Shown: positions 1 through 64,000 of the stretch, one piece after another
Layout: every line of letters begins with the position of its first letter
How positions within the stretch are numbered: the first letter of the stretch is position 1
From: Ruditapes philippinarum
Lineage: Eukaryota
Assembly: GCF_026571515.1 (NCBI RefSeq)
Contig: NW_026860156.1
Coordinates: 62,001 to 126,000, forward strand
Direction: 5' to 3'
DNA length: 64,000 nucleotides
Translations under genes and position numbers: made by a program
Notes under the pieces: generated by a model
Databases searched by the model: none
Seen by the model: only the letters and a program-made list of their open reading frames with translations
What the model was told of the DNA's origin: nothing

Positions 1-1107
1 AAGAATATGAATTTTGCAATATTTTAAAATAAAAACCTTTTTTTGAGTATTTTCCTTTAAATAACTAGCTCTAAACCCTTTCGGAAAAGGGGTGTTGAAA
101 CCCACTTAGGATTTTAACCCCGAATTTCCTTGGTATGACTGGCCCAAAACCTTTTTAACCCCTTTGCGTTTAAAAAAAATTTTTTTGGGGAAAGAAAACC
201 TGATGAGGAAAATCGGGTCCCTACCCCCTTTTTGGGAAAATAAAATATTAAACCCCACAGCTTCCTTTTTCCAATTTGGGATTTTTTGAAAAATTTTTTC
301 CCAAATGGGGGGGAAAGAAAAATTAAACCAGCTTTTTTGAAAGGTTTTAAGGGGTTGCGTTTTTCAAAATTGGTTCCATTTAAAAAACAAAAAGCCCCAT
401 TAAAAAGGTCATTTGTTATTTTGGAAATTTTTTTTATTGAATTTTGGTTCCCAAATTCCGGAAAAAAGTTGCCATTTGACATTTTTATTAAAGTTTTTAA
501 AAAAGTAAAAAAAAAAAGTTAAAATTTTCAAGCAAAGAAGGTAAAAACTTTAAAAAGGTTTGGGCAAGTTGCAGGCGGGAAACATTTTTTTTTTCAAAAA
601 AAAAGATTTTTAATTAAATTGGAAAAAGGGGGGGGGATTTAAAAAAATGCCCTTTAAATAAATTACATAAATTTTTTTTTCTATTCTTAAATTATCTAAA
701 TTTTCATGAAATCCAAATTTTGTAGGGAGAGTTTCTGTGAACATGGGTTTTAGACTGAAACAGTTCTCAGAGGAAGAATATTATAGTACCATTTATTTAC
801 AATTCTTTACAATAATCGAGACTTACTGTCTATTCTACATGTTCCCATACATTTGTTCTAAATTATGTTTCTGTCTTTAGGAAAAGAATTTTGATTTATA
901 GTTATGGAATCCTGAATAAGTAGAACTTTATGAATGATGTTTCTGTTTGACATTTTAATGGAGATATTTTTAAAAGAGGCAAAAACAACAACAACAAAAA
1001 CCTGAGAAGTTAGGATAAATATATATTTATCATTGAATGTAAATATTTAGTTATATCAATATTAGCCAACTACAGTAACTGTTATGTTCATATTTATTAT
1101 TATCTAG

Positions 1108-1192
1108 ATGTAACAAAGCTTGGTCCAGTACCTGTAGAATCAGATAGTGACTTTGGAACAATGACAGGAGACACTGATACTGAGAATGAGAG
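1108..1192 (+). CDS. Coding exon of MTUS-like gene (xVTKLGPVPVESDSDFGTMTGDTDTENER), phase 1 to 2
   Basis: Acceptor tattattatctag, donor AG|gtaaga; open acidic frame; phase fits the exon at 4622. Confidence 0.7.
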
Positions 1193-1715
1193 GTAAGATA
1201 TAGATATGACAGGAAAAAGGTAAAAACAAAAAATGCAAATTTTATTATTATTTTTTAAAAAAAAGGAAATAAGGTTTTTACCCATTTAGTACCCCAAAAT
1301 TTCACAAAAATTTTTTAAATTTAAAAATGTGGGTTTTGCAATTTTTTGAGATGTTTCTTAGTTGTACTCAGTTTTAAAATTTGTGGCCTTTTCAATTTTA
1401 AAAACTGCCTTTTAGTTTAAGAAACTGAAATGAAATTCTTTACAGTTTCAAGAGACAGTTCAGATTCAAAGCAAAAATATCCTGTTTCAAAACAAAACAA
1501 GGTTACAAGATTAAGTTTTGTTCAAAAGAAACACCTGAGGGGCGGCAAAATCAATAATCCATATTACCCAGTTTGTCCCACAGCCTGTACAGAAAGTTTC
1601 TTCCATAATTTGCTCTATATCAAATAGACATTTAAGAATAAATGATTCAGATAAAATTACAAGTATGTCAAAATTTCGGTTTCTTGCTGACTCTGAACAC
1701 CATAGTCATGTCCTT

Positions 1716-3127
1716 GTTATTAAACCCCCAAAAACTACCATATTTCCTTGGAATTCAATAAAACTACATACAATGGTCAAGCACATTGAGAGGAAGTGCA
1801 GTGCACAAGAACCATAACTCTATCTTGACTAATTACAGAGTTATTGCCCTTTGTTACTTTTCCTTGTCCGGGGCATAACTTGAAAACTACTGGTTGGAAT
1901 TCAAAACAACTTCATACAATTGTCAAACACATTAAGGGGAAATGCAGTGCACAAGACCATAACTCTATCTAAAGTAATTACAGAGTTATTGCCCTTTGTT
2001 ACTTTTCCATTGCTTTTTTTGTCCGGACCATAACTTGAAGACTAATAGTTTGAATTCAATATAACTACATACAATGGTCAAGCACATTGAGAGGAAGTGC
2101 AGTGCACAAGAACCATAACTTTATCTTGACTAATTACAGAATTATTGCCCTTTGTTACTTTTCCTTGTCCGGGGCATAACTTGAAAACTACTGGTTGGAA
2201 TTCAAAACAACTTCATACAATTGTCAAACACAATAAGGGGAAGTGCAGTGCACAAGAACCATAACTCTATCTAAAGTAATTACAGAGTTATTGCCCTTTG
2301 TTACTTTTCCATTGATTTTTTTGTCCGGACCATAACTGGAAGACTAATGGTTGGAATTCAATATAACTACATACAATGGTCAAGCACATTGAGAGGAAGT
2401 GCAGTGCACAAGAACCATAACTCTATCTTGACTAATTACAGAGTTATTGCCCTTTGTTACTTTTCCTTGTCCGGGGCATAACTTGAAAACTACTGGTTGG
2501 AATTCAAAACAACTTCATACAATTGTCAAACACAATAAGGGGAAGTGCAGTGCACAAGAACCATAACTCTATCTAAAGTAATTACAGAGTTATTGCCCTT
2601 TGTTACTTTTCCTTGTCCAGAGCTTAGCTTGAAAACTACTGTTTGGAATTCAATACAACTTCATACAGTTGTCAAGGACATTAAAAGGAAGTGCAGTGCA
2701 CAAGAGCCATAACTCCATTTTGACAAAATACAGAGTTACTGCCCTTTGATACTTTTCCTTGTCAGGAGCATAACTTAAAACGTTCTGGTTGGAATTCAAA
2801 ACAACTTCATACAATGGCCAAGCACAATAAGAGGAAGTGCAGTGCACAAGAACGATAATTCTATCTTCAGTATTTATAGAGTTATTGCCCTTTGTTCCTT
2901 TTCTTTGTATTTCTGGACTTATTACAGAGTAATTCAATTAAACTTCATCAATGGCCAACCACATTGAAAGGAAATGCAACATATAAGAACCACAACTATC
3001 TTTAATTGCCCACAACCATAACTCTATATTTCAATTCTTTTACAAGGTATTCTGTTACTAGTAACATCCTCATTTCCGAAGCAGTCTTGTGGGGGTATTA
3101 ATCACATTTAGTGATAGTTCTAGTTTT
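1716..3127 (+). mobile_element. Non-autonomous Helentron/pearl-like element with an internal tandem array (about 8 units of 146 or 155-156 bp)
   Basis: gtgcacaaga recurs at 1801, 1947, 2102, 2248, 2404, 2550, 2696, 2842; subterminal inverted repeat aaccccca/tgggggta; 3' hairpin atcac-attta-gtgat then tagttttt. Confidence 0.75.
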
Positions 3128-3230
3128 TGTCTACTTTGGTTTGATCCTTGAAAAATTTAATTCTTTTGTGAGATCAGTGGCTTAAAGAGACTATTATACA
3201 GTTATTCTGAAAAGCATTTATTTAGAAGAT

Positions 3231-3400
3231 GGGGCATCTGTGGCCAAGAGGTTAGGTCTGTTAACTTTGAACTATTTGCCTCAGTCACTGCTGTAGGTTC
3301 AAGCTGCACAAGAGTGTCTTTCATGTAAGAATGCTTTCCTGCTAGGAAACATTGGTGGTTGTATTTGGGTGCCCTTTTGTGTGTTTTAACATGGGAAGGC
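3231..3400 (+). mobile_element. Degenerate tRNA-derived SINE relic
   Basis: Head ggggcatctgtggccaagaggtt with B-box-like ggttcaagc, followed by a SINE-like core. Confidence 0.4.
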
Positions 3401-4621
3401 AATAGGTCTATAAAACCATCATTTCCACAAAATTATGTTTATAAAAGAAGCAAGATCTAAAATGTGATCAGACCAAAGAAAGAAAATTACAACAAAAAAC
3501 TTAAGTTCATCAAAGGTTTTAATAGTTTTATAACATTTTCAAATGACAGAAGTACTGTTTTTGCTATACATAATTGTTTATGATTCACATTTGTACTGAT
3601 TGATGCCTTGATATATTAATCAAATATTAATGTCTCTCATTTTATTTTCATTTACTACAACAAATGGAATATGAACAAATCTCTATAGGACTTTTAGTAT
3701 CAGTGAAATCCTTATTACTATGATAAAGTTTTCAACAAGGTTGTTCAAATCAACATCATTTGTTTCATTTGAATGTATCAATAATGTTTGTAGTAATTGG
3801 ATGTTATATTCATCACTGGTCATTGTCCAGTTGTCCCAAAGGTGCTTGTCAAAGTGTCTTCCAATATAGTAAAGTCATTCTAGTTAACCAGTGTAACTAG
3901 GCTTCAGTATAAGTGATTTTTAATGGAAACAAAAAATTACTATTAAATTATTATACTGTTTATGTGTTTATTGTTAACACTTTTTGCGCTTGTGCTCATC
4001 TTCCATTGAAGTTTTAAAAGGATTTAAGTTTGTAAAAGAATTGTTTACAAAAATGCTACATGCTGCTGTCAGGGGACTTAAGTTAATAAGGTCATTTTAA
4101 ATGAGAGTTTTCTTATCTTTAAATAAACAAATGAGATGTGCTTATCTGAGGAAATATGGTAGTTAAACCGATAAATTATCTTACTGCATTATAACACTAT
4201 CCTGTATGGATTTGTATTTACTTTTTATCATATCCTGTACTTATTTTTATTAGCAAAAAATATATTTTAAGCAATGTTAAATTTATGGCTTTTTACCATA
4301 AGGATTTAAGCATGTGCATTTTTATTGTGGTCTATAGTGATAAAGTAGCCATGCTATGTATGAATAATTAGTTTTTAAGAACCATATAGGGTTTAAACTT
4401 CTTAAAATGCAGATGTAAAAATTTTAAATATATTTCAATATTTCGTTTTCTGTCCAAGTAAATAAGAGGACTAGTTGCTAAGTGTAAAGATGGAAAAAAG
4501 AAGATATTATAAAAGGTTATATAAAATATTATTTCAGCTATGAATGTATTGTTTTAATAACAAATTCAGTGTCAGTTATAGGTATAAATTGCTATAATTA
4601 CCTGGTATTTGATGTTTACAG

Positions 4622-4715
4622 AAATGAGTACCTGAGATCAGAAGGGGTTGCCATGGACAACATACAAGAGACTGAGGAGTCTGAGGACGAAATCACCCAG
4701 GTGGAAGATATAAAG
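4622..4715 (+). CDS. Coding exon (NEYLRSEGVAMDNIQETEESEDEITQVEDIK), phase 2 to 0
   Basis: Acceptor tgtttacag, donor AAG|gtaaca; phases fit both neighbours. Confidence 0.75.
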
Positions 4716-5469
4716 GTAACATTTAATTGGTTATAGAGACATTATTTGGTTCATAGAGGGCATGGATGATAGCTGGCATAACCACTACTTTCAAAATTCA
4801 ATGCAACATTTTCGATTTTTCCATTTTTGGTGTTCTTTAAGGTTTACTTGTTTTTCCATTTTAACAAATTTTCTAGTGTCAGAAATAAATGTTGGACTTC
4901 TTAACAAATCATTTGTTATCAATATTCAATATTATATTAGATGGGAGATTTTGCAATATTATACTCTTAAACATTGATTACCTTCAGAGAAGGAAGTTGA
5001 AAATTTTTAAGATGATTATAGAATTAAAAACTTACCATTCAGTATGCTACAGGTAACAGGAAATAATTACTTAGAAAACTGGAAATAAAAACTTAACACT
5101 TATAATGTTGTTCAGATGCAGACGCCTGAGTCAGTATTTTTTTGGTAATCAGTGAATTTTCTCAGTTATTCTACTCAGATCACAAGTACGGTGATTAAAT
5201 GTAAAAATGAATCTCTGTTACTTTGTTTTTTTTTTTTCATGAAAATTCTGTAATGCTGCATTTTCGATTTAATCTAAAATGTTGAAATGTTGCTGGGCAA
5301 CCAATCCTACAGCTTTTATTCTTTTTAATAATTGTAATCCAGCTAATAATTGCCTGCCACCAGTGCACTGATAACATTTTAGTGGGAGTTTTCATCATGC
5401 AATTTTATATCAGATAGCTCCATGGAATAAACAGTTTAGAAAATTTTACTGAGAAAACTGCAATAATAT

Positions 5470-5650
5470 GAGCTGCGTCATGACAAAACCAACATAATGG
5501 GTTTGCGACCAGCATGGATCCAGACCAGCCTGCGCATCCGCGCAGTCTGATCAGGATCCATGCTGTTCGCTTACAACTACGGATGCGCAGGCTGGTCTGG
5601 ATCCATGCTGGTCGCAAACCCATTATGTTGGTTTTGTCATGACGCGGCTC
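5470..5650. mobile_element. Foldback MITE (GAG...CTC termini, about 70-bp TIRs, ATAT target-site duplication), internally deleted copy
   Basis: gagctgcgtcatgacaaaacc... pairs with ...ggttttgtcatgacgcggctc; atat on both flanks; same family as 63630-63864. Confidence 0.9.
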
Positions 5651-6551
5651 ATATCTATTTCAGTTAGAGATTTTTGGTGTTGCCAACCAAAAAAAATAAA
5701 AAAACAAAAATAACATGAAAGTCTTGGAATGCGTTTTGAACTTGTTTTTCAGGTAGTTGCCTAAAGCAGAAAAATGTTGTCCAAAATGTTGGCTTAGTTT
5801 TTTGTAATAAAATTTATTTTAAGACATAGCTTATTTATGAAAGAGGCATATGTTTTGTATTTTGAAGTCTGGTGCTCAACAATCAACAGATACAAAATGT
5901 TCACCAATATGTTCTTCTAGCATTACAGATCAATTAATTTTATTTTTTGCCATCAGATGTGTTTTTTTTCTCCTCCAACTGCCAGAAAAATTTGAGCATG
6001 ACTAATTATATTTAATTTTAATGTAATATTAATTGAAAGCTGTAGCCAACCAGTCATTTCTGAAATTTTGGAGATAAAAGCATAATAGATTTATAGTAAA
6101 AAATGTTGCTTTTGAACATTCGATAAGAGTCTAGATAATTTGATTGCTCTGATTTTTTTGAATGGGCAGGTCCACTTTCCATCTCTGGAAGTGTCCATTA
6201 TAAACTTTGAGAATAACATAAAGATTTTTTAAAGCCAACAGTATAGAGCCTGACTATACTGATATGAAAGGGTAATTTCTTTTGTTTCCATTTATTAATG
6301 AAATATACAGAGGGAATATTCAATGGAATATTGGCATAATAATATTATGAAACAAGAAACAACAGAATGTCATTTTGTGTTATTTTCATTTTGTTAACAA
6401 CACCAAGGGACTACAAATACTTGATTGGATATTAAATGATATGTGTTACAGGCAGCCATTTTACCAAACTTTATGAAGACTGCTTTTCTATTATTATAAT
6501 TTGTTCGATGTTTTGAATGACTATAGATTGTGTGATATTTTTTCTTTCTAG

Positions 6552-7713
6552 GCATTAAACTCTACCGTGACACTAGAAAGCAAGCAGAATGATACACTTA
6601 CCGGAGATGGTGAGACTGACTCAACTTTTACCCTTAATGAATCTAATACTGAAAACTCTGAGGATAAAAATGACACAGAGGAAAATGTACCTATTGTAAA
6701 CATTACTATTGAAGATAAAGAAGATGAGAAGAAAACTGAGCAAGATAAGAATGATAAAAAGAAAAATGAAAAACAAAAGACTCCAAAGAAAAAGAAGTTT
6801 AATGTAGTTAAAGATTTCAAGAAACCAAATACAACAAATGTGGTATCTAAGTTGTCAGAGTATTTAAAAGCACCACTTCCAGTTAAACCTAAAGAAGACA
6901 AGAGTAACACAGAGGAGTTTAAAAATAAAAGAAACTCGTTACGTGGTAAAATTGATTTGTCAAAAGTTACTAGTAAAATTGCAAACAAAAGTGTAATAGA
7001 AGAACCCAAGAAAACAAATGGAGAAATTGAAAAAGAGGCAGAGATTGTTGTTGAAAAAGAACCAGTAAAGAAAATCAAGAGAACCCCACCTAAAAGTAAA
7101 TGGGATGCAATTATGTCTCAAATAGATAACAAAAAAGATCAAGTAAAACCAAAGACAGAAGTAAAGAGTAAAGTAGAAGCTTTTACCCATATTCCTCCTC
7201 CAGCCCCACCTAAGGAGAAAGAGATACCCAAACCTAAAAAAAGAATTTCATCTGCTATACCTGACTACAGCAAAGTTCAAAGCAAATTGAAATACACAGC
7301 CCCTCCACCAAAACCAAAGGTAGACGAGTCTCCAAATAGAAAAAGTACTGCTTCACCTAATAGAAAAAAGAATGAACTTAATAAACCTGTGAGTGACTCT
7401 CCAAGAAATAAACTTGATACCTCAAAAAGTAGTTCTCCAAACAGAAAAAGTAAGGATTCATCTCCATCCAGAGATAAGGAAAACATAGACAAGAACAGAA
7501 GGTCAAGCAGTATTATAAAGAATGACAGAGTTAGGAATCTGTCAGGAGATTCAGTGAGGAGACCATCAATAAAAGATAAGGCGGTTCATATTGACCTTGC
7601 AGACTCTCTGGATGGACGGGGAAGTGTGACTGGTACTGGGTCTGTTCTAAGCTCCAGACAAAGTAGCAGGACAGACATGAGTACCACTGAAGATGATGTA
7701 ACAACACTAAAAC
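6552..7713 (+). CDS. Large coding exon: acidic then Lys/Pro/Ser-rich disordered region, putative microtubule-binding domain, phase 0 to 1
   Basis: 389-aa ORF 6567-7736; acceptor ttttctttctag at 6551, donor C|gtaaga at 7714; contains SAIP and DLSKVTSK-type motifs. Confidence 0.9.
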
Positions 7714-8699
7714 GTAAGATTATGAACTATTTGTAAACTTTTTTTAATATCATAATAATAATCCAAATAATAATAATAATAATGATGATAATAATATTAG
7801 TAACTTTTGAAATCTGAATAAGTTTTAGAAAATTTTGTCATTCAAGGTCTTTCATGCTATAAAAGTCATAGAATGTAAGGGAATAAAATAGGAATGATTT
7901 TGTAAAAGCAAATAGGCTTGCTTTAAGAATTTCGAATCATCAGTAATATGTCTATAATACTGTGTAAAAGCATGTCCTTAAAACTATTTGTTCACATTTA
8001 TTGCATTTTGAGAACTTATGTTGACCATTAAAGTTAATTAAATTCAAATCCTCACCATTAGTATGATTATACCAGTTGTCTTAGTATTCAAATGAGTAAC
8101 ACTAAACTTTGAAACAATTTATTTGAATATAGATGGTCTAAAAATTCTCCTCATAATATGTGGGTAGAAATTTTCGCAAAACCCTTGAAATTTTAAACAG
8201 TTTGATAACACTTGACGTTTGAATCATCAGTTTTATAAGCCTGGAGTAGATGTTTTATTGGATCTTGTTCAGATTGGAGAGAGTATGTGTGCAGATATAC
8301 AGGTGTGCTGCAGGTAATATTATAGATGCAGCAAGAAAAGAAGAGTAAAAAAATGTTAAAGGTGCATCAGGTGCAAGTGAAGTTAAAGTATGCACAGGTC
8401 ATGCTGCTTAGACTTTGTGATTTATTAAACAAACATTGACATTTCATTTAAACCAAATTGCCTGAAATGCAACCTTATTTTATAATGGCATTCACTAATT
8501 ACTTTGTTTTTTTGATTGTGTATTAATTGGGTCACTAGTTTAGTATGTTGTTTGGTGCATTTTAAAGGCCTTACAGCTTCTGTCCTGCATATAACATGTT
8601 TTATATGATTCATAATACCTTTTCTTAATTGCCAAGTTTTTTAAAATTCAAAAAAATTTAAAAATATTTTTTGTAATTTATTGATTTGTTTTGTTTCAG

Positions 8700-8788
8700 A
8701 ATTACCGCAGATTGAGCGGGCTATGTCTTTACAAGATAGGCGGGACAGCTCCAGTGCATTTAGTGAAATATCAGAATCTGGTTCCCAG
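8700..8788 (+). CDS. Coding exon (QLPQIERAMSLQDRRDSSSAFSEISESGSQ), phase 1 to 0
   Basis: Acceptor ttgttttgtttcag, donor CAG|gtaggt; phase-compatible. Confidence 0.8.
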
Positions 8789-9613
8789 GTAGGTCATGTG
8801 ACATAATGCCACATAAAATAATTACTTTATTACTTTAATGTGTTGATGGCGAGACAGTGTCAGCATATTGCGTGAAATATCAGCCTTGATTAGTTATGTG
8901 ACATAACTGACCATGCCATGTTACGATAATTCAATAATTCAAATAGTTATATATCTGCATTTTGTGAAATAATTTGTTTACTGTTTTCACTTATCTAGAT
9001 TTAATGTTTTATTTAATTTTGTTATTTTATAAAGACATAGACATTTACTTAGTACAAGGAAAATTGTAAAATTATTGTGGAAAAATAAGGCATACTGTTC
9101 GTATGCTTTTTAAAGAATGAGAGTGGCAACGCTGTGTTAGTTTCAAGATATATCAGTGACCAATGGGATGAAGAGACAGGATTTGTTTTACACCAAAGAC
9201 AATTACATCTAAGTTCATATCAATTTTTCTGAAATTACATAGCAAAGTGGACAAAAATTCTTTGTTTTACAATCACTAGCAAGTCAACTCTGTGTAAAAG
9301 GACTGAAAAATTAAAACATTGAAAACTTGTCGAAAATATCGCTAATTATGTATGTACATATCCGTTAAAAAATTTAACCAGAGAAGTCATCACATTTGTT
9401 GTATTAGATTCGACTGTTCTAATTTTGATGATGCTTTCAGTGTAGCAAATAGTGTTTCTAGCTCTATGTAAGTAAGTGATATTTGTTAAAGGACTATACT
9501 AAAGATGTGAAATCTGGATCATAGTTTGAAGATATGATTTAAATGTTAATATGATTTAGATTAAAATGTTTAACAATTCTGAATGCAGCAAATATTAATG
9601 TATTTCTTCACAG

Positions 9614-9701
9614 GTTACAGCCCAAGAAATGGAAATGAAGATACAGAAAGCTGCAGCCAATCAGAAAAGGAGAAAGAGTGCACTCCTCCCACCTTCAAAT
9701 T
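9614..9701 (+). CDS. Coding exon (VTAQEMEMKIQKAAANQKRRKSALLPPSN), phase 0 to 1
   Basis: Acceptor tatttcttcacag, donor T|gtgagt; phase-compatible. Confidence 0.8.
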
Positions 9702-10623
9702 GTGAGTTTATAGGCTGGCTCTGGATTGGCTGATATGATATTTATTTTTTTATTTTTTTTTCAAACTAACCCTCCTTATCAGAGTTATTACTAATTCTTG
9801 ACTTTTGTATTTTTCTTGTGAATACATTTTTTAATAAACTTAGAGTTAATTTACTAATTTGATTGTAAAATACTACTCTACAGGATTTTATGCATGGTAA
9901 AAGAAACAATAACTTAATGTTTTCATTATTAACATTTACCAACTTTCAGCTGCTGAGGGTAACTAACATTGTTTTATACATTTTGCTAATTTATCACTGG
10001 ACAAGGGAAATAACTCTCACAATGCATTTGCTTAATATTGCTTTGGGTATCATACACCTTTCATAGTTGTTCCCCTTTGTATGTAAAGTTGGCGGGGGTT
10101 CATGAAATGTGTATGATTGAAATATGAAACTCTTCTGAACATTGAACAATATAACCAGATCAATAAATAGGTAATTTGCAGACAGAAATTCACAAAATTT
10201 GTAAAAACTTTAAAGCAGAAATTTCCATTATAACATTTTATTATTTATCATGAAATTAAAATGTCTGACAAAATTCATTTTATGAGATAAAGCTTCACAA
10301 AACTACAGTCTGTTTAATTTCAATTTTTAGGTCTTGCAAAATATTATAGATTACATTGTGAATTGTTTGATAGAAGAAAATTCTTGAAAATAAGAAATTG
10401 CTCAACAGAATGACATTTATTTTGTTATTGGAAAGAAAATTATGTTGAATTCCCATGAAATTTTTTTGCTCCAAATTTGTTTAATGATTTTACAGAATTG
10501 AATGAAAAAAAATAAGTGTAGAGTGAAATATTAGAGTTGAGATTGTTAATGTAAGGAAGAGTTTTATAGAACTAATTTAACACGGTGTATTTGTCCTTCT
10601 CTTACCCATGCTGCTCTGTATAG

Positions 10624-10800
10624 CGCTAGATAGTTCTAGTAGTGGGGAAGGTGTTGTGCGGAAACCCGGCCCTAAGATTGTGAAGCCTGTGTTACGGCAG
10701 CAGTCTATGCCCTCGCCTCTTACCGTATCTTCCTCAACTAAACGTTCTATGTTTACTAACAAAGCTTCCACGGAGAAGGCTGTCACAAGGCGGTCTCGCT
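10624..10800 (+). CDS. Coding exon, symmetric phase 1 to 1, possible cassette (SLDSSSSGEGVVRKPGPKIVKPVLRQQSMPSPLTVSSSTKRSMFTNKASTEKAVTRRSR)
   Basis: Within ORF 10608-10937; pyrimidine tract plus tag at 10623, donor T|gtaagt at 10801; 177 nt, a multiple of 3. Confidence 0.75.
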
Positions 10801-12107
10801 GTAAGTACATTCATACTTCATGTGTTGTTATCTTCTACGAGGAAATCTGTTCTTATGATTCATCAGATATATATAACCATCTAAATGTTCCATTTTATAC
10901 ATTTTTTTTAACGTTCAAAAACTTTCTTGGAACATAGTTATGCATTACATTTTTTATGCGAAAATCTTTCATAATTTGTTATCAAAGAGAACTGTTTCAT
11001 GTGTTAAGATGAACTAAGTATTTAGATAACAAATAACAAATTTTAATGTGTTTTTATGTAGACATATTTACAAAATGTGGTACTGAGTTTTATCTCTGAT
11101 TGCATTCTGTCTTTTTGGAGGCTGACCTGTGGCACTTGTATAGTGTCAGTGCATTCAGCACCTCCATGTACCAAGCTGTTACCTGCTCTAGTGTTGTACA
11201 TTTTCTTGATACACCTTAACTTATAACATTACATAATTCCAAAGTTGGACAAATTTCATTTTCAACCAATGCATAGATCCCTGACCTGTCTAATTCTGAT
11301 TATCAGATTAGTGGATACAATTAGAATTTCATCGCAGCCAACATATATGTCAAGTCAATGTTTGTTGTCAAATATATTGTTATTCAAATAAATGGTCAGA
11401 GTAGGGATCTATCAATACATGAGAATTCAATATTTTCATATTTTTGGTATTTTCGGCATTTTCATTAAAAGGTTTCCTTGGAGAAGATTTTAATTAGTCA
11501 TTGTCATTTTCACCCATATTTTGTCTCTTCCACCTGGTACATAGTATATACTTGTTTGTCATTTTTTCACCCATATTCTTATACATATTACATTATACTG
11601 GTAGAATTTAGTTATATAGAATATCTTATCATTTTAAACACTTCAACAACATCTTTTCATAGGTTTGTTTCACAAATCTCTCTTCATTATCACATTACAA
11701 TGTCTATTCATGTCAAGGAAACATTTAAATTATTATTATTTCCCTTTTTTTTGCAATCAGTTTATATATTTCTTTAAAAAAGCAAGCAAAATCAAGAGCA
11801 GAGGATTTTGTTTGAATTTACTTACATGCATAAGTTTCTGATAATAATAAAGACTTGATCAATAGAATATAAATATTTTATGAGTAGCAACTTCAGTAAA
11901 AATGTTGTTTTAGTGTAGTTATTGTTAGAAGTCTGTAAGTCAGTCCAGTAAGATTTTGTAGAGAATTTTTTTTCTGTGTTTACTTGGCATTTCTGTGGAA
12001 GTGGTTGTTTTGAAGTGTGTGAGGTGAATTTCTTTAGAGTTTTCATTATATGATGTTGTATGTAATACCCTACATTTTACTGTTTGATTGTGATTTACCT
12101 TTGATTT

Positions 12108-12124
12108 GTTGTGTGTGTGTGTGT
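12108..12124. repeat. (TG)n microsatellite
   Basis: tgtgtgtgtgtgtgt run. Confidence 0.5.
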
Positions 12125-12363
12125 TACTTCCAATTCTTTATATAGTGTTTATATATAATGAAAGTTAGTATTTATTGTGACAGAGGGATTTGAGAAAATA
12201 ATTCAGATGTAGATCATTGGTGATTGGTAATTTGTTATTAAGCAGGTTGAATTAAAGTCCACATTATAAATTATGGTCGTTTTATTAAGGCTAATGGAGT
12301 TGATTAGACATGACAGGATATTTATCTGTAATACACCAATCAACTGTAATCTTGCCCTGCTGA

Positions 12364-12448
12364 CCACCCCCACTCCCATCCCAAACCACCACCACTCCCA
12401 TCCACACCATCCCCACTCCCATCCTCACCACCCCAAAACTCATCCCCA
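12364..12448. repeat. C/A-rich low-complexity tract (G-rich on the minus strand)
   Basis: ccacccccactcccatcccaaaccaccaccactcccatcc... Confidence 0.6.
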
Positions 12449-13914
12449 GCAGTACGGCAAATAACCAAATCTGTTACACTAGTCAAGGGTGTCACTGCAC
12501 TGCTGTGCAGTTTGGGTGGGTTTTGTCTTGCCATCAAAATTTTTAATTATTTGTCCAGTTGGCTCACAATGGCTGTTTATGTTAGTAGGTAGGGGTTTGA
12601 TAATTCAAAGTCCTCGTTACTCCCTGGAGATAAGGGATCAGGGATACAATTGAATGGTGTATTGCTATTTTCGCTTTTATGTGAGTTTTTTTTTATGACA
12701 ATCATTATTAGACCTATAGAGAAAGAATAAAAAATTAAATAATTTAAAAGCCTGTGTGCTTTAGGTTTATAAATTGACACAAATTTTGACATGATTTTAG
12801 AATACCACCTGTATAGCTGAAGTTTAATATTGACTATAAATTACAATATTATGTTTCATTTCTGGTGTCCCTTTTGTTTTAAATAATTAAATATTATAAC
12901 TTGATACTTTCATTTTGTTATCTGACACATATAGTATTACACTTATCACTTAAACTGAAAAAATGTGTATTTGTTTAAGCAGAGATTTATCATTTTATAA
13001 GTTCATTATTTAAGTAAAATTGATAGGTTAAAAATGGGACTTGTCTATTTTAGCCAAGGGATCCAGCTTTTTGGTAAATTTTATAGAAAATCCTTGCTTA
13101 TAGCAAATTATGGAGAAAATGTTTTCCCATAGGTACATATCAAATGCTAAATTTAAGCATTTGATAAGGATTTGCTGCTGTGGTGGGCATATGTAAGCCG
13201 TTGTTTCCTTGAGCAAGAAACTTTACATTTCATTGCTTTCCTGCATTGGATCGGAGAGTGTTTCAATAACTAAACTAAATGCTTTTGAACTCAACTTTGA
13301 TATGGACATACATTACCAGACATTATAATAAAGATATCACATTTTCTCGAGACATTATTTACAGCAATTATTTAATACTTCACAAGGGTAATTAATATTT
13401 CATGGTTTTTATATTGTAAGCTATAAACATACTAAACTGTTATAATATATTAACATATTTTTTCAAGTTCATTGCTCTCTAACAAGAGGGATTATTATAA
13501 TTAGTATACGATATAGCATGGATTAAGTTGTGACTTTGATTTTATAACATGGTATACAATGACTGACATGGTCGTGTGAGGTGACATTGTGAGGTATAAA
13601 CTCTATAATTATTGTCAATGTTGTCAGTTATTTGGCCAATACATTATGCAAATTTTATACTGTATGAAAAAAGTTTTCAATTTAAGAGATTTTTATATTA
13701 TACTTGTCTCAACAATCTGATTATAGTCTGGCAGTAATAAAGATAAAAGAAATTATTATGTTGTCAACAGAGCATAATGGTCCCCTAAGCTTTAAATTAT
13801 TATAAGATTATCTTTGACAAAAGTCAAGTGAATTATTCTAGCATCCTCCTCATTGGCACATGTTATGATGTGGAGAAGTTGACTCTCACTTGAGGAGAAT
13901 TACCAAAAAGGATC

Positions 13915-14172
13915 AGGGGTGCTTTTCACTCATGTACTTGTGTTATCATAACTCGTGTTTGAACGTTACTTTTTGCGTAAGCAGAACTTACATTTTATTT
14001 GCGTTTCACTAAACTTTCTTAGCTAAGCATTTGCATAGGTTTAAATGTAAAGTTACACTCACTTAGTTTAGTGAAACGCACCTAATATACATTTGCGTTT
14101 AGCGTAAGTCCAAATTTACTTAAAAAGTTTTTTACGCTACACTTACAGAATGTTAGTGAAACGCTCGCCAGG
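13915..14172. mobile_element. Degenerate palindromic MITE
   Basis: Terminal similarity gcttttcactca / ttagtgaaacgc and internal inverted pair gcgtttcactaaact / agtttagtgaaacgc; CpG-richer than flanks. Confidence 0.45.
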
Positions 14173-15425
14173 ACTGTAGTACTGGTACAACTTCAATGAA
14201 TACAGGTCCAGATTGTGAGCATGTTAAAGTGTCATAAGCTAAATATCGTAATGAATTATTTTTTTTTCAGCACATTTAGATAGAGGAATAAATTTCTATG
14301 CATTAGTATGACTGTTCTCTGAACAAGTAAATTGTCCTGTGACTGTAAAATCAACAGGGGTAGTAGTGAATGAACATTTAAAATTCTATAAAATTTGATG
14401 GGTTTGATGAACAAATGTATATCTATCAGTAGGTGCTCTGTTATTAGTGATTCTCAATTTGTTAAATTGCAAGTTATAAATTACTCTTCCTTTGTCCAAG
14501 GTACTTTGTTTTATGTATTCTAATGACCATTTCACCTAGAATTCAACTTTTAAAATTCAGTCTGTAATAATTATTCAGAAGATTTAGATTGGTTTTACTT
14601 CAATAACCTATCATTAGAGTGATAGTATACCACTATGTTTGAAAATAGAATAGAAACTTAAACAGTTTTGAAATTTACACACCTTTTCAGCAGTGCAAAT
14701 ACTAGAAAAGACTAAAATAATATGTTTATTTTGGCCATGATTTATTTACCAAAGATTTCTATTGATAAATGCAGAGTTGCATTAAATTAGAGAAAAAACA
14801 AACTCCAGGTGATCTAAATAGTTATAGAACATAGTATATTGATATTTTAATATCACATTTTACGATTAATTGAATTTTAATGAAAAGACTAAAAAGACTT
14901 GAAGTGGACATTTTGTACAAACTTTAGGTTATTTATATTGGGTATTAATTCTGTATTTACACCTTAGCGAGAGAATAAATTCGTAACAATTTAAATATAC
15001 GTATTAATTTTTCACACAATATTATCCACTACAAACGGGTAGTTATACAGTAAAGGTAGGGTAGTTATACAGTAAAGGTATCGTAAACTATGATTACTGA
15101 TTACTACACAAGATTAGAGCGTAAATTGGGCAGTTTTACGCTGTGGATCAAGTATATATGAAAGGGGGGTAATTGACGTGCGTGTGACAGGGTTGTTTTG
15201 AACGGGGGGGACCTTTATATTGATAATCTTCCTTTTATATACATGATACGGGTTATCCTAATCTATTGTGATTTAAAAGAACAGTGCATTTCTCTGAGAT
15301 TTATGGAATTAACATTTTATTGAAATGGTTTTACATTAGATTTGGATTAGGATTTGGCCTATTTTAAAACATCAGCATTTGAATATATACCTTTCATTTA
15401 TATATCTGCATGAAAATAAGGAAAT

Positions 15426-15520
15426 AAGATTTTTACCAAAAAATATGGATTTTACTCATAAAAATATGGATTTTATCCATAAAAATATGGATTTTGACCA
15501 TAAAAATATGGATTTTGACT
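15426..15520. repeat. About 21-bp minisatellite, 4 copies (aaaaatatggattttgaccat)
   Basis: Direct tandem copies visible. Confidence 0.8.
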
Positions 15521-16194
15521 AGACACGAAACTTTCAAGTATGATATTGTGTTTCCTTGAAACTGCATATAAAAGATACTGAAATTAAGTTGAATTTTTTG
15601 AAGAAAAGTGTCATATGTGCATTCTTGTGGGAAAATTTATTTTAAGGAATAAAAAGAAAACTTATCACAAATGAATGTCAGTGTATATATGGATAGTATA
15701 CACTGATTGATATATCTGTAAACGCTTTATTGTCACACTTTGTTGCTTTTCTTATATATGTTTAAAACTTTTATATACAAACTGTGCGACCATCATATAA
15801 ACCTTAAAATTTGCAAAGTGTTTTTTAGTGGGGGATGTATTAATTTTTCTACACCATGAAAAAAAATTTCACTTTATCAACATAATGGAAATAGATTTAT
15901 TAGCAAGATTTGATGAAATTTTTGTTTATTAAGCATTGAAAGTACATAAATATTAATGGAAAAAGTAGGTTAATTTACATTTTTAAATGAAAGCTCATCT
16001 AAATGGACTAGCGTGAAGGATGTTTTTAGCCTGAAAAGGATGTTGGAAAATGTGATAGAGTTATGTGTTCAAAGTGAAGAATTTGCATATTATTTCATAG
16101 AAAAAAAATAGGGGTTACTTTGATCAGCTGTGAATATTTGTAGAAAAAGGTTATAAAAAAGACGTCATGAGGTTTAAGATATTGATGTGTAACA

Positions 16195-16423
16195 ATGGTG
16201 CTGATTTTAACAATTCTGACGCTCATAGTGTCCTGGTTTTATCATAACTTTTACGATTATTTCACATTTTTCTGCGGAATGTATGTGACAATAAATATCG
16301 TCGACAAGGCGTGTGATTTGGCTGATCACATGACCAATGAGGTAGCAGATACAGAGGAAGTTTTCGAGGAATGTTACGAAGAATTGTACCCAACTGCCCC
16401 ACTTGCAAAACCTGAAATATTTG
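16195..16423 (+). CDS. Putative alternative first coding exon A: hydrophobic signal/anchor N-terminus then acidic linker
   Basis: aacaATGG start; 76 codons + 1 nt; donor G|gtaagt; phase 1 matches the acceptor at 43472. Confidence 0.6.
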
Positions 16424-17509
16424 GTAAGTTACTTTTTGACATGGAAAAAAAAATATCCAGCAGTAATATTGTTTAACGGTTAGTTTAATTCATATGAAAA
16501 TTTGACTCTGTTTAATATGAAAATTTGACAAGGCTCAGTGGGCTGCATCATATATTAGCTATTTGTCTTTTATCTGTTCATATTACATAAAGAAGGTACA
16601 AATTTGATCTTGTATGTTCATAAGACCTTTAATGTTTTTGTTGTAATCTCAAAAAATGTGTATTTAAGGTTTATAGACCTGCTTGTGTCTCAGTTTGGAG
16701 TCAGTGGTGCATATTGCTGTAAATGTTACTGTTTGATATTAATCAACATTTCAAATGCCTTTAATAATATCCTCTACTACCTAAGTCTAAATGTTAATAT
16801 TAGTGATTACTTGCAAAAGCAATAGGGTAGTATTTGCTACACTGATTTTGTATTACCTGCAATATGACTATTCTAAGGGAGACAACTATTATTGTCTTCA
16901 TTTAGTACTCTCGTAGTTCTCTCTCTTATTTAATAATAAATGCATAATTGCCTGTCATCCCTTTAAACTAGAAGCCAGTAGCAGTTAGTGTTAATGAGAC
17001 CTGATTGGGAAACTCATTATCATTGAAGTGGACACACATATTTCTTGGTTCATTTGGAATTTTTTCTTTGATTGCCTCTTTGTTTTGAGCTGTCTTAATC
17101 TATTTAACAGTTGGCAAAGTTTGGTAACAATATAAGTGTGACCTCCAGAAAATCTTGTGGAATTCTTCTAAGCTTTTTACTCAGAATAACTTCTGGTGTC
17201 TTATTTCAAAACAATTATTTACACTGCTGAAAGGTGGCATATTGAAAGATGAAAAACTATATTTTAAGCACATGTAATGATGTGTTTAACATTAAATAGA
17301 TATGTAAAAGCAAGTTTTCAACCCTTTAAAACACTTATAAATGTTAATTACTGTATTCACTGCACTGGGAACTGTACTGTCTTAAGATACATAACCCTAG
17401 TATATTTTCCCCTTAACACCCTATGTATGTATATACACTTGCAAACTCCTACACATCATATTTATAGGTCTTTGACCAAAATCTCTAACTTAAACAAGAA
17501 TTGAAAAAT

Positions 17510-18390
17510 GTGGAGCAAAACTGGGACTTTTAATGTAAGAGCTACATGGCATTGATGGAAGGGACCTTCAGTGTAAGAGCTAAATTGCATTGGTGAAATA
17601 ATTAGCAAACCTGAGACCTTCAATATAAGGACTAAATGGCATTGGTGGAATAAGGTTCAATGTAAGACCTAAATGGCATTTGTGGAATAAGGAGCAAACC
17701 TGGGGCCTTCAATATAAGAACTAAATGGCATTGGTGGAATAAGGAGCAAACCTGGGACCTTCAATATAAGAGCTAAATGGCATTGGTGACATAAGGTTCA
17801 ATATAAGAGCTAAATGGCATTGTTGTAATAAGAAGCAAACTCGGGACCTTCAATAATAAGAGCTATTATTGGCATTGGTGGAATAAGGAGCAAACCTGAA
17901 CCTTCAATATAGAGACTAAATGGCATTGGTGGAATAAGAAGCAAACCGCGGATCGACTTCAATATAAGAGCTATAGTGGCATTGCGTGAATAAGGAGCAA
18001 ACCTGAGACCTTCAATATAAGAGCTATATGGCATGGTGGAATTAAGGAAGCAAACCTGAGCAACTCTCAATATAAGCAGCTAAATGGCAATGTTGGAATA
18101 AGAAGCCATAACTCGGGACCTTCATATAAGAGCTTTATATGGCATTGGTGAATAAGGAGCAAACCTGAGACCTTCAATATAAGAGCTATAATGGCATTGG
18201 TGGAATAAGGAGCAAACCTGAGACCTTCAATATAAGAGCTATATGGCATTGGTGGAATAAGGAGCAAACCTGAGACCTTCAATATAAGAGCTATATGGCA
18301 TTGGTGGAATAAGGAGCAAACCTGAGACCTTCAATATAAGAGCTAAATGGCATTAGTGGAATAAGGAGCAAACCTGAGATCTTCAACTTA
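17510..18390. repeat. 52-bp minisatellite, about 17 copies including truncated units
   Basis: Unit aataaggagcaaacctgagaccttcaatataagagctatatggcattggtgg; starts at 18256, 18308, 18360. Confidence 0.95.
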
Positions 18391-21300
18391 AGTGTTAAAT
18401 TAGTTGAATTTGGAGCAAGCCTGGAACCTTATGATTAATGTCAAAAGTTTAAACTTTTTATGCCCACATAAATACAGTTTGTTTTGATTTTAAGTTCAGA
18501 ACCAATTCCATAAACATGTATAATGGTAGAACTTTTATTAATACTTACAAGTAAGTTATTGTTCAAAATGTGAAAATGTATATAAAGTTATTAGAAATAA
18601 TGATAACTGCAAACATTTCAATATGTTTATTGGCTTGGTTGATCATGTTTATATTATTTCACTGTTTATTTTCTTTGTTCCTGCTTGGATGTCTGGAAAA
18701 TATATTTTAATCCTTTTATTACTGGTAACCATAGGGTTCAGGGCAGGAAGTAATTAAAGACTCAGCTCATCTGTAAATATAACCGTTATAATTACTTCAA
18801 CCAATCTATCATCTCCTGTAAAAAAGCTTTCCTAAATACATCTTTTTACTTGTTTTTAATTGTTTCCATGTGCGAAATGTTAAAACACATGTGGATCCAG
18901 TAATTTATTGAAGCAGGAAGAAAATCCTTGTTGTTAATACCTTCACTTTGGGTTCTGAGATTCATCAAATGTTTTGGGAAGTTTTTTTTAATGGCTTGCT
19001 TTTTTTGGGATTTAAGATATGGTTGATGATGATTGATTAATAATTAGGGAATAGTGGATAAAGCACTAGATTGTTGAGAAGTTTTCCTTGGTATGTGTGC
19101 AGTCTATTGTTGTATTATATTGAAGTAGTCCTTTTTACTATTAAAGCTTTTTTTGTCTAAATCTATAAAGTAGTTATTTGTTTTTCATAATGATATGCAT
19201 TGCATATATGTTGTTGGAAGAAATCTACAGGTACATGCTTTGCTCAAGTCTGCAACTAATTAAATGTCTAAAGATTTTCTTCAAAAATGCAAAATGGGAA
19301 TTAAGAAGTGGATCATTAAATTAGATTTGAGACTGCTGTAAGGAAAATAATTCTAGCGTAATTCCTAGTACATGCATTTGGTGCAGAATTTTCTGTTTCG
19401 TTGATGATATACCAAATGGTAGATATAAAGTACACAGCTTCTTTGCTAGGTTTTCAAAGTCCAACTAACTATGTTAAGGACATAATATTATAGTTCTTTG
19501 ATGCATGATTTAGTTTTAAGCACACAAAAAGTTAAGTTAATTAAAATTTTAATATAGTCAATTACCAATTGACCACACAAAAAGTTATCAGCTTAGTCAA
19601 TCACCCAATCCTCACCTCAAAGCAGCAATAGTCACAATATGGTCAACGTTATTGGGCTGCAGTACGGTAAGTGATGTCCTCAGTCCTCGGTCATGAACTA
19701 TATTATGCCCATGAATACATAATGGAGAATTCAAAAGTAACACAAATTTTAATCTTTTGCTAATATCAGATAACTTCACTTTGCACTTCCTTGTATCATA
19801 CCAAAGTGTGCCAAAACATTTTTTTCTCATAAGAAAACATACAAAAATAAGGTTATAAGATAACCCATGGTGCTGAAAATTGGCATCTTGTCATTTCATT
19901 GAGGCATTTTAAACTATAGACCCAGCAAGCCTGCATCAGTGACATTAACTTTGTATGATAACAAACAGTTTGCTAACAGCACTAATTTCATCTTATCAGC
20001 GTTATTTTATCTCTAAACTCTCTCCTATCATGTTTTTACCTGACAGTTCTCTGTAGGAATTTATTGCGAAAACACTTAAAAAAGAACACAAAATTGTAAT
20101 ACAATGAGATAAGAATAAATCAGAAAACAAAGAAAAACAATTCCACAAGGATTAACATCTGGGAATACATTGGCATAATTTGTTTCTGTCTTGAAATATA
20201 CATGAAAATTAATCTATTCTAAAACAAATGATTTTTAACTGAATATCATTAACATTTCTTATTTAAGTTAATTTCAGTAGTAATGATATTATATTTCGAC
20301 AGTTATTTCAGTGCATAATTAAAGGTTCCAGCACTGTGATACATTTCATTTTATAAAAAATACCTGTTAAAATGTTAAACCACTGAAGCAATAATTAAAG
20401 TATAAATTGTACATAGTTTTACTACTGGAAATAGAATTATAACGGAAATGCAGCGATTGCATATTCAAACTTGTCTAACAGCTGGTATATATTGCCCTGC
20501 AAACGTTACATAAAAAACTGGCTCCATTTTCATTTCAAAAATGAAAAACAGGTTTTCTGCAATCACGTTTTCCGCACACTTGTATGTTAACAAGTTCTTC
20601 AATTTCATTCACATCAACTTCATGTATGTCTGTTGTTTGGTTTGATATCATAGTCTTTGAAATCCACCTATAGTCTTTCAAATTTTTACCTTCACCTTTA
20701 TCTTTGAAATTCAACTGTAACTTGTCTACAAATGTAATTACTCTTCATTGAAATTGATATTTTTGAATTGTGAATGCTATTTGAAAGTGCTAGTTATTTT
20801 GTGTTAAAGAAAGTTATTAATAGAAAATTAAAGTTTGTTAATATTTGCACTTTTTAAAGATCGCTACTTTAATTAAACTTCCCATGCATGCATTGAAACA
20901 CATGCATGAAGTTAGAGGAGGAAGTAATTTGGTTAACACAGACAGGTTTCTAGTTACCTTCCTACATTCATATAACCTGCTTTATCAGCATGCTGTCCAC
21001 AACTTTATTATAAACCTTTCCTGCATCCATCATTTTCTCAGATGATGGATACCCCTCCATGCTCTTATTTTCGTATATGTGCAGGGTGGTGTTTAAAATA
21101 TATATACAGTACTGTACAACAAGATTTTTTGGTTGATTAAAATTTTGCCAGCAGCTAGTAACTTGAATTTTAAGTTTTGATATTTCTTTTTTTAAATGTT
21201 AAAGACCTGGTAAGGTAACAACTGTTAAGAAAAAAAAAACAAATATAAAGATGTTGTGAGTAAGAAATTCAAGTATCAATTTCACCTAGACTGTGATAAT

Positions 21301-24300
21301 TTCATTTCTTTGCCTGTTGTTATTTTTTAATAGTAAGAATATTACTTATTATAAAAGTACTTACATGGACTTTTTATAACAAGTTGGTTTGTTATCAAAT
21401 TTAAGAACAATTAAATTTACTATAATTTACAAAAATGCAGGTATTTTTTCATGCTACATTTTGAATTTTATTTTATTATATAGAAATAACAAAGATAGGT
21501 AGGTAACTTGTGGTTATCACAGAAAAAAAGATCAACACTAAAGCCACTAATGTTAAAAAGAAAGACATTACCAATATTGACCGTTGTCAACATGGTCCAA
21601 ACAACAACAGTTATGTCAAAGAAGACCAATAAGGTGTGGTCAACTGTTCAACAAAATTGCAATGCACAGTGCATTATGAAATTGTCAGGCTTTTGACCCT
21701 CTGATGTTTTGTTTGAATTAAATTATAATGTGCAACTTTGAATTGGATTATTTATTGGTTTTTTCAAAGATGTCCATAAAATGATGTACACACTAAAAGC
21801 TGAAAATGATGGTTCAGTACTTTAACAGACAAAATTGCAGTGTCCTGAGGTTTAATAACTGTTGGTTGCATAATTAGTCTACAACTGACAAAATTCAATT
21901 AAAACAGCAAAATACAACATTGAGTAGTTATGAAAAAAAACAAAACAACAACAACAATTAACTTTATATTAATTACAATAAAATATCCTGCAATAAAAAG
22001 ATATTGTTTGGAAAGTCTGTCACACTCTTTAGTCATACTATGATATTTCAACTGCATTATAACCTTGTTATTCAATTAGCAACTTGAAAAAAAAAAGTAT
22101 TTCCAGAAAAGCAGTCACTGTTTACAGTAGATGCTATTGTTTGAAAGGAAAATTGTATGTGAGAGGGAGATAGAGAAAAAAAGGCAGAAAGGAATAGAAA
22201 GCAGTAGCGTATGAAATATTGATGTGAAAATTGAGCCAGAAGCTCTTGATATACCAGTCAGTGGTAAACTGGTGTGCCTGTCAGTGTTTCCAGGGGGGGC
22301 TTATCAGTCAGTAATGTATGTGTTTTAGTGATGGAAAAAATACTTGTGGGACATTTTTTGAAAGAAAGGAATAGGGACAAAAAGGGGGCATTGGATTCAT
22401 AAAGGAAAATGATTTAGCTTTTGAGATTTATCAAAGTGGACTGCTCTGTATTTCTTTTGATGCTTCTGCTTTAATATTTTCGTTTATAAACATTATTATA
22501 ACTAAGCATAAACATAGCATCGGTTCTAAGACTTTTATATACTTTATTTCATTTTGAAGCAGAAGATTTTCGGATTTTTGGTTTAATTCAAAGCAAGGAA
22601 GATATTGATGCAACATTTCGCTTTGCTGAAGCTAAGTTTGTCCAGTTCAGAGAGAAGTCTTTAAATAATTGCATTGTTTTGCAATCAGTCTGGATGACAT
22701 TTTAGGCAGCTGGGCAAAGTCAAGGACCACTGGACAAGAGAGACTGTTATGAAAAGTGAAACAATTTCAGAGAGAAGGAATTTGATACAAACAAGGAGGT
22801 TTATGTTACAATATTATTTGATGTTATAAAATCATGATAAAAGATTTGTAATTGGTATGTACAGTCTTATGTTACATTGAACAGGTAGTTTCGTTCTACA
22901 TGGTTATTATTGTAGACTAATTGAGGCTAATTAATGGATGATAAAAATTGTCCCGGAGGCATTTACAAGGCAGGAGTTTGGTGCATTGCTCTTGTATGAC
23001 AATGATTTGCTTGTCAAATATTCATGTCACAGTTTGTTATATAGATAATTTATAGATGTAAATAGTTATATAGATTTTATATACAGTAAAAATAGACCAA
23101 TTAAATGAACAACAAACTACAAGACATAACTGCTACTTGGCAAGCTTGAATATCATTTAAATTTAACTATAAAGTTATCTGAATTGGAAACAAAAACAAG
23201 TATAATTATTTTACTGCAGATGTGAAATATAGTGTTTACATTAAATGGCTTTCACTTTTGATTGCATTGTTTAATGCATTGGAAACCAGGATTTTTATAG
23301 ACACTGAACAGCCAGGTGAGATAAAGTAAAAGACTGCCAGAAGATTTCTTATAAATAGTGCAGGTATTAAAATCCTGGTATATCATCTATATAATAAATG
23401 AAAGAGAAGATTTCTGGATATTATCATTTATCAGCTAAATATATCTCCTATACTGTAAAAAAAATCTCCAGTTTGAATTATATAATTATCTTGCACAAGT
23501 GAAAATTGGATTTCCTATTTGATATGGCATAAACTGGGAACTAGCAATCTGTAGGTTTATCTAGTGTGTTATAGAACAGCTGTGACATTGAAGATAATTA
23601 ACTTTACATATACATGCTGTATATTAAAGGGAATAATTCAATCCGAGCTTTGCATAACATAAAAACAGGCAACTTTCACCCCCAGATTGTAAGATTGGAT
23701 TTATATATATAAATGGAGAAATGGAGTAACTAAGTATTGACATTGAACAATATTTTGCTTTCTTATTACACAGCTAAATCAGTGGGGGAATTAAATGGGC
23801 ATTAATCCGTTTAATGTTTTCGTTACAGACGGGGACTTTATTATGTAACTTTTAAACATAGATATTATAGAGGTAACAAATAAGGTGTGACATGTACATA
23901 TTATGGAGGTATAGACTGTCATCGAAGTATTGTTTATTAAGCTCTTTAGTATAATAGGAAAATGGCACTTCAATCAATTATACACGTAAGATCTAGGCTT
24001 AATTGTTCCTTAATTGATGTTCAAAGAGATATCAATTTACAATGACTTCTTAACATTAATTAACTACAAAGTAATGTCTTATTATTCATTATCAATTAAA
24101 CGTAAATGTAAACAAAACATTAGGAATTTATGTTGAAGAATAAACAATTGAACAAAGGAAGGGAAATATATTTGTGATAAACAAATATCAGCTATATGTG
24201 TATTGCTACAAATTAATTCAACAGCATATTAACATGTTTTCTTCAGGGAATAGATATCGCAAGGCAGTTTGAAAATATGGATGTTGTTAAATGAATTGTG

Positions 24301-24479
24301 AATACCATCGTTGAGTGATTTTTGCCTGAACATTAATGTTTTATTCATGATAGGTAACATTTCAATAATTTAATTTCGTGAAAGGTGTCATCAATATTTT
24401 AACATGGAATAAAACGAAATCAATACGACAATAGTTGGAATTTAAATGACCTGTCAAATTTGAAAGAAAATTTTAAAAA

Positions 24480-24981
24480 ATGGAGCGACTAGATAACAAG
24501 TACAGAAGTCCTAGGCATGGGTTTCATAGGGAGGTTCGTTTTGACAGAATAAGGGATGTTAGAATTGATAGATTCAATGCTGGAATAGACAGATATGTAG
24601 ATTACAGTGATATAGGAGAATATCAGAGGCCAGAGAGAAATGGAGACCTTCAAAGACCTGATAGAAATGGAGATTTGAGGAACAGTAGAAATGGACGTAT
24701 ATCACGGAATGACAGTGATGGAGATCTACCTAGAAATGATAGAAGGGTAAACCTAAAAACTGATTTGAATGGTGAAATCAGGATAGAAGACATTGATGAT
24801 ATAAGAGTTGAGAGAACTGGTGATGTACGAACCTGTACAATGCCCGCAGCATTATCACAAGAAGCTCCACCTGTTATTAGAAGGCGGGACAAAAACAAGA
24901 AAGATAACTCTGGCAACAGAAGGAGCCGCCCAGCCTCCTGGTTTGTGTCACACTTCAGTTTCGATAAACTTTTCAATAGAG
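24480..24981 (+). CDS. Putative alternative first coding exon B: Arg/Asp/Asn-rich 167-aa N-terminus
   Basis: 211-aa ORF with aaaaATGG start; donor G|gtaaga at 24982; phase 1; possible 5'UTR acceptor ttttcttcag at 24246. Confidence 0.8.
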
Positions 24982-27054
24982 GTAAGAAACAAAGAAAAAA
25001 ACATTTCTTAACTGCCATCAATCTCAATTTACCTTATAATATCTGTAAGTCCTTGAAATTTGAGTTAAACTTTGTATATTGTTGGTCTGGTTTAAGTCCC
25101 GGTGCAAAGCTATAAATTTACTGCAATATGAGTTGAGCGCGTTTTTTTTATTCCCTGAAGGTTCTTTTATGAACTTGTTGTCTATTTCTGTTTAATTAAG
25201 TAATTAATTTGATGGGTCTTCTTGTATCAGGAACGTTTTTGATATATGAATAAAGACATAACACTTTGATGTGATCATAGATTGTTTTAATTGGTATGGT
25301 TCTGGTATAATGAACAGCTAGGCCTCTATGTAGTGATATTAGTATTATTGTTTACTATAAGGATAATTCAGATTATGATTTCTTATAATTCTCCTTTGTT
25401 CTCTATCTTTCTGTAGTTGTTAACTAAGCATATAAAAAGTTCTATGAATGGGAGCAGATTGTATTTTGGTTGTTCACATTTCCAATGCTTTGAATTATTT
25501 TGCACATGAATCAGCAACTTGTTGGCTTAGAGTAGGGAGGAGAACTTACTTTTACATTTTATTTTGTAATGTTATTAGTGTAGTTTCTGAAATTAAGCTC
25601 AACAATTAAATTGCAAAAGTTTCTTTTCTTGTCATGTTCACTTTCCTCTGCCATGACAACGAAATTAATCTTTTTCATATTAAATATGATACATAAAGAA
25701 TGGTAAATTTGCTCTTTGAATGAAATTATTTGTAATTATTTTGACATTAGTTTGTTTTATCTTTATGAAATTTGACTAGACAGAATGACATAATGCTTAA
25801 ATTATTCTTTGTCAAAATAATGCCTCTATGTTGCTTTTGTTTTGCATAATTTTGTGCAGGATAAATAACATAGAACTATTTTAATATAATTATGCAGTGC
25901 AGGAATTTCCATACAAAATGTGAAACAAGTGGGAATACTTAATACAAAATGATTCATCAGCCTGATTATTCTGCTTCATTTAAGTAGCTTATCAGTAACT
26001 TGCTTTTGCACTGCATATAAAATTCATTTAGGCTATTTTTAGAAGTTAATTATTGGTATTCAAGATAACAGGATATAATTTGATTGATAGATTATCAGGG
26101 GAGAGCAGCCATGTTAGATTAGAGTATACAGAATGTGTTTCATCTTCAACATGTTTATTACAAACTTGACATAAACAGTCAATGACCATTGCCATAAAAT
26201 GGATGTTTTGTGGGGGTTTCTGGTTTAATACGAAGCTTTTAATGCATCCTTTTACTGTTTGAAGTTTCTTACAAGCAATTAGTTTTATAAACATGATAAA
26301 ATAATATTATGAGCTGAGAATTTATGCCTTCTGGAACTCCTTGGAAGTTGCGAAAGATGTCCAAGTAACACTTATGTGGCCTGTTTAAGTTGTTTTTTTA
26401 CAAGAACTTGGAATAGTTACTCTGGTTTTTCACAAGTGATCACAAAGACTTGCAGCACCTGAGCAAACCATTAAATAACAAAACAACTATTTTAGTCTTG
26501 TATTGACCACCATTTAGAATCAGCTGCCTCATCTAGCTGGCAGTAAAAAAATGTTAGTTAGCAAAGAATTGGATCTTTGAAGTTATGAATTTTTTTTTGA
26601 AATATGAAATCTGTTAAGAAAAACAATAGTGTTCAAAATATTGAGAAGATGGTCTTTCTTGACTGATTGTCTATGAAAACACTAAATGGGAATTATTGTG
26701 ATGGTTTCAATTTTGAGGTGGTCTTTAACTAAGGTTTGACTATATTGTGCAATATTAATATGCAAAAATTGGCATATCTCGACTTACAAAGTATTATGAT
26801 TTTTTTTGTAAGACAAGGAGTATCAGCAGCCTTATTTCTACAACATTGAAGTATGCTGCTTTCACTTTTAGGCTGTGCATATCAGTTTTATTAGGGAAGC
26901 AAAAATATAGCTTCAAACAGCTGATTTTACCATGGAACATATAGAAACCAGCTGACTTTTTCAGAGAGGTTACCTCATAAATTTGTCATTAATATAGACT
27001 CTTATAAGAGCATTTTTCTCTTTTTCATGTCAGGTAGACAAGAGAAAGATGTTT

Positions 27055-28817
27055 TTTTTAGCTCACCTGTCACAAAGTGACAGGGTGAGCTTTTGTGATC
27101 GCTTTTCGTCTTTGTCCGTCCGTCCGTCCGTCCGTCCGTAAACTTTTACTTTAAATGACATCTCCTCATAAACCACTAAGCCAATTTCATCCAAACTTCA
27201 CAGGAATGTTCCTTTGGTGGTCACCTTTAAAAATTGTTCAAAGAATTTAATTCCATGCAAAACTCTGGTTGCCATGGCAACCGAAAGAAAAAACTTTAAA
27301 TATCTTCTTTTAAAAAACCATAAGAGCTAGAGCTTAGATATTTAGCATGAAACATCTTCTAGTGAGTGTCTACCAAGTTTGTTCAAATAAAAGCCCTGGG
27401 GTCAAAATTGGCCCCGCCCCGGGGGGTCATTGATTTTCCCTATATGCATATAGTAAAAACTTAAAAAAATCTTCTTTTAAAGAACCCAAAGAGCTAGAGC
27501 TAAGATATTTAGCATGAAACATGTTCTAATGGGTGTCTACCAAGTTTGTTCAAATAAAAGCCCTGGGGTGAAAATTGGCCCCGCCCCGGGGGGTCATTGA
27601 TTTTCCCTATATGCATATAGTAAAAACTTAAAAAATCTTCTTTTAAAGAACTCAAAGAGCTAGAGCTTAGATATTTGGCATGAAACATCTTCTAGTGAGT
27701 GTCTACCAAGTTTGTTCAAATAAAAGCCCTGGGGTCAAAATTGGCCCCGCCCCGGGGGGTCATTGATTTTCCCTATATGCATATAGTAAAAACTTAAAAA
27801 ATCTTCTTTTAAAGAACCCAAAGAGCTAGAGCTAAGATATTTAGCATGAAACATGTTCTAATGGGTGTCTTCCAAGTTTGTTCAAATAAAAGCCCTAGGG
27901 TGAAAATTGGCCCCGCCCCGGGGGTCATTGATTTTCCCTATATGCATATAGTAAAAACTTAAAAATCTTCTTTTAAAGAACTCAAAGAGCTAGAGCTTAG
28001 ATATTTGGCATGAAACATCTTCTAGTGTGTGTCTACCAAGTTTGTTCAAATAAAAGCCCTGGGGTCAAAATTGGCCTCGCCCCGGGGGGGTCATTGATTT
28101 TCCCTATATGCATATAGTAAAAACTTAAAAAATCTTCTTTTAAAGAACCCAAAGAGCTAGAGCTAAGATATTTAGCATGAAACATGTTCTAATGGGTGTC
28201 TACCAAGTTTGTTCAAATAAAAGCCCTGGGGTGAAAATTGGCCCCGCCCCGGGGGGTCATTGATTTTCCCTATATGCATATAGTAAAAACTTAAAAAATC
28301 TTCTTTTAAAGAACTCAAAGAGCTATGGCTAAGATATTGAGCATCAAACATGTTCTAATAGGTGTCTACCAAGTTTGTTCAAATACAAGCCCAGGGGTCA
28401 AAATTGGCCCCGCCCCGGGGGTCATTGATTTTCTTTATATGTGTTTAGCAAAAACTTTAAATCTTCTTTGAAAAAACCCAAATAGCTAGAGTTTAGATAT
28501 TAAGCATGAAACATCTTCTAGTAAGTGTCTACAAAGTTTGTTCAAATAAAAGCCCTGGGGTCAAAACTGGCCCTGCCCCAGGGGTGTCATTGTTTTTAAC
28601 TATATGTGTATAGTAAAAACTTTAAAAAAAATCTTCTTTTAAAAAGCCCAATGAGCTAGAGCTTAAATGTTTAGCATGAAACATCTTCTTATGGGTGTCT
28701 ACTAAGTTTGTGCAAATAAAAGCTCTTGGGTTAAATTGGCTCTGCAACGTTGGGGGGGGGGGGTTGGGGGGCCTATATACAGGTGAGCGACCTCAGGGCC
28801 ATCATGGCCCTCTTGTT
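27055..28817 (+). mobile_element. Non-autonomous Helentron/pearl (HINE)-like element, copy 1, with 9 units of about 166 bp
   Basis: 5' ttttagctcacctg with hairpin ctgtcacaaagtgacag and (gtcc)n; 3' caggtgagc subterminal inverted repeat, hairpin agggccatcatggccct, cttgtt end; T-rich site. Confidence 0.9.
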
Positions 28818-30059
28818 TTTGTGTGCTGGGAAAAATATTCATTTTCCAAGTACCAGTAGCTATAAGCATATTCCTTTACAAACATGAAAGTAGATTTATT
28901 GTTACTGGTAAGCCGGTAAGCCGACTTATCATTCAAGGTAAGGTAACCTAACTATCAAAGGTAGTCCAACTATGCTGAAGAAATGTCTATATTGTTATGA
29001 TTAATTAATTGGTCTTAACATTTATTCTTTGTAAATTGTTGGTATCTATATGTTAATCAGAATGTTCATATTTCATAACTGGTGTTCGGATTTCAAAACT
29101 AAGAGATTGTGATGGGAATGCAATAGAAATAGCATACTAGTGGTTACTATAAAATTATGGCAGATAATGTATACCCAACTGACTCAGACGATGTTTTGAA
29201 GAAAATGTCCGCTTCATAGTTTGTCTAACATTATACACCTCATATAATTATATGGACTCAAAAGTGAGAAACCACTGTACACGGTTTTACTTGCTCCTTT
29301 AAAATCAATGGACTGCATATATATGTATGTATTACCAGCTCATATATTTCACATTTAAATATGAATATTATATAATGCAGATTGTAATGCATCAAGAATT
29401 GATGGCTTTTTCATCACTCATCATTATATAACAATCATCTGATATTATCAAGTTTTGTTTTTGATATCATTTTACAGATCACCTTCAATAGCCTTTTGAA
29501 CTTTATGATGAAAAGTTACATGATCTGCTACATTATTCTTTAGTTTCATATATGCAAGCACAATCTAACCCAGGGATCTGAATTCTCTGTAACTGTAAAG
29601 AAAAGTAAAACATTTTTGATACATGTTAACCGCAACATTTACTGTTTTTAGATCCATAGAAGTTAGAATATCTGCAGGTTTTGTTCCTTTTGATTACCTA
29701 ACCAGATGATTTTCCCAGGTATGAATCAGGTTGACTCATTGTAATATAGATTTTACTATACTGTGGTTACCTGGTTATTTTTAGGAGTAATTGTTGTGGA
29801 GCAGTTTGAAGGTTGAAGTCCTTGATATTGATAGGGATTTGGCAGACTCCTGTATTATAGATGCAGACAGTTGATATATGAATATACTTTTAGTTTATGC
29901 TCAATGATAGATATAGATTTAGAAAGTGATTGTTTTAGATTTGTTGATAATCTTTTAAGATTGCGGTTCATTATATAAGAAGACTGAAGGACTGAAATAG
30001 ATGATAAATCTATTAGAACATGAAGCAGACTGTTTTATGTCAGCAGATCTGTACAATAT

Positions 30060-32559
30060 ATTTATGCCCCCATTTTGAAAAAAAGGGGGTATATTGCTTT
30101 GCACTTGTCGGTCCGTCGGTCCGTCGGTCCGTAGACCAAATGGTTTCCGAGTGATAACTAAAGAACCCTTAGGCCTAGGAACTTCAAACTTGGTATGGTG
30201 ATTGGTCATGACCAGTAGATGACCCCTATTGATTTTGGGGTCAAGGGGTCAAAGGTCAAGGTCACATTGACCTTGAAAGCAAAAACGGTTTCCGATCAAT
30301 AACTAAAGAACTTAAAGGCCTAGGAACTTCAAACTTGGTATGGTGATTGGTCATGACCAGTAGATGACCCTATTGATTTTGGGGTCAAGGGGTCAAAGGT
30401 CAAGGTCACATTGACTTGAAAGCAAAAACGGTTTTCCGATCAATAACTAAAGAACCTTAGGCCTAGGAACTTCAAACTTGGTATGGTGATTGGTCATGAC
30501 CAGTAGATGACCCCTATTGATTTTGGAGTCAAGGGGTCAAAGGTCAAGGTCACATTGACCTTGAAAGCAAAAACAGTTTCCGATCAATAACTAAGAACCT
30601 TAAGGCCTAGGAACTTCAAACTTGGTATGGTGATTAGTCATGACCAGTAGATGACCCCTATTGATTTTGGGGTCAAGGGGTCAAAGGTCAAGGTCACATT
30701 GACCTTAAAAGCAAAAAACGGTTTCCGATCAATAACTAAAGAACCTTAAGGCCTAGGAACTTCAAACTTGGTATGGTGATTGGTCATGATCAGTAGATGA
30801 CCCCTATTTGATTTTTGGGGTCAAGGGGTCAAAGGTCAAGGTCACATTGACCTTGTAGGTAAAAACGGTTTCCGATCAATACCTAAAGAACCTTAAGGCT
30901 TAGGAACATTAAACTTGGTATGGTGATTGGTCATGATCAGTAGATGACCCGTATGGATTTTGGGGTCAAGGGGTCAAAGGTGGGGGTCACATTGACCTTT
31001 TAATTAAAAACGGTTTTCTGATCAATAACAAAAGAACCCTTAGGCCTAGGAACTTCAGACTTTGGGATGGTGATTGTTATGACCAATCAGATGACCCTAT
31101 TGATTTTGGCGTTAAGGGGTCAAAGGTCAAGGTCACATTGACCTTGTAGGTAAAAACGGTTTCCGATCAATAATGAAAGAACCCTTAGGCCTAGGGACTT
31201 CAAACTTGAGATGGTGATTGGTCATGATCAGTAGATGACCCCTATTGATTTTGGGGTCTAGGGGTCAAAGGTCAAGGTCACATTGACCTTGTAGGTAAAA
31301 ATGCTTTCGATCAAATAACTTAAGAACCCTTATGCTAGGAACTTCAAAATTTGTATGGGTGATTGGTCATGACCAGCAGATGACCTATTGATTTTGGGGT
31401 CAAGGGGTCAAAGGTCAAGGTCACATTGACCTTGTAGGTAAAAACGGTTTCCGATCAATTAACTAAAAACGCTTAGGCCTAGGAACTTCAAACTTTGTGT
31501 GATGATTGGTCATGACCAGCAGATGACCCCTATTGAGTTTTAGGTGAAGGGGTCAAAGGTCAAGGTCACATTGACCTTTTAAGTAAAAACGGTTTCTGAT
31601 CAATAACTCAAGAACGCTTAGGCCTAGGAACTTCAAACTTGGTATGGTGATTTGTCATGACCAGCAGATTACTCCTATTGATTTTGGGATCAAGGGGTCA
31701 AAGGTCAAGGTCACAATGACCTTGTAAGTAAAAACGGTTTTCTGATCAATAACTAAAGAACGCTTCGGCCTAGAAACTTCAAACTTGGCATGGTGATTGG
31801 TCATGACCAGCAGATGACCCCTATTGATTTTGGGGTCAAAGGTCAAGGTCACATTGACCTTTTAAGTAAAAACGGTTTCTGATCAATAACTCAAGAACGC
31901 TTAGGCCTAGGAACTTCAAACTTGGTATGGTGATTTGTCATGACCAGCAGATTACTCTTATTGATTTTGGGATCAAGGGGTCAAAGGTCAAGGTCACAAT
32001 GACCTTGTAAGTAAAAACGGTTTCTGATCAATAACTAAAGAACGCTTCGGCCTAGAAACTTCAAACTTGGCATGGTGATTGGTCATGACCAGCAGATGAC
32101 CCCTATTGATTTTTTTGGGGTCAAAGGTCAAGGTCACATTGACCTTGTTATGTTAAAACGGTTTCCGATCAATAATAAGAGAACCCTTAGGCCTAAGAAA
32201 CTTCAAACTTGGCATGGTGATTGGTCATGACCAGCAGATGACCCCTATTGATTTTGGGGTCAAGGGGTCAAAGGTCAAGGTCACATTGACCTTGTAGGTA
32301 AAACGGTTTCTGATCAATTTACTAAAAAACGCCTAGGCCTAGGAACTTCAAACTTTGTATGATGATTGGTCGTGACCAGCAGATGACCCCTATTGAGTTT
32401 TGGGTCAAGGGGTCAAAGGTCAAGGTCATGACCAGTAGATACTTTATAACCCTTATTAATTGTTTGATCACTGGGTCAGACGTCATGCATAATAACCTTA
32501 TCACATGACTAATTGGCTGCTGATAGGGGGCATACATGTTTTACAAACATATCTTGTTT
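30060..32559 (+). mobile_element. Non-autonomous Helentron/pearl-like element with about 16 units of about 144 bp
   Basis: 5' tttatgccccc and (gtcggtcc)n; 3' gggggcata inverted repeat, hairpin atgttt-tac-aaacat, cttgtt end. Confidence 0.9.
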
Positions 32560-34114
32560 CCAAGATTATCATGTCAATGCTTGATGTTGTTTTTACTCTC
32601 TCAGCTCTTTGTTGATACTAGTATTGCAGTATGTAAGACTTGTTCTTGAAATTTATTTAATTCGGGCAGAGACAAGTTGAAACCATTAGAAATGGACTGA
32701 AATATTTGATGCTGGAGACTACTGTGCTGGAATTCATACATTGTATGACATAGCACATGACATAGAATTAATAGGAATTTCACTGATAGTCAATTATATG
32801 CACATGTAAAATATAAGCATCATTCAAGGTCAAATGATTTATTTATTTTTGTCTAATTTTAAAAAATTAATATGCTTATTGTTCAACTTCAGGCTGAAAT
32901 CAGTTTGCCATTTTACATTAAAACAGAAAAATCTGATAGAAATTCCTGATTAAAGTCAAATATGAGTTTTTACAGGAACTTGTTTTTTTTTCAGTAGGTG
33001 TATACCATTTGTTACAAATGGCAGGCAGTTATGATGGATAGTTGGAATTGTTTCAAGTACCTCCACAATTTCACCTTTGTTTCACAGTTTCTGCCTCCCA
33101 CTGATACTTCCAGCATATCAGAAAATTAATTTTTGCCAGTTGTACTTTTGCATATTGCCAATGTTTATTTCGGTTATTTACTCATAGCTCAAGTTTTTTC
33201 TGAAGCAATATTTCTATCAATTTAAAGTGTCCTGTGGAAAGCATTTTCTAAAATTTAGAGCAGACAATCCTCCCTCAAGCTGGGCCCAGTAAGGTTGAAT
33301 TCTTACTCGCTTGTTACTTGATATATGCGCTGCTTACATGTCTTATGATGCCAGATATGATGTCAAAAAACCAAATGTTGTCGAGGGAAAATAACTACAT
33401 GTACAAATATATTAGAGGATAAAGAATAAAATTTGAATGTGTTGTTATCTTTTCAAAACTAAACGTTTTTACTAAATCTATTGAAGGTGCAATGTTGCAT
33501 CAATAACACTGTCATGTAAATTGTATCAAATTCCAGGGGCTTATGATTTTTTTCTTACTTTAAAATAACATAAAATGCACATACTGTCCCAGAGGAAAAT
33601 GAAACATTGTATTTATTGAAATGATAATGTGAAATCAGTAGATTTAGAAGAGTTAGAAAACAAATTTTCTCATAGTTTTCTCAGACTGGTTTTAAAGATT
33701 ATTTCATTGGAGAGAAACTTTCCTTATCACAATTGAAGACATGAGGTGGAAATTTGATAGATACATGTATCAAACTGTAACAAGCATTAAAACTCTTATA
33801 AAAACAGTTGTTATAATGTAGAAAACATGTGCTGTAACAAATAGGCAGTGTTAACTTTAGAGAGGAAAACATCATGTCATTAAATTGGTGGAGAACATTT
33901 TGATTAATTTAGTAGGAGTTGTATGATACAGTAAATGTTATATTAATTAAAATATTAATTAAAAATTTAAATAATGAATTTTCTAAAATGATTTTTTTTG
34001 AAACAAAAAAGAAATTTATAATGATAACGTCTGGTATGCACAGCTGTGCTTATATACTTTGTAACACAAGCTGATGTCTTAATTAATAAACTTTTATGTT
34101 TGCAGGTGAACCAA

Positions 34115-34918
34115 TTTTTAGCTCGACTATTCGCAGAATAATGGAGCTAATGCAGTCACCCATTTGTCGGCGTCCCTGTGGTTAAGTTTTTGCTTGCAAG
34201 CTGGTATCTCCATAACTACTGAAGGGAATGGATTGAAACTTCACACACTTGTTCTCTGTGATTATCTTACATGATTGGCACAAGTCCCATAACTCTGATT
34301 TGCTTTTTCACATAATTATGCCCCTTTTCGACTCAGAAAGTCTTGGTTAAGTTTTTTACGTGCAAGCTGGTATCTCCATAACTACTGAAGGGAATGGATT
34401 GAAACTTCACACACTTGTTCTCTGTGATTATCTAACATGATTGGCAGAAGTCCCATAACTCTGATTTGCTGTTTTGCATAATTATGTCCCTTTTTCGACT
34501 TAGAAATTCTTGGTTAAGTTTTTGCGTGCAAGCTGGTATCACCATAACTACTGAAGGGAATGGATTGAAACTTCACACACTTGTTCTCTGTGATTATCTA
34601 ACATGATTGGCACAAGACCCATAACTCTGATTTGCTTTTGTGCATAATTATGCCCCTTTTTCGACTTAGAAATTCTTGGTTAAGCAAATATCTCCATAAC
34701 TACTTAAGTGTTTGTGCCTCAAATTTTTTTAACAATTTTATGCATTTTATAATAATAAAGCAGTGATTAACTGGATAAAACATCTTAATAACAAGCCTTT
34801 GTACCTTTTTGGACAATTTTATGTATTCATAATGGTAAGCATTATTATACTCAATGAAACAGACTTGTGACAACTTTTTTGAATAGTCGAGCTTTACTGT
34901 CCTCCGACAGCTCTTGTT
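34115..34918 (+). mobile_element. Non-autonomous Helentron/pearl-like element with about 3 units of about 166 bp
   Basis: Subterminal inverted repeat agctcgactattc/gaatagtcgagct; 3' hairpin ctgtc-ctcc-gacag, cttgtt end; gctggtatc at 34200, 34366, 34531. Confidence 0.85.
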
Positions 34919-37840
34919 CATTATCATTTGACTTTTGTTAAAAGGTATAACATATCTGTTGTGCACATGAACATGCAGATACATGCAGCTACTAATTATT
35001 ATAATATAAAGTTCAGTTCTAAGCATGTGATTTTATAAATTAGCAGAAAGACGATGTTATATAGTAGACCTCACATGAAGAATAACTGGTATGGTTAAAC
35101 AGAAGCTGTACTGTAAGACAATGGGGGGAAGCCTTGAATTTTGAATTTTAGAGCTTTATAAAAGCATTGGCTAGACATGTGTGATCATGTGGCCAATTGT
35201 TGATTGTAATGCATTACAGATTACATTTCACAACCAGACATTACAGACACATTAAGGTATACTGGTTCCCCTCTGGTTTCTATCACATCCTGGTACCGGT
35301 GTGGATATATTCCCAGGTGTCAGCTAAATAGAAATAAAATATTGGGAGAATTGTAGACACCAGGCATCTAATTTATACCTGATTACAAATTAATTAAGTA
35401 AACAAGCTTTAGCTTTTCTGTTTTCAGACTCTATACATATTGTTGAACTTTGATGAACTTCTGCGATTTCTGATAGAAGAGTCTGTATAAGTTATTTATA
35501 ATACATAATGTTTGTATTCATAAGTATTTAGACAACTTATATCTCTGAATTGGCCAAACTTACTATCAATATTTTTGGATAGATTTTTCTTTGATGAATA
35601 TTTTTTAATTAACCTGATAGCTGTTCAAATCATACTCGCAGCAGACAAGTTACTAATAATTTTCCTTTTGTGCATAAGTCAGACTTGATAAAATTGTTTC
35701 CAAATGGCTTCATGAAATAAAAGAAATTCACTTGGAATTAAAAAGTAAAATGACTACATTAGTTAGAATGGATGTTATACATTGTTTACTTTGTATACCT
35801 TTTTGGCACAATTATTTTAAAACTATATCAATGAATTTGTAATATCAGAAATACGAGAATGTACTCCATTGTTTTGATCAATTGTTTCTAATGGTTTTAA
35901 CATTATTTGTATGTGTCATAAAGTTAAAGAAACAGTACAAAAACATTATAAACAATGGTTTCTTTGTTTTTACTGTTTAGAGTAAACAATATAGTAAACA
36001 AATCACATGGTCACAACTTTATTATAAGTGTTAATTCATTAAGGGTAACTCAATAGTTCTTAAACTTGGTGGGTAAATTGTACAGGGTGTGTGTAAAATT
36101 ACACAGCCAGTATTTTATAATTAAAAAAAAAATGTAAAGAAAAAATATAATTAAATCATTCTTATGTGGCTTGGAGATATATGACATAAGTTTTCCTTGC
36201 TTATGATACAGATAAAAAAAAGTGCTTTGTAAAAAAAAAAAAATTGAACAATTGTAATTTAAAAGTTTCAACATTGGACAGATAGGAAAGTACAAAAAAA
36301 AATTACATGGTCATGTCAGCTGACATCATAAGTTAACATCAATTTAATTTACTTTATTTCAAGTTATTTTTAGTTGTTGAAATATCATGTTAATTTCATG
36401 ATTTCATTGTAACAACTTCAAAGGATTACAAGTGGATCAACTTGCAGTGTACATGAAATTTAGAGTGTACACATAACTTCTGCACACAATCTGTACCTCT
36501 TTAATATGGAGAAATTTGATATTTATTACAAGACGTACAAATTTGAACAAGTGTTTAAAATTTGAAATATTTTGGTTCCCAACCATTTATAAATGACCCT
36601 TTGATAAACCTAATCAGATTTTGACATTAAATTTTGAAGTCACAATCCCGTGAAAAAAAATCAAAGTGTTAAAGTTGAATTATGTGATATATATCCGATT
36701 AAAGTTAGATGACTTTGAATTAAGGATATGATTTGATATGATTAGGAATCAAGTGTTAAATTGTATTGTGTTTAAATTTAAGAGCAAAGAATTATGTTAA
36801 TTAGTTATTGGAAGTCATACAGGTATTTAATATGTTGAGATTGTTTGATGTCCGAAGAAAAAATGTGTGTTAAATATTTGAGATTGTGTTGATATCATGT
36901 GTAATTCTTTATGATGATTGTGGAGACGTTTTATTGAGGATCCTCTGTGCATTTCAGGAATGATGTCAATATGGCAAAAGAAATTGTTTTGACAAATTTT
37001 AAAACGAATATTAATTCATACTTTTGTTAATAATGTAACTCAAGAATTTTGACGATAAATAAATGATAAATTTATTAACAGAATTACAGTGTTGAGAAAA
37101 AGAATCACCAAAAATGAAAATTTTTTATTTGTCATAATTGAAAATTTAGTGTTGAAAAGAACTCGTATTTTGCATAATATTGTGAATTGAAATTCAAAAA
37201 GTCATGAATTATGTCCACGGGGACTTAAGAATTAAGTCAGGTGTCCGTGAGTTCTTGTTTATGAATAAAACATGAAACGACCTTATACATTGAAGTACTT
37301 AAATCTGATATTTACGTGTGAATTGATAAAACGTTCAATCGTATTTGTACTATCAATGTAATTGAATATTTTTGAAGAGTTCAGCAATAGGATATTTGAT
37401 TGACCAAGTTTTTGTCCCTGTGTGTTGACAGAAAATACACTGATAAGATAATTCATTGTCATACTTTGTAAGATTATCAGAAAAAAACTGATTTTTTTTT
37501 ACGTTTTTTTTCAAATAAACTGTATACTTAAGTTTTATTTAATCATGCTTCATTTAAAAGAGGACAAAGCTTTTGATGTCTAGATAACTTTTTATTCAGT
37601 GCAGTTTAAAAAATTTTCAGAATAATTGTTTTCATTGTTTGGAAATTTTTTTTCATTATTGACTGCTTCAAACTTGAAGGACTTGGAATAACCATGCGGT
37701 GATTTTTCTAATTTTGATTTTATGCTTTTTTATGGTGAAAAAAATATTGTTATATTAATGATGATAATCCAAAAGTACAAAGGAGTACTGGTATGTGTGA
37801 AGTTTAAAGGGAGATAATTCAATTAAGTTTGAAGAAAGAA

Positions 37841-37988
37841 ATGGGAAATTCTTGGATAGGAAATTTCTCTATGGATCGAATCCGAGGGAAAGTTCCGAGA
37901 GTTGAGGTTGTTCTTCGTTCCTGTAAAGCAGGAATCCCAATAGAAGGGAGGAAAGAGTATGTGATAACAAGACACAGTAACTGTTATG
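37841..37988 (+). CDS. Putative alternative first coding exon C: MGNSWIGNFSMDRIRGKVPRVEVVLRSCKAGIPIEGRKEYVITRHSNCY
   Basis: agaaATGG start; 49 codons + 1 nt; donor G|gtaagg; phase 1; GC-richer than its flanks. Confidence 0.55.
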
Positions 37989-39550
37989 GTAAGGATGGTT
38001 TAAATTTACCAATTTGTCCATTTAATTAATTACATTTGTATTTCTTAATGCTAGGACAACCAATATACCAATATGATATAAAATCGGTTTTAACCCTATA
38101 TCGTCTATATTGGACTTAAATGGACTTTTCTAGCTTCTATTTTTAGAATTTTTCATTATCAGTAATGGGTATATCAAGATAAATTTATTTAGTTGGCAAG
38201 TCACTGGTAAAGAGCCTTGGGTCAGACTGCAGGGAGGTACAGGCTGGCCCGGCTCGTATACTGGTAGTAAATGTTTTTAACTTTCAGTTCATTAGCACTG
38301 TAAGGTTTAAACAATCCAGGCTACAAGTATTCCTATGATTATTTTCTATATATATTTAAAAAAGGATTGGTTATGATCATTATAATATAATAATAATATT
38401 AATGGCCTTTAATTTTTCTGGTTTTCTGTATTTTCAACACTGGAACAATGAAAGTTTCAATTGAATTGAGTTGATACCAAGTTGTGATTTTCTCATTTAA
38501 ATTTCTTTGTGTTCCTGTGGTTCTAAATCATGCTTCTGAAATGGTGTCAGGTTAGTAGGGACATCCAAGCACCGAGTGTTTCAGCTTAATTGTGTGTTGT
38601 GGTTTTTTTGTTTAAATAGACTTGTTTCTATTTGCTTTGATTTCCCTATAAAATGGGTTGTATATTTACAGAAGATATATTAACCTTTTGAAAAGCGATC
38701 GATCCTCAATTATTGATCTGTTTGTAATCTACTTTTCTTTATAGTTAGATTTTAAACAGTTGTAAGTTGAGAGGAAAAGTTTAGATTCAAAGGGACTGAT
38801 AGCATTATAGAAAAGAAATCTAAAATACTGGATAGCCAATGAACTATCTGTGGTTTCTTCATACTTTAGATTTTTAGCTCATGTCCAATTCATGACTAAG
38901 TACTAAGTACTGGTCATATTCTATATCTTCCGTATATGTATGCAGTCTGCAGATTTTGACTGAAGGAAAAAACAAGATTTTAAAAAAAAAGCCAATGTAT
39001 TTGATTGAATTCATTAAACATGTAAAATTGTCAATTGATTTCAATTTGTAGTTTTGGTTCTTAAATCAAATAGGCGATTTAATGCAAGCTCCTAATATCT
39101 AGGAGTATATTTGTTAACACCTGCAACAAAATGTGCAAGATGCATATAGATTTGCTGGGAATCATTCTGATTTATTATAAAACATCTTTCAGAGCCACAT
39201 AAATCCAATGAGAAAGTAGAAAATAATTTGCAATCTTAGTGCAGTAACAAACAAACTCCTATTAAATTGTCACTTGCTACTGCAAGGACTAGAAACTGCA
39301 ATGAGGCCTAAGAACTGCAAGTCTGTCCAGTCAGTAATACCAGGCTCTCTACTGTTTACTGTTTTATATCATTTCAAATTTTGAAAGTTTATATATGGGA
39401 CTGAGTTCCAAAGTCACAGGAAAAATATTAAAATTCTTTTACTCAAATTCAGCAGAATAAATGTTAAAGAGTCTCTATAATAAGCGAATTATGTGGACTT
39501 AATTAGTAGCATTATAAGACAGTAATTATAATCATTTCTGCTGTTAACCA

Positions 39551-40130
39551 TTTTATGCCATGTTTGATTATTGTCCATCCATCTGTTTGTCCGCTTTTTG
39601 TCAAGTCCATAGCAGATTTTGAAATAATTTTACATAAATGTGTTAAGCATAATAGGATTGTATATGGTTTGTAGGTCAAAGGTCAAGGTCACACTTACTC
39701 TTCAAAGAAATTTTTAATAAAAGTGCTATAATGGTTGTGTCAGGTCAACAATTCTGTCATTCCAAGATTCATTTTAAGTAATTTGACATAAATGTGTTGA
39801 CATTATAATGACAGTTAGTGGCACTGAAGAATCAGTTCTTAAGTCATGATGTGGACTTTTCTCAAATAAACATGGATGATAATGCCTGGTCAACAATTCC
39901 GTTATTTCTTGATAGATTTAAAAATAACTTTATCATTATTGAGTTAGACATGATAATTTTGTTGCATGTCCAAGAATCGAGTGTCCAGATCATATGTCGA
40001 CCTCAGACTTGTATGCCAAAGTCATTGTATGATTGTGAATAGAATTATGGTTGTGTCCGGTCTTAGTCAAGGACTGTCATTCATTGAAATAATTATGTAC
40101 ACATTTAGCTGATGTGTCTTACAGGTCTTG
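39551..40130 (+). mobile_element. Old, degenerate Helentron/pearl-like relic
   Basis: ttttatgcc start, gtccatccatctgtttgtcc tract, aaggtcaaggtcac motif and decayed repeat units; ends uncertain. Confidence 0.4.
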
Positions 40131-42504
40131 GTTCTTCTTGCTATTTTATTAATATTAGGGTTTTCTTTTAAAGATGAAAATGAGGTCTATAGAAAAAAGA
40201 TGACATGTTAAGCTTTATGTTTTTGTCAATCAAATAATTACCTAACATATTTGTTAGTTTCTATATACATTTTCACCAAGAAATTGTAGGTGGCAGTTGG
40301 TGTGTAAGCTCACCTACCAGGGTTCCACTACCTCCTTAATCACCTGCTCCTCGCTGATAGAACAAATCTCAGTTTTTTCAGATTTTCATTTTTTTTTCTC
40401 TCAAGATTTTTTTTCCAGTGATAATCAGATGCCTAATTTAATGGGTATTTTTCTATCATCTTGCACTGTGCTTAATTGAAGTTCCAGGTGGGGAACACAG
40501 TTGCCATTATTATCACAGTAAACAGGAAGATTTGGTTAGAATGGTAAAAATCTAATGTATTTAGCAGTTTCTAAGACATGCTTAAAATATACCTCATAGA
40601 TAACACTTCATAAATTATCATGTTAAAGTTCACCAAACAAAGTTTATTTCACTAAATAAAGTGTTTTGCAATTCACTTAAATATATTATAATGAATGTGA
40701 TTTGAAAAGAGACACAGTGCTATAATGGTTGAGTAGAAAAGATGTCTACCTCTAATTAAACCTAGAGTCATCATGGGTTTGAGACAAGGTCACAACCATA
40801 TCTCCTTAATAAAGGACACAAAATAGTGCTTATTTCCACAAGTCAGACCTGATCACAAATAAAGGCAGACTTGACTGTGATAGATTCAAATCACAGGAGT
40901 TTTGACATATATTGTATGTATCAGTAATTGTCATAAAAGTTGAACTTTCTCTCAAATGCCCCATCTCTATAATATATAAATAAAACACTATTGAGATGCT
41001 GTAGATTCTTTGGTAAAAATTTATGAACTTTTGAGTTCCTGTATTCGAGGTAGCTTCAAGCTTACTTTTTACGGCTGAAATACATATATATTTAAGCTTA
41101 AATGATTCTGAATTAAATAGTGAGAGAAACAACTGTTCTGTTGTGAAGTTCGATTTTTTTTCTCCAGATTTATTTATCATGGAATTCTCAAGTAATGGCT
41201 ATAATAGGCAAGTGGGTGGGAGTTACACCCATAATTAATTGAAATGTATGTTAGCTTGTCCTGATAATGTAATGTTATGTTGGCTAACCTTCCTGCAGGT
41301 TGCTGAGAAATAACATTTATTTGACACACAGCATGTAAAAACTGCAGTGTTTGAGAGTGAGCAGAACTGCAATGATGTATGATAGTGCTTTCTTAATGTA
41401 GACAAAGAGAATATTGACATTGCAGCAAAGGAAATTCTTTTTAGTTCCTGAAATATTGTTACTTTAATGAATGATATTGTTTTTGTTATTTTAACAACTG
41501 TGTGCATGTTGATCTTTCAACCACACTAAGTGACATACTAATGTTACATTAAATTTTCCTTTGTGATCTTATATCAAATTTATGAAACATTTGCATTCTA
41601 TTAGAAGGTATATAATTCCATACAAGTCTCAGGTGACAACAGATTTTCAACATTGCATTTTGAGAAAAATATGTTGTTGTTACCTCCATCTTCAAATATT
41701 ACTACAATTAAGCTTGTCATTTTCTCATTAAACACTGAAGGTATTGTTTTGAAAACTAATCAAGTCCCACAACTTTGGCATTGATTTTGGCTGAATTAAT
41801 TACCCCTTTGTTATCTTTCTGTATGAACTGGGCTATACAATTAGATTTAATTGATAATGGTTGCTTCTGATTATGAAGTAACTTAAAGGAGATGATCATG
41901 TTGTATTTCAAAAATTGAGTCCATTTTAATCCCATCATGTCTGGTATAAACATTGCACAGTTACCAGTGATTCATTGAGTCCAGGCTGTTTACTAAAGAT
42001 AACTTGAGCAATAAAGATCCATGGTAAATAAACTTCATAAAGTATGATAAAATGAGAGTCATTACCACATGATATTGCTTGTTAGAGGAGTCAATCTCCA
42101 TGTTTAATAGGCTCACTGAATGGGCTTACTGTACTTAACTCACTGAAAGAAGATTTTGTCATTTCTTTTTTGTTTGTATCTCCATTGTACAATGCCATAA
42201 TATCAAATGGTGTTAACATTATATTTCAGTACTACTAGTACTGGGATTTTGATATTGACCATGTCCTCTATGTTCAGAGCGTTTGAAATTTGTAGCTATT
42301 ATTTAGGCATATACTCATTGACTTGTTATAACTGTCTTAAATTTGTAATATTAATACTCTTGGCTTATAGCTGGCACAGCCTCACAAGATGGTAATGAAA
42401 AATTACTGCATACAAGTATTTGATGCAAAATTTATTTTATTCAAGTATTTGTTTGTTTATTAATGTTAAATTGTTTATTCAATTGTTTCTTCATTTAAAC
42501 TTTT

Positions 42505-42588
42505 TTCATTTATTCATTCATTCATTCATTTATTTATTTGTTCGTTCATTCATTCAGTCACAGTTTTCATTCATTCATTCATTCATTC
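42505..42588. repeat. (TTCA)n microsatellite, interrupted
   Basis: ttcattcattcattcatt runs. Confidence 0.8.
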
Positions 42589-43471
42589 CAAAAATAGGCC
42601 AGTAAGTAAAAAGTGAGAAATTGTTATAGATTCTTTTTGAAATTAACATTTGTTTTGATATGTATGTGATAATGTATGTATCATTCACTATTGATGTAAA
42701 TAAAATGAATTATTAATGAAACAGTAATGCAGAAAACCTACCTATCTTCTGCAGCAGTCTCTCATTATAGTATTCAAGTCCTCAATTAGATAATGAAATT
42801 TTCCCTTGATATTGAATGTTTTATACTTATATTTTAGCTTAAGTTCATTATATTTCTATGTTTATGGTTCATGTAGTTGTTGACTGAGCAGTAGCACCAC
42901 AGTAGACCTATGCCAGCATGGTATAGATCGAGGCCAACCTCCATCTCTTTGTGTGAATTGGCCATACTCTATAATGGGTCAAGTGCTATAAGTTATTCAT
43001 GATATCCATATTGTAAAATAGTTTCAAATTCTGTGCAGACAGTCAGCTTGGTGATGGATATGAAGGCATTTTTTGTAGATTTTTCTTTTCAGGCACTACT
43101 ATACTTGTAAACTTTCTTGACACAAATTGCTGTTTTATCATGAAATTTCATAATAATAATTTTATACTTTCCATTTCAAGATTTTATGATGCACTTTATT
43201 CTTCACATAAAACACCATTTTATTGCATAAATTTAAATGTTGCAAGAAATCTAACTTAAATTAGGAAATAAAAATGTAATATAACTTATATACGTAGACT
43301 TTTATCAGGTTTTATTATGTGTTTTTTTTGTAAACCTGTGTTTTTATTACATCTATCATGATTTATTTAAACAAAAATCCACTTATTAAGGGAGGCAAGA
43401 AAGTAATATTAATATATCATCAATTAAGATAAAGCATTGTAATTATATGTTCATCATTATTTTTGCTTCAG

Positions 43472-43692
43472 ATCAAAATCGTAACAAAACGAGTAAATGC
43501 AAGAAGGATTCCAAAGAGAAGAACAAGCCCCCAGAAACAGTATTAGCTGATGTACATACAAAGGAAGTACAAAGACTTGAGGCCCTGTGTGAGTCGAGGA
43601 CAAAACAACTTAACATGGTGAAACTTCAGTTACAGACAAGTAATCTGGCTTTCGATGGCATGTCCTGTATTGTCAACTACCTGGCTCATGAT
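43472..43692 (+). CDS. MTUS1: Common coding exon: start of the conserved MTUS/toucan-type coiled coil, phase 1 to 0
   Basis: Acceptor tttttgcttcag, donor GAT|gtaagt; peptide KEVQRLEALCESRTKQLNMVKLQLQTSNLAFDGMSCIVNYLAHD. Confidence 0.9.
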
Positions 43693-44045
43693 GTAAGTTA
43701 CAGGTGTATTTGTATACTTCAAAATAATAAAGGTTATATCATGCACAAATACTTTGAATTAATAATATTAAACAGTCTTGTCAGGTGTAAAAACAAAAAC
43801 AAAAAAGCAAGTAGATGCAATTTAAAATGTAACAAATTACATTTTGTAATCTTGAAAAAATCAAATCATAAGTTTTCATCAGTAATGTTTGCACTTTATT
43901 ATAAGGCAAATTTGATAAATACAAATAATTATGTATCTGTTTCTAGTTCATATAACATTATTACCTTTATTGATTTAGTTTAAAATTAGTATGTTGTGTT
44001 CCCAGTAAAAATGGCTTAAAACAGGGTTGTTTGATTGTCAATTGA

Positions 44046-44448
44046 TTTTTTGTCGAGCCGAGAGCTCAATATAGCTGTCACAATGGTGGTTCAGTGTATG
44101 TACCAGTGTCTGTCCACCCAATTATACTTGTCCAGGTTGTAACTCAGAATTTAAATAAGTTAGTACAAATGTTCACAATAATGAGACGGCGTGTCATTTG
44201 CAAGAACCTGTGGCGCGGTCAAAAGTCATACTTTAAGGTCAAATGCAAAAGAATGGTCCCAAACAGCCTGTCCGCACCATAACTCTATCACTAATTGGTG
44301 GAATTTCAAATTACCTTGCACAAATGTTCAACATCATGAGACGGTATGTTTACATGCCAGAACCATGTGACTAGATCAAAAGCTCAAGGTCATTATTAAA
44401 AGTCAGATGTGAAAGCGGGCTCAACATGTTGCCCTTGGGCATCAAGTT
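44046..44448 (+). mobile_element. Degenerate Helentron/pearl-like element
   Basis: ttttttgtcgagccg start and cgggctcaac inverted repeat, hairpin tgcccttgggca, aagtt end; two decayed internal units. Confidence 0.55.
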
Positions 44449-44590
44449 ACTTTTATATTTCTTAGCTCTTTATACACAAAGATGATAAGTAATATAGTAC
44501 TTAATAAGTATGTTCATTACATCATGAAATGATTGTCTACATTTAAGTGTTTTCATATCAAAAGATGTGCATTATATAACCTTTATCTGA

Positions 44591-44732
44591 ATGATTTATG
44601 TGAATTATGATATATCATCCATGCTTCTGTTATTTGTTTTATGATTTAAGTGAATTATGTAATATATTCAATGCTTGAGTTACTTATTATTTGATTTAAA
44701 TGAATTAAGTATTGTATTCCTTGCTGCAGTTT
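44591..44732. repeat. Degenerate 50-bp tandem repeat, 3 copies
   Basis: (a/t)tgatttaagtgaatta-like starts at 44591, 44641, 44691. Confidence 0.55.
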
Positions 44733-46398
44733 AAATAAAACAATTCTACATTTATTTATCATTTATGTTAATGCACTTCTTATGTTTTAAGAATTGATTT
44801 GAATTTCAGTGTGACCATGACATAGTGTTACCCAATTGCTTTTGTAGCTTTAAAGTTATTACTGTAAAAATCTTCGAGATTTGTGGTAATGAATTATTGG
44901 TGAATAATGACGGTTAAGATTTAATCAGCCTGAAAGGTTTTTGATTGAAATGATTTTGTCTGCAGTTACTATAATAATCTGTTGGGAAGTGGTTGGGGGA
45001 ATTATAGGAATATTTACTGAATGTTAAAATAGAAATGTCAACTTTCTATCATGCTTTAAATTTGTGGTTAAATTGAATGATTTTGGCGCAGTTACTTATA
45101 GAAAGGTGTTTTTGTTCTGATGTGATTGCCAAATATTACTGAAAGTGTCAAATCATCTTAAATACTGTGGCAATATAAATTTACAAATTCAATACCAATC
45201 TTTTGCATGTTTTAACAGAAATTAATGACAACTGTTGATATATTTCTCTTTTCCTTATATAATTTGCATTAACAATAGCTTAATATAAATGAGAAAGTTC
45301 AAGAATAATACACAAGAAGACATTTTCATAACTTTTTCTACAAATTTATCTATAAATTATGACTGCTCCTGCATAATCTTTTTGCAAAAATGAAATCCGA
45401 AGTCAAACAACAATGTAGATTAACAAAATGGTATTCACAATTAACTTCCTTATAAGCACTTAAGAATGGAACTAAGAGAGGTAACTAGGATAATTTAAGC
45501 CCTCATATATGTTAAAATATATCGAGTTCATTTGATTGCTTTAAAGCTGTTACTTTTTTTTCTCATGAGAAAATTTGAGTATTTTAAATGCTAATATGAT
45601 AAAAAAAAGTAAACTTTCAGACATAATGTTTCAAGTTATCTTATCTAATGTTTGGTAATAAACACAGTTTTTCTTCGCACATTGGTATTTTTAATGCATG
45701 TTGCATATCTTGTAGTATTTATGAGACAAAATTTTAAGATTTTAATCATGTTATTTCATTTTTTTATGATATGAAAAACATAAAGTTTTTAAATATTGAT
45801 GAAACTTTTTGATTTATCTTAAGATTTATTGTCAATAAAATAAGAGTCTTGAGAAAATTCTGTCTTCTTTTGGAAAAAAAAGAAAATGAGGAACATTTAT
45901 GTTTATGTTACTTTGGCTGACCTCTGCATGTAAACTGCTTAATAGCTTTTGCTGAGTCTTTCTTACTAGGGAAGAGCAAGGCCAGGCAACAAAATCCCTG
46001 CAGTCTGATTATGTTTTTTGTTTCTTTTATGGCACTCCGGTAGCTCAATTTTATAATTGTCTTAAAGAAATCTTTAAACTACAAAGATATAATTTGCCTA
46101 ATGTTATAGACTCTTAGCTTTGGTTTACATGATTGTCAAAGGCTAATGTGATTATACTTAATTTGCTTATGAACCATTTAGGCTAAATAAGCATCTAACA
46201 TTTCACACTTAAAAACTAATAATAATAAAAGAGATAGTCCAAATTTGTTTAGAAATTAAAGCTGATAACAGTTATTGAGAACCATATTACAATTATTTTC
46301 TTTATGGATAAGGTAGAAGACTTGTATCTAATTTTGCATGAAGATTTAATGAGTTTCAACTTTGCAATATGTAGTTGAAACAATTTTAACATCCGCAG

Positions 46399-46639
46399 CT
46401 TGATGGGTTTTCGTGCCCCGTACTTCTTAAAGAAATGGAATGTCTCAGAGAAGAGCAGGCGGTTGACAGTGGCATTATATGTGCCTTGGAGGGCCATAAA
46501 ACAAGTCTTGAGGAGATAGTTACACATCTTAAAGTGCAACATAAAGAATATTTGAATAGTTTGGAGGTGGAAACAGAAAAATCCCTGCAGTACCAGAGAG
46601 AGTCTTTAGAGAAAGAGCACCAGAGGGAGCTAAATTCCA
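46399..46639 (+). CDS. MTUS1: Duplicated coiled-coil exon variant a (241 nt; putative mutually exclusive exon), phase 0 to 1
   Basis: Acceptor atccgcag, donor A|gtgagt; LDGFSCPVLLKE...EHQRELNS. Confidence 0.8.
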
Positions 46640-46683
46640 GTGAGTTTTTATTATGTTGTGTGTTTTTTATTTTTTTTCCGCAG

Positions 46684-46924
46684 CTCGATGGTTTCTCAGC
46701 CCCACAACTTGTTAAAGAGACAGAAAGCCTTAAAGAAGAGATTAACAATGAGAAAACTCAAATAACAGGGTTGCAGGAACAAAAGTCCAATCTGGAAGAA
46801 ATAATCGCAAACCTCAAGGAGCAGCATAAAGATTATGTAAATAGTCTCGAAGCTGAGAGTGAGAAATCACTGAAATATCAGAGAGACACTTTAATAAGTG
46901 AACATCAGGATATGATGCGCGTCT
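46684..46924 (+). CDS. MTUS1: Duplicated coiled-coil exon variant b (241 nt; putative mutually exclusive exon), phase 0 to 1
   Basis: Acceptor tttttttccgcag, donor T|gtgagt; LDGFSAPQLVKE...EHQDMMRV. Confidence 0.85.
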
Positions 46925-49340
46925 GTGAGTCCAATTTTCATTTTCCCCTAAAATTTTGTACCTCATGTAAACATAGAACTAACATTTTTTGGTAGAGGTG
47001 TTCTATAAAAATCTTGTAGAAATCTAGAGAACTAACACTTTGGTCCTATATCTATCTCATAGTAACTTGGTAATCTAACAAATGGTAGAATTTTGTTTTG
47101 TTTGTACCTTGTATTACAAGATTTCAGTCTTTCTGTCTCTTTCTTACCTTGTAAGCCAGATGTTAGCGAGGACATTAGGCTTTTTGTCCTCAGATACAAA
47201 ACAAATCTGTCATTAATTATGTGACAGTTTAGTGGAAGACTTAATGACTAAGAAGATTATTCATCTACTACTGGTCAGTTGGTAGTAACTTACTAAACTT
47301 GGTTAGTCCTAGAAAAAATTAAGGGGCACTTATCCTTTCGTTTAACTGAAATATAATCACAAGCACTGGAACATTATAACATGTATAATAGTCAAAACAA
47401 TAGATACATTAAACAAACATTAGTCTTTGGCACAATTGCCCTACTCTTTAGGTCCAATGAGAAGGCCTGAATTTGAAATATTCTGCCAGTCTATTTTGCA
47501 ATAGAGTTTATTTAACCAATAATTTTAAAGTAGCATCTGTGTGGATAACTTGGTGCAAGACTAATTATTAAGTCAGACACTAGCTCCTGTGTCACTCTTC
47601 CGTCTATTGGGTGGTTTAGCTTTACCACTACCAACACAAAGGCTATCAAGTCTTTTACCATTTACTCAATAATTGCATGTGGAGAAGTTGATAATGAGTT
47701 ACTTGTAGAATAAGACTCATTCATCATCCAACTAGAGCAGTTAACTGTCAGCGAATGATGTTCACATGAACCTGTAACCTGTAAGGTAAAGAATAAAAAA
47801 AAAAAAAGAATTAGGCACCAAAATAGCTTAAAATCTGTTACTGCCTTCAAAACTGTAGATATAACTGCTATTATTTCTCTCTTTAACATTTTTATTAGTC
47901 TTTATGTTCTTGTGTTCCACTGGTTTTGGGAATTTTTCATATATTAATTTATGTACTCATCCAAATAATTATATTCCTGTATTGTAGAATTCAATATTAG
48001 ATAACCTATAATGTGTAGATATCATTTAATGAAATACAGTAATTTAAATGATTTTAGTATACTTTCAGTCCATGGTTAACTTTTTATAAAACTTCAATAA
48101 AATAACATTATCCACTTTAAACTTTCAAGAGAAAAAGTAGAATATTTTGACCAGGAAATTATTAAGATACTTAATATAGACTTTGATATTACATTCTTCA
48201 AAACTTAATATTCTTACTATAGCTATTTTACAGATTTTCAGTATAACAAAGGGAAGTAATTGTAATATATTTGTATTGCTTGATATGTAAGAGTTACCTT
48301 TTCTTAGTTGTACCGTTCCAGTATGATGTGTATCAAATGCCACTCAGATAAGATAGGAACCTTGTAGATAAAGAATTTGATAAAGGAATCAACCTAGATA
48401 GTTTCATAATTAAACATCTATATCAATTTAAACTACTCACAGAAAGTTCAAGTTTAATGAAATGATTTAAGCGTCACTGACAAAACACTGTGTTATCTGA
48501 TTGCATTTTTTATATGAAATTCTATGATTATTTACTGTAAGTCTCTGAAGGAACATTGATAAATTTTACCCACTATGTTCTTTCAGAATGCCATGGATTG
48601 TATTTTAAATAAAGCCAAATTGATTGTAAGTGATGTATAAAGTAAAAAAAAACAGGGGATGTTTAAAGTAAAAACAGGTGACAGTTTTGTTAGTTTACTA
48701 CATCAGTTTTAACATCATTTTGTGACTGTTTCACATGAAACAATAGGCCAAATTCTTACAAAAACTGATTTTTATCTGGCTAATATTGTATACTTGCTAA
48801 GACTAATTATAGGTCTTTTAGCAGATTTTCAAGAAGTGATGCCCACCCACTAAAACTAAATGGGACTGTTTATAAATGGGTACAAATGACACTTTGTTTA
48901 TAGGGGATTTATACAATCAATACTGTGCATTTTTACTGTAATGTAGAATTTGAATTAAAACACATTTTGACTATTGTATCTGTCTCTTTACTTACTATAC
49001 AACTACAATAATCTTACACTGAGCTGATTCTCTTTTATTTTCATACCATCTTCATTTAAAAACAACAACATGAGATATTTAGCGTGTTTGTACCTTCATT
49101 TACCCTTGATTGGGTTGATAGGGTAGAGGTCACAGAATCTAAAAATAGATTTTTCTACTTTGCTTCATACAAATGTCATAATTTTTTTTATATTTGTCAA
49201 ATAAGCATGGACTTTTAACACAATGGTATATTCTTGTTTTACATAATAATTAAGTATGTAATGTCAATTTTCCCTCCCTTTCATCTTATTTTCTAAAAGA
49301 GTGTACAAATTGTGTTATATTTTGATGATTTGTTTTACAG

Positions 49341-49502
49341 TGAAAGAACAGAAAGCGTCAGAGATAAATGAGATAAGAAAATCTCACGAGGTATATATAG
49401 CCCGGTTAGAAGAAGAACATGCTGTTGCTGTAAAGAAGTTGCAGTTTCTACATGGTGAAAGTATCAAAACACTACAGACCAAACAAGAAAATCAGATGGA
49501 AG
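49341..49502 (+). CDS. MTUS1: Coiled-coil coding exon (KEQKASEINEIRKSHEVYIARLEEEHAVAVKKLQFLHGESIKTLQTKQENQME), phase 1 to 1
   Basis: Acceptor tgttttacag, donor G|gtatat; H-x-x-x-[IL] periodicity resembling MTUS coiled coils. Confidence 0.85.
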
Positions 49503-49644
49503 GTATATTATTTTGTAATAAAAAAAACCCATCTAGTGTTGTTCTGTATGTCATTGTTTCATAGAAGCAGTTAGTTAATTGTGTCTTTGAGATTATTGAT
49601 CTTTTCCTTTATGAGTTGAAGTTTCTTTCGACTGTTGAAAATGA

Positions 49645-49790
49645 TATGGGTTCAAACCCTGTCAGGGGCAAGTTGTTGTTTCCTTGAGCAAGAAACTTTA
49701 CATTCATTGCTTTAAGTACTCGTTGGAATTCAGGAACAGATTCAAATGATTCAATAAGTTTATAGCTTCCAACACAAACTAAAATAAATT
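49645..49790 (+). mobile_element. CORE-type SINE relic; a related fragment lies at about 13200-13280
   Basis: B-box gggttcaaaccc followed by ttgtttccttgagcaagaaactttacatt, also present at 13201. Confidence 0.5.
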
Positions 49791-52700
49791 TGTATAAACT
49801 AAAATGATATGAATGTGTTTTATTCATATGCCTGTAAAAGAATAGAGGACCACTGTCTGTTGACTATAGTACAGTATTTGTGGCACTGTCATGGATAGAC
49901 TAACCAGTGTAATGCTGACACCATTGTTTTCATTATTCTACTGGATACATCCCTATGTGTAGTCTGGCATCAAGATAATAATATTGAATATTGTGTCAGA
50001 TAGCAGAAAAGACATGTTTTCACAATTTGCTTTGAAAGGGGACATAAGAGATGCAAGACTGTTTCATTGTGTTGTTTGACTAATTTAGTTACTTCCCTTG
50101 GCAAAAAAAATAAATGAAATAAATTAATGGAAAATGTTAAAAAAAATAGTAATAAGAACATTACTTAGCAAGTTTGTCCAATATTGCATAAATGTATATA
50201 TACATATATATATTTTAACAAAAGCATTTTATTGGGTGATAACAAATTTAAATGGGAAAAAATTGAATGCATTGAAAGAGCCTGCATTTAAGTATAATAA
50301 CATCTAGAAAAGGTAAAAATATTACAAAAGAAATCGATGAATTTTAAAATTCCAGACCAATAAAACCTGGTTTTTATCAAGTTTAATGTTTGTCTTGAAA
50401 GCCAAGTGACATACTTTAGTCACCTATTCTTGTGATAAATCATATAAAATGTGGGGAAATTATCAATATACAAGATTTATGTAGAAATTATGGGCTTTAT
50501 ATCATTATGATAGGCTGTAGGGGCATTATCTTCAGAATAGTCAGTGTCAATAAAACTGATGTTTGGAGACATGTTCTGATTGAATGTTTAAATCCTGATT
50601 AAATACAGAAGATTCTAATATAATAATTGGGAAAACATTATATTTACTTACATATTAAATCCCTGCTGATTTCGTGTAGGGAGGCATGTCTTTAGTAGCC
50701 CATTGATTGTAACCTTAAGCCTGTTGGCAGCAGCTGAATATAGCCTCTCGACCAGAGCATACTTAGATAAACCAGCACAGCATATCCGTGCCCTCAGATC
50801 ATGGTCTCAACTGTTCACTATTCAGTCAATACATATTTTCAAATTTTAACTGATAACAAGCGATGACAATGTAGGAAAAGTGAAATGTATGGTCAAGAGT
50901 GCACTAACTTGATAGCTGGTCAGTAGCATGGCCAAATTATGCTTAAATTCCCAGTTCTTAGAAAGTTTTAAATTTGCAGCACATGCATAATGTTTTACTT
51001 GTGGGGAATTAAATTTCTGTAAAGAAAAATGGTCAAAAAGAAGAAATGACCAACTGCTTTTTGGTGTATTACATGAAGCTTTAAGATTATATTGATAAGT
51101 CTAAATAATATGGGTATTGTAAAGTAACTGTTTATATATAGCTTGAAATAATATAAGTAATGAGTGTCAAAACAATAAAGATAAAGTATTCCACTAAGAT
51201 GTAAAATAAGTATCAGAATCATTTAAGACTTTAGTTTGTTAGATTGAGAGTTCTCAAAATTTATGGTTGAAATGGCTGCTGAGATACTATCGTTTTACAT
51301 GAAAACACGATCCTTAAAAAGGATATTCTATTTAGGCCCCTAGCCAATACGCCTCCCTCACCCCAGCTTTAATGTGTAGAACATTGCTTTATTCCATAAT
51401 ATTTAATTTTACTGTTAAAAATCAAAAATTTTCCTAAATATTCCCCTCAAATAAGCCAACTGGTATTTTTGCAGATGATAAAAAAGGCCTATTAAAATGC
51501 ATTGGTTTTCTAATCAATATAAAGAACAGGTTTCACTTTCAAGCATAAGGGAAAGTTGTTAGACATGTCAGGGCTTTAAATTTCACAGCGGTTTAATAAA
51601 ATCATTCGCTATCTATCTTTATTCTAAAACGTAGGTGTCGATTAATTATCAGGCACTAAAGTACAGTTGATACATTGTAATCTTTTTATGTAATATTTAC
51701 ATATCTAGTTAGATACTTCATTGGTTAGGTTATTCAATTGAATAGAAAAATGTACATATTAAATTGATTTCCACTTCACAGGCCAATGTGGGAATGTTAG
51801 GTAAATGAAATCTATACAAGATATTTCTTTAGATCGTTAAAGAAATGGATCCCACTGTATATTTATATTCAAACACCTGTCATAGATTCCATTTACATTT
51901 TAAAACTTCAGTTTAAATTTTCAAAAAATTTCTTTAAAACATGATTATTACAAATCCCATTGTTTTTCCTTTGAAGTGACAGCTTAATTGAAACTCGGAA
52001 AACCTATACTGAAAGATATATATGAATATATGAAATGTTAAAATGATTTTATCCAAAATTTAAATAAGAAACTTAAATTTTGATTTAGAAGACTTTAAAT
52101 ACTATCATCAGATATTTCAATATCTGTCTAACATAATTATAATATTCTTAAATGCCATGCGATATACTTGCATGTTGTCCCTTGTCCATCCACATTTAGT
52201 TTTGTTAACACTAGTGGTCACATTTTTGATAGATGCCTGAATTATGGATTTCAGTGCAAAAGATTCCAAAGGCTAAATTTTATATAAATGAGTTAGTTTA
52301 ATCAAAGTGCCCACATTTGCCTGTAATGTTGAGAAGGAGAAGATGCATTCAGCGTTCCTTCACCAGCAAAACTTATCTGTCATCATTATACATTGCAGTG
52401 ACAATATAACCTTTAACTATAACCCAACCAAAAAAAAATAAGTAAATAAAATCTAAATAAATAGAATTTATAAAATGAATAAATAAAAGCAATAGAAAAA
52501 CAAATTAATGATGAATGTACTGACCAAACAAGCATCTTTCTTTTTGCAAAATGAAAAGTACATATTAAAGAGGATTGTTTTCGTTTATGGTCTTATATTT
52601 GCCAAATTATGCTGATTGACAATTTTTTTATTTCATTGTCATTGACCTTCAAGACATTTGGAAATTTAAATATCATGACTGTACTAACATAGGATTAGTT

Positions 52701-55700
52701 TCTCTATAAATATGTAAGGTAGAGATTTTATACAAAAATGTTTAGACCCCCTGTAAGTTGAACTATTAGAGATAATTGTTAGAGTCATAATCACTGCCAT
52801 ATAAATGCTATAATTCAACTTTTATCATCTTTAGTCCCTATATGTCAAGGGTGTAGGTAAAATTTATCTCGTTTTGAAAGAGATATTTTTAAGAGATAAG
52901 TTTATGTTTGGTTTAATACCTGAACTGATTGGGAAAATCAAAGGACAGCTGCAATTTACACATATTTGAAGAAAAGTCAAATGATCTTGGTATACTTATG
53001 CAAATACTGTAGTAAATAGGGATTTGGAACACAGAAATTACCGCAAGGCAGCTGAACATTATGTATGGCTAGAAAATACTTGTAAAAATAAAAAAAATAA
53101 AAATCTCTTATTATCTTAATTATGTAATGATGTATCTGCTTAGTAAAAATTATTTTTTCTGCCTTATGGTCTTAAGTCAATTCTGTACTTAACAGCTTTA
53201 AGTTTTCTATTTTGAATGTAATTGACTGTAGTATAACTTTAAAAAAATACATCAAAAATATTTTAGACTTTCCATATCTTTTGAATGAATGAAATTAGAG
53301 TGCTTTAGATGATAGGAATTGATATAACTAATTTATTGGTATGCAATTTCAGTAAAAATAAAAATGAACAGTTTTACTCACAAATTAACCTGCAGCTACC
53401 AGAATTAACCCGCAGACGGACATAATTATGTACCTTTGTGCAATCTGACTAATTTTCAGATCTACTTAATTATTTCTTGCATGTACATCTGATTCAAAAT
53501 TGTGAAAGCTCGATAATCATTGGCTTTTTGAAAGGTCACACAAAGGTGACCTCCTATTGGTGCCTGTCAGATCCTAATGCATAGCATTAATTAGAAGCTT
53601 TTTACCTTTGTGCAATTTAACACAAAGTTTTTTTTCTTTTTGCTGTTTAATTTTAGCATTTTAATATCGAAGATATCAGTTCAAAATTCAAGTATGTCTA
53701 GTCTGTTTCACACATTTACCTACATGGTAAAAGTTAATATAGAAATTGTTTCATGGTCTATTAGATATTGATTGTGTACCTATGAAGAACTGAGGTAAAG
53801 CAAACACTGGCATTGATTTTAGCAGGGTTATGTACAAGGAACCTAACTAATTACCACCTTTAATAATTAAACATTCATGAAATCTCCTGGTCATAATCTT
53901 CATCTATTGCTGTAAAATACTAGAAAATCAAGGGAACACATTTTACAGAGACTTCAGACTTGTTGCTTACTGAAAATAGACCATTGATTCACCAATTAAT
54001 CCTTGCCATGCTAAATCTGTTGAATGGACTTGCACATTTTTCAATCTGGACAAAACCATCAGTTTAAGGGAAAATTTCAAAATATATCTTGGATGAATGT
54101 CACAGATGTACTGGCTAATCTTGCTATGCACATGTTGCATGGGTAAACTAAGTTTCCAGTAAAACTTTTCCAAGTAGATTATGATAATTATCATTATTCA
54201 AAATCTAGAAAGTCTTAATCTTTACTAATATTGATTATATGATTTTTGCTAGTTGATCTAACAGTTGAGATTGTTTCATTTTCAATGCTTGGAAAACCTT
54301 TTGTGAAAACTCGGGCTCAACAAATTTCATCCCTTTACAGTATTATAAGTGGCTAGGATTCTTCATCACCTTTGGGTCTTTAAGAATTTCATGGTTGGTG
54401 TAATAGAATTCCTTTGTCATATTTAATGTCTTGTTTTTACTGATTTCATCAGATGAAAAAAGCAACAGTGCAAGAGTGAGGGGAAAATTTAATCTTTACC
54501 ATCTCTCTATATGATAAAGTCTAAGAGTATCTTCTTGTTCTGTTGCTCTTTTTCTAGGAAAAATATCTTTATTGCAGAAAATTTAACCTGAAGAAATACA
54601 AGGATTAATGAGTTCTGATTTCTTTTATTTTCTTTCTTGCCTTTCTTTTTGCTGGTGATTCATGAGGAAATGGAAAGGATGTGATAGAAACCTTTTTTTG
54701 ATTGGATGTTATAAATTTTGTTTGAAAGTTTCTGAAAATTTAAAGAATAGAAATTTTTTTTAGGAACATACATTTTGCAAGGACATTCCATATAAAGGAA
54801 GTGGTTTTATACTTTGATGTTAAATGGAAGCATTTACAGGAAGATATTCCTAGTTCGAAGTCTGTTAATATGAGATTCTTGTAAAAAATGTTCGATTAAT
54901 TTAAACATTTTTTTTTTTTAAGAATTTATTAAAGCTTCAAATAATAAATGTTGCATCTGAATATTAATTACAGGTTGATTGCAATTATTAATGTTACCAG
55001 TACTTTGAATAACTGTTAAATTAATGCATTGAACCCAGGAAGAGAGACATTTGAGAAAACTGACACCTTTTACAATGGATTAAAAATAATGAAACCTGAG
55101 TACTTCCTCCACCAGTAAACTGGAAAGTTGCCATATGACATAAACAATGTATGTATTAAAAAGAAAAAAACAAGAAACTGCTTAAAATTGATGCAAACCT
55201 TAGGTACCAAATGACATAGTCTAATGTAGTACTTGATTACTAATAAAAATGTAGTTTGTATTGAGGTGAATAAATCAGGCTGCCTCAGATCATTAAATGT
55301 CATAAATTGCAACATTGGCATTGTCCCAAAACATTTTATATATAGATAATTGGTTCTATTTCAATTTATATATGTAGGTGTCCAATGTATTGAAAATCGA
55401 AACATTATTTTTGATAGTATCATAATTATAATCTACTTGGTATTGGGAGAATTAAGTCAAAATAAAAATATTGAATTTTGTCACAAAAAATCAAGTGGTT
55501 TCAATTTAAGTTTAAGTTAGACAGTCACTTTGGATATATGTCTTGTTTCGACTGAATGAAAATTGTGCTGATAAATGGACATGAAAGTGCGAAGTTGCAG
55601 AAATTCTGATATTTGATCATTATGATATTGGAATTAGCTGTAAATATTTATTTATTGTTGGACATCCCACTGTGGACATTATAGAAATTCTATAAGTCTG

Positions 55701-56094
55701 TTTGCTTATATTTGATATTCTTACTAAAGTTAAAAGTCAATTTTTGCTTTAAATCCCAGTGCTAGTATAGTACTTTTGTTTGTGTTTGTTCATTTGTTAG
55801 TTTCATGGATTTTCATTCATCCAGGCATCATGTGTACTGTGTAGCATTTTGGTTAGGATACAGTATTGACATAGGCTGAATATACAAACATATCTTATAT
55901 TTGGACCTCTAGGCAATTTGGACTAATTAGGAATACTATATTAACAAAGGTAGAAATTAGAAATGCTACTGAAATATTGATAAGGATTTACTTGATCACT
56001 TACCTGATCCATTGATTGAAGAAATTGTAATGTCAGTCAGAAGGGAATTCTTTAGTTTGATTAATAATAATGAGTTTGTTATGAAGTTGTTTAA

Positions 56095-58652
56095 TGGTAT
56101 AGTCTGATTTTATTGACCTGTCAATTATGAATACATTATAGCACTCATTTACATATTCGATCCCACTTCGGTTTTTTCCGTTTATTTTACGAGAATTAAT
56201 ATGGGGTGTATCACTTACGTTTGGAAAACTCTCACTAGATTAATGTAGGTTCTTGTAACATCCGCAATAGCACAGTCGGTTAAGTGATTACCTAATGCAT
56301 GAGGGGTCCGAGGTTCGATCCCCTTTTTAGCTCACCTGTCAAAGTGACAGGGTGAGCTTTTGTGATCGCTTTTCGTCCGGCGTCCGTCCGTCCGGCGTCC
56401 CGTATCCGTCGTCCGTAAACTTTTACTTTTAAACGACATCTCCTCATATAACCGCTGAGCCAATTTCATCCAAACTTCACAGGAATGTTCCTTGGTGGTG
56501 TCACCTTAAAAAATTGTTCAAAGAATTTAATTCCATGCAGAACTCTGGTTGCCATGGCAACCGAAAGAAAAAACTTTAAAATATCTTCTTTTAAAAAACC
56601 ATAAAGAGCTAGAGCTTAGAGATATTTGGCATGTGAAACATCTTCTAGTGAGTGTCTACCAAGTTTGTTCAAATAAAAGCCCTGGGGTCAAAATTGGCCC
56701 TGCCCCAGGGGGTCATTGGTTTTCCCTATATGCATATAGTAAAAACTTAAAAAAATCTTCTTTTAAAGAACCCCAAAGAGCTAGAGCTAAGATATTTAGC
56801 ATGAAACATGTTCTCATGTGTGTCATACCAAGTTTGTTCAAATAAAAGCCCTGGGGTCAAAATTGGCCCCGCCCCGGGGGGTCATTGATTTTCCTATATG
56901 CATAGAGTAAAAACTTAAAAAATCTTCTTTTAAAGAACTCAAAGAGCCTATGGCTAAGTTATTGAGCATCAAAACATGTTCTAATATGTGTCTACCAAGT
57001 TTGTTCAAATAAAAGCCCTGGGGTCAAAATTGGCCCCGCCCCAGGGGGTCATTGATTTTCCCTATAATGCATATAAGTAAAAACTTAAAAAAAATCTTGT
57101 TTTAAAAGAACCAAAAGAGTTTAGAGCTAAAATATTTAGCATGAAAACATGTTCTAATAAGTGTCTACCAAGTTTGTTCCAATAAAAGCCCTGGGGTCAA
57201 AATTGGCCCCGCCCCGGGGGGTCATTGATTTTCCCTATATGCATAGAGTAAAACTTAAAAAAATCTTCTTTTAAAGAACCAAAAAGAGCTAGAGCTAAGA
57301 TATTTAGCATCAAACATGTTCTTATGGGTGTCTACCAAGTTTGTTCAAATAAAAGCCCTGGGGTCAAAATATTGGCCCCGCCCCGGGGGGTCATTGATTT
57401 TCCCTTATATGCATATAGTAAAAAGTTAAAAAATCTTCTTTTAAAGAACTCAAAGAGCTATGGCTAAGATATTCAGCATCAAACATGTTCTAATAGGTGT
57501 CTTACCAAGTTTGTTCAAATAAAAGCCCTGGGGTCAAAATTGGCCCCGCCCCGGGGGGTCATTGATTTTCCCTATATGCATGATTGTAAAAACTTAAAAA
57601 AATCTTCTTTTAAAGAACTCAAAGAGCTATGGCTAAGATATTTAGCATCAAACATGTTCTAATAGGTGTCTACAAAGTTTGTTCAAATAAAAGACCTGGG
57701 GGTCAAAAATTGGCCCCGCCCGGGGGTCATTGATTTTCTTTATATGTGTTATAGCAAAAACTTGAAATCTTCTTTGAAAAAACCCAAATAGCTAGAGTTT
57801 AGATATTAAGCAAGAAACATCTTCTAGTAAGTGTCTACCAAGTTTGTTCAAATAAACAGCCCTGGGTCAAAACTGGCCCGGCCCCAGGGGTGTCATTGTT
57901 TTTAACTATATGTGTATAGTAAAAACTTTAAAAAAATCTTCTTTTTAAAAAGCCCCAATGAGCTAGAGCTTAGATGTTTAGCATGAAAACATCTTCTTAT
58001 GGGTGTCTACCAAGTTTGTGCAAATAAAAAGCCCTTGGGTTAAATTGGCCCGGCAACGTTGGGGGGGGTGGGTGGGGGGGCCTATATACAGGTGAGCGAC
58101 TTCAGGGCCATCATGGGCCCTCTTGTTTGATATTGTTTTTTAGACTTATTCTTTCTTATTTTTAAGTATATTTTAATGAAAATGGTCAAGCGCTTGCAAT
58201 TTGTCTACACGGATATGAACCAACTAAGAAACACTGAATTGTCACATTTTATATTGTATAATTAACTTTATTGATTTTAATCGGAATGAATTTTCAGTAT
58301 TAATTCTTGTTATATACAAATGTATAGTGTTTACAAATGGTGCAAAACATACTAAAAATGGAACCAATCATATCTTAAAAAACATGTAGAAAATAGTTAT
58401 GAAAAAAAATACTGGACATACTCTGTCTCGATCCTACAACACGTTGAACATTCAGTAAAATATACCAGTGGTTTACCCTATTGCACTATAACGGTCAGTG
58501 TAACTAATTCAAAATAACAAGATGAATTTAATCACATCTTACTGCGCACATCTCACGGAATTTACCGAACATTTATCGAATATTAATATATTCTGTGCAT
58601 TGACCGTATAATCAGTATGGAATTGACAGGTTAATAAAATCAAACAATACCA
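56095..58652. mobile_element. Non-autonomous TIR DNA transposon (TTAA/TCAA flanks) hosting a nested Helentron-like element
   Basis: Left tggtatagtctgattttattgacctgtcaatt vs reverse complement of right end tggtattgtttgattttattaacctgtcaatt; similarity continues with atattcgat...ttcggt...ttccg. Confidence 0.65.
56324..58127 (+). mobile_element. Non-autonomous Helentron/pearl (HINE)-like element, copy 2 of the 27055-28817 family, 9 units of about 168 bp
   Basis: Same 5' and 3' modules, (gtcc)n tract and repeat unit as copy 1. Confidence 0.9.
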
Positions 58653-59284
58653 TCAAAAAGAATAATTTCTTGTGCTATTTTCATGGTGTTAAATTGAGTT
58701 TCTAAGCATAAAATAGTCATATGGTCAGAATTTCACATGCGGGTTATTTTGTTCGGGCTTTGGGTTTTTTGTTTTAAAAATTTCAGTTTTTTTTTTGTAT
58801 AACATTTTAAAATAAATCTTTTAAAATTTCAGGGTCACTTTTTTTATCTTTTTTTTAAAGGCCCCTTTAAAACATATTAGAAATGGAAAAAATATTTTTG
58901 GGCTGGTTTCCCCCTTTATTTTTTCCAAATTTAACAGTTTTCCCCCTCCTCTTTTTCCCTTTTCCCTTCACTCTTAACTTTCCTGTAAAAAAGAGGTTTC
59001 AGTTAAAAAAATTTTTCTTTAATACTGAATTTTTTTTATTTGCCCTCATTTTGGGGGGAAAACCTTAGATTTTAAAAATTTGATGAAGTGGTCAGTTTTA
59101 CTGATCTTTTATCTAAATATACCAGAAAGTTTACTTACTTGTTTGACACTAATTACCTCATATAGTAAAGTTTAGAGTTAATTTAGGTTTCATTTGACAG
59201 ATTTATTAAAAATCATATTTTGGTATTATATTGGTTTGGGAAACAACATGTAAATGAATGGAGAGGGATACAAATTGTTGTATT

Positions 59285-59560
59285 CCCTTTGTGGCTGAGG
59301 GGTTGCCTTTAATGGTTGAGGCCTATGAATTGCAAATTGCAGCCACTGTTTATCCCTGCATGGACTTAAAAGGCAACTAAATTGGTTTGAATTACTGGAG
59401 TCTATGCATTTATGTTAGCTTCCACAGGTGAGGTGGTTTTGACCGCTGGAGTTGCTTTAAGTTTGTAACACCCAAGGTTAGCCAAAATCATCTTTCCTGT
59501 TTCAGCGCCACATGACCTAAATTGTGTTGGTGCACTGTAAAACCAAACCAAATAACAATC
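59285..59560 (+). mobile_element. Degenerate SINE relic
   Basis: tRNA-like head ctttgtggctgagggg and tail tgcactgtaaaaccaaaccaaat. Confidence 0.35.
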
Positions 59561-60252
59561 AAAATAAATTATTGTATCAGCGGATAACAATGCTGCAGGA
59601 TAAAGAAACAAATTGTAACAGGTTTTAAAAAAAAAATCTTATTTTTTTAGTGCCATCTTGGATGAAATAATACGCTGAATAATAAGAAACGGGCTTGGTT
59701 TCTATAAAAAAATGTGTTTCTTTTATGATATAAGTGAAGAAAATAAGACATTGCAAGCTTTTATGGTTATTGTACCTGTTGGGCTATATAATAAGGATAA
59801 TTAACCTTTATTCAGTAGTACTCATTTATATTACCTTACCTGCATTCCAAAATGATGAATTAAGCATTTCATGCACAATCATTGAATGGCACTCATCCCT
59901 AAATTGAGTCAGAACAATTGAATTGATAAAGCCAGTGGTTCATCAGCATAACTGCTGGATAGATTGTTAGATAAGCATTTTACTGAAGACAGGAATATTT
60001 TACTGTTTTAGAAATCTTCTTCATTTTCCTAAATTTGAATACAAAATGATGCCATTATTTTTTAAACGTAAAGGTAAGATTTTCTAGCAATTATGTAATT
60101 GATTTACATTATATCAATAAGTCTATGTCTTTCAGATTTTTTATTTTTTACTAATTTACTAATTTATGACCTAAGTTAATGATATAACTTATTTCTTTGA
60201 TCATTCAATCTCATTTAGAAATTTACCATCATAAATCTGTGGTATTTAATAA

Positions 60253-60253
<1 letters not shown>

Positions 60254-60285
<32 letters not shown>
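60254..60285. repeat. Poly(T) tract, about 31 nt
   Basis: Direct observation. Confidence 0.9.
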
Positions 60286-60289
<4 letters not shown>

Positions 60290-61059
60290 AAGTTGCTGCT
60301 GAGTAATGGTAAAACTTAAGTTTTTTGCAGGCATAGGAAATTATTCACACATGTATTTATATATTTAACTGGAGATGAAATTTCTCGTGTTTAAAATGGT
60401 AGAAAAATTTTAGCATTCAGGAGGTATACTGAATTTTAAAAGGTTTTCAATAGGTGGCTTTTTAAAGTATCAATATTATTTTGAAAACATGAGATATTTT
60501 ATTGATATTTTTAATTTCATTCATAGTTTTGGCAAAGTGAAAAGTTTGATAAATGAAGCTTCAATAAACTTTATATATAAAAGTTTATGAAAATATAAAA
60601 GTTTTCCGATTTATGAAAAAAATCTTGCCATATTGTAAAAGTAAGAAGTTAACTGAAGTATTGGTAAAATAAAGGTCTGTATTTAAGCCTTGGTTGTCAC
60701 TGCGGTTTGTCTGATGGAATGTGGGTAAGTGCTCAAGAATCATTTATAATAGCGGGAAAATTTTAAGCTATTATGTAAGTTGGACTTAAAACCCAGACAT
60801 ATAAATAAAGAAAGTTATTCATGTAATTGATGGAGAAGAATAAGTATCTATAGAAGATACATCAATGAATGCATGCTTGATTAAGAAAGCACCAAAATCT
60901 GTATGCTACATGATGATTGTTTGATCAAATTGTATAATGAAAAATTGTTGCTGGCTTGCCAACATATCTCTATATTTTATTACTTAAGGCCAGCAACAAG
61001 CTGAATCTTTTACACATAGTTTTTCCTTTCCTTTGATTAGAGTTTTTATTTTCCCATAT

Positions 61060-61378
61060 ATTTACATGATTTAAGATTTTATGCAGTAAATGGATATTCG
61101 GTGGTGGTAGTTTTCACTCCGGATCATGGCAGTATACAGCCACATTGAATTAACCAGAGCCACGGCATCGTTCTTGGGCCTGCTGTACCAGTTGCCTTCA
61201 CTTTCACAAGAAACTGGTTACTTCTGTACATGCAAGAGCAGAGGTACTGTACTACAAATGACTGTAGAAAGGATTTCATGATCAATCACAACAAAAGTAC
61301 CCTGCACCGTCTGGGAATCAAACCCAGGTCACCTGATTCACAGTCAAACACTGTACCTATTTAGCTAAGTGAACGGCA
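61060..61378 (-). mobile_element. tRNA-derived SINE relic on the minus strand
   Basis: Reverse complement head gccgttcacttagctaaatagg...ctgggtttgattcccag has A- and B-box-like motifs. Confidence 0.5.
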
Positions 61379-62345
61379 TGCTTTACTTTTGAAATCTTTC
61401 ATATTATATATTTGAATTTGAAAAACATGCAGTGTTGAACTTTTAACAGGATGAATTATTCACAGACAGAAATATTTAACATTCTTTCTTTTGATTTCAA
61501 TATCACATTTGTTCATAAACCCACCTATACAAGCTTCTTATGTAAATGTTGTTATGTTTGTTGACAAATACCAAATAAAAAGGCATAATGCCAAAGAGAA
61601 GTTTTTATCTGAAGCAATATAAATGACTGCTCCTTTCACTATATTTGTAGATATAGGACCTATAGTCAGCTGTATTTCTGTGTAGATTGCTTTAACATTG
61701 ATCTGTAGAGTGAATCTAAATCAGTGAAATGTAATTGAAGGGTTAACCTGTGTCAGTCAAAATTTAAATGGATAAATAGGTTCAAAGTGGTTCTTCTCAA
61801 ATAAGATTTTTTTTTTATAATTGGACGATCACCATCTATTATAATATAAATTGATTTGAATTTATATTTTTTTAAAATATCAGCTGTTTGTAAAAGGAAT
61901 AAGGCAGTATTTTGGATTTGTAAGCTTTCTTTTTTGTATATGGGAATTATGGTTTTGGATTGAATATTACATTAGAAGTTTTGCAGTGGATTAAAAGTGA
62001 TTTTCATGGTTAGTGAGTTATCAAGTGTAGATTTAATGTATAGTTTACATTATGTTTTAAGCAGTATTTATTGTATGATGATGAGCTAATCTTATTGAAG
62101 GATGTACAAATTGAAATTATATGTCATGTAATGGGGGTGAAAAATTAAAGGTCTTACAAAATGCTTTATGTTTGCATTTGGTAAAGATACTAAGCATTTT
62201 GCACTGATCTCTAAGGTGTTGAATATCATTTCTTAACCACTGATCCTTGGTAAAGAAGAATTTAATGGTGAATAAACTATTTAAATGAAATAGCTAGATA
62301 CTGGAGTTTGTAAGGTAATTGTTTGAATGGACTTTGGAAAACAAA

Positions 62346-62571
62346 ATGATGAAAATGAAGCCAGACTTGAAACTGACCTATTCAGGCAGTGATAGTAGTG
62401 AAGAAATTAGTGAAGAAATTAGTGAAGAGATAAGTGAAGAAATTAGTGAAGAAATTAGTGATGCATTAAGTGATGATAATGATAATATAAGAGACATTGT
62501 TGATAATAGGAGAACAGCTGATGTAAATGGAAATACTAAACCAATGTATGATGTTGTTAGAAAAATGAGAG
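62346..62571 (+). CDS. Putative alternative first coding exon D (or cassette exon 62386-62571): acidic, (SEEI)x5
   Basis: caaaATG start; 75 codons + 1 nt; donor G|gtgagt; phase 1 matches the acceptor at 63262; the 12-bp repeat preserves frame. Confidence 0.6.
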
Positions 62572-63261
62572 GTGAGTATTTAATCATTGGTGATCGCTAA
62601 GTTCTTGAAAGCCTTTTGAGCTAATTATTAACTTGATGTAGGTGATTTCACTGTCAGTTATGGGGACTTGACTGAAATGAGGTATTTGTTGTCTAATGTC
62701 TTGTTACTAAGACATTAATTGTTGTCTTATAATTTTGTTATTTGATGGTATATACAAATAGATGTGTTACTGGTTTTCATAATTCATTTAGATTATCATA
62801 TAACATTACACTTATTACATGCTTTTCATCATCAAAATAATTTTTTCACAGTAGCCAAACTTAAATTTTAGATGCAGAAGAAAAAAGCAAAGATTTTTTT
62901 GTAAATATTACAGAATTATTCTTAAGCATGAACACATTATGTCATGAAGGAAAGCAACATTATGTGGCAAAATACTTCAAAATGCCTGAAAACCATAAAA
63001 AATGCATGGAATGAATAGAAAATTAGTTTGTTTTGCATGCTAAAAAAATCACATATATTTCACTGGTGGACACCAACTGTAATATTTTCACTTGTGCCTT
63101 CACCACTTGCGAGAATATTGTATTAGGTTTTCTCTCTTTGAAATATTTTTCGATCTTAACTGCAAAACAAACAAAATTTTGCTTTTTTTAACTCAAGGGA
63201 GGTAACTCAAATTCTCTTAGCAATGATTTTATATCAGTTCTCTCCCTTTGTCTATTTTCAG

Positions 63262-63335
63262 AGCACCACAAACAACACCAAGACAAGTTGGAAGAGATAA
63301 CTGGTAGATTTGACAGCATTAAACACTCACTCTCG
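63262..63335 (+). CDS. MTUS1: Coiled-coil coding exon (EHHKQHQDKLEEITGRFDSIKHSLS), phase 1 to 0
   Basis: Acceptor ctttgtctattttcag, donor TCG|gtaagt. Confidence 0.8.
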
Positions 63336-63629
63336 GTAAGTTGCTCATTATAAAAATTAATTCTTTTAACTGTTCTCACTTACTATGTCTGACACATTAA
63401 ACTTGAAATATTTATAAAGAGTGAGCGCAAAGCTCAGTTGAAATTTTAGGTTTAGATAATGAATAGGTTTGGCCTAACAGAGCTAGTCTATATAATGTTT
63501 CTTTATTTTCATTATTGTCTTTGTTCTTTCATGCTTTCCACTGTTAAGATTCACATGTCTTATTTAGATTAACATTCTTGGATATTTATAATTTAAAAAG
63601 TAGAACTATGTACATTACAAATGACAAAT

Positions 63630-63864
63630 GAGCCGCGTCACGACAAAACCAACATAGTTGGTTTGCGACCAGCATGAATCCAGACCAGCCTGCGCATCCT
63701 TGCAGTCTGATCAGGATCCATGCTGTTTGCTATCAGTTTCTGTACTTGTAATAGGGTTTGAAAGTGAACAGCATGGATCCTGATCAGACTGCGCGGATAC
63801 GCAGCCTGGTCTGGATCCATGCTGGTCGCAAACGCACTATGTTGATTTTGTCATGACACGACTC
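63630..63864. mobile_element. Foldback MITE, longer copy (GAG...CTC termini, AAAT target-site duplication)
   Basis: About 100-bp inverted arms; aaat at 63626-63629 and 63865-63868; same family as 5470-5650. Confidence 0.9.
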
Positions 63865-63879
63865 AAATAACAATTACAG

Positions 63880-63978
63880 GAGAAGGTAGAGACATTACGC
63901 AGTGAATGTGATAGATTACGAGACAGAGCACGGTCGTGTGAGGAAGCCTTACAAAGAGATTCAGACTTTAAAGTTCAG
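63880..63978 (+). CDS. MTUS1: Coiled-coil coding exon (EKVETLRSECDRLRDRARSCEEALQRDSDFKVQ), phase 0 to 0
   Basis: Acceptor attacag, donor CAG|gtaaaa; heptad pattern; phase fits the previous exon. Confidence 0.8.
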
Positions 63979-64000
63979 GTAAAATTTATACGGTTTCATC

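What the first reader, a model, noticed from the sequence alone, without database searches (positions are those of the whole stretch)
10801..43471. Array of alternative first exons gives one coiled coil several different N-termini
Seen: inside a 32.7-kb intron are three ATG-initiated exons (16195, 24480, 37841). Each has a purine at -3 and G at +4, and each ends G|gtaag in phase 1, matching the common acceptor at 43472. The long upstream isoform also arrives in phase 1. Established: human MTUS1 uses alternative promoters to make ATIP1, ATIP3 and ATIP4 with different N-termini on a shared coiled coil. Inference: an ancient or convergent variable-first-exon system that routes the same scaffold to microtubules, membranes or phosphatase complexes. 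Combined with the duplicated exon pair it would allow at least 8 isoforms.
Basis: partly seen in the sequence, partly recalled or inferred. Interest (0 to 1): 0.8.

Follow-up and report, generated by a model that had tools for sequence, protein, structure and literature searches.

The report
Alternative first exons, clam coiled-coil gene
A clam gene for a coiled-coil, probably microtubule-associated, protein carries three separate start-codon exons inside the long intron before its shared part; two are real exons conserved in other species and the third is probable, so the gene most likely makes several proteins with different heads, as its human relative MTUS1 is known to do.

Summary
ORFs A (16195-16423), B (24480-24981) and C (37841-37988) each start at ATG with a purine at -3 and G at +4. 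Each ends G|GTAAG in phase 1, the same phase as the upstream donor (10800) and the acceptor at 43472.

- **Chance:** these are the only such ORFs in the 32.7-kb intron. Dinucleotide shuffles never gave three (0 of 300).
- **Copy number:** all three are single-copy in the genome and unrelated to each other.
- **Exon B:** strongly conserved. Its last 39 residues are almost invariant in eight unnamed relatives, with 23 synonymous and 2 non-synonymous codon changes against one metagenome copy. Similarity stops exactly at the G|GT donor.
- **Exon A:** has a hydrophobic N-terminus and is conserved from its first Met to the donor in at least two other species.
- **Exon C:** no homologue found, but the search was weak. 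Its codon usage is coding-like (p about 0.01), and about five RNA reads in one run carry three SNPs, all synonymous.
- **Not shown:** any junction to 43472, or separate promoters. The single read-laying run gave only 2-3x depth.
- **Not testable here:** MTUS-family membership.

Alternative first exons of one gene is the best reading. It is known in kind from vertebrate MTUS1, so interest is moderate. The same scan already noted exon A and this gene's duplicated exon pair on this same window.

The parts
10624..10800 (+). Probable last exon specific to the long isoform, with donor T|gtaagt after 10800 in phase 1. The exon start at 10624 is inferred from the acceptor ctctgtatag|.
   Evidence: open frame 10581-10934, donor read directly. 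Not tested by RNA.
10801..43471 (+). 32.7-kb intron between the long-isoform exons and the first shared exon. It contains exons A, B and C plus repeats and a satellite.
   Evidence: No junction reads were obtained.
16195..16423 (+). Exon A: alternative first coding exon of 76 codons + 1 base. It has a hydrophobic N-terminus (residues 1-36, 16195-16302), then an acidic tract with an invariant YPTAPL.
   Evidence: single copy. P0008 is 72% identical from the first Met, P0011 is 75% identical, and similarity ends at FG|K, which is G|GTAAG. Kyte-Doolittle 1.76 over the first 19 residues.
24480..24981 (+). Exon B: alternative first coding exon of 167 codons + 1 base. Its variable N-terminal part is rich in R, D and N.
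   Evidence: single copy. P0001 is 80% identical, P0002 and P0003 are 57-58% identical, and five more share the core.
24867..24981 (+). Deeply conserved core of exon B, PPVIRRRDKNKKDNSGNRRSRPASWFVSHFSFDKLFNRG. It is a basic cluster followed by an aromatic stretch, ends at the donor, and contains an invariant RxRxxS site (RSRPAS).
   Evidence: 30 invariant columns across 9 sequences; against L006, 30 nucleotide differences in 117 nt, 25 at third positions, with 23 synonymous and 2 non-synonymous codons. The AGAG|GT donor is conserved and the alignment collapses after it.
37841..37988 (+). Exon C: probable third alternative first coding exon of 49 codons + 1 base, MGNSWIGNF...
   Evidence: single copy; the codon-usage score is above 98.9% of intronic open frames; about 5 RNA reads in run X19 only, with 3 SNPs that are all synonymous. 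No homologue was found.
43472..43692 (+). First shared exon. It has a phase-1 acceptor tttttgcttcag| and donor gat|gtaagt, and encodes the start of the coiled-coil part.
   Evidence: RNA depth of 2.4-2.5 in X19 and X20, against almost none in the 200 bases upstream; single copy.
46399..46924 (+). Next shared coding region: two tandem 241-nt exon copies (46399-46639 and 46684-46924). This is the 'duplicated exon pair' of the finding.
Evidence: Not re-examined here.
49343..49501 (+). Further shared coiled-coil exon. Later exons lie at about 63871-63999 and beyond the window on L009 (424-552, 1268-1366, 1720-2760).

Best explanation
The window holds most of the clam's single gene for a long protein with a C-terminal coiled coil.

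The 32.7-kb intron in front of the first shared exon contains three unrelated, single-copy, ATG-initiated coding exons. Each most likely has its own upstream transcription start and is spliced from its phase-1 G|GTAAG donor to the common phase-1 acceptor at 43472. That skips everything upstream and yields short isoforms with the same coiled-coil body and different heads:
- A gives a hydrophobic membrane anchor plus an acidic YPTAPL tract.
- B gives a basic/aromatic 39-residue module with an RxRxxS site.
- C gives a short head of unknown role.
- The long isoform from the far-upstream exons carries the basic, SxIP-containing region.

Shown here: the exons exist as described, beyond chance. A and B are conserved coding sequence with conserved start regions and donor positions. 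C has coding-like codon use, a few RNA reads and only synonymous SNPs.

Inferred: the splice to 43472, independent promoters, and what each head does.
For: 1. Exact anatomy and phase match of all four donors with one acceptor.
2. These are the only such ORFs in the intron. There are none in other phases or on the minus strand with the Kozak rule, and 0 of 300 dinucleotide shuffles reach three.
3. All three are single-copy in the 1.4-Gb genome, so they are not transposon ORFs.
4. Exon B: eight homologous ORFs (P0001-P0007, P0013, P0014) plus three metagenome loci. Similarity ends at ...FDKLF[NH]RG, the G|GT donor. 23 synonymous against 2 non-synonymous codon changes versus L006, and 15 against 1 versus L008. 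In P0001-P0003 homology begins at the first Met.
5. L006-L008 share nothing else with the 64-kb window, as expected for an isolated exon between non-coding flanks.
6. Exon A: P0008 is 72% identical over all 76 residues, including the first Met and the hydrophobic segment. P0011 is 75% identical. Similarity ends at FG|K.
7. In-frame stops sit directly upstream of the ATGs of A and B with no AG between.
8. Exon C: codon-usage score 0.133 in frame against -0.17 and -0.04 out of frame, above 98.9% of 178 intronic open frames.
9. Exon C in run X19: depth of about 3, similar to the shared exon (2.5). It is nearly absent in X20, which does cover the shared exon. Its 3 SNPs are all third-position synonymous.
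10. Precedent: MTUS1 has the same architecture, and ATIP4 has a TM domain (PMC8147298).
Against: - No read or contig joining any of the three donors to 43472 was seen.
- The search of 1.84 billion representatives with exon B found only short genomic ORFs that read into the intron. It found no full-length protein with this head on a coiled coil. Isoforms may be hidden inside 50% clusters.
- Exon C has no detected homologue.
- Transcription starts are unknown.
- No Pfam family matches any exon, so MTUS-family membership could not be tested.
Confidence: 0.7

Rival explanations
1. Exons A and/or B are first exons of one or more independent small genes nested in the intron. They would splice to undetected downstream exons inside the intron rather than to 43472.
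For: No junction to 43472 was observed. No full-length protein with the exon-B head on a coiled coil was found. Nested genes in long introns are common (general knowledge).
Against: Same strand and same phase as the host gene's own donor and acceptor. No other long open frame with coding character lies between them on the + strand. Metagenome contigs of relatives show no second conserved block within 0.5-1.5 kb downstream of exon B. The vertebrate family member has the same layout.
Confidence: 0.1
2. Only A and B are real. Exon C is a chance open frame, and the few RNA reads on it are pre-mRNA or another transcript.
For: No homologue in the word search or in metagenome contigs. One such Kozak+ORF+donor candidate arises by chance in 11% of shuffles. 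Only about 5 reads in one of four runs, with repeats nearby also drawing reads.
Against: Codon-usage score in the top 1.1% of intronic open frames, and best in the claimed frame. Three of three SNPs are synonymous third positions. Depth on C in X19 equals that on the shared exon, while most intron bins are near zero. The homology searches could see only ORFs of 27-86 aa, so the blank is weak.
Confidence: 0.25
3. The exons are used, but not from their own promoters. Transcripts start at the gene's upstream promoter, skip the long-isoform coding exons and splice a non-coding leader onto A, B or C. That would be alternative splicing rather than alternative promoters.
For: Nothing here locates a transcription start. 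No acceptor or leader was excluded for C, where several AG dinucleotides lie between the upstream stop and the ATG.
Against: For A and B there is no AG between the in-frame stop and the ATG, and the sequence just upstream is not a polypyrimidine tract. This route would require skipping all upstream coding exons. The vertebrate precedent uses separate promoters.
Confidence: 0.1

Closest known systems
Human/rodent MTUS1 (ATIP1, ATIP3a/b, ATIP4; mouse ATBP50/135/60)
   Same: One gene with a long N-terminal form and short forms made from alternative first exons and promoters. All share a C-terminal coiled-coil region, and one short form (ATIP4) has a transmembrane segment (PMC8147298). The clam layout matches: long upstream exons, then isoform-specific ATG exons inside the intron before the first coiled-coil exon, one of them hydrophobic.
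   Different: Homology of clam exons A, B and C to the vertebrate isoform-specific exons was not tested. Clam junctions and promoters are unproven. The clam gene has no detectable paralogue in its genome, whereas vertebrates have three family genes.
CCDC69, the short vertebrate paralogue of MTUS1/MTUS2
   Same: A short head on an MTUS-type coiled coil. Its N-terminus starts Met-Gly, is myristoylated and anchors the protein to the membrane (PMC11621681). Clam exon C also starts Met-Gly and would give a short head on the shared coiled coil.
   Different: Exon C fails the PROSITE myristoylation pattern, with Ile at position 6. CCDC69 is a separate gene and is reported to have no invertebrate homologue.
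Variable-first-exon arrays such as clustered protocadherins and UGT1A (from general knowledge)
   Same: Several first exons, each presumably with its own promoter, spliced to one set of constant exons.
   Different: In those arrays the variable exons are tandem paralogues of each other. Here A, B and C share no similarity, so this is ordinary alternative-promoter use rather than a duplicated array.

Membership tests
Alternative-first-exon gene of the MTUS1/ATIP type (architecture) | Two or more ATG-initiated exons upstream of one common acceptor, all in a compatible phase | tested here: met
   three such exons plus the long-form donor, all phase 1, far beyond shuffle expectation.
Alternative-first-exon gene of the MTUS1/ATIP type (architecture) | The isoform-specific exons are real coding sequence under selection | tested here: met
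   Met for A and B. For C there is only codon usage and synonymous SNPs.
Alternative-first-exon gene of the MTUS1/ATIP type (architecture) | mRNAs join each first exon to the common exon | tested here: inconclusive
   depth of 2-3x on exon C and the shared exon, with no joint reaching the 3-read listing threshold. A and B lay outside the 6-kb stretch that could be laid.
Alternative-first-exon gene of the MTUS1/ATIP type (architecture) | A separate promoter or transcription start for each first exon | not testable with these tools
   No CAGE or 5'-end data. The promoter scanner is for bacterial sigma-70 sites only.
MTUS protein family (MTUS1, MTUS2/TIP150, CCDC69) | C-terminal coiled-coil region homologous to the shared ATIP/TIP150/CCDC69 region | not testable with these tools
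No Pfam model matches any exon. That is a lead, not a test.
N-myristoylated proteins (for exon C) | Met-Gly start followed by the pattern G-{EDRKHPFYW}-x(2)-[STAGCN]-{P} | tested here: not met
   MGNSWIG has Ile at the position that should be small.
   REVRF is present and conserved in the window and P0001-P0003. The whole N-terminal part that carries it is absent from the more distant homologues.

The most novel reading that the evidence does not exclude
The clam's single MTUS-type gene would preserve an ancestral multi-promoter layout: a membrane-anchor head (A, like ATIP4), a Met-Gly short head (C, like CCDC69) and a deeply conserved basic/aromatic head (B). The vertebrate MTUS1 isoform set and the separate CCDC69 gene would then be partitioned remnants of one old variable-head system. 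The 39-residue core of exon B would be an uncharacterised, ancient targeting or regulatory module. It resembles a polybasic, Phe/Ser-rich membrane- or calmodulin-binding switch with an RxRxxS phosphosite.
Probability: 0.15. Interest if true: 0.6.

Novelty: new member of a known kind. Interest (0 to 1): 0.35.

Why it matters
If the junctions are confirmed, the 'one coiled-coil body, several heads' design of the MTUS family predates vertebrates, and a single-copy invertebrate gene becomes available to study it. The most useful concrete product is exon B's 39-residue core. It is kept almost unchanged while synonymous sites are near saturation, matches no known domain, and is a clean candidate for a localisation or regulatory module. 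Otherwise this is ordinary alternative-promoter usage. Automated genome annotation probably already captures it for related clams.

Tried and rejected
- **RNA reads.** Four raw-read RNA runs were laid on 37800-43790, chosen to span exon C and the acceptor. Depth was too low to list any joint or any loose end at 43472 or 37988, and both caps are now used. Most laid reads were partial matches to repeats (38115-38255, 39235-39268, 39666-39697).
- **Big HMMER search with exon B.** It returned only short genomic ORFs, plus repeat-rich giants (P0012, P0015-P0017) that match the low-complexity R/N/G/D part. Those were rejected as unrelated.
- **Cluster members of the hits.** All read into the intron, and none is spliced.
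- **Exon C.** Blank in the word search and in the metagenome scan.
- **Pfam on all exons and PDB profiles of A and B.** Nothing meaningful came up. The melan-A, alkB and TehB hits are above E = 0.1 and were rejected.
- **Rfam and tRNA scans.** Nothing in the intron.
- **Transposon origin of the exons** was rejected because all three are single-copy.
- **Paralogous array** was rejected because the three peptides share no similarity.
- **Joined model.** Every exon was searched on its own.
Full report
**1. What was claimed and what is in the sequence**

Each was said to have a Kozak-like context, to end G|gtaag in phase 1, and to match a common acceptor at 43472. Reading the sequence confirms every detail.

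- Exon A is 16195-16423, 229 nt. It encodes MVLILTILTLIVSWFYHNFY...PEIF plus one base.
- Exon B is 24480-24981, 502 nt, 167 codons plus one base.
- Exon C is 37841-37988, 148 nt. It encodes MGNSWIGNF...SNCY plus one base.
- The upstream donor after 10800 (T|gtaagt) is also phase 1.
- The acceptor is tttttgcttcag|AT.
- The split codon becomes GAT for A, B and C and TAT for the long form.
- A and B have an in-frame stop three and two codons upstream of the ATG, with no AG between. In this frame they can only be entered at the ATG.
- The window has no N.

**2. Is it more than chance?**

I scanned the intron exhaustively for ATG-ORFs of at least 120 nt that end at GT[AG]AG.

- On the + strand in phase 1, only these three loci appear. 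B has a second possible donor at 25044.
- With the purine(-3)/G(+4) rule, there is nothing in the other two phases and nothing on the minus strand.
- In 300 dinucleotide-preserving shuffles the mean number of such donors was 0.117. P(>=1) was 0.11 and P(>=3) was 0.

The triple is therefore not a chance pattern, although a single candidate on its own could be.

**3. Are they real exons?**

All three peptides are single-copy in the 1.4-Gb assembly, so they are not transposon ORFs. They share no similarity with each other or with the long-form exons.

*Exon B.* The word search found seven ORFs and the all-against-all HMMER search added two more.

- P0001 is 80% identical. P0002 and P0003 are 57-58% identical. 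P0004 to P0007, P0013 and P0014 share only the last 45 or so residues.
- All are short ORFs from genomic contigs. In every one, similarity stops at ...FDKLF[NH]RG and unrelated read-through follows. The Gly is the codon made by G|GT.
- Three marine-metagenome contigs (L006-L008) give the DNA. The donor AGAG|GT is kept and the alignment collapses right after it.
- Over the 117 nt of the core, window against L006 shows 30 differences. 25 are at third positions and none at second positions, giving 23 synonymous and 2 non-synonymous codon changes. Against L008 the count is 15 and 1. That is strong purifying selection over a deep divergence.
- Nothing else in these contigs matches anything in the 64-kb window. 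This is what an isolated exon between non-coding flanks should look like.
- In P0001-P0003, homology starts at the first Met (MD[KR].R[ST]PR...).
- In the distant group the exon is shorter and starts M[AD]R[NR].DY[IV]RT just before the core.

*Exon A.*

- P0008 is 72% identical over all 76 residues, including the first Met and the hydrophobic 36 residues.
- P0011 is 75% identical over the part that was called.
- P0009 and P0010 are near-identical copies, probably the same species.
- Similarity ends at PE[ILV]FG|K, again G|GTAAG.
- The first 19 residues average 1.76 on the Kyte-Doolittle scale.

*Exon C.*

- No homologue was found in the word search, which could only see ORFs of 27-86 aa. None was found in JGI metagenome contigs either. 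Both are weak blanks.
- I trained a codon-usage score on the gene's other exons. Exon C scores 0.133 in the claimed frame, against -0.17 and -0.04 in the other frames. That is above 98.9% of 178 intronic open frames of at least 45 codons.
- In RNA run X19 the exon has a mean depth of about 3 (5-6 reads). This is similar to the shared exon in the same run (2.5).
- In X20 exon C is almost uncovered, although the shared exon is covered.
- The three SNPs seen in those reads (37912, 37921, 37966) are all third-position and synonymous.

I take C as probable, about three in four.

**4. Are they joined to 43472?**

This is the step that is not shown.

- Only one read-laying run of at most 6 kb was allowed. 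I spent it on 37800-43790, to span exon C and the acceptor and to catch loose ends from A and B at 43472.
- The gene is too weakly expressed in the sampled 1.1-1.9 Gb per run. No joint reached the three-read threshold, and the listed loose ends are all at repeats.
- Coverage does begin at about the acceptor. In X20 and X22 there is none in 43200-43399, with depths of 2.4 and 0.75 in 43400-43599.
- The HMMER search found no full-length protein with the exon-B head. Cluster members were all unspliced genomic ORFs.

The case for the join therefore rests on four points:

- A, B and C lie on the same strand as the host gene.
- Their phase is identical to the host gene's own donor and acceptor.
- They sit in the intron just before the first shared exon, with no other coding-like partner exon in that intron.
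- Vertebrate MTUS1 has the same layout.

**5. What the gene is**

- Downstream shared exons lie at 43472-43692, the tandem pair 46399-46639/46684-46924, 49343-49501, about 63871-63999, and three more on L009 beyond the window. All are rich in E, K, L, Q and R.
- No Pfam family matches any of them.
From memory, the C-terminal exon peptide resembles the conserved end of MTUS1/MTUS2/CCDC69. Neither is a test made here.
- The first shared exon and the C-terminal exon are both single-copy in the genome, so the clam seems to have one family gene.

**6. Comparison with the known**

ATIP1, ATIP3 and ATIP4 arise from alternative splicing and different promoters of MTUS1 and share 396 C-terminal residues. 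ATIP4 has a canonical transmembrane domain and is confined to the CNS.
- PMC11621681 adds that CCDC69 is a short paralogue. Its Met-Gly N-terminus is myristoylated and anchors it to the membrane. The paper states that CCDC69 has no invertebrate homologue.
- Clam head A parallels ATIP4. Head C recalls CCDC69 only superficially, because it fails the standard myristoylation pattern.
- Head B has no parallel that I could test.
That motif is conserved only among the closest relatives and lies outside the deep core.
- Unlike protocadherin or UGT1A arrays, the three heads are not paralogues of each other.

**7. Verdict**

Two conserved alternative first coding exons are firmly established and a third is probable. 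Their use as alternative heads of one coiled-coil protein is the best explanation (0.7), but the junctions, promoters and family homology remain to be shown.
- The kind of system is well known, so novelty is 'new member of a known kind' and interest is moderate (0.35).
- The most interesting residue is the almost invariant 39-residue core of exon B.

Noticed in passing
window 24867-24981: The last 39 residues of exon B form a basic cluster, then an RSRPAS site (RxRxxS), then an aromatic SWFVSHFSFDKLF stretch. They are nearly invariant in nine sequences from at least four lineages while synonymous sites are near saturation. No Pfam or PDB match was found. The composition recalls polybasic, Phe/Ser-rich membrane- or calmodulin-binding switch segments, which is my inference only.
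   Followed up: partly
window 16387-16404 (exon A residues 65-70): YPTAPL is invariant in all exon-A homologues. It fits both the P[TS]AP and the YPx(n)L short motifs known from ESCRT-binding late domains, and could equally be chance.
   Followed up: no
window 43447-43471: An ATG at 43447 inside the intron is in frame with the shared exon straight through the acceptor (MFIIIFAS-DQNRNK...). A transcript starting just upstream of the shared exon, or retaining the end of the intron, would also have an open start.
   Followed up: no
window 38115-38255, 39235-39268, 39666-39697: Short intronic segments attract many RNA reads with unmatched ends on both sides in all four runs. At 39666-39697 the segment is tandem AGGTCA-like units (ggtcaaaggtcaaggtca). 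These are repeat copies expressed elsewhere, not exons of this gene.
   Followed up: partly
window 61303-61374 (-): Rfam tRNA match (42 bits) that ARAGORN does not call. It is probably a tRNA-derived repeat or a degenerate tRNA gene in a downstream intron.
   Followed up: no
window 24600-24760 (exon B residues 40-95): The N-terminal part of exon B is made of loose RNGD/RPER-like repeats. Their number differs between close relatives (insertions in P0002 and P0003) and they attract spurious hits to giant repeat proteins (P0012 and others).
   Followed up: partly
L009 424-2760 (genome contig C8643:126424-128760): The last exons of the gene lie just beyond the window. The final exon is a 347-residue open frame whose start continues the coiled coil and whose remainder is Ser/Pro-rich and probably disordered.
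   Followed up: partly
   Followed up: no

What the first reader, a model, noticed from the sequence alone, without database searches (positions are those of the whole stretch)
46399..46924. Tandem-duplicated, probably mutually exclusive coiled-coil exons separated by a 44-nt spacer
Seen: two exons of exactly 241 nt, both phase 0 to 1, both with ccgcag acceptors and gtgagt donors. Their 80-aa peptides align without gaps at 42/80 identity by hand count. Splicing a to b would frameshift, and the 44-nt intron is very short. Established: very short donor-to-branch-point spacing is a classic steric mechanism for mutual exclusion (e.g. alpha-tropomyosin). Inference: the gene swaps an 80-aa segment of its coiled coil. 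Variant a has three Cys absent from b, which could alter partner specificity or redox behaviour. I know of no such exon pair in vertebrate MTUS1/2.
Basis: partly seen in the sequence, partly recalled or inferred. Interest (0 to 1): 0.85.

Follow-up and report, generated by a model that had tools for sequence, protein, structure and literature searches.

The report
Either/or exon pair, clam microtubule gene
A Manila clam microtubule-associated gene has two old tandem copies of one 241-base exon, 44 bases apart, and almost certainly uses one or the other per mRNA as its hard-clam counterpart is annotated to do; this is real but ordinary in kind.

Summary
There are two 241-nt exons (46399-46639 and 46684-46924). 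Both have ccgcag acceptors and gtgagt donors, they lie 44 nt apart, and their peptides match at 42/80 residues.

The genome is Ruditapes philippinarum. The gene is the RefSeq "CAP-Gly domain-containing linker protein 1-like" gene, an MTUS1/2-type coiled-coil protein with an N-terminal CAP-Gly domain.

- **This species:** all four RefSeq isoforms use exon b only. Exon a is unannotated.
- **Hard clam (Mercenaria mercenaria):** RefSeq isoforms X1 and X2, both 2006 aa, differ only inside this 80-aa segment. X1 carries the b type and X2 the a type.
- **Mactra antiquata:** the gene model uses an a-type exon.
- **Other species:** two further unnamed species carry both types as intact 241-nt exons.
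- **Age and constraint:** synonymous sites between a and b are saturated. Exon a is as conserved between clam genera as the rest of the protein.
- **Frame:** joining a to b, or skipping both, gives an early stop.

So this is a conserved pair of mutually exclusive exons, with b probably the default. The short-spacer (steric) enforcement fits the sequence but is untested.

The Cys/redox idea is weak.

The scan has already noted many such exon pairs elsewhere in this genome.

The parts
43472..43692 (+). Upstream constitutive exon (221 nt, ends in phase 0, donor gtaagt)
   Evidence: It matches RefSeq protein P0014 residues 1283-1357.
46393..46398 (+). Acceptor of exon a (ccgcag), behind a weak polypyrimidine tract (50% pyrimidines at -23 to -4)
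46399..46639 (+). Exon a (241 nt, phase 0 to 1). Not in any RefSeq isoform of this species. It is 69/80 identical to the a-type exon of Mercenaria isoform X2.
46640..46683 (+). 44-nt spacer. It holds the donor of a (gtgagt), the pyrimidine tract (85% pyrimidines) and the acceptor of b (ccgcag). Its possible branch-point adenines are at 46650, 46653 and 46669, at most 29 nt from the donor of a.
46684..46924 (+). Exon b (241 nt, phase 0 to 1). Used in all four RefSeq isoforms X1-X4 of this species.
46925..46930 (+). Donor of exon b (gtgagt)
49341..49502 (+). Downstream constitutive exon (162 nt, entered in phase 1)

Best explanation
Exons a and b are an old tandem duplication of one 241-nt exon of the clam CAP-Gly/MTUS-like microtubule-associated gene. 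Each mRNA carries exactly one of them. This gives two proteins that differ only in an 80-residue stretch of the long C-terminal helix (coiled coil).

Exon b has the much stronger acceptor and is probably the default. Exon a is probably a minor or tissue-limited alternative.

Two things would enforce exclusivity.

1. The spacer is only 44 nt, so any branch point for b within it lies at most 29 nt from the donor of a. That is under the roughly 50-nt limit for U1 and U2 to sit together, so a cannot be spliced to b, and committing to one exon blocks the other. This step is inferred.
2. The exon length is 3n+1, so including both exons or neither gives an early stop and presumably nonsense-mediated decay. 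The stops are shown. The decay is inferred.
For: - **Sequence anatomy:**
- **Gene identity:** RefSeq proteins of Ruditapes philippinarum match the window's exons at 98-100% for most (tblastn alignments that run past exon ends score lower), with a CAP-Gly hit at E 6e-19.
- **Mercenaria isoforms:** X1 (P0047) and X2 (P0046), both 2006 aa, differ only at residues 1407-1481. X1 is b-type (72/80 identical to exon b here) and X2 is a-type (69/80 identical to exon a here), with identical junctions on both sides.
- **Mactra:** the Mactra antiquata model P0028 carries an a-type exon.
- **Unnamed species:** two species have both types as open 80-codon units, each followed by xGT-GAG, which reads as a donor.
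- **Tree:** the b clade, including the mactrid-like b, has support 89/85, and a and b separate in 98% of bootstrap trees.
- **Selection, a against b:** codon positions 1, 2 and 3 are identical at 55, 57 and 32 of 80. pS is 0.79 (saturated) and pN is 0.31.
- **Selection, between genera:** exon a is 86% identical between Ruditapes and Mercenaria, the median for 80-aa windows of this protein. Exon b is 90%.
- **Spacer length:** it is 44 or 45 nt in a second species.
- **Spacer is not coding:** the frame through it is broken in the 45-nt variant and by a stop in a third species.
- **Steric limit:** about 50 nt between the 5' splice site and the branch point (PMC7969005).
Against:
- All four RefSeq isoforms of this species use b only.
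- Two protein searches found no transcript-like fragment joining exon a to its flanking exons.
- The Mercenaria isoforms are automatic models whose read support I could not inspect.
- The roughly 50-nt limit comes from vertebrate and viral systems, and some animals splice introns this short. No data for bivalves were examined.
Confidence: 0.72

Rival explanations
1. Exon a is no longer used in Ruditapes philippinarum. It would be a recently silenced copy that still looks intact, and the gene here makes only the b form.
For: All four RefSeq isoforms use b. The acceptor of exon a has a poor pyrimidine tract, 50% against 85% for b. No exon-a-containing fragment from this species turned up in the protein collection.
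Against: - Exon a keeps an open frame, its exact 241-nt length, and both splice signals.
- It is 86% identical to the Mercenaria a exon that is annotated as used. That is the same conservation as the rest of the protein.
- The codon-position pattern shows selection on the protein.
Confidence: 0.12
2. The exons are mutually exclusive only because of the reading frame. The 44-nt spacer can be spliced out, a+b transcripts are made, and nonsense-mediated decay removes them. The short spacer would then be a leftover of the duplication, not the enforcing element.
For: Joining a to b gives a stop after 9 codons, and skipping both gives an immediate stop. Very short introns are spliced in some animals (my own knowledge, not tested here).
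Against: The spacer is held at 44-45 nt in a second species. Every adenine in it is at most 29 nt from the donor of a, well under the published limit of about 50 nt.
Confidence: 0.12
3. The whole stretch 46399-46924 is a single 526-nt exon with an internal repeat, and the spacer is translated (15 extra residues).
For: 46390-46992 is one open frame, because a plus the spacer is 95 codons. One sequence from a second species (P0001) is also open across the spacer.
Against: - No annotated protein in any species holds both segments.
- The frame across the spacer is broken in the 45-nt variant of the second species and by a stop in a third species.
- The spacer would encode a Phe/Cys/Leu-rich hydrophobic stretch in the middle of a charged helix.
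- It carries consensus donor and acceptor signals.
Confidence: 0.03

Closest known systems
Mercenaria mercenaria 'CAP-Gly domain-containing linker protein 1-like', RefSeq isoforms X1 (XP_053398860) and X2 (XP_053398862)
   Same: It is the orthologous gene, 86.5% identical overall. The same 80-aa segment sits at the same junctions, b-type in X1 and a-type in X2, and the two isoforms are otherwise identical.
   Different: There the switch is in the automatic annotation. In Ruditapes only b is annotated. No paper describing either was found.
Steric mutually exclusive exons: alpha-tropomyosin exons 2/3 (Smith and Nadal-Ginard 1989, as cited in PMC7969005) and OGDH exons 4a/4b (PMC7969005)
   Same: The branch point for the downstream exon lies too close to the donor of the upstream exon, under about 50 nt, so the two cannot be joined.
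   Different: In those genes the intron is longer and the branch point lies unusually far from the acceptor. Here the whole intron is 44 nt, so any branch point inside it is too close. No branch point was mapped here.
Tandem duplicated exon substitutions catalogued in human (PMC9741552, PMC8373072)
   Same: These are homologous neighbouring exons of equal length and phase, ancient, under purifying selection in both copies, and often in helices or coiled coils.
   Different: This pair is specific to a bivalve lineage. MTUS1, MTUS2 and CLIP1 do not appear in the main text (MTUS) or in the two held supplementary files (all three) of PMC9741552.
Vertebrate MTUS1 (ATIP) and MTUS2 (TIP150)
   Same: Molluscan and brachiopod orthologues of this gene are named MTUS1 or MTUS2 homologues by NCBI. 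They share the precomputed Pfam family PF27558 in the C-terminal helical part.
   Different: The clam protein also has an N-terminal CAP-Gly domain. I found no report of a duplicated exon pair in the vertebrate genes.

Membership tests
Tandem-duplicated mutually exclusive exons | Two neighbouring exons that are homologous to each other | tested here: met
   42/80 aa and 144/241 nt identical, BLASTP E 2e-28. They are the only two copies in the genome.
Tandem-duplicated mutually exclusive exons | Same length and same phase, with intact splice signals on both | tested here: met
   Both are 241 nt, phase 0 to 1, with ccgcag and gtgagt.
Tandem-duplicated mutually exclusive exons | Mature transcripts of this genome carry exactly one of the two | not testable with these tools
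RefSeq isoforms here show b only. The orthologue in Mercenaria has one isoform with a and one with b.
Tandem-duplicated mutually exclusive exons | Both copies kept by purifying selection | tested here: met
   Codon positions 1, 2 and 3 are identical at 55, 57 and 32 of 80, with pN 0.31 against pS 0.79. Between Ruditapes and Mercenaria, a is 86% and b is 90% identical, against a protein median of 86%. Both types are intact in four species.
Steric (short-intron) enforcement of mutual exclusion | The distance from the donor of the first exon to the branch point of the second is below about 50 nt | tested here: inconclusive
   The spacer is 44 nt and its adenines lie 10, 13 and 29 nt from the donor. 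The limit is taken from PMC7969005. No branch point was mapped, and the limit has not been shown for bivalves.
Frame-based enforcement (double inclusion or double skipping gives a premature stop) | The exon length is not a multiple of three, and stops appear in the shifted frame | tested here: met
   241 = 3n+1. Joining a to b gives a stop after 9 codons, and skipping both gives TGA at once. Decay of such mRNAs was not tested.
CAP-Gly / MTUS-type microtubule-associated proteins | A CAP-Gly domain plus an MTUS-type C-terminal helical region | tested here: met
   PF01302 at E 6e-19 on P0002. PF27558 is precomputed for P0002 and for 18 orthologues, several of them named MTUS1 or MTUS2 homologue. 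PF27558 was not reproduced by my own scan, because the local library gave only CAP-Gly.

The most novel reading that the evidence does not exclude
The a/b switch, kept since before venerid and mactrid clams split, retunes the core of the dimeric coiled coil of a microtubule plus-end protein. Venerid a-type exons have Gln instead of a hydrophobic residue at core position 20, and a Gly at position 25. The two forms might therefore pair with different partners or refuse to heterodimerise. The choice might be set by direct U1/U2 competition on the 44-nt spacer, perhaps helped by a 19/21-nt pairing between exon b and its downstream intron.
Probability: 0.15. Interest if true: 0.45.

Novelty: new member of a known kind. 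Interest (0 to 1): 0.3.

Why it matters
- **Annotation:** it adds an unannotated coding exon, and so a second protein form, to a Manila clam gene.
- **Experiment:** the whole intron between the alternatives is shorter than the accepted minimum spacing of the splicing machinery. A simple minigene test in which the spacer is lengthened would therefore be informative.
- **Biology:** it points to an 80-residue part of the MTUS-type coiled coil that evolution treats as a tunable module.

It does not change what is known about how such exon switches arise or work.

Tried and rejected
- **Contigs:** The contigs, species and spacer DNA behind P0001, P0004, P0015, P0016 and P0026 could not be read. That P0004 and P0026 (1445 nt), and P0015 and P0016 (6377 nt), share a contig is inferred only from equal contig lengths.
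- **Protein searches for exon a joined to flanking exons:** these found only genomic-style open frames.
- **Metagenome scan:** it gave one locus, L005, from a distant species with a single copy of the exon in 4.2 kb.
- **Timing of the duplication:** 80 columns give little power. Independent duplication in the mactrid line is not rejected (AU p 0.22). Independent duplication in venerids is borderline (p 0.044). One clade of all a-types is not rejected (p 0.34).
- **Docking/selector RNA structures:** I found only one pairing above shuffles, with no orthologous DNA to test it.
- **Rbfox-type hexamer near exon a:** its count across the window is at chance.
- **Joined models:** I did not search with a joined (spliced) model. 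Exons were searched one by one by reference, and full-length comparisons used database proteins.
- **dN/dS between species:** not possible, because no orthologous DNA was available.

Full report
**What is there**

- Exon a runs 46399-46639 and exon b runs 46684-46924. Each is 241 nt, preceded by ccgcag and followed by gtgagt.
- The spacer between them is 44 nt.
- The two 80-residue translations align without gaps at 42/80 identical residues. BLASTP gives E 2e-28.
- A six-frame search of the whole 1.4-Gb assembly finds only these two copies.
- The upstream exon (43472-43692) ends in phase 0. The downstream exon (49341-49502) is entered in phase 1.
- Reading b after a gives a stop after nine codons. 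Skipping both makes TGA the first codon downstream. A productive mRNA therefore needs exactly one of the two.
Exon a plus the spacer is 285 nt, and 46390-46992 is one open frame, so retaining the spacer would also stay in frame.

**Which gene**

An HMMER search with the exon b peptide against 1.84 billion representatives gave ten hits. One is a 1958-aa RefSeq protein of Ruditapes philippinarum, the Manila clam, named "CAP-Gly domain-containing linker protein 1-like isoform X2".

- Isoform X1 of that gene (P0014) maps onto the window's exons at 98-100% for most; tblastn alignments that run past exon ends score lower.
- It has a CAP-Gly domain (PF01302, E 6e-19).
- Orthologues in other molluscs and a brachiopod are named MTUS1 or MTUS2 homologues, restin homologue or CLIP1-like. 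They share the precomputed Pfam family PF27558.
- All four RefSeq isoforms of the Manila clam (X1-X4) carry exon b. None carries exon a.

**Evidence from relatives**

- **Mercenaria mercenaria.** The hard clam belongs to the same family, Veneridae, and has seven RefSeq isoforms. X1 and X2 are both 2006 aa and differ at 37 positions, all between residues 1407 and 1481, which is inside this exon. X1 has the b type (72/80 identical to exon b here). X2 has the a type (69/80 identical to exon a here). The flanking sequence is the same on both sides. This is what mutually exclusive use looks like in an annotation.
- **Mactra antiquata.** This species is in Mactridae, same order. Its model carries an a-type exon.
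- **Unnamed species.** Open frames from Logan assemblies show two further species with both types. One ("sp2") has a and b 44 nt apart in one open frame (P0001). A variant of it has 45 nt, which breaks the frame (P0015, P0016). Another ("sp3", close to Mactra) has an a-type (P0026) and a b-type (P0004), probably on one 1445-nt contig, with a stop straight after the donor of a.
- **Donor conservation.** In almost every homologue listed the 80th codon is followed by xGT, i.e. a donor at the same place; in P0006 the frame ends at that codon.
- **Distant species.** A metagenome contig from a distant species has a single copy in 4.2 kb.

**Age and selection**

- In a tree of the 80-aa segments, all b-types, including the mactrid-like one, form a clade (support 89/85). 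Venerid a-types form a clade (85/83), and so do the mactrid a-types (98/94).
- The a and b labels separate in 98% of bootstrap trees. The positions of Mya, Dreissena and others are unresolved.
- Four positions are fixed differently in all a-types and all b-types. At three of them (50, 52, 64) the a-type agrees with most outgroups, so b looks like the derived copy.
- AU tests have little power on 80 columns. Independent duplication in venerids is borderline rejected (p 0.044). Independent duplication in the mactrid line is not rejected (p 0.22). A single duplication before the venerid-mactrid split is therefore favoured but not proven.
- Within the window, a and b are identical at 55, 57 and 32 of 80 first, second and third codon positions. 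pS is 0.79 (saturated) and pN is 0.31. This is the signature of long purifying selection on both copies.
- Between Ruditapes and Mercenaria the whole protein is 86.5% identical, and the median 80-aa window is 86%. Exon a is 86% and exon b is 90%. Exon a is therefore not decaying.

**Mechanism**

*Shown.* The frame arithmetic and the stops are shown. So is the 44-nt spacer, which is 44-45 nt in a second species. The adenines in the spacer lie 10, 13 and 29 nt from the donor of a.

*Established elsewhere.* U1 at a 5' splice site and U2 at a branch point need roughly 50 nt between them. This is the basis of exclusion in alpha-tropomyosin and OGDH (PMC7969005).

*Inferred.* Exon a cannot be spliced to exon b, and recognition of one blocks the other. 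Double-inclusion or double-skipping products, if made, would be lost to nonsense-mediated decay.

*Default exon.* The acceptor of b sits behind an 85% pyrimidine tract, and that of a behind a 50% tract. This fits b as the default and a as a regulated or minor choice, and it may explain why RefSeq lists only b here.

**Protein consequence**

- AlphaFold with a 12-row alignment predicts exon a as one helix, residues 7-79, with mean pLDDT 93.9.
- Hydrophobic residues follow a heptad pattern from about residue 9 to residue 55.
- The two types differ most in residues 12-35. Venerid a-types have Gln at core position 20 and Gly at position 25. A change in coiled-coil stability or partner choice is a reasonable guess, but it is untested.
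Cys6 is ancestral and also occurs in outgroups and in one b-type exon. Cys15 and Cys28 are limited to Ruditapes and Mercenaria.

**What could not be done**

- Use of exon a in the Manila clam itself is therefore inferred, not shown.
- No search used a joined exon model.

**Comparison and verdict**

This is a further example of tandem-duplicated mutually exclusive exons, a well-known class (PMC9741552, PMC8373072). Its closest mechanistic relatives are the steric cases.

The orthologous switch already sits in the Mercenaria RefSeq models. I found no paper on it, and no such pair reported for vertebrate MTUS1/2.

The scan's own notes list 24 mutually-exclusive-exon findings across the windows it has noted, all eight shown being in this genome. 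The kind is common here.

It is real, conserved and neatly built, but ordinary in kind.

Noticed in passing
window 46714-46734 and 47122-47142: A 21-nt stretch inside exon b is 19/21 complementary (14 contiguous) to the intron about 200 nt past the donor of b. None of 100 shuffles of the introns reached 19. It could be an RNA stem that hides exon b, or chance.
   Followed up: partly
window 46335-46340: A TGCATG hexamer (Rbfox type) lies 59 nt upstream of the acceptor of exon a. The count of this hexamer across the window is at chance level.
   Followed up: partly
P0004 (unnamed species, b-type exon): The read-through after this b-type exon (CEFLFCC...) resembles the start of the a-b spacer of the window (SEFLLCC...), not the intron after exon b here. 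This could mean a third tandem copy in that species, or a retained ancestral flank.
   Followed up: no
window 43727-43747 and 44566-44586: A 21-nt inverted repeat, 95% complementary with arms 818 nt apart, lies in the intron upstream of exon a. It may be the ends of a small transposon.
   Followed up: no
P0018 and P0003 (JGI and ENA contigs): These are clam DNA in metagenome collections. P0018 has exon b identical to the window but different flanks, and its source names it a bacterial 'septal ring factor EnvC', which is a misannotation of a eukaryotic coiled-coil exon.
   Followed up: no
RefSeq isoforms P0014, P0002, P0013, P0011: The four annotated isoforms differ by 5-19 residues elsewhere in the protein (1965, 1958, 1953 and 1946 aa), so the gene has other small alternative segments.
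   Followed up: no
P0030 and P0057 (Dreissena polymorpha): The orthologue appears on two different very large contigs with slightly different sequences (78/80 in this exon). They could be two loci or two haplotypes.
   Followed up: no
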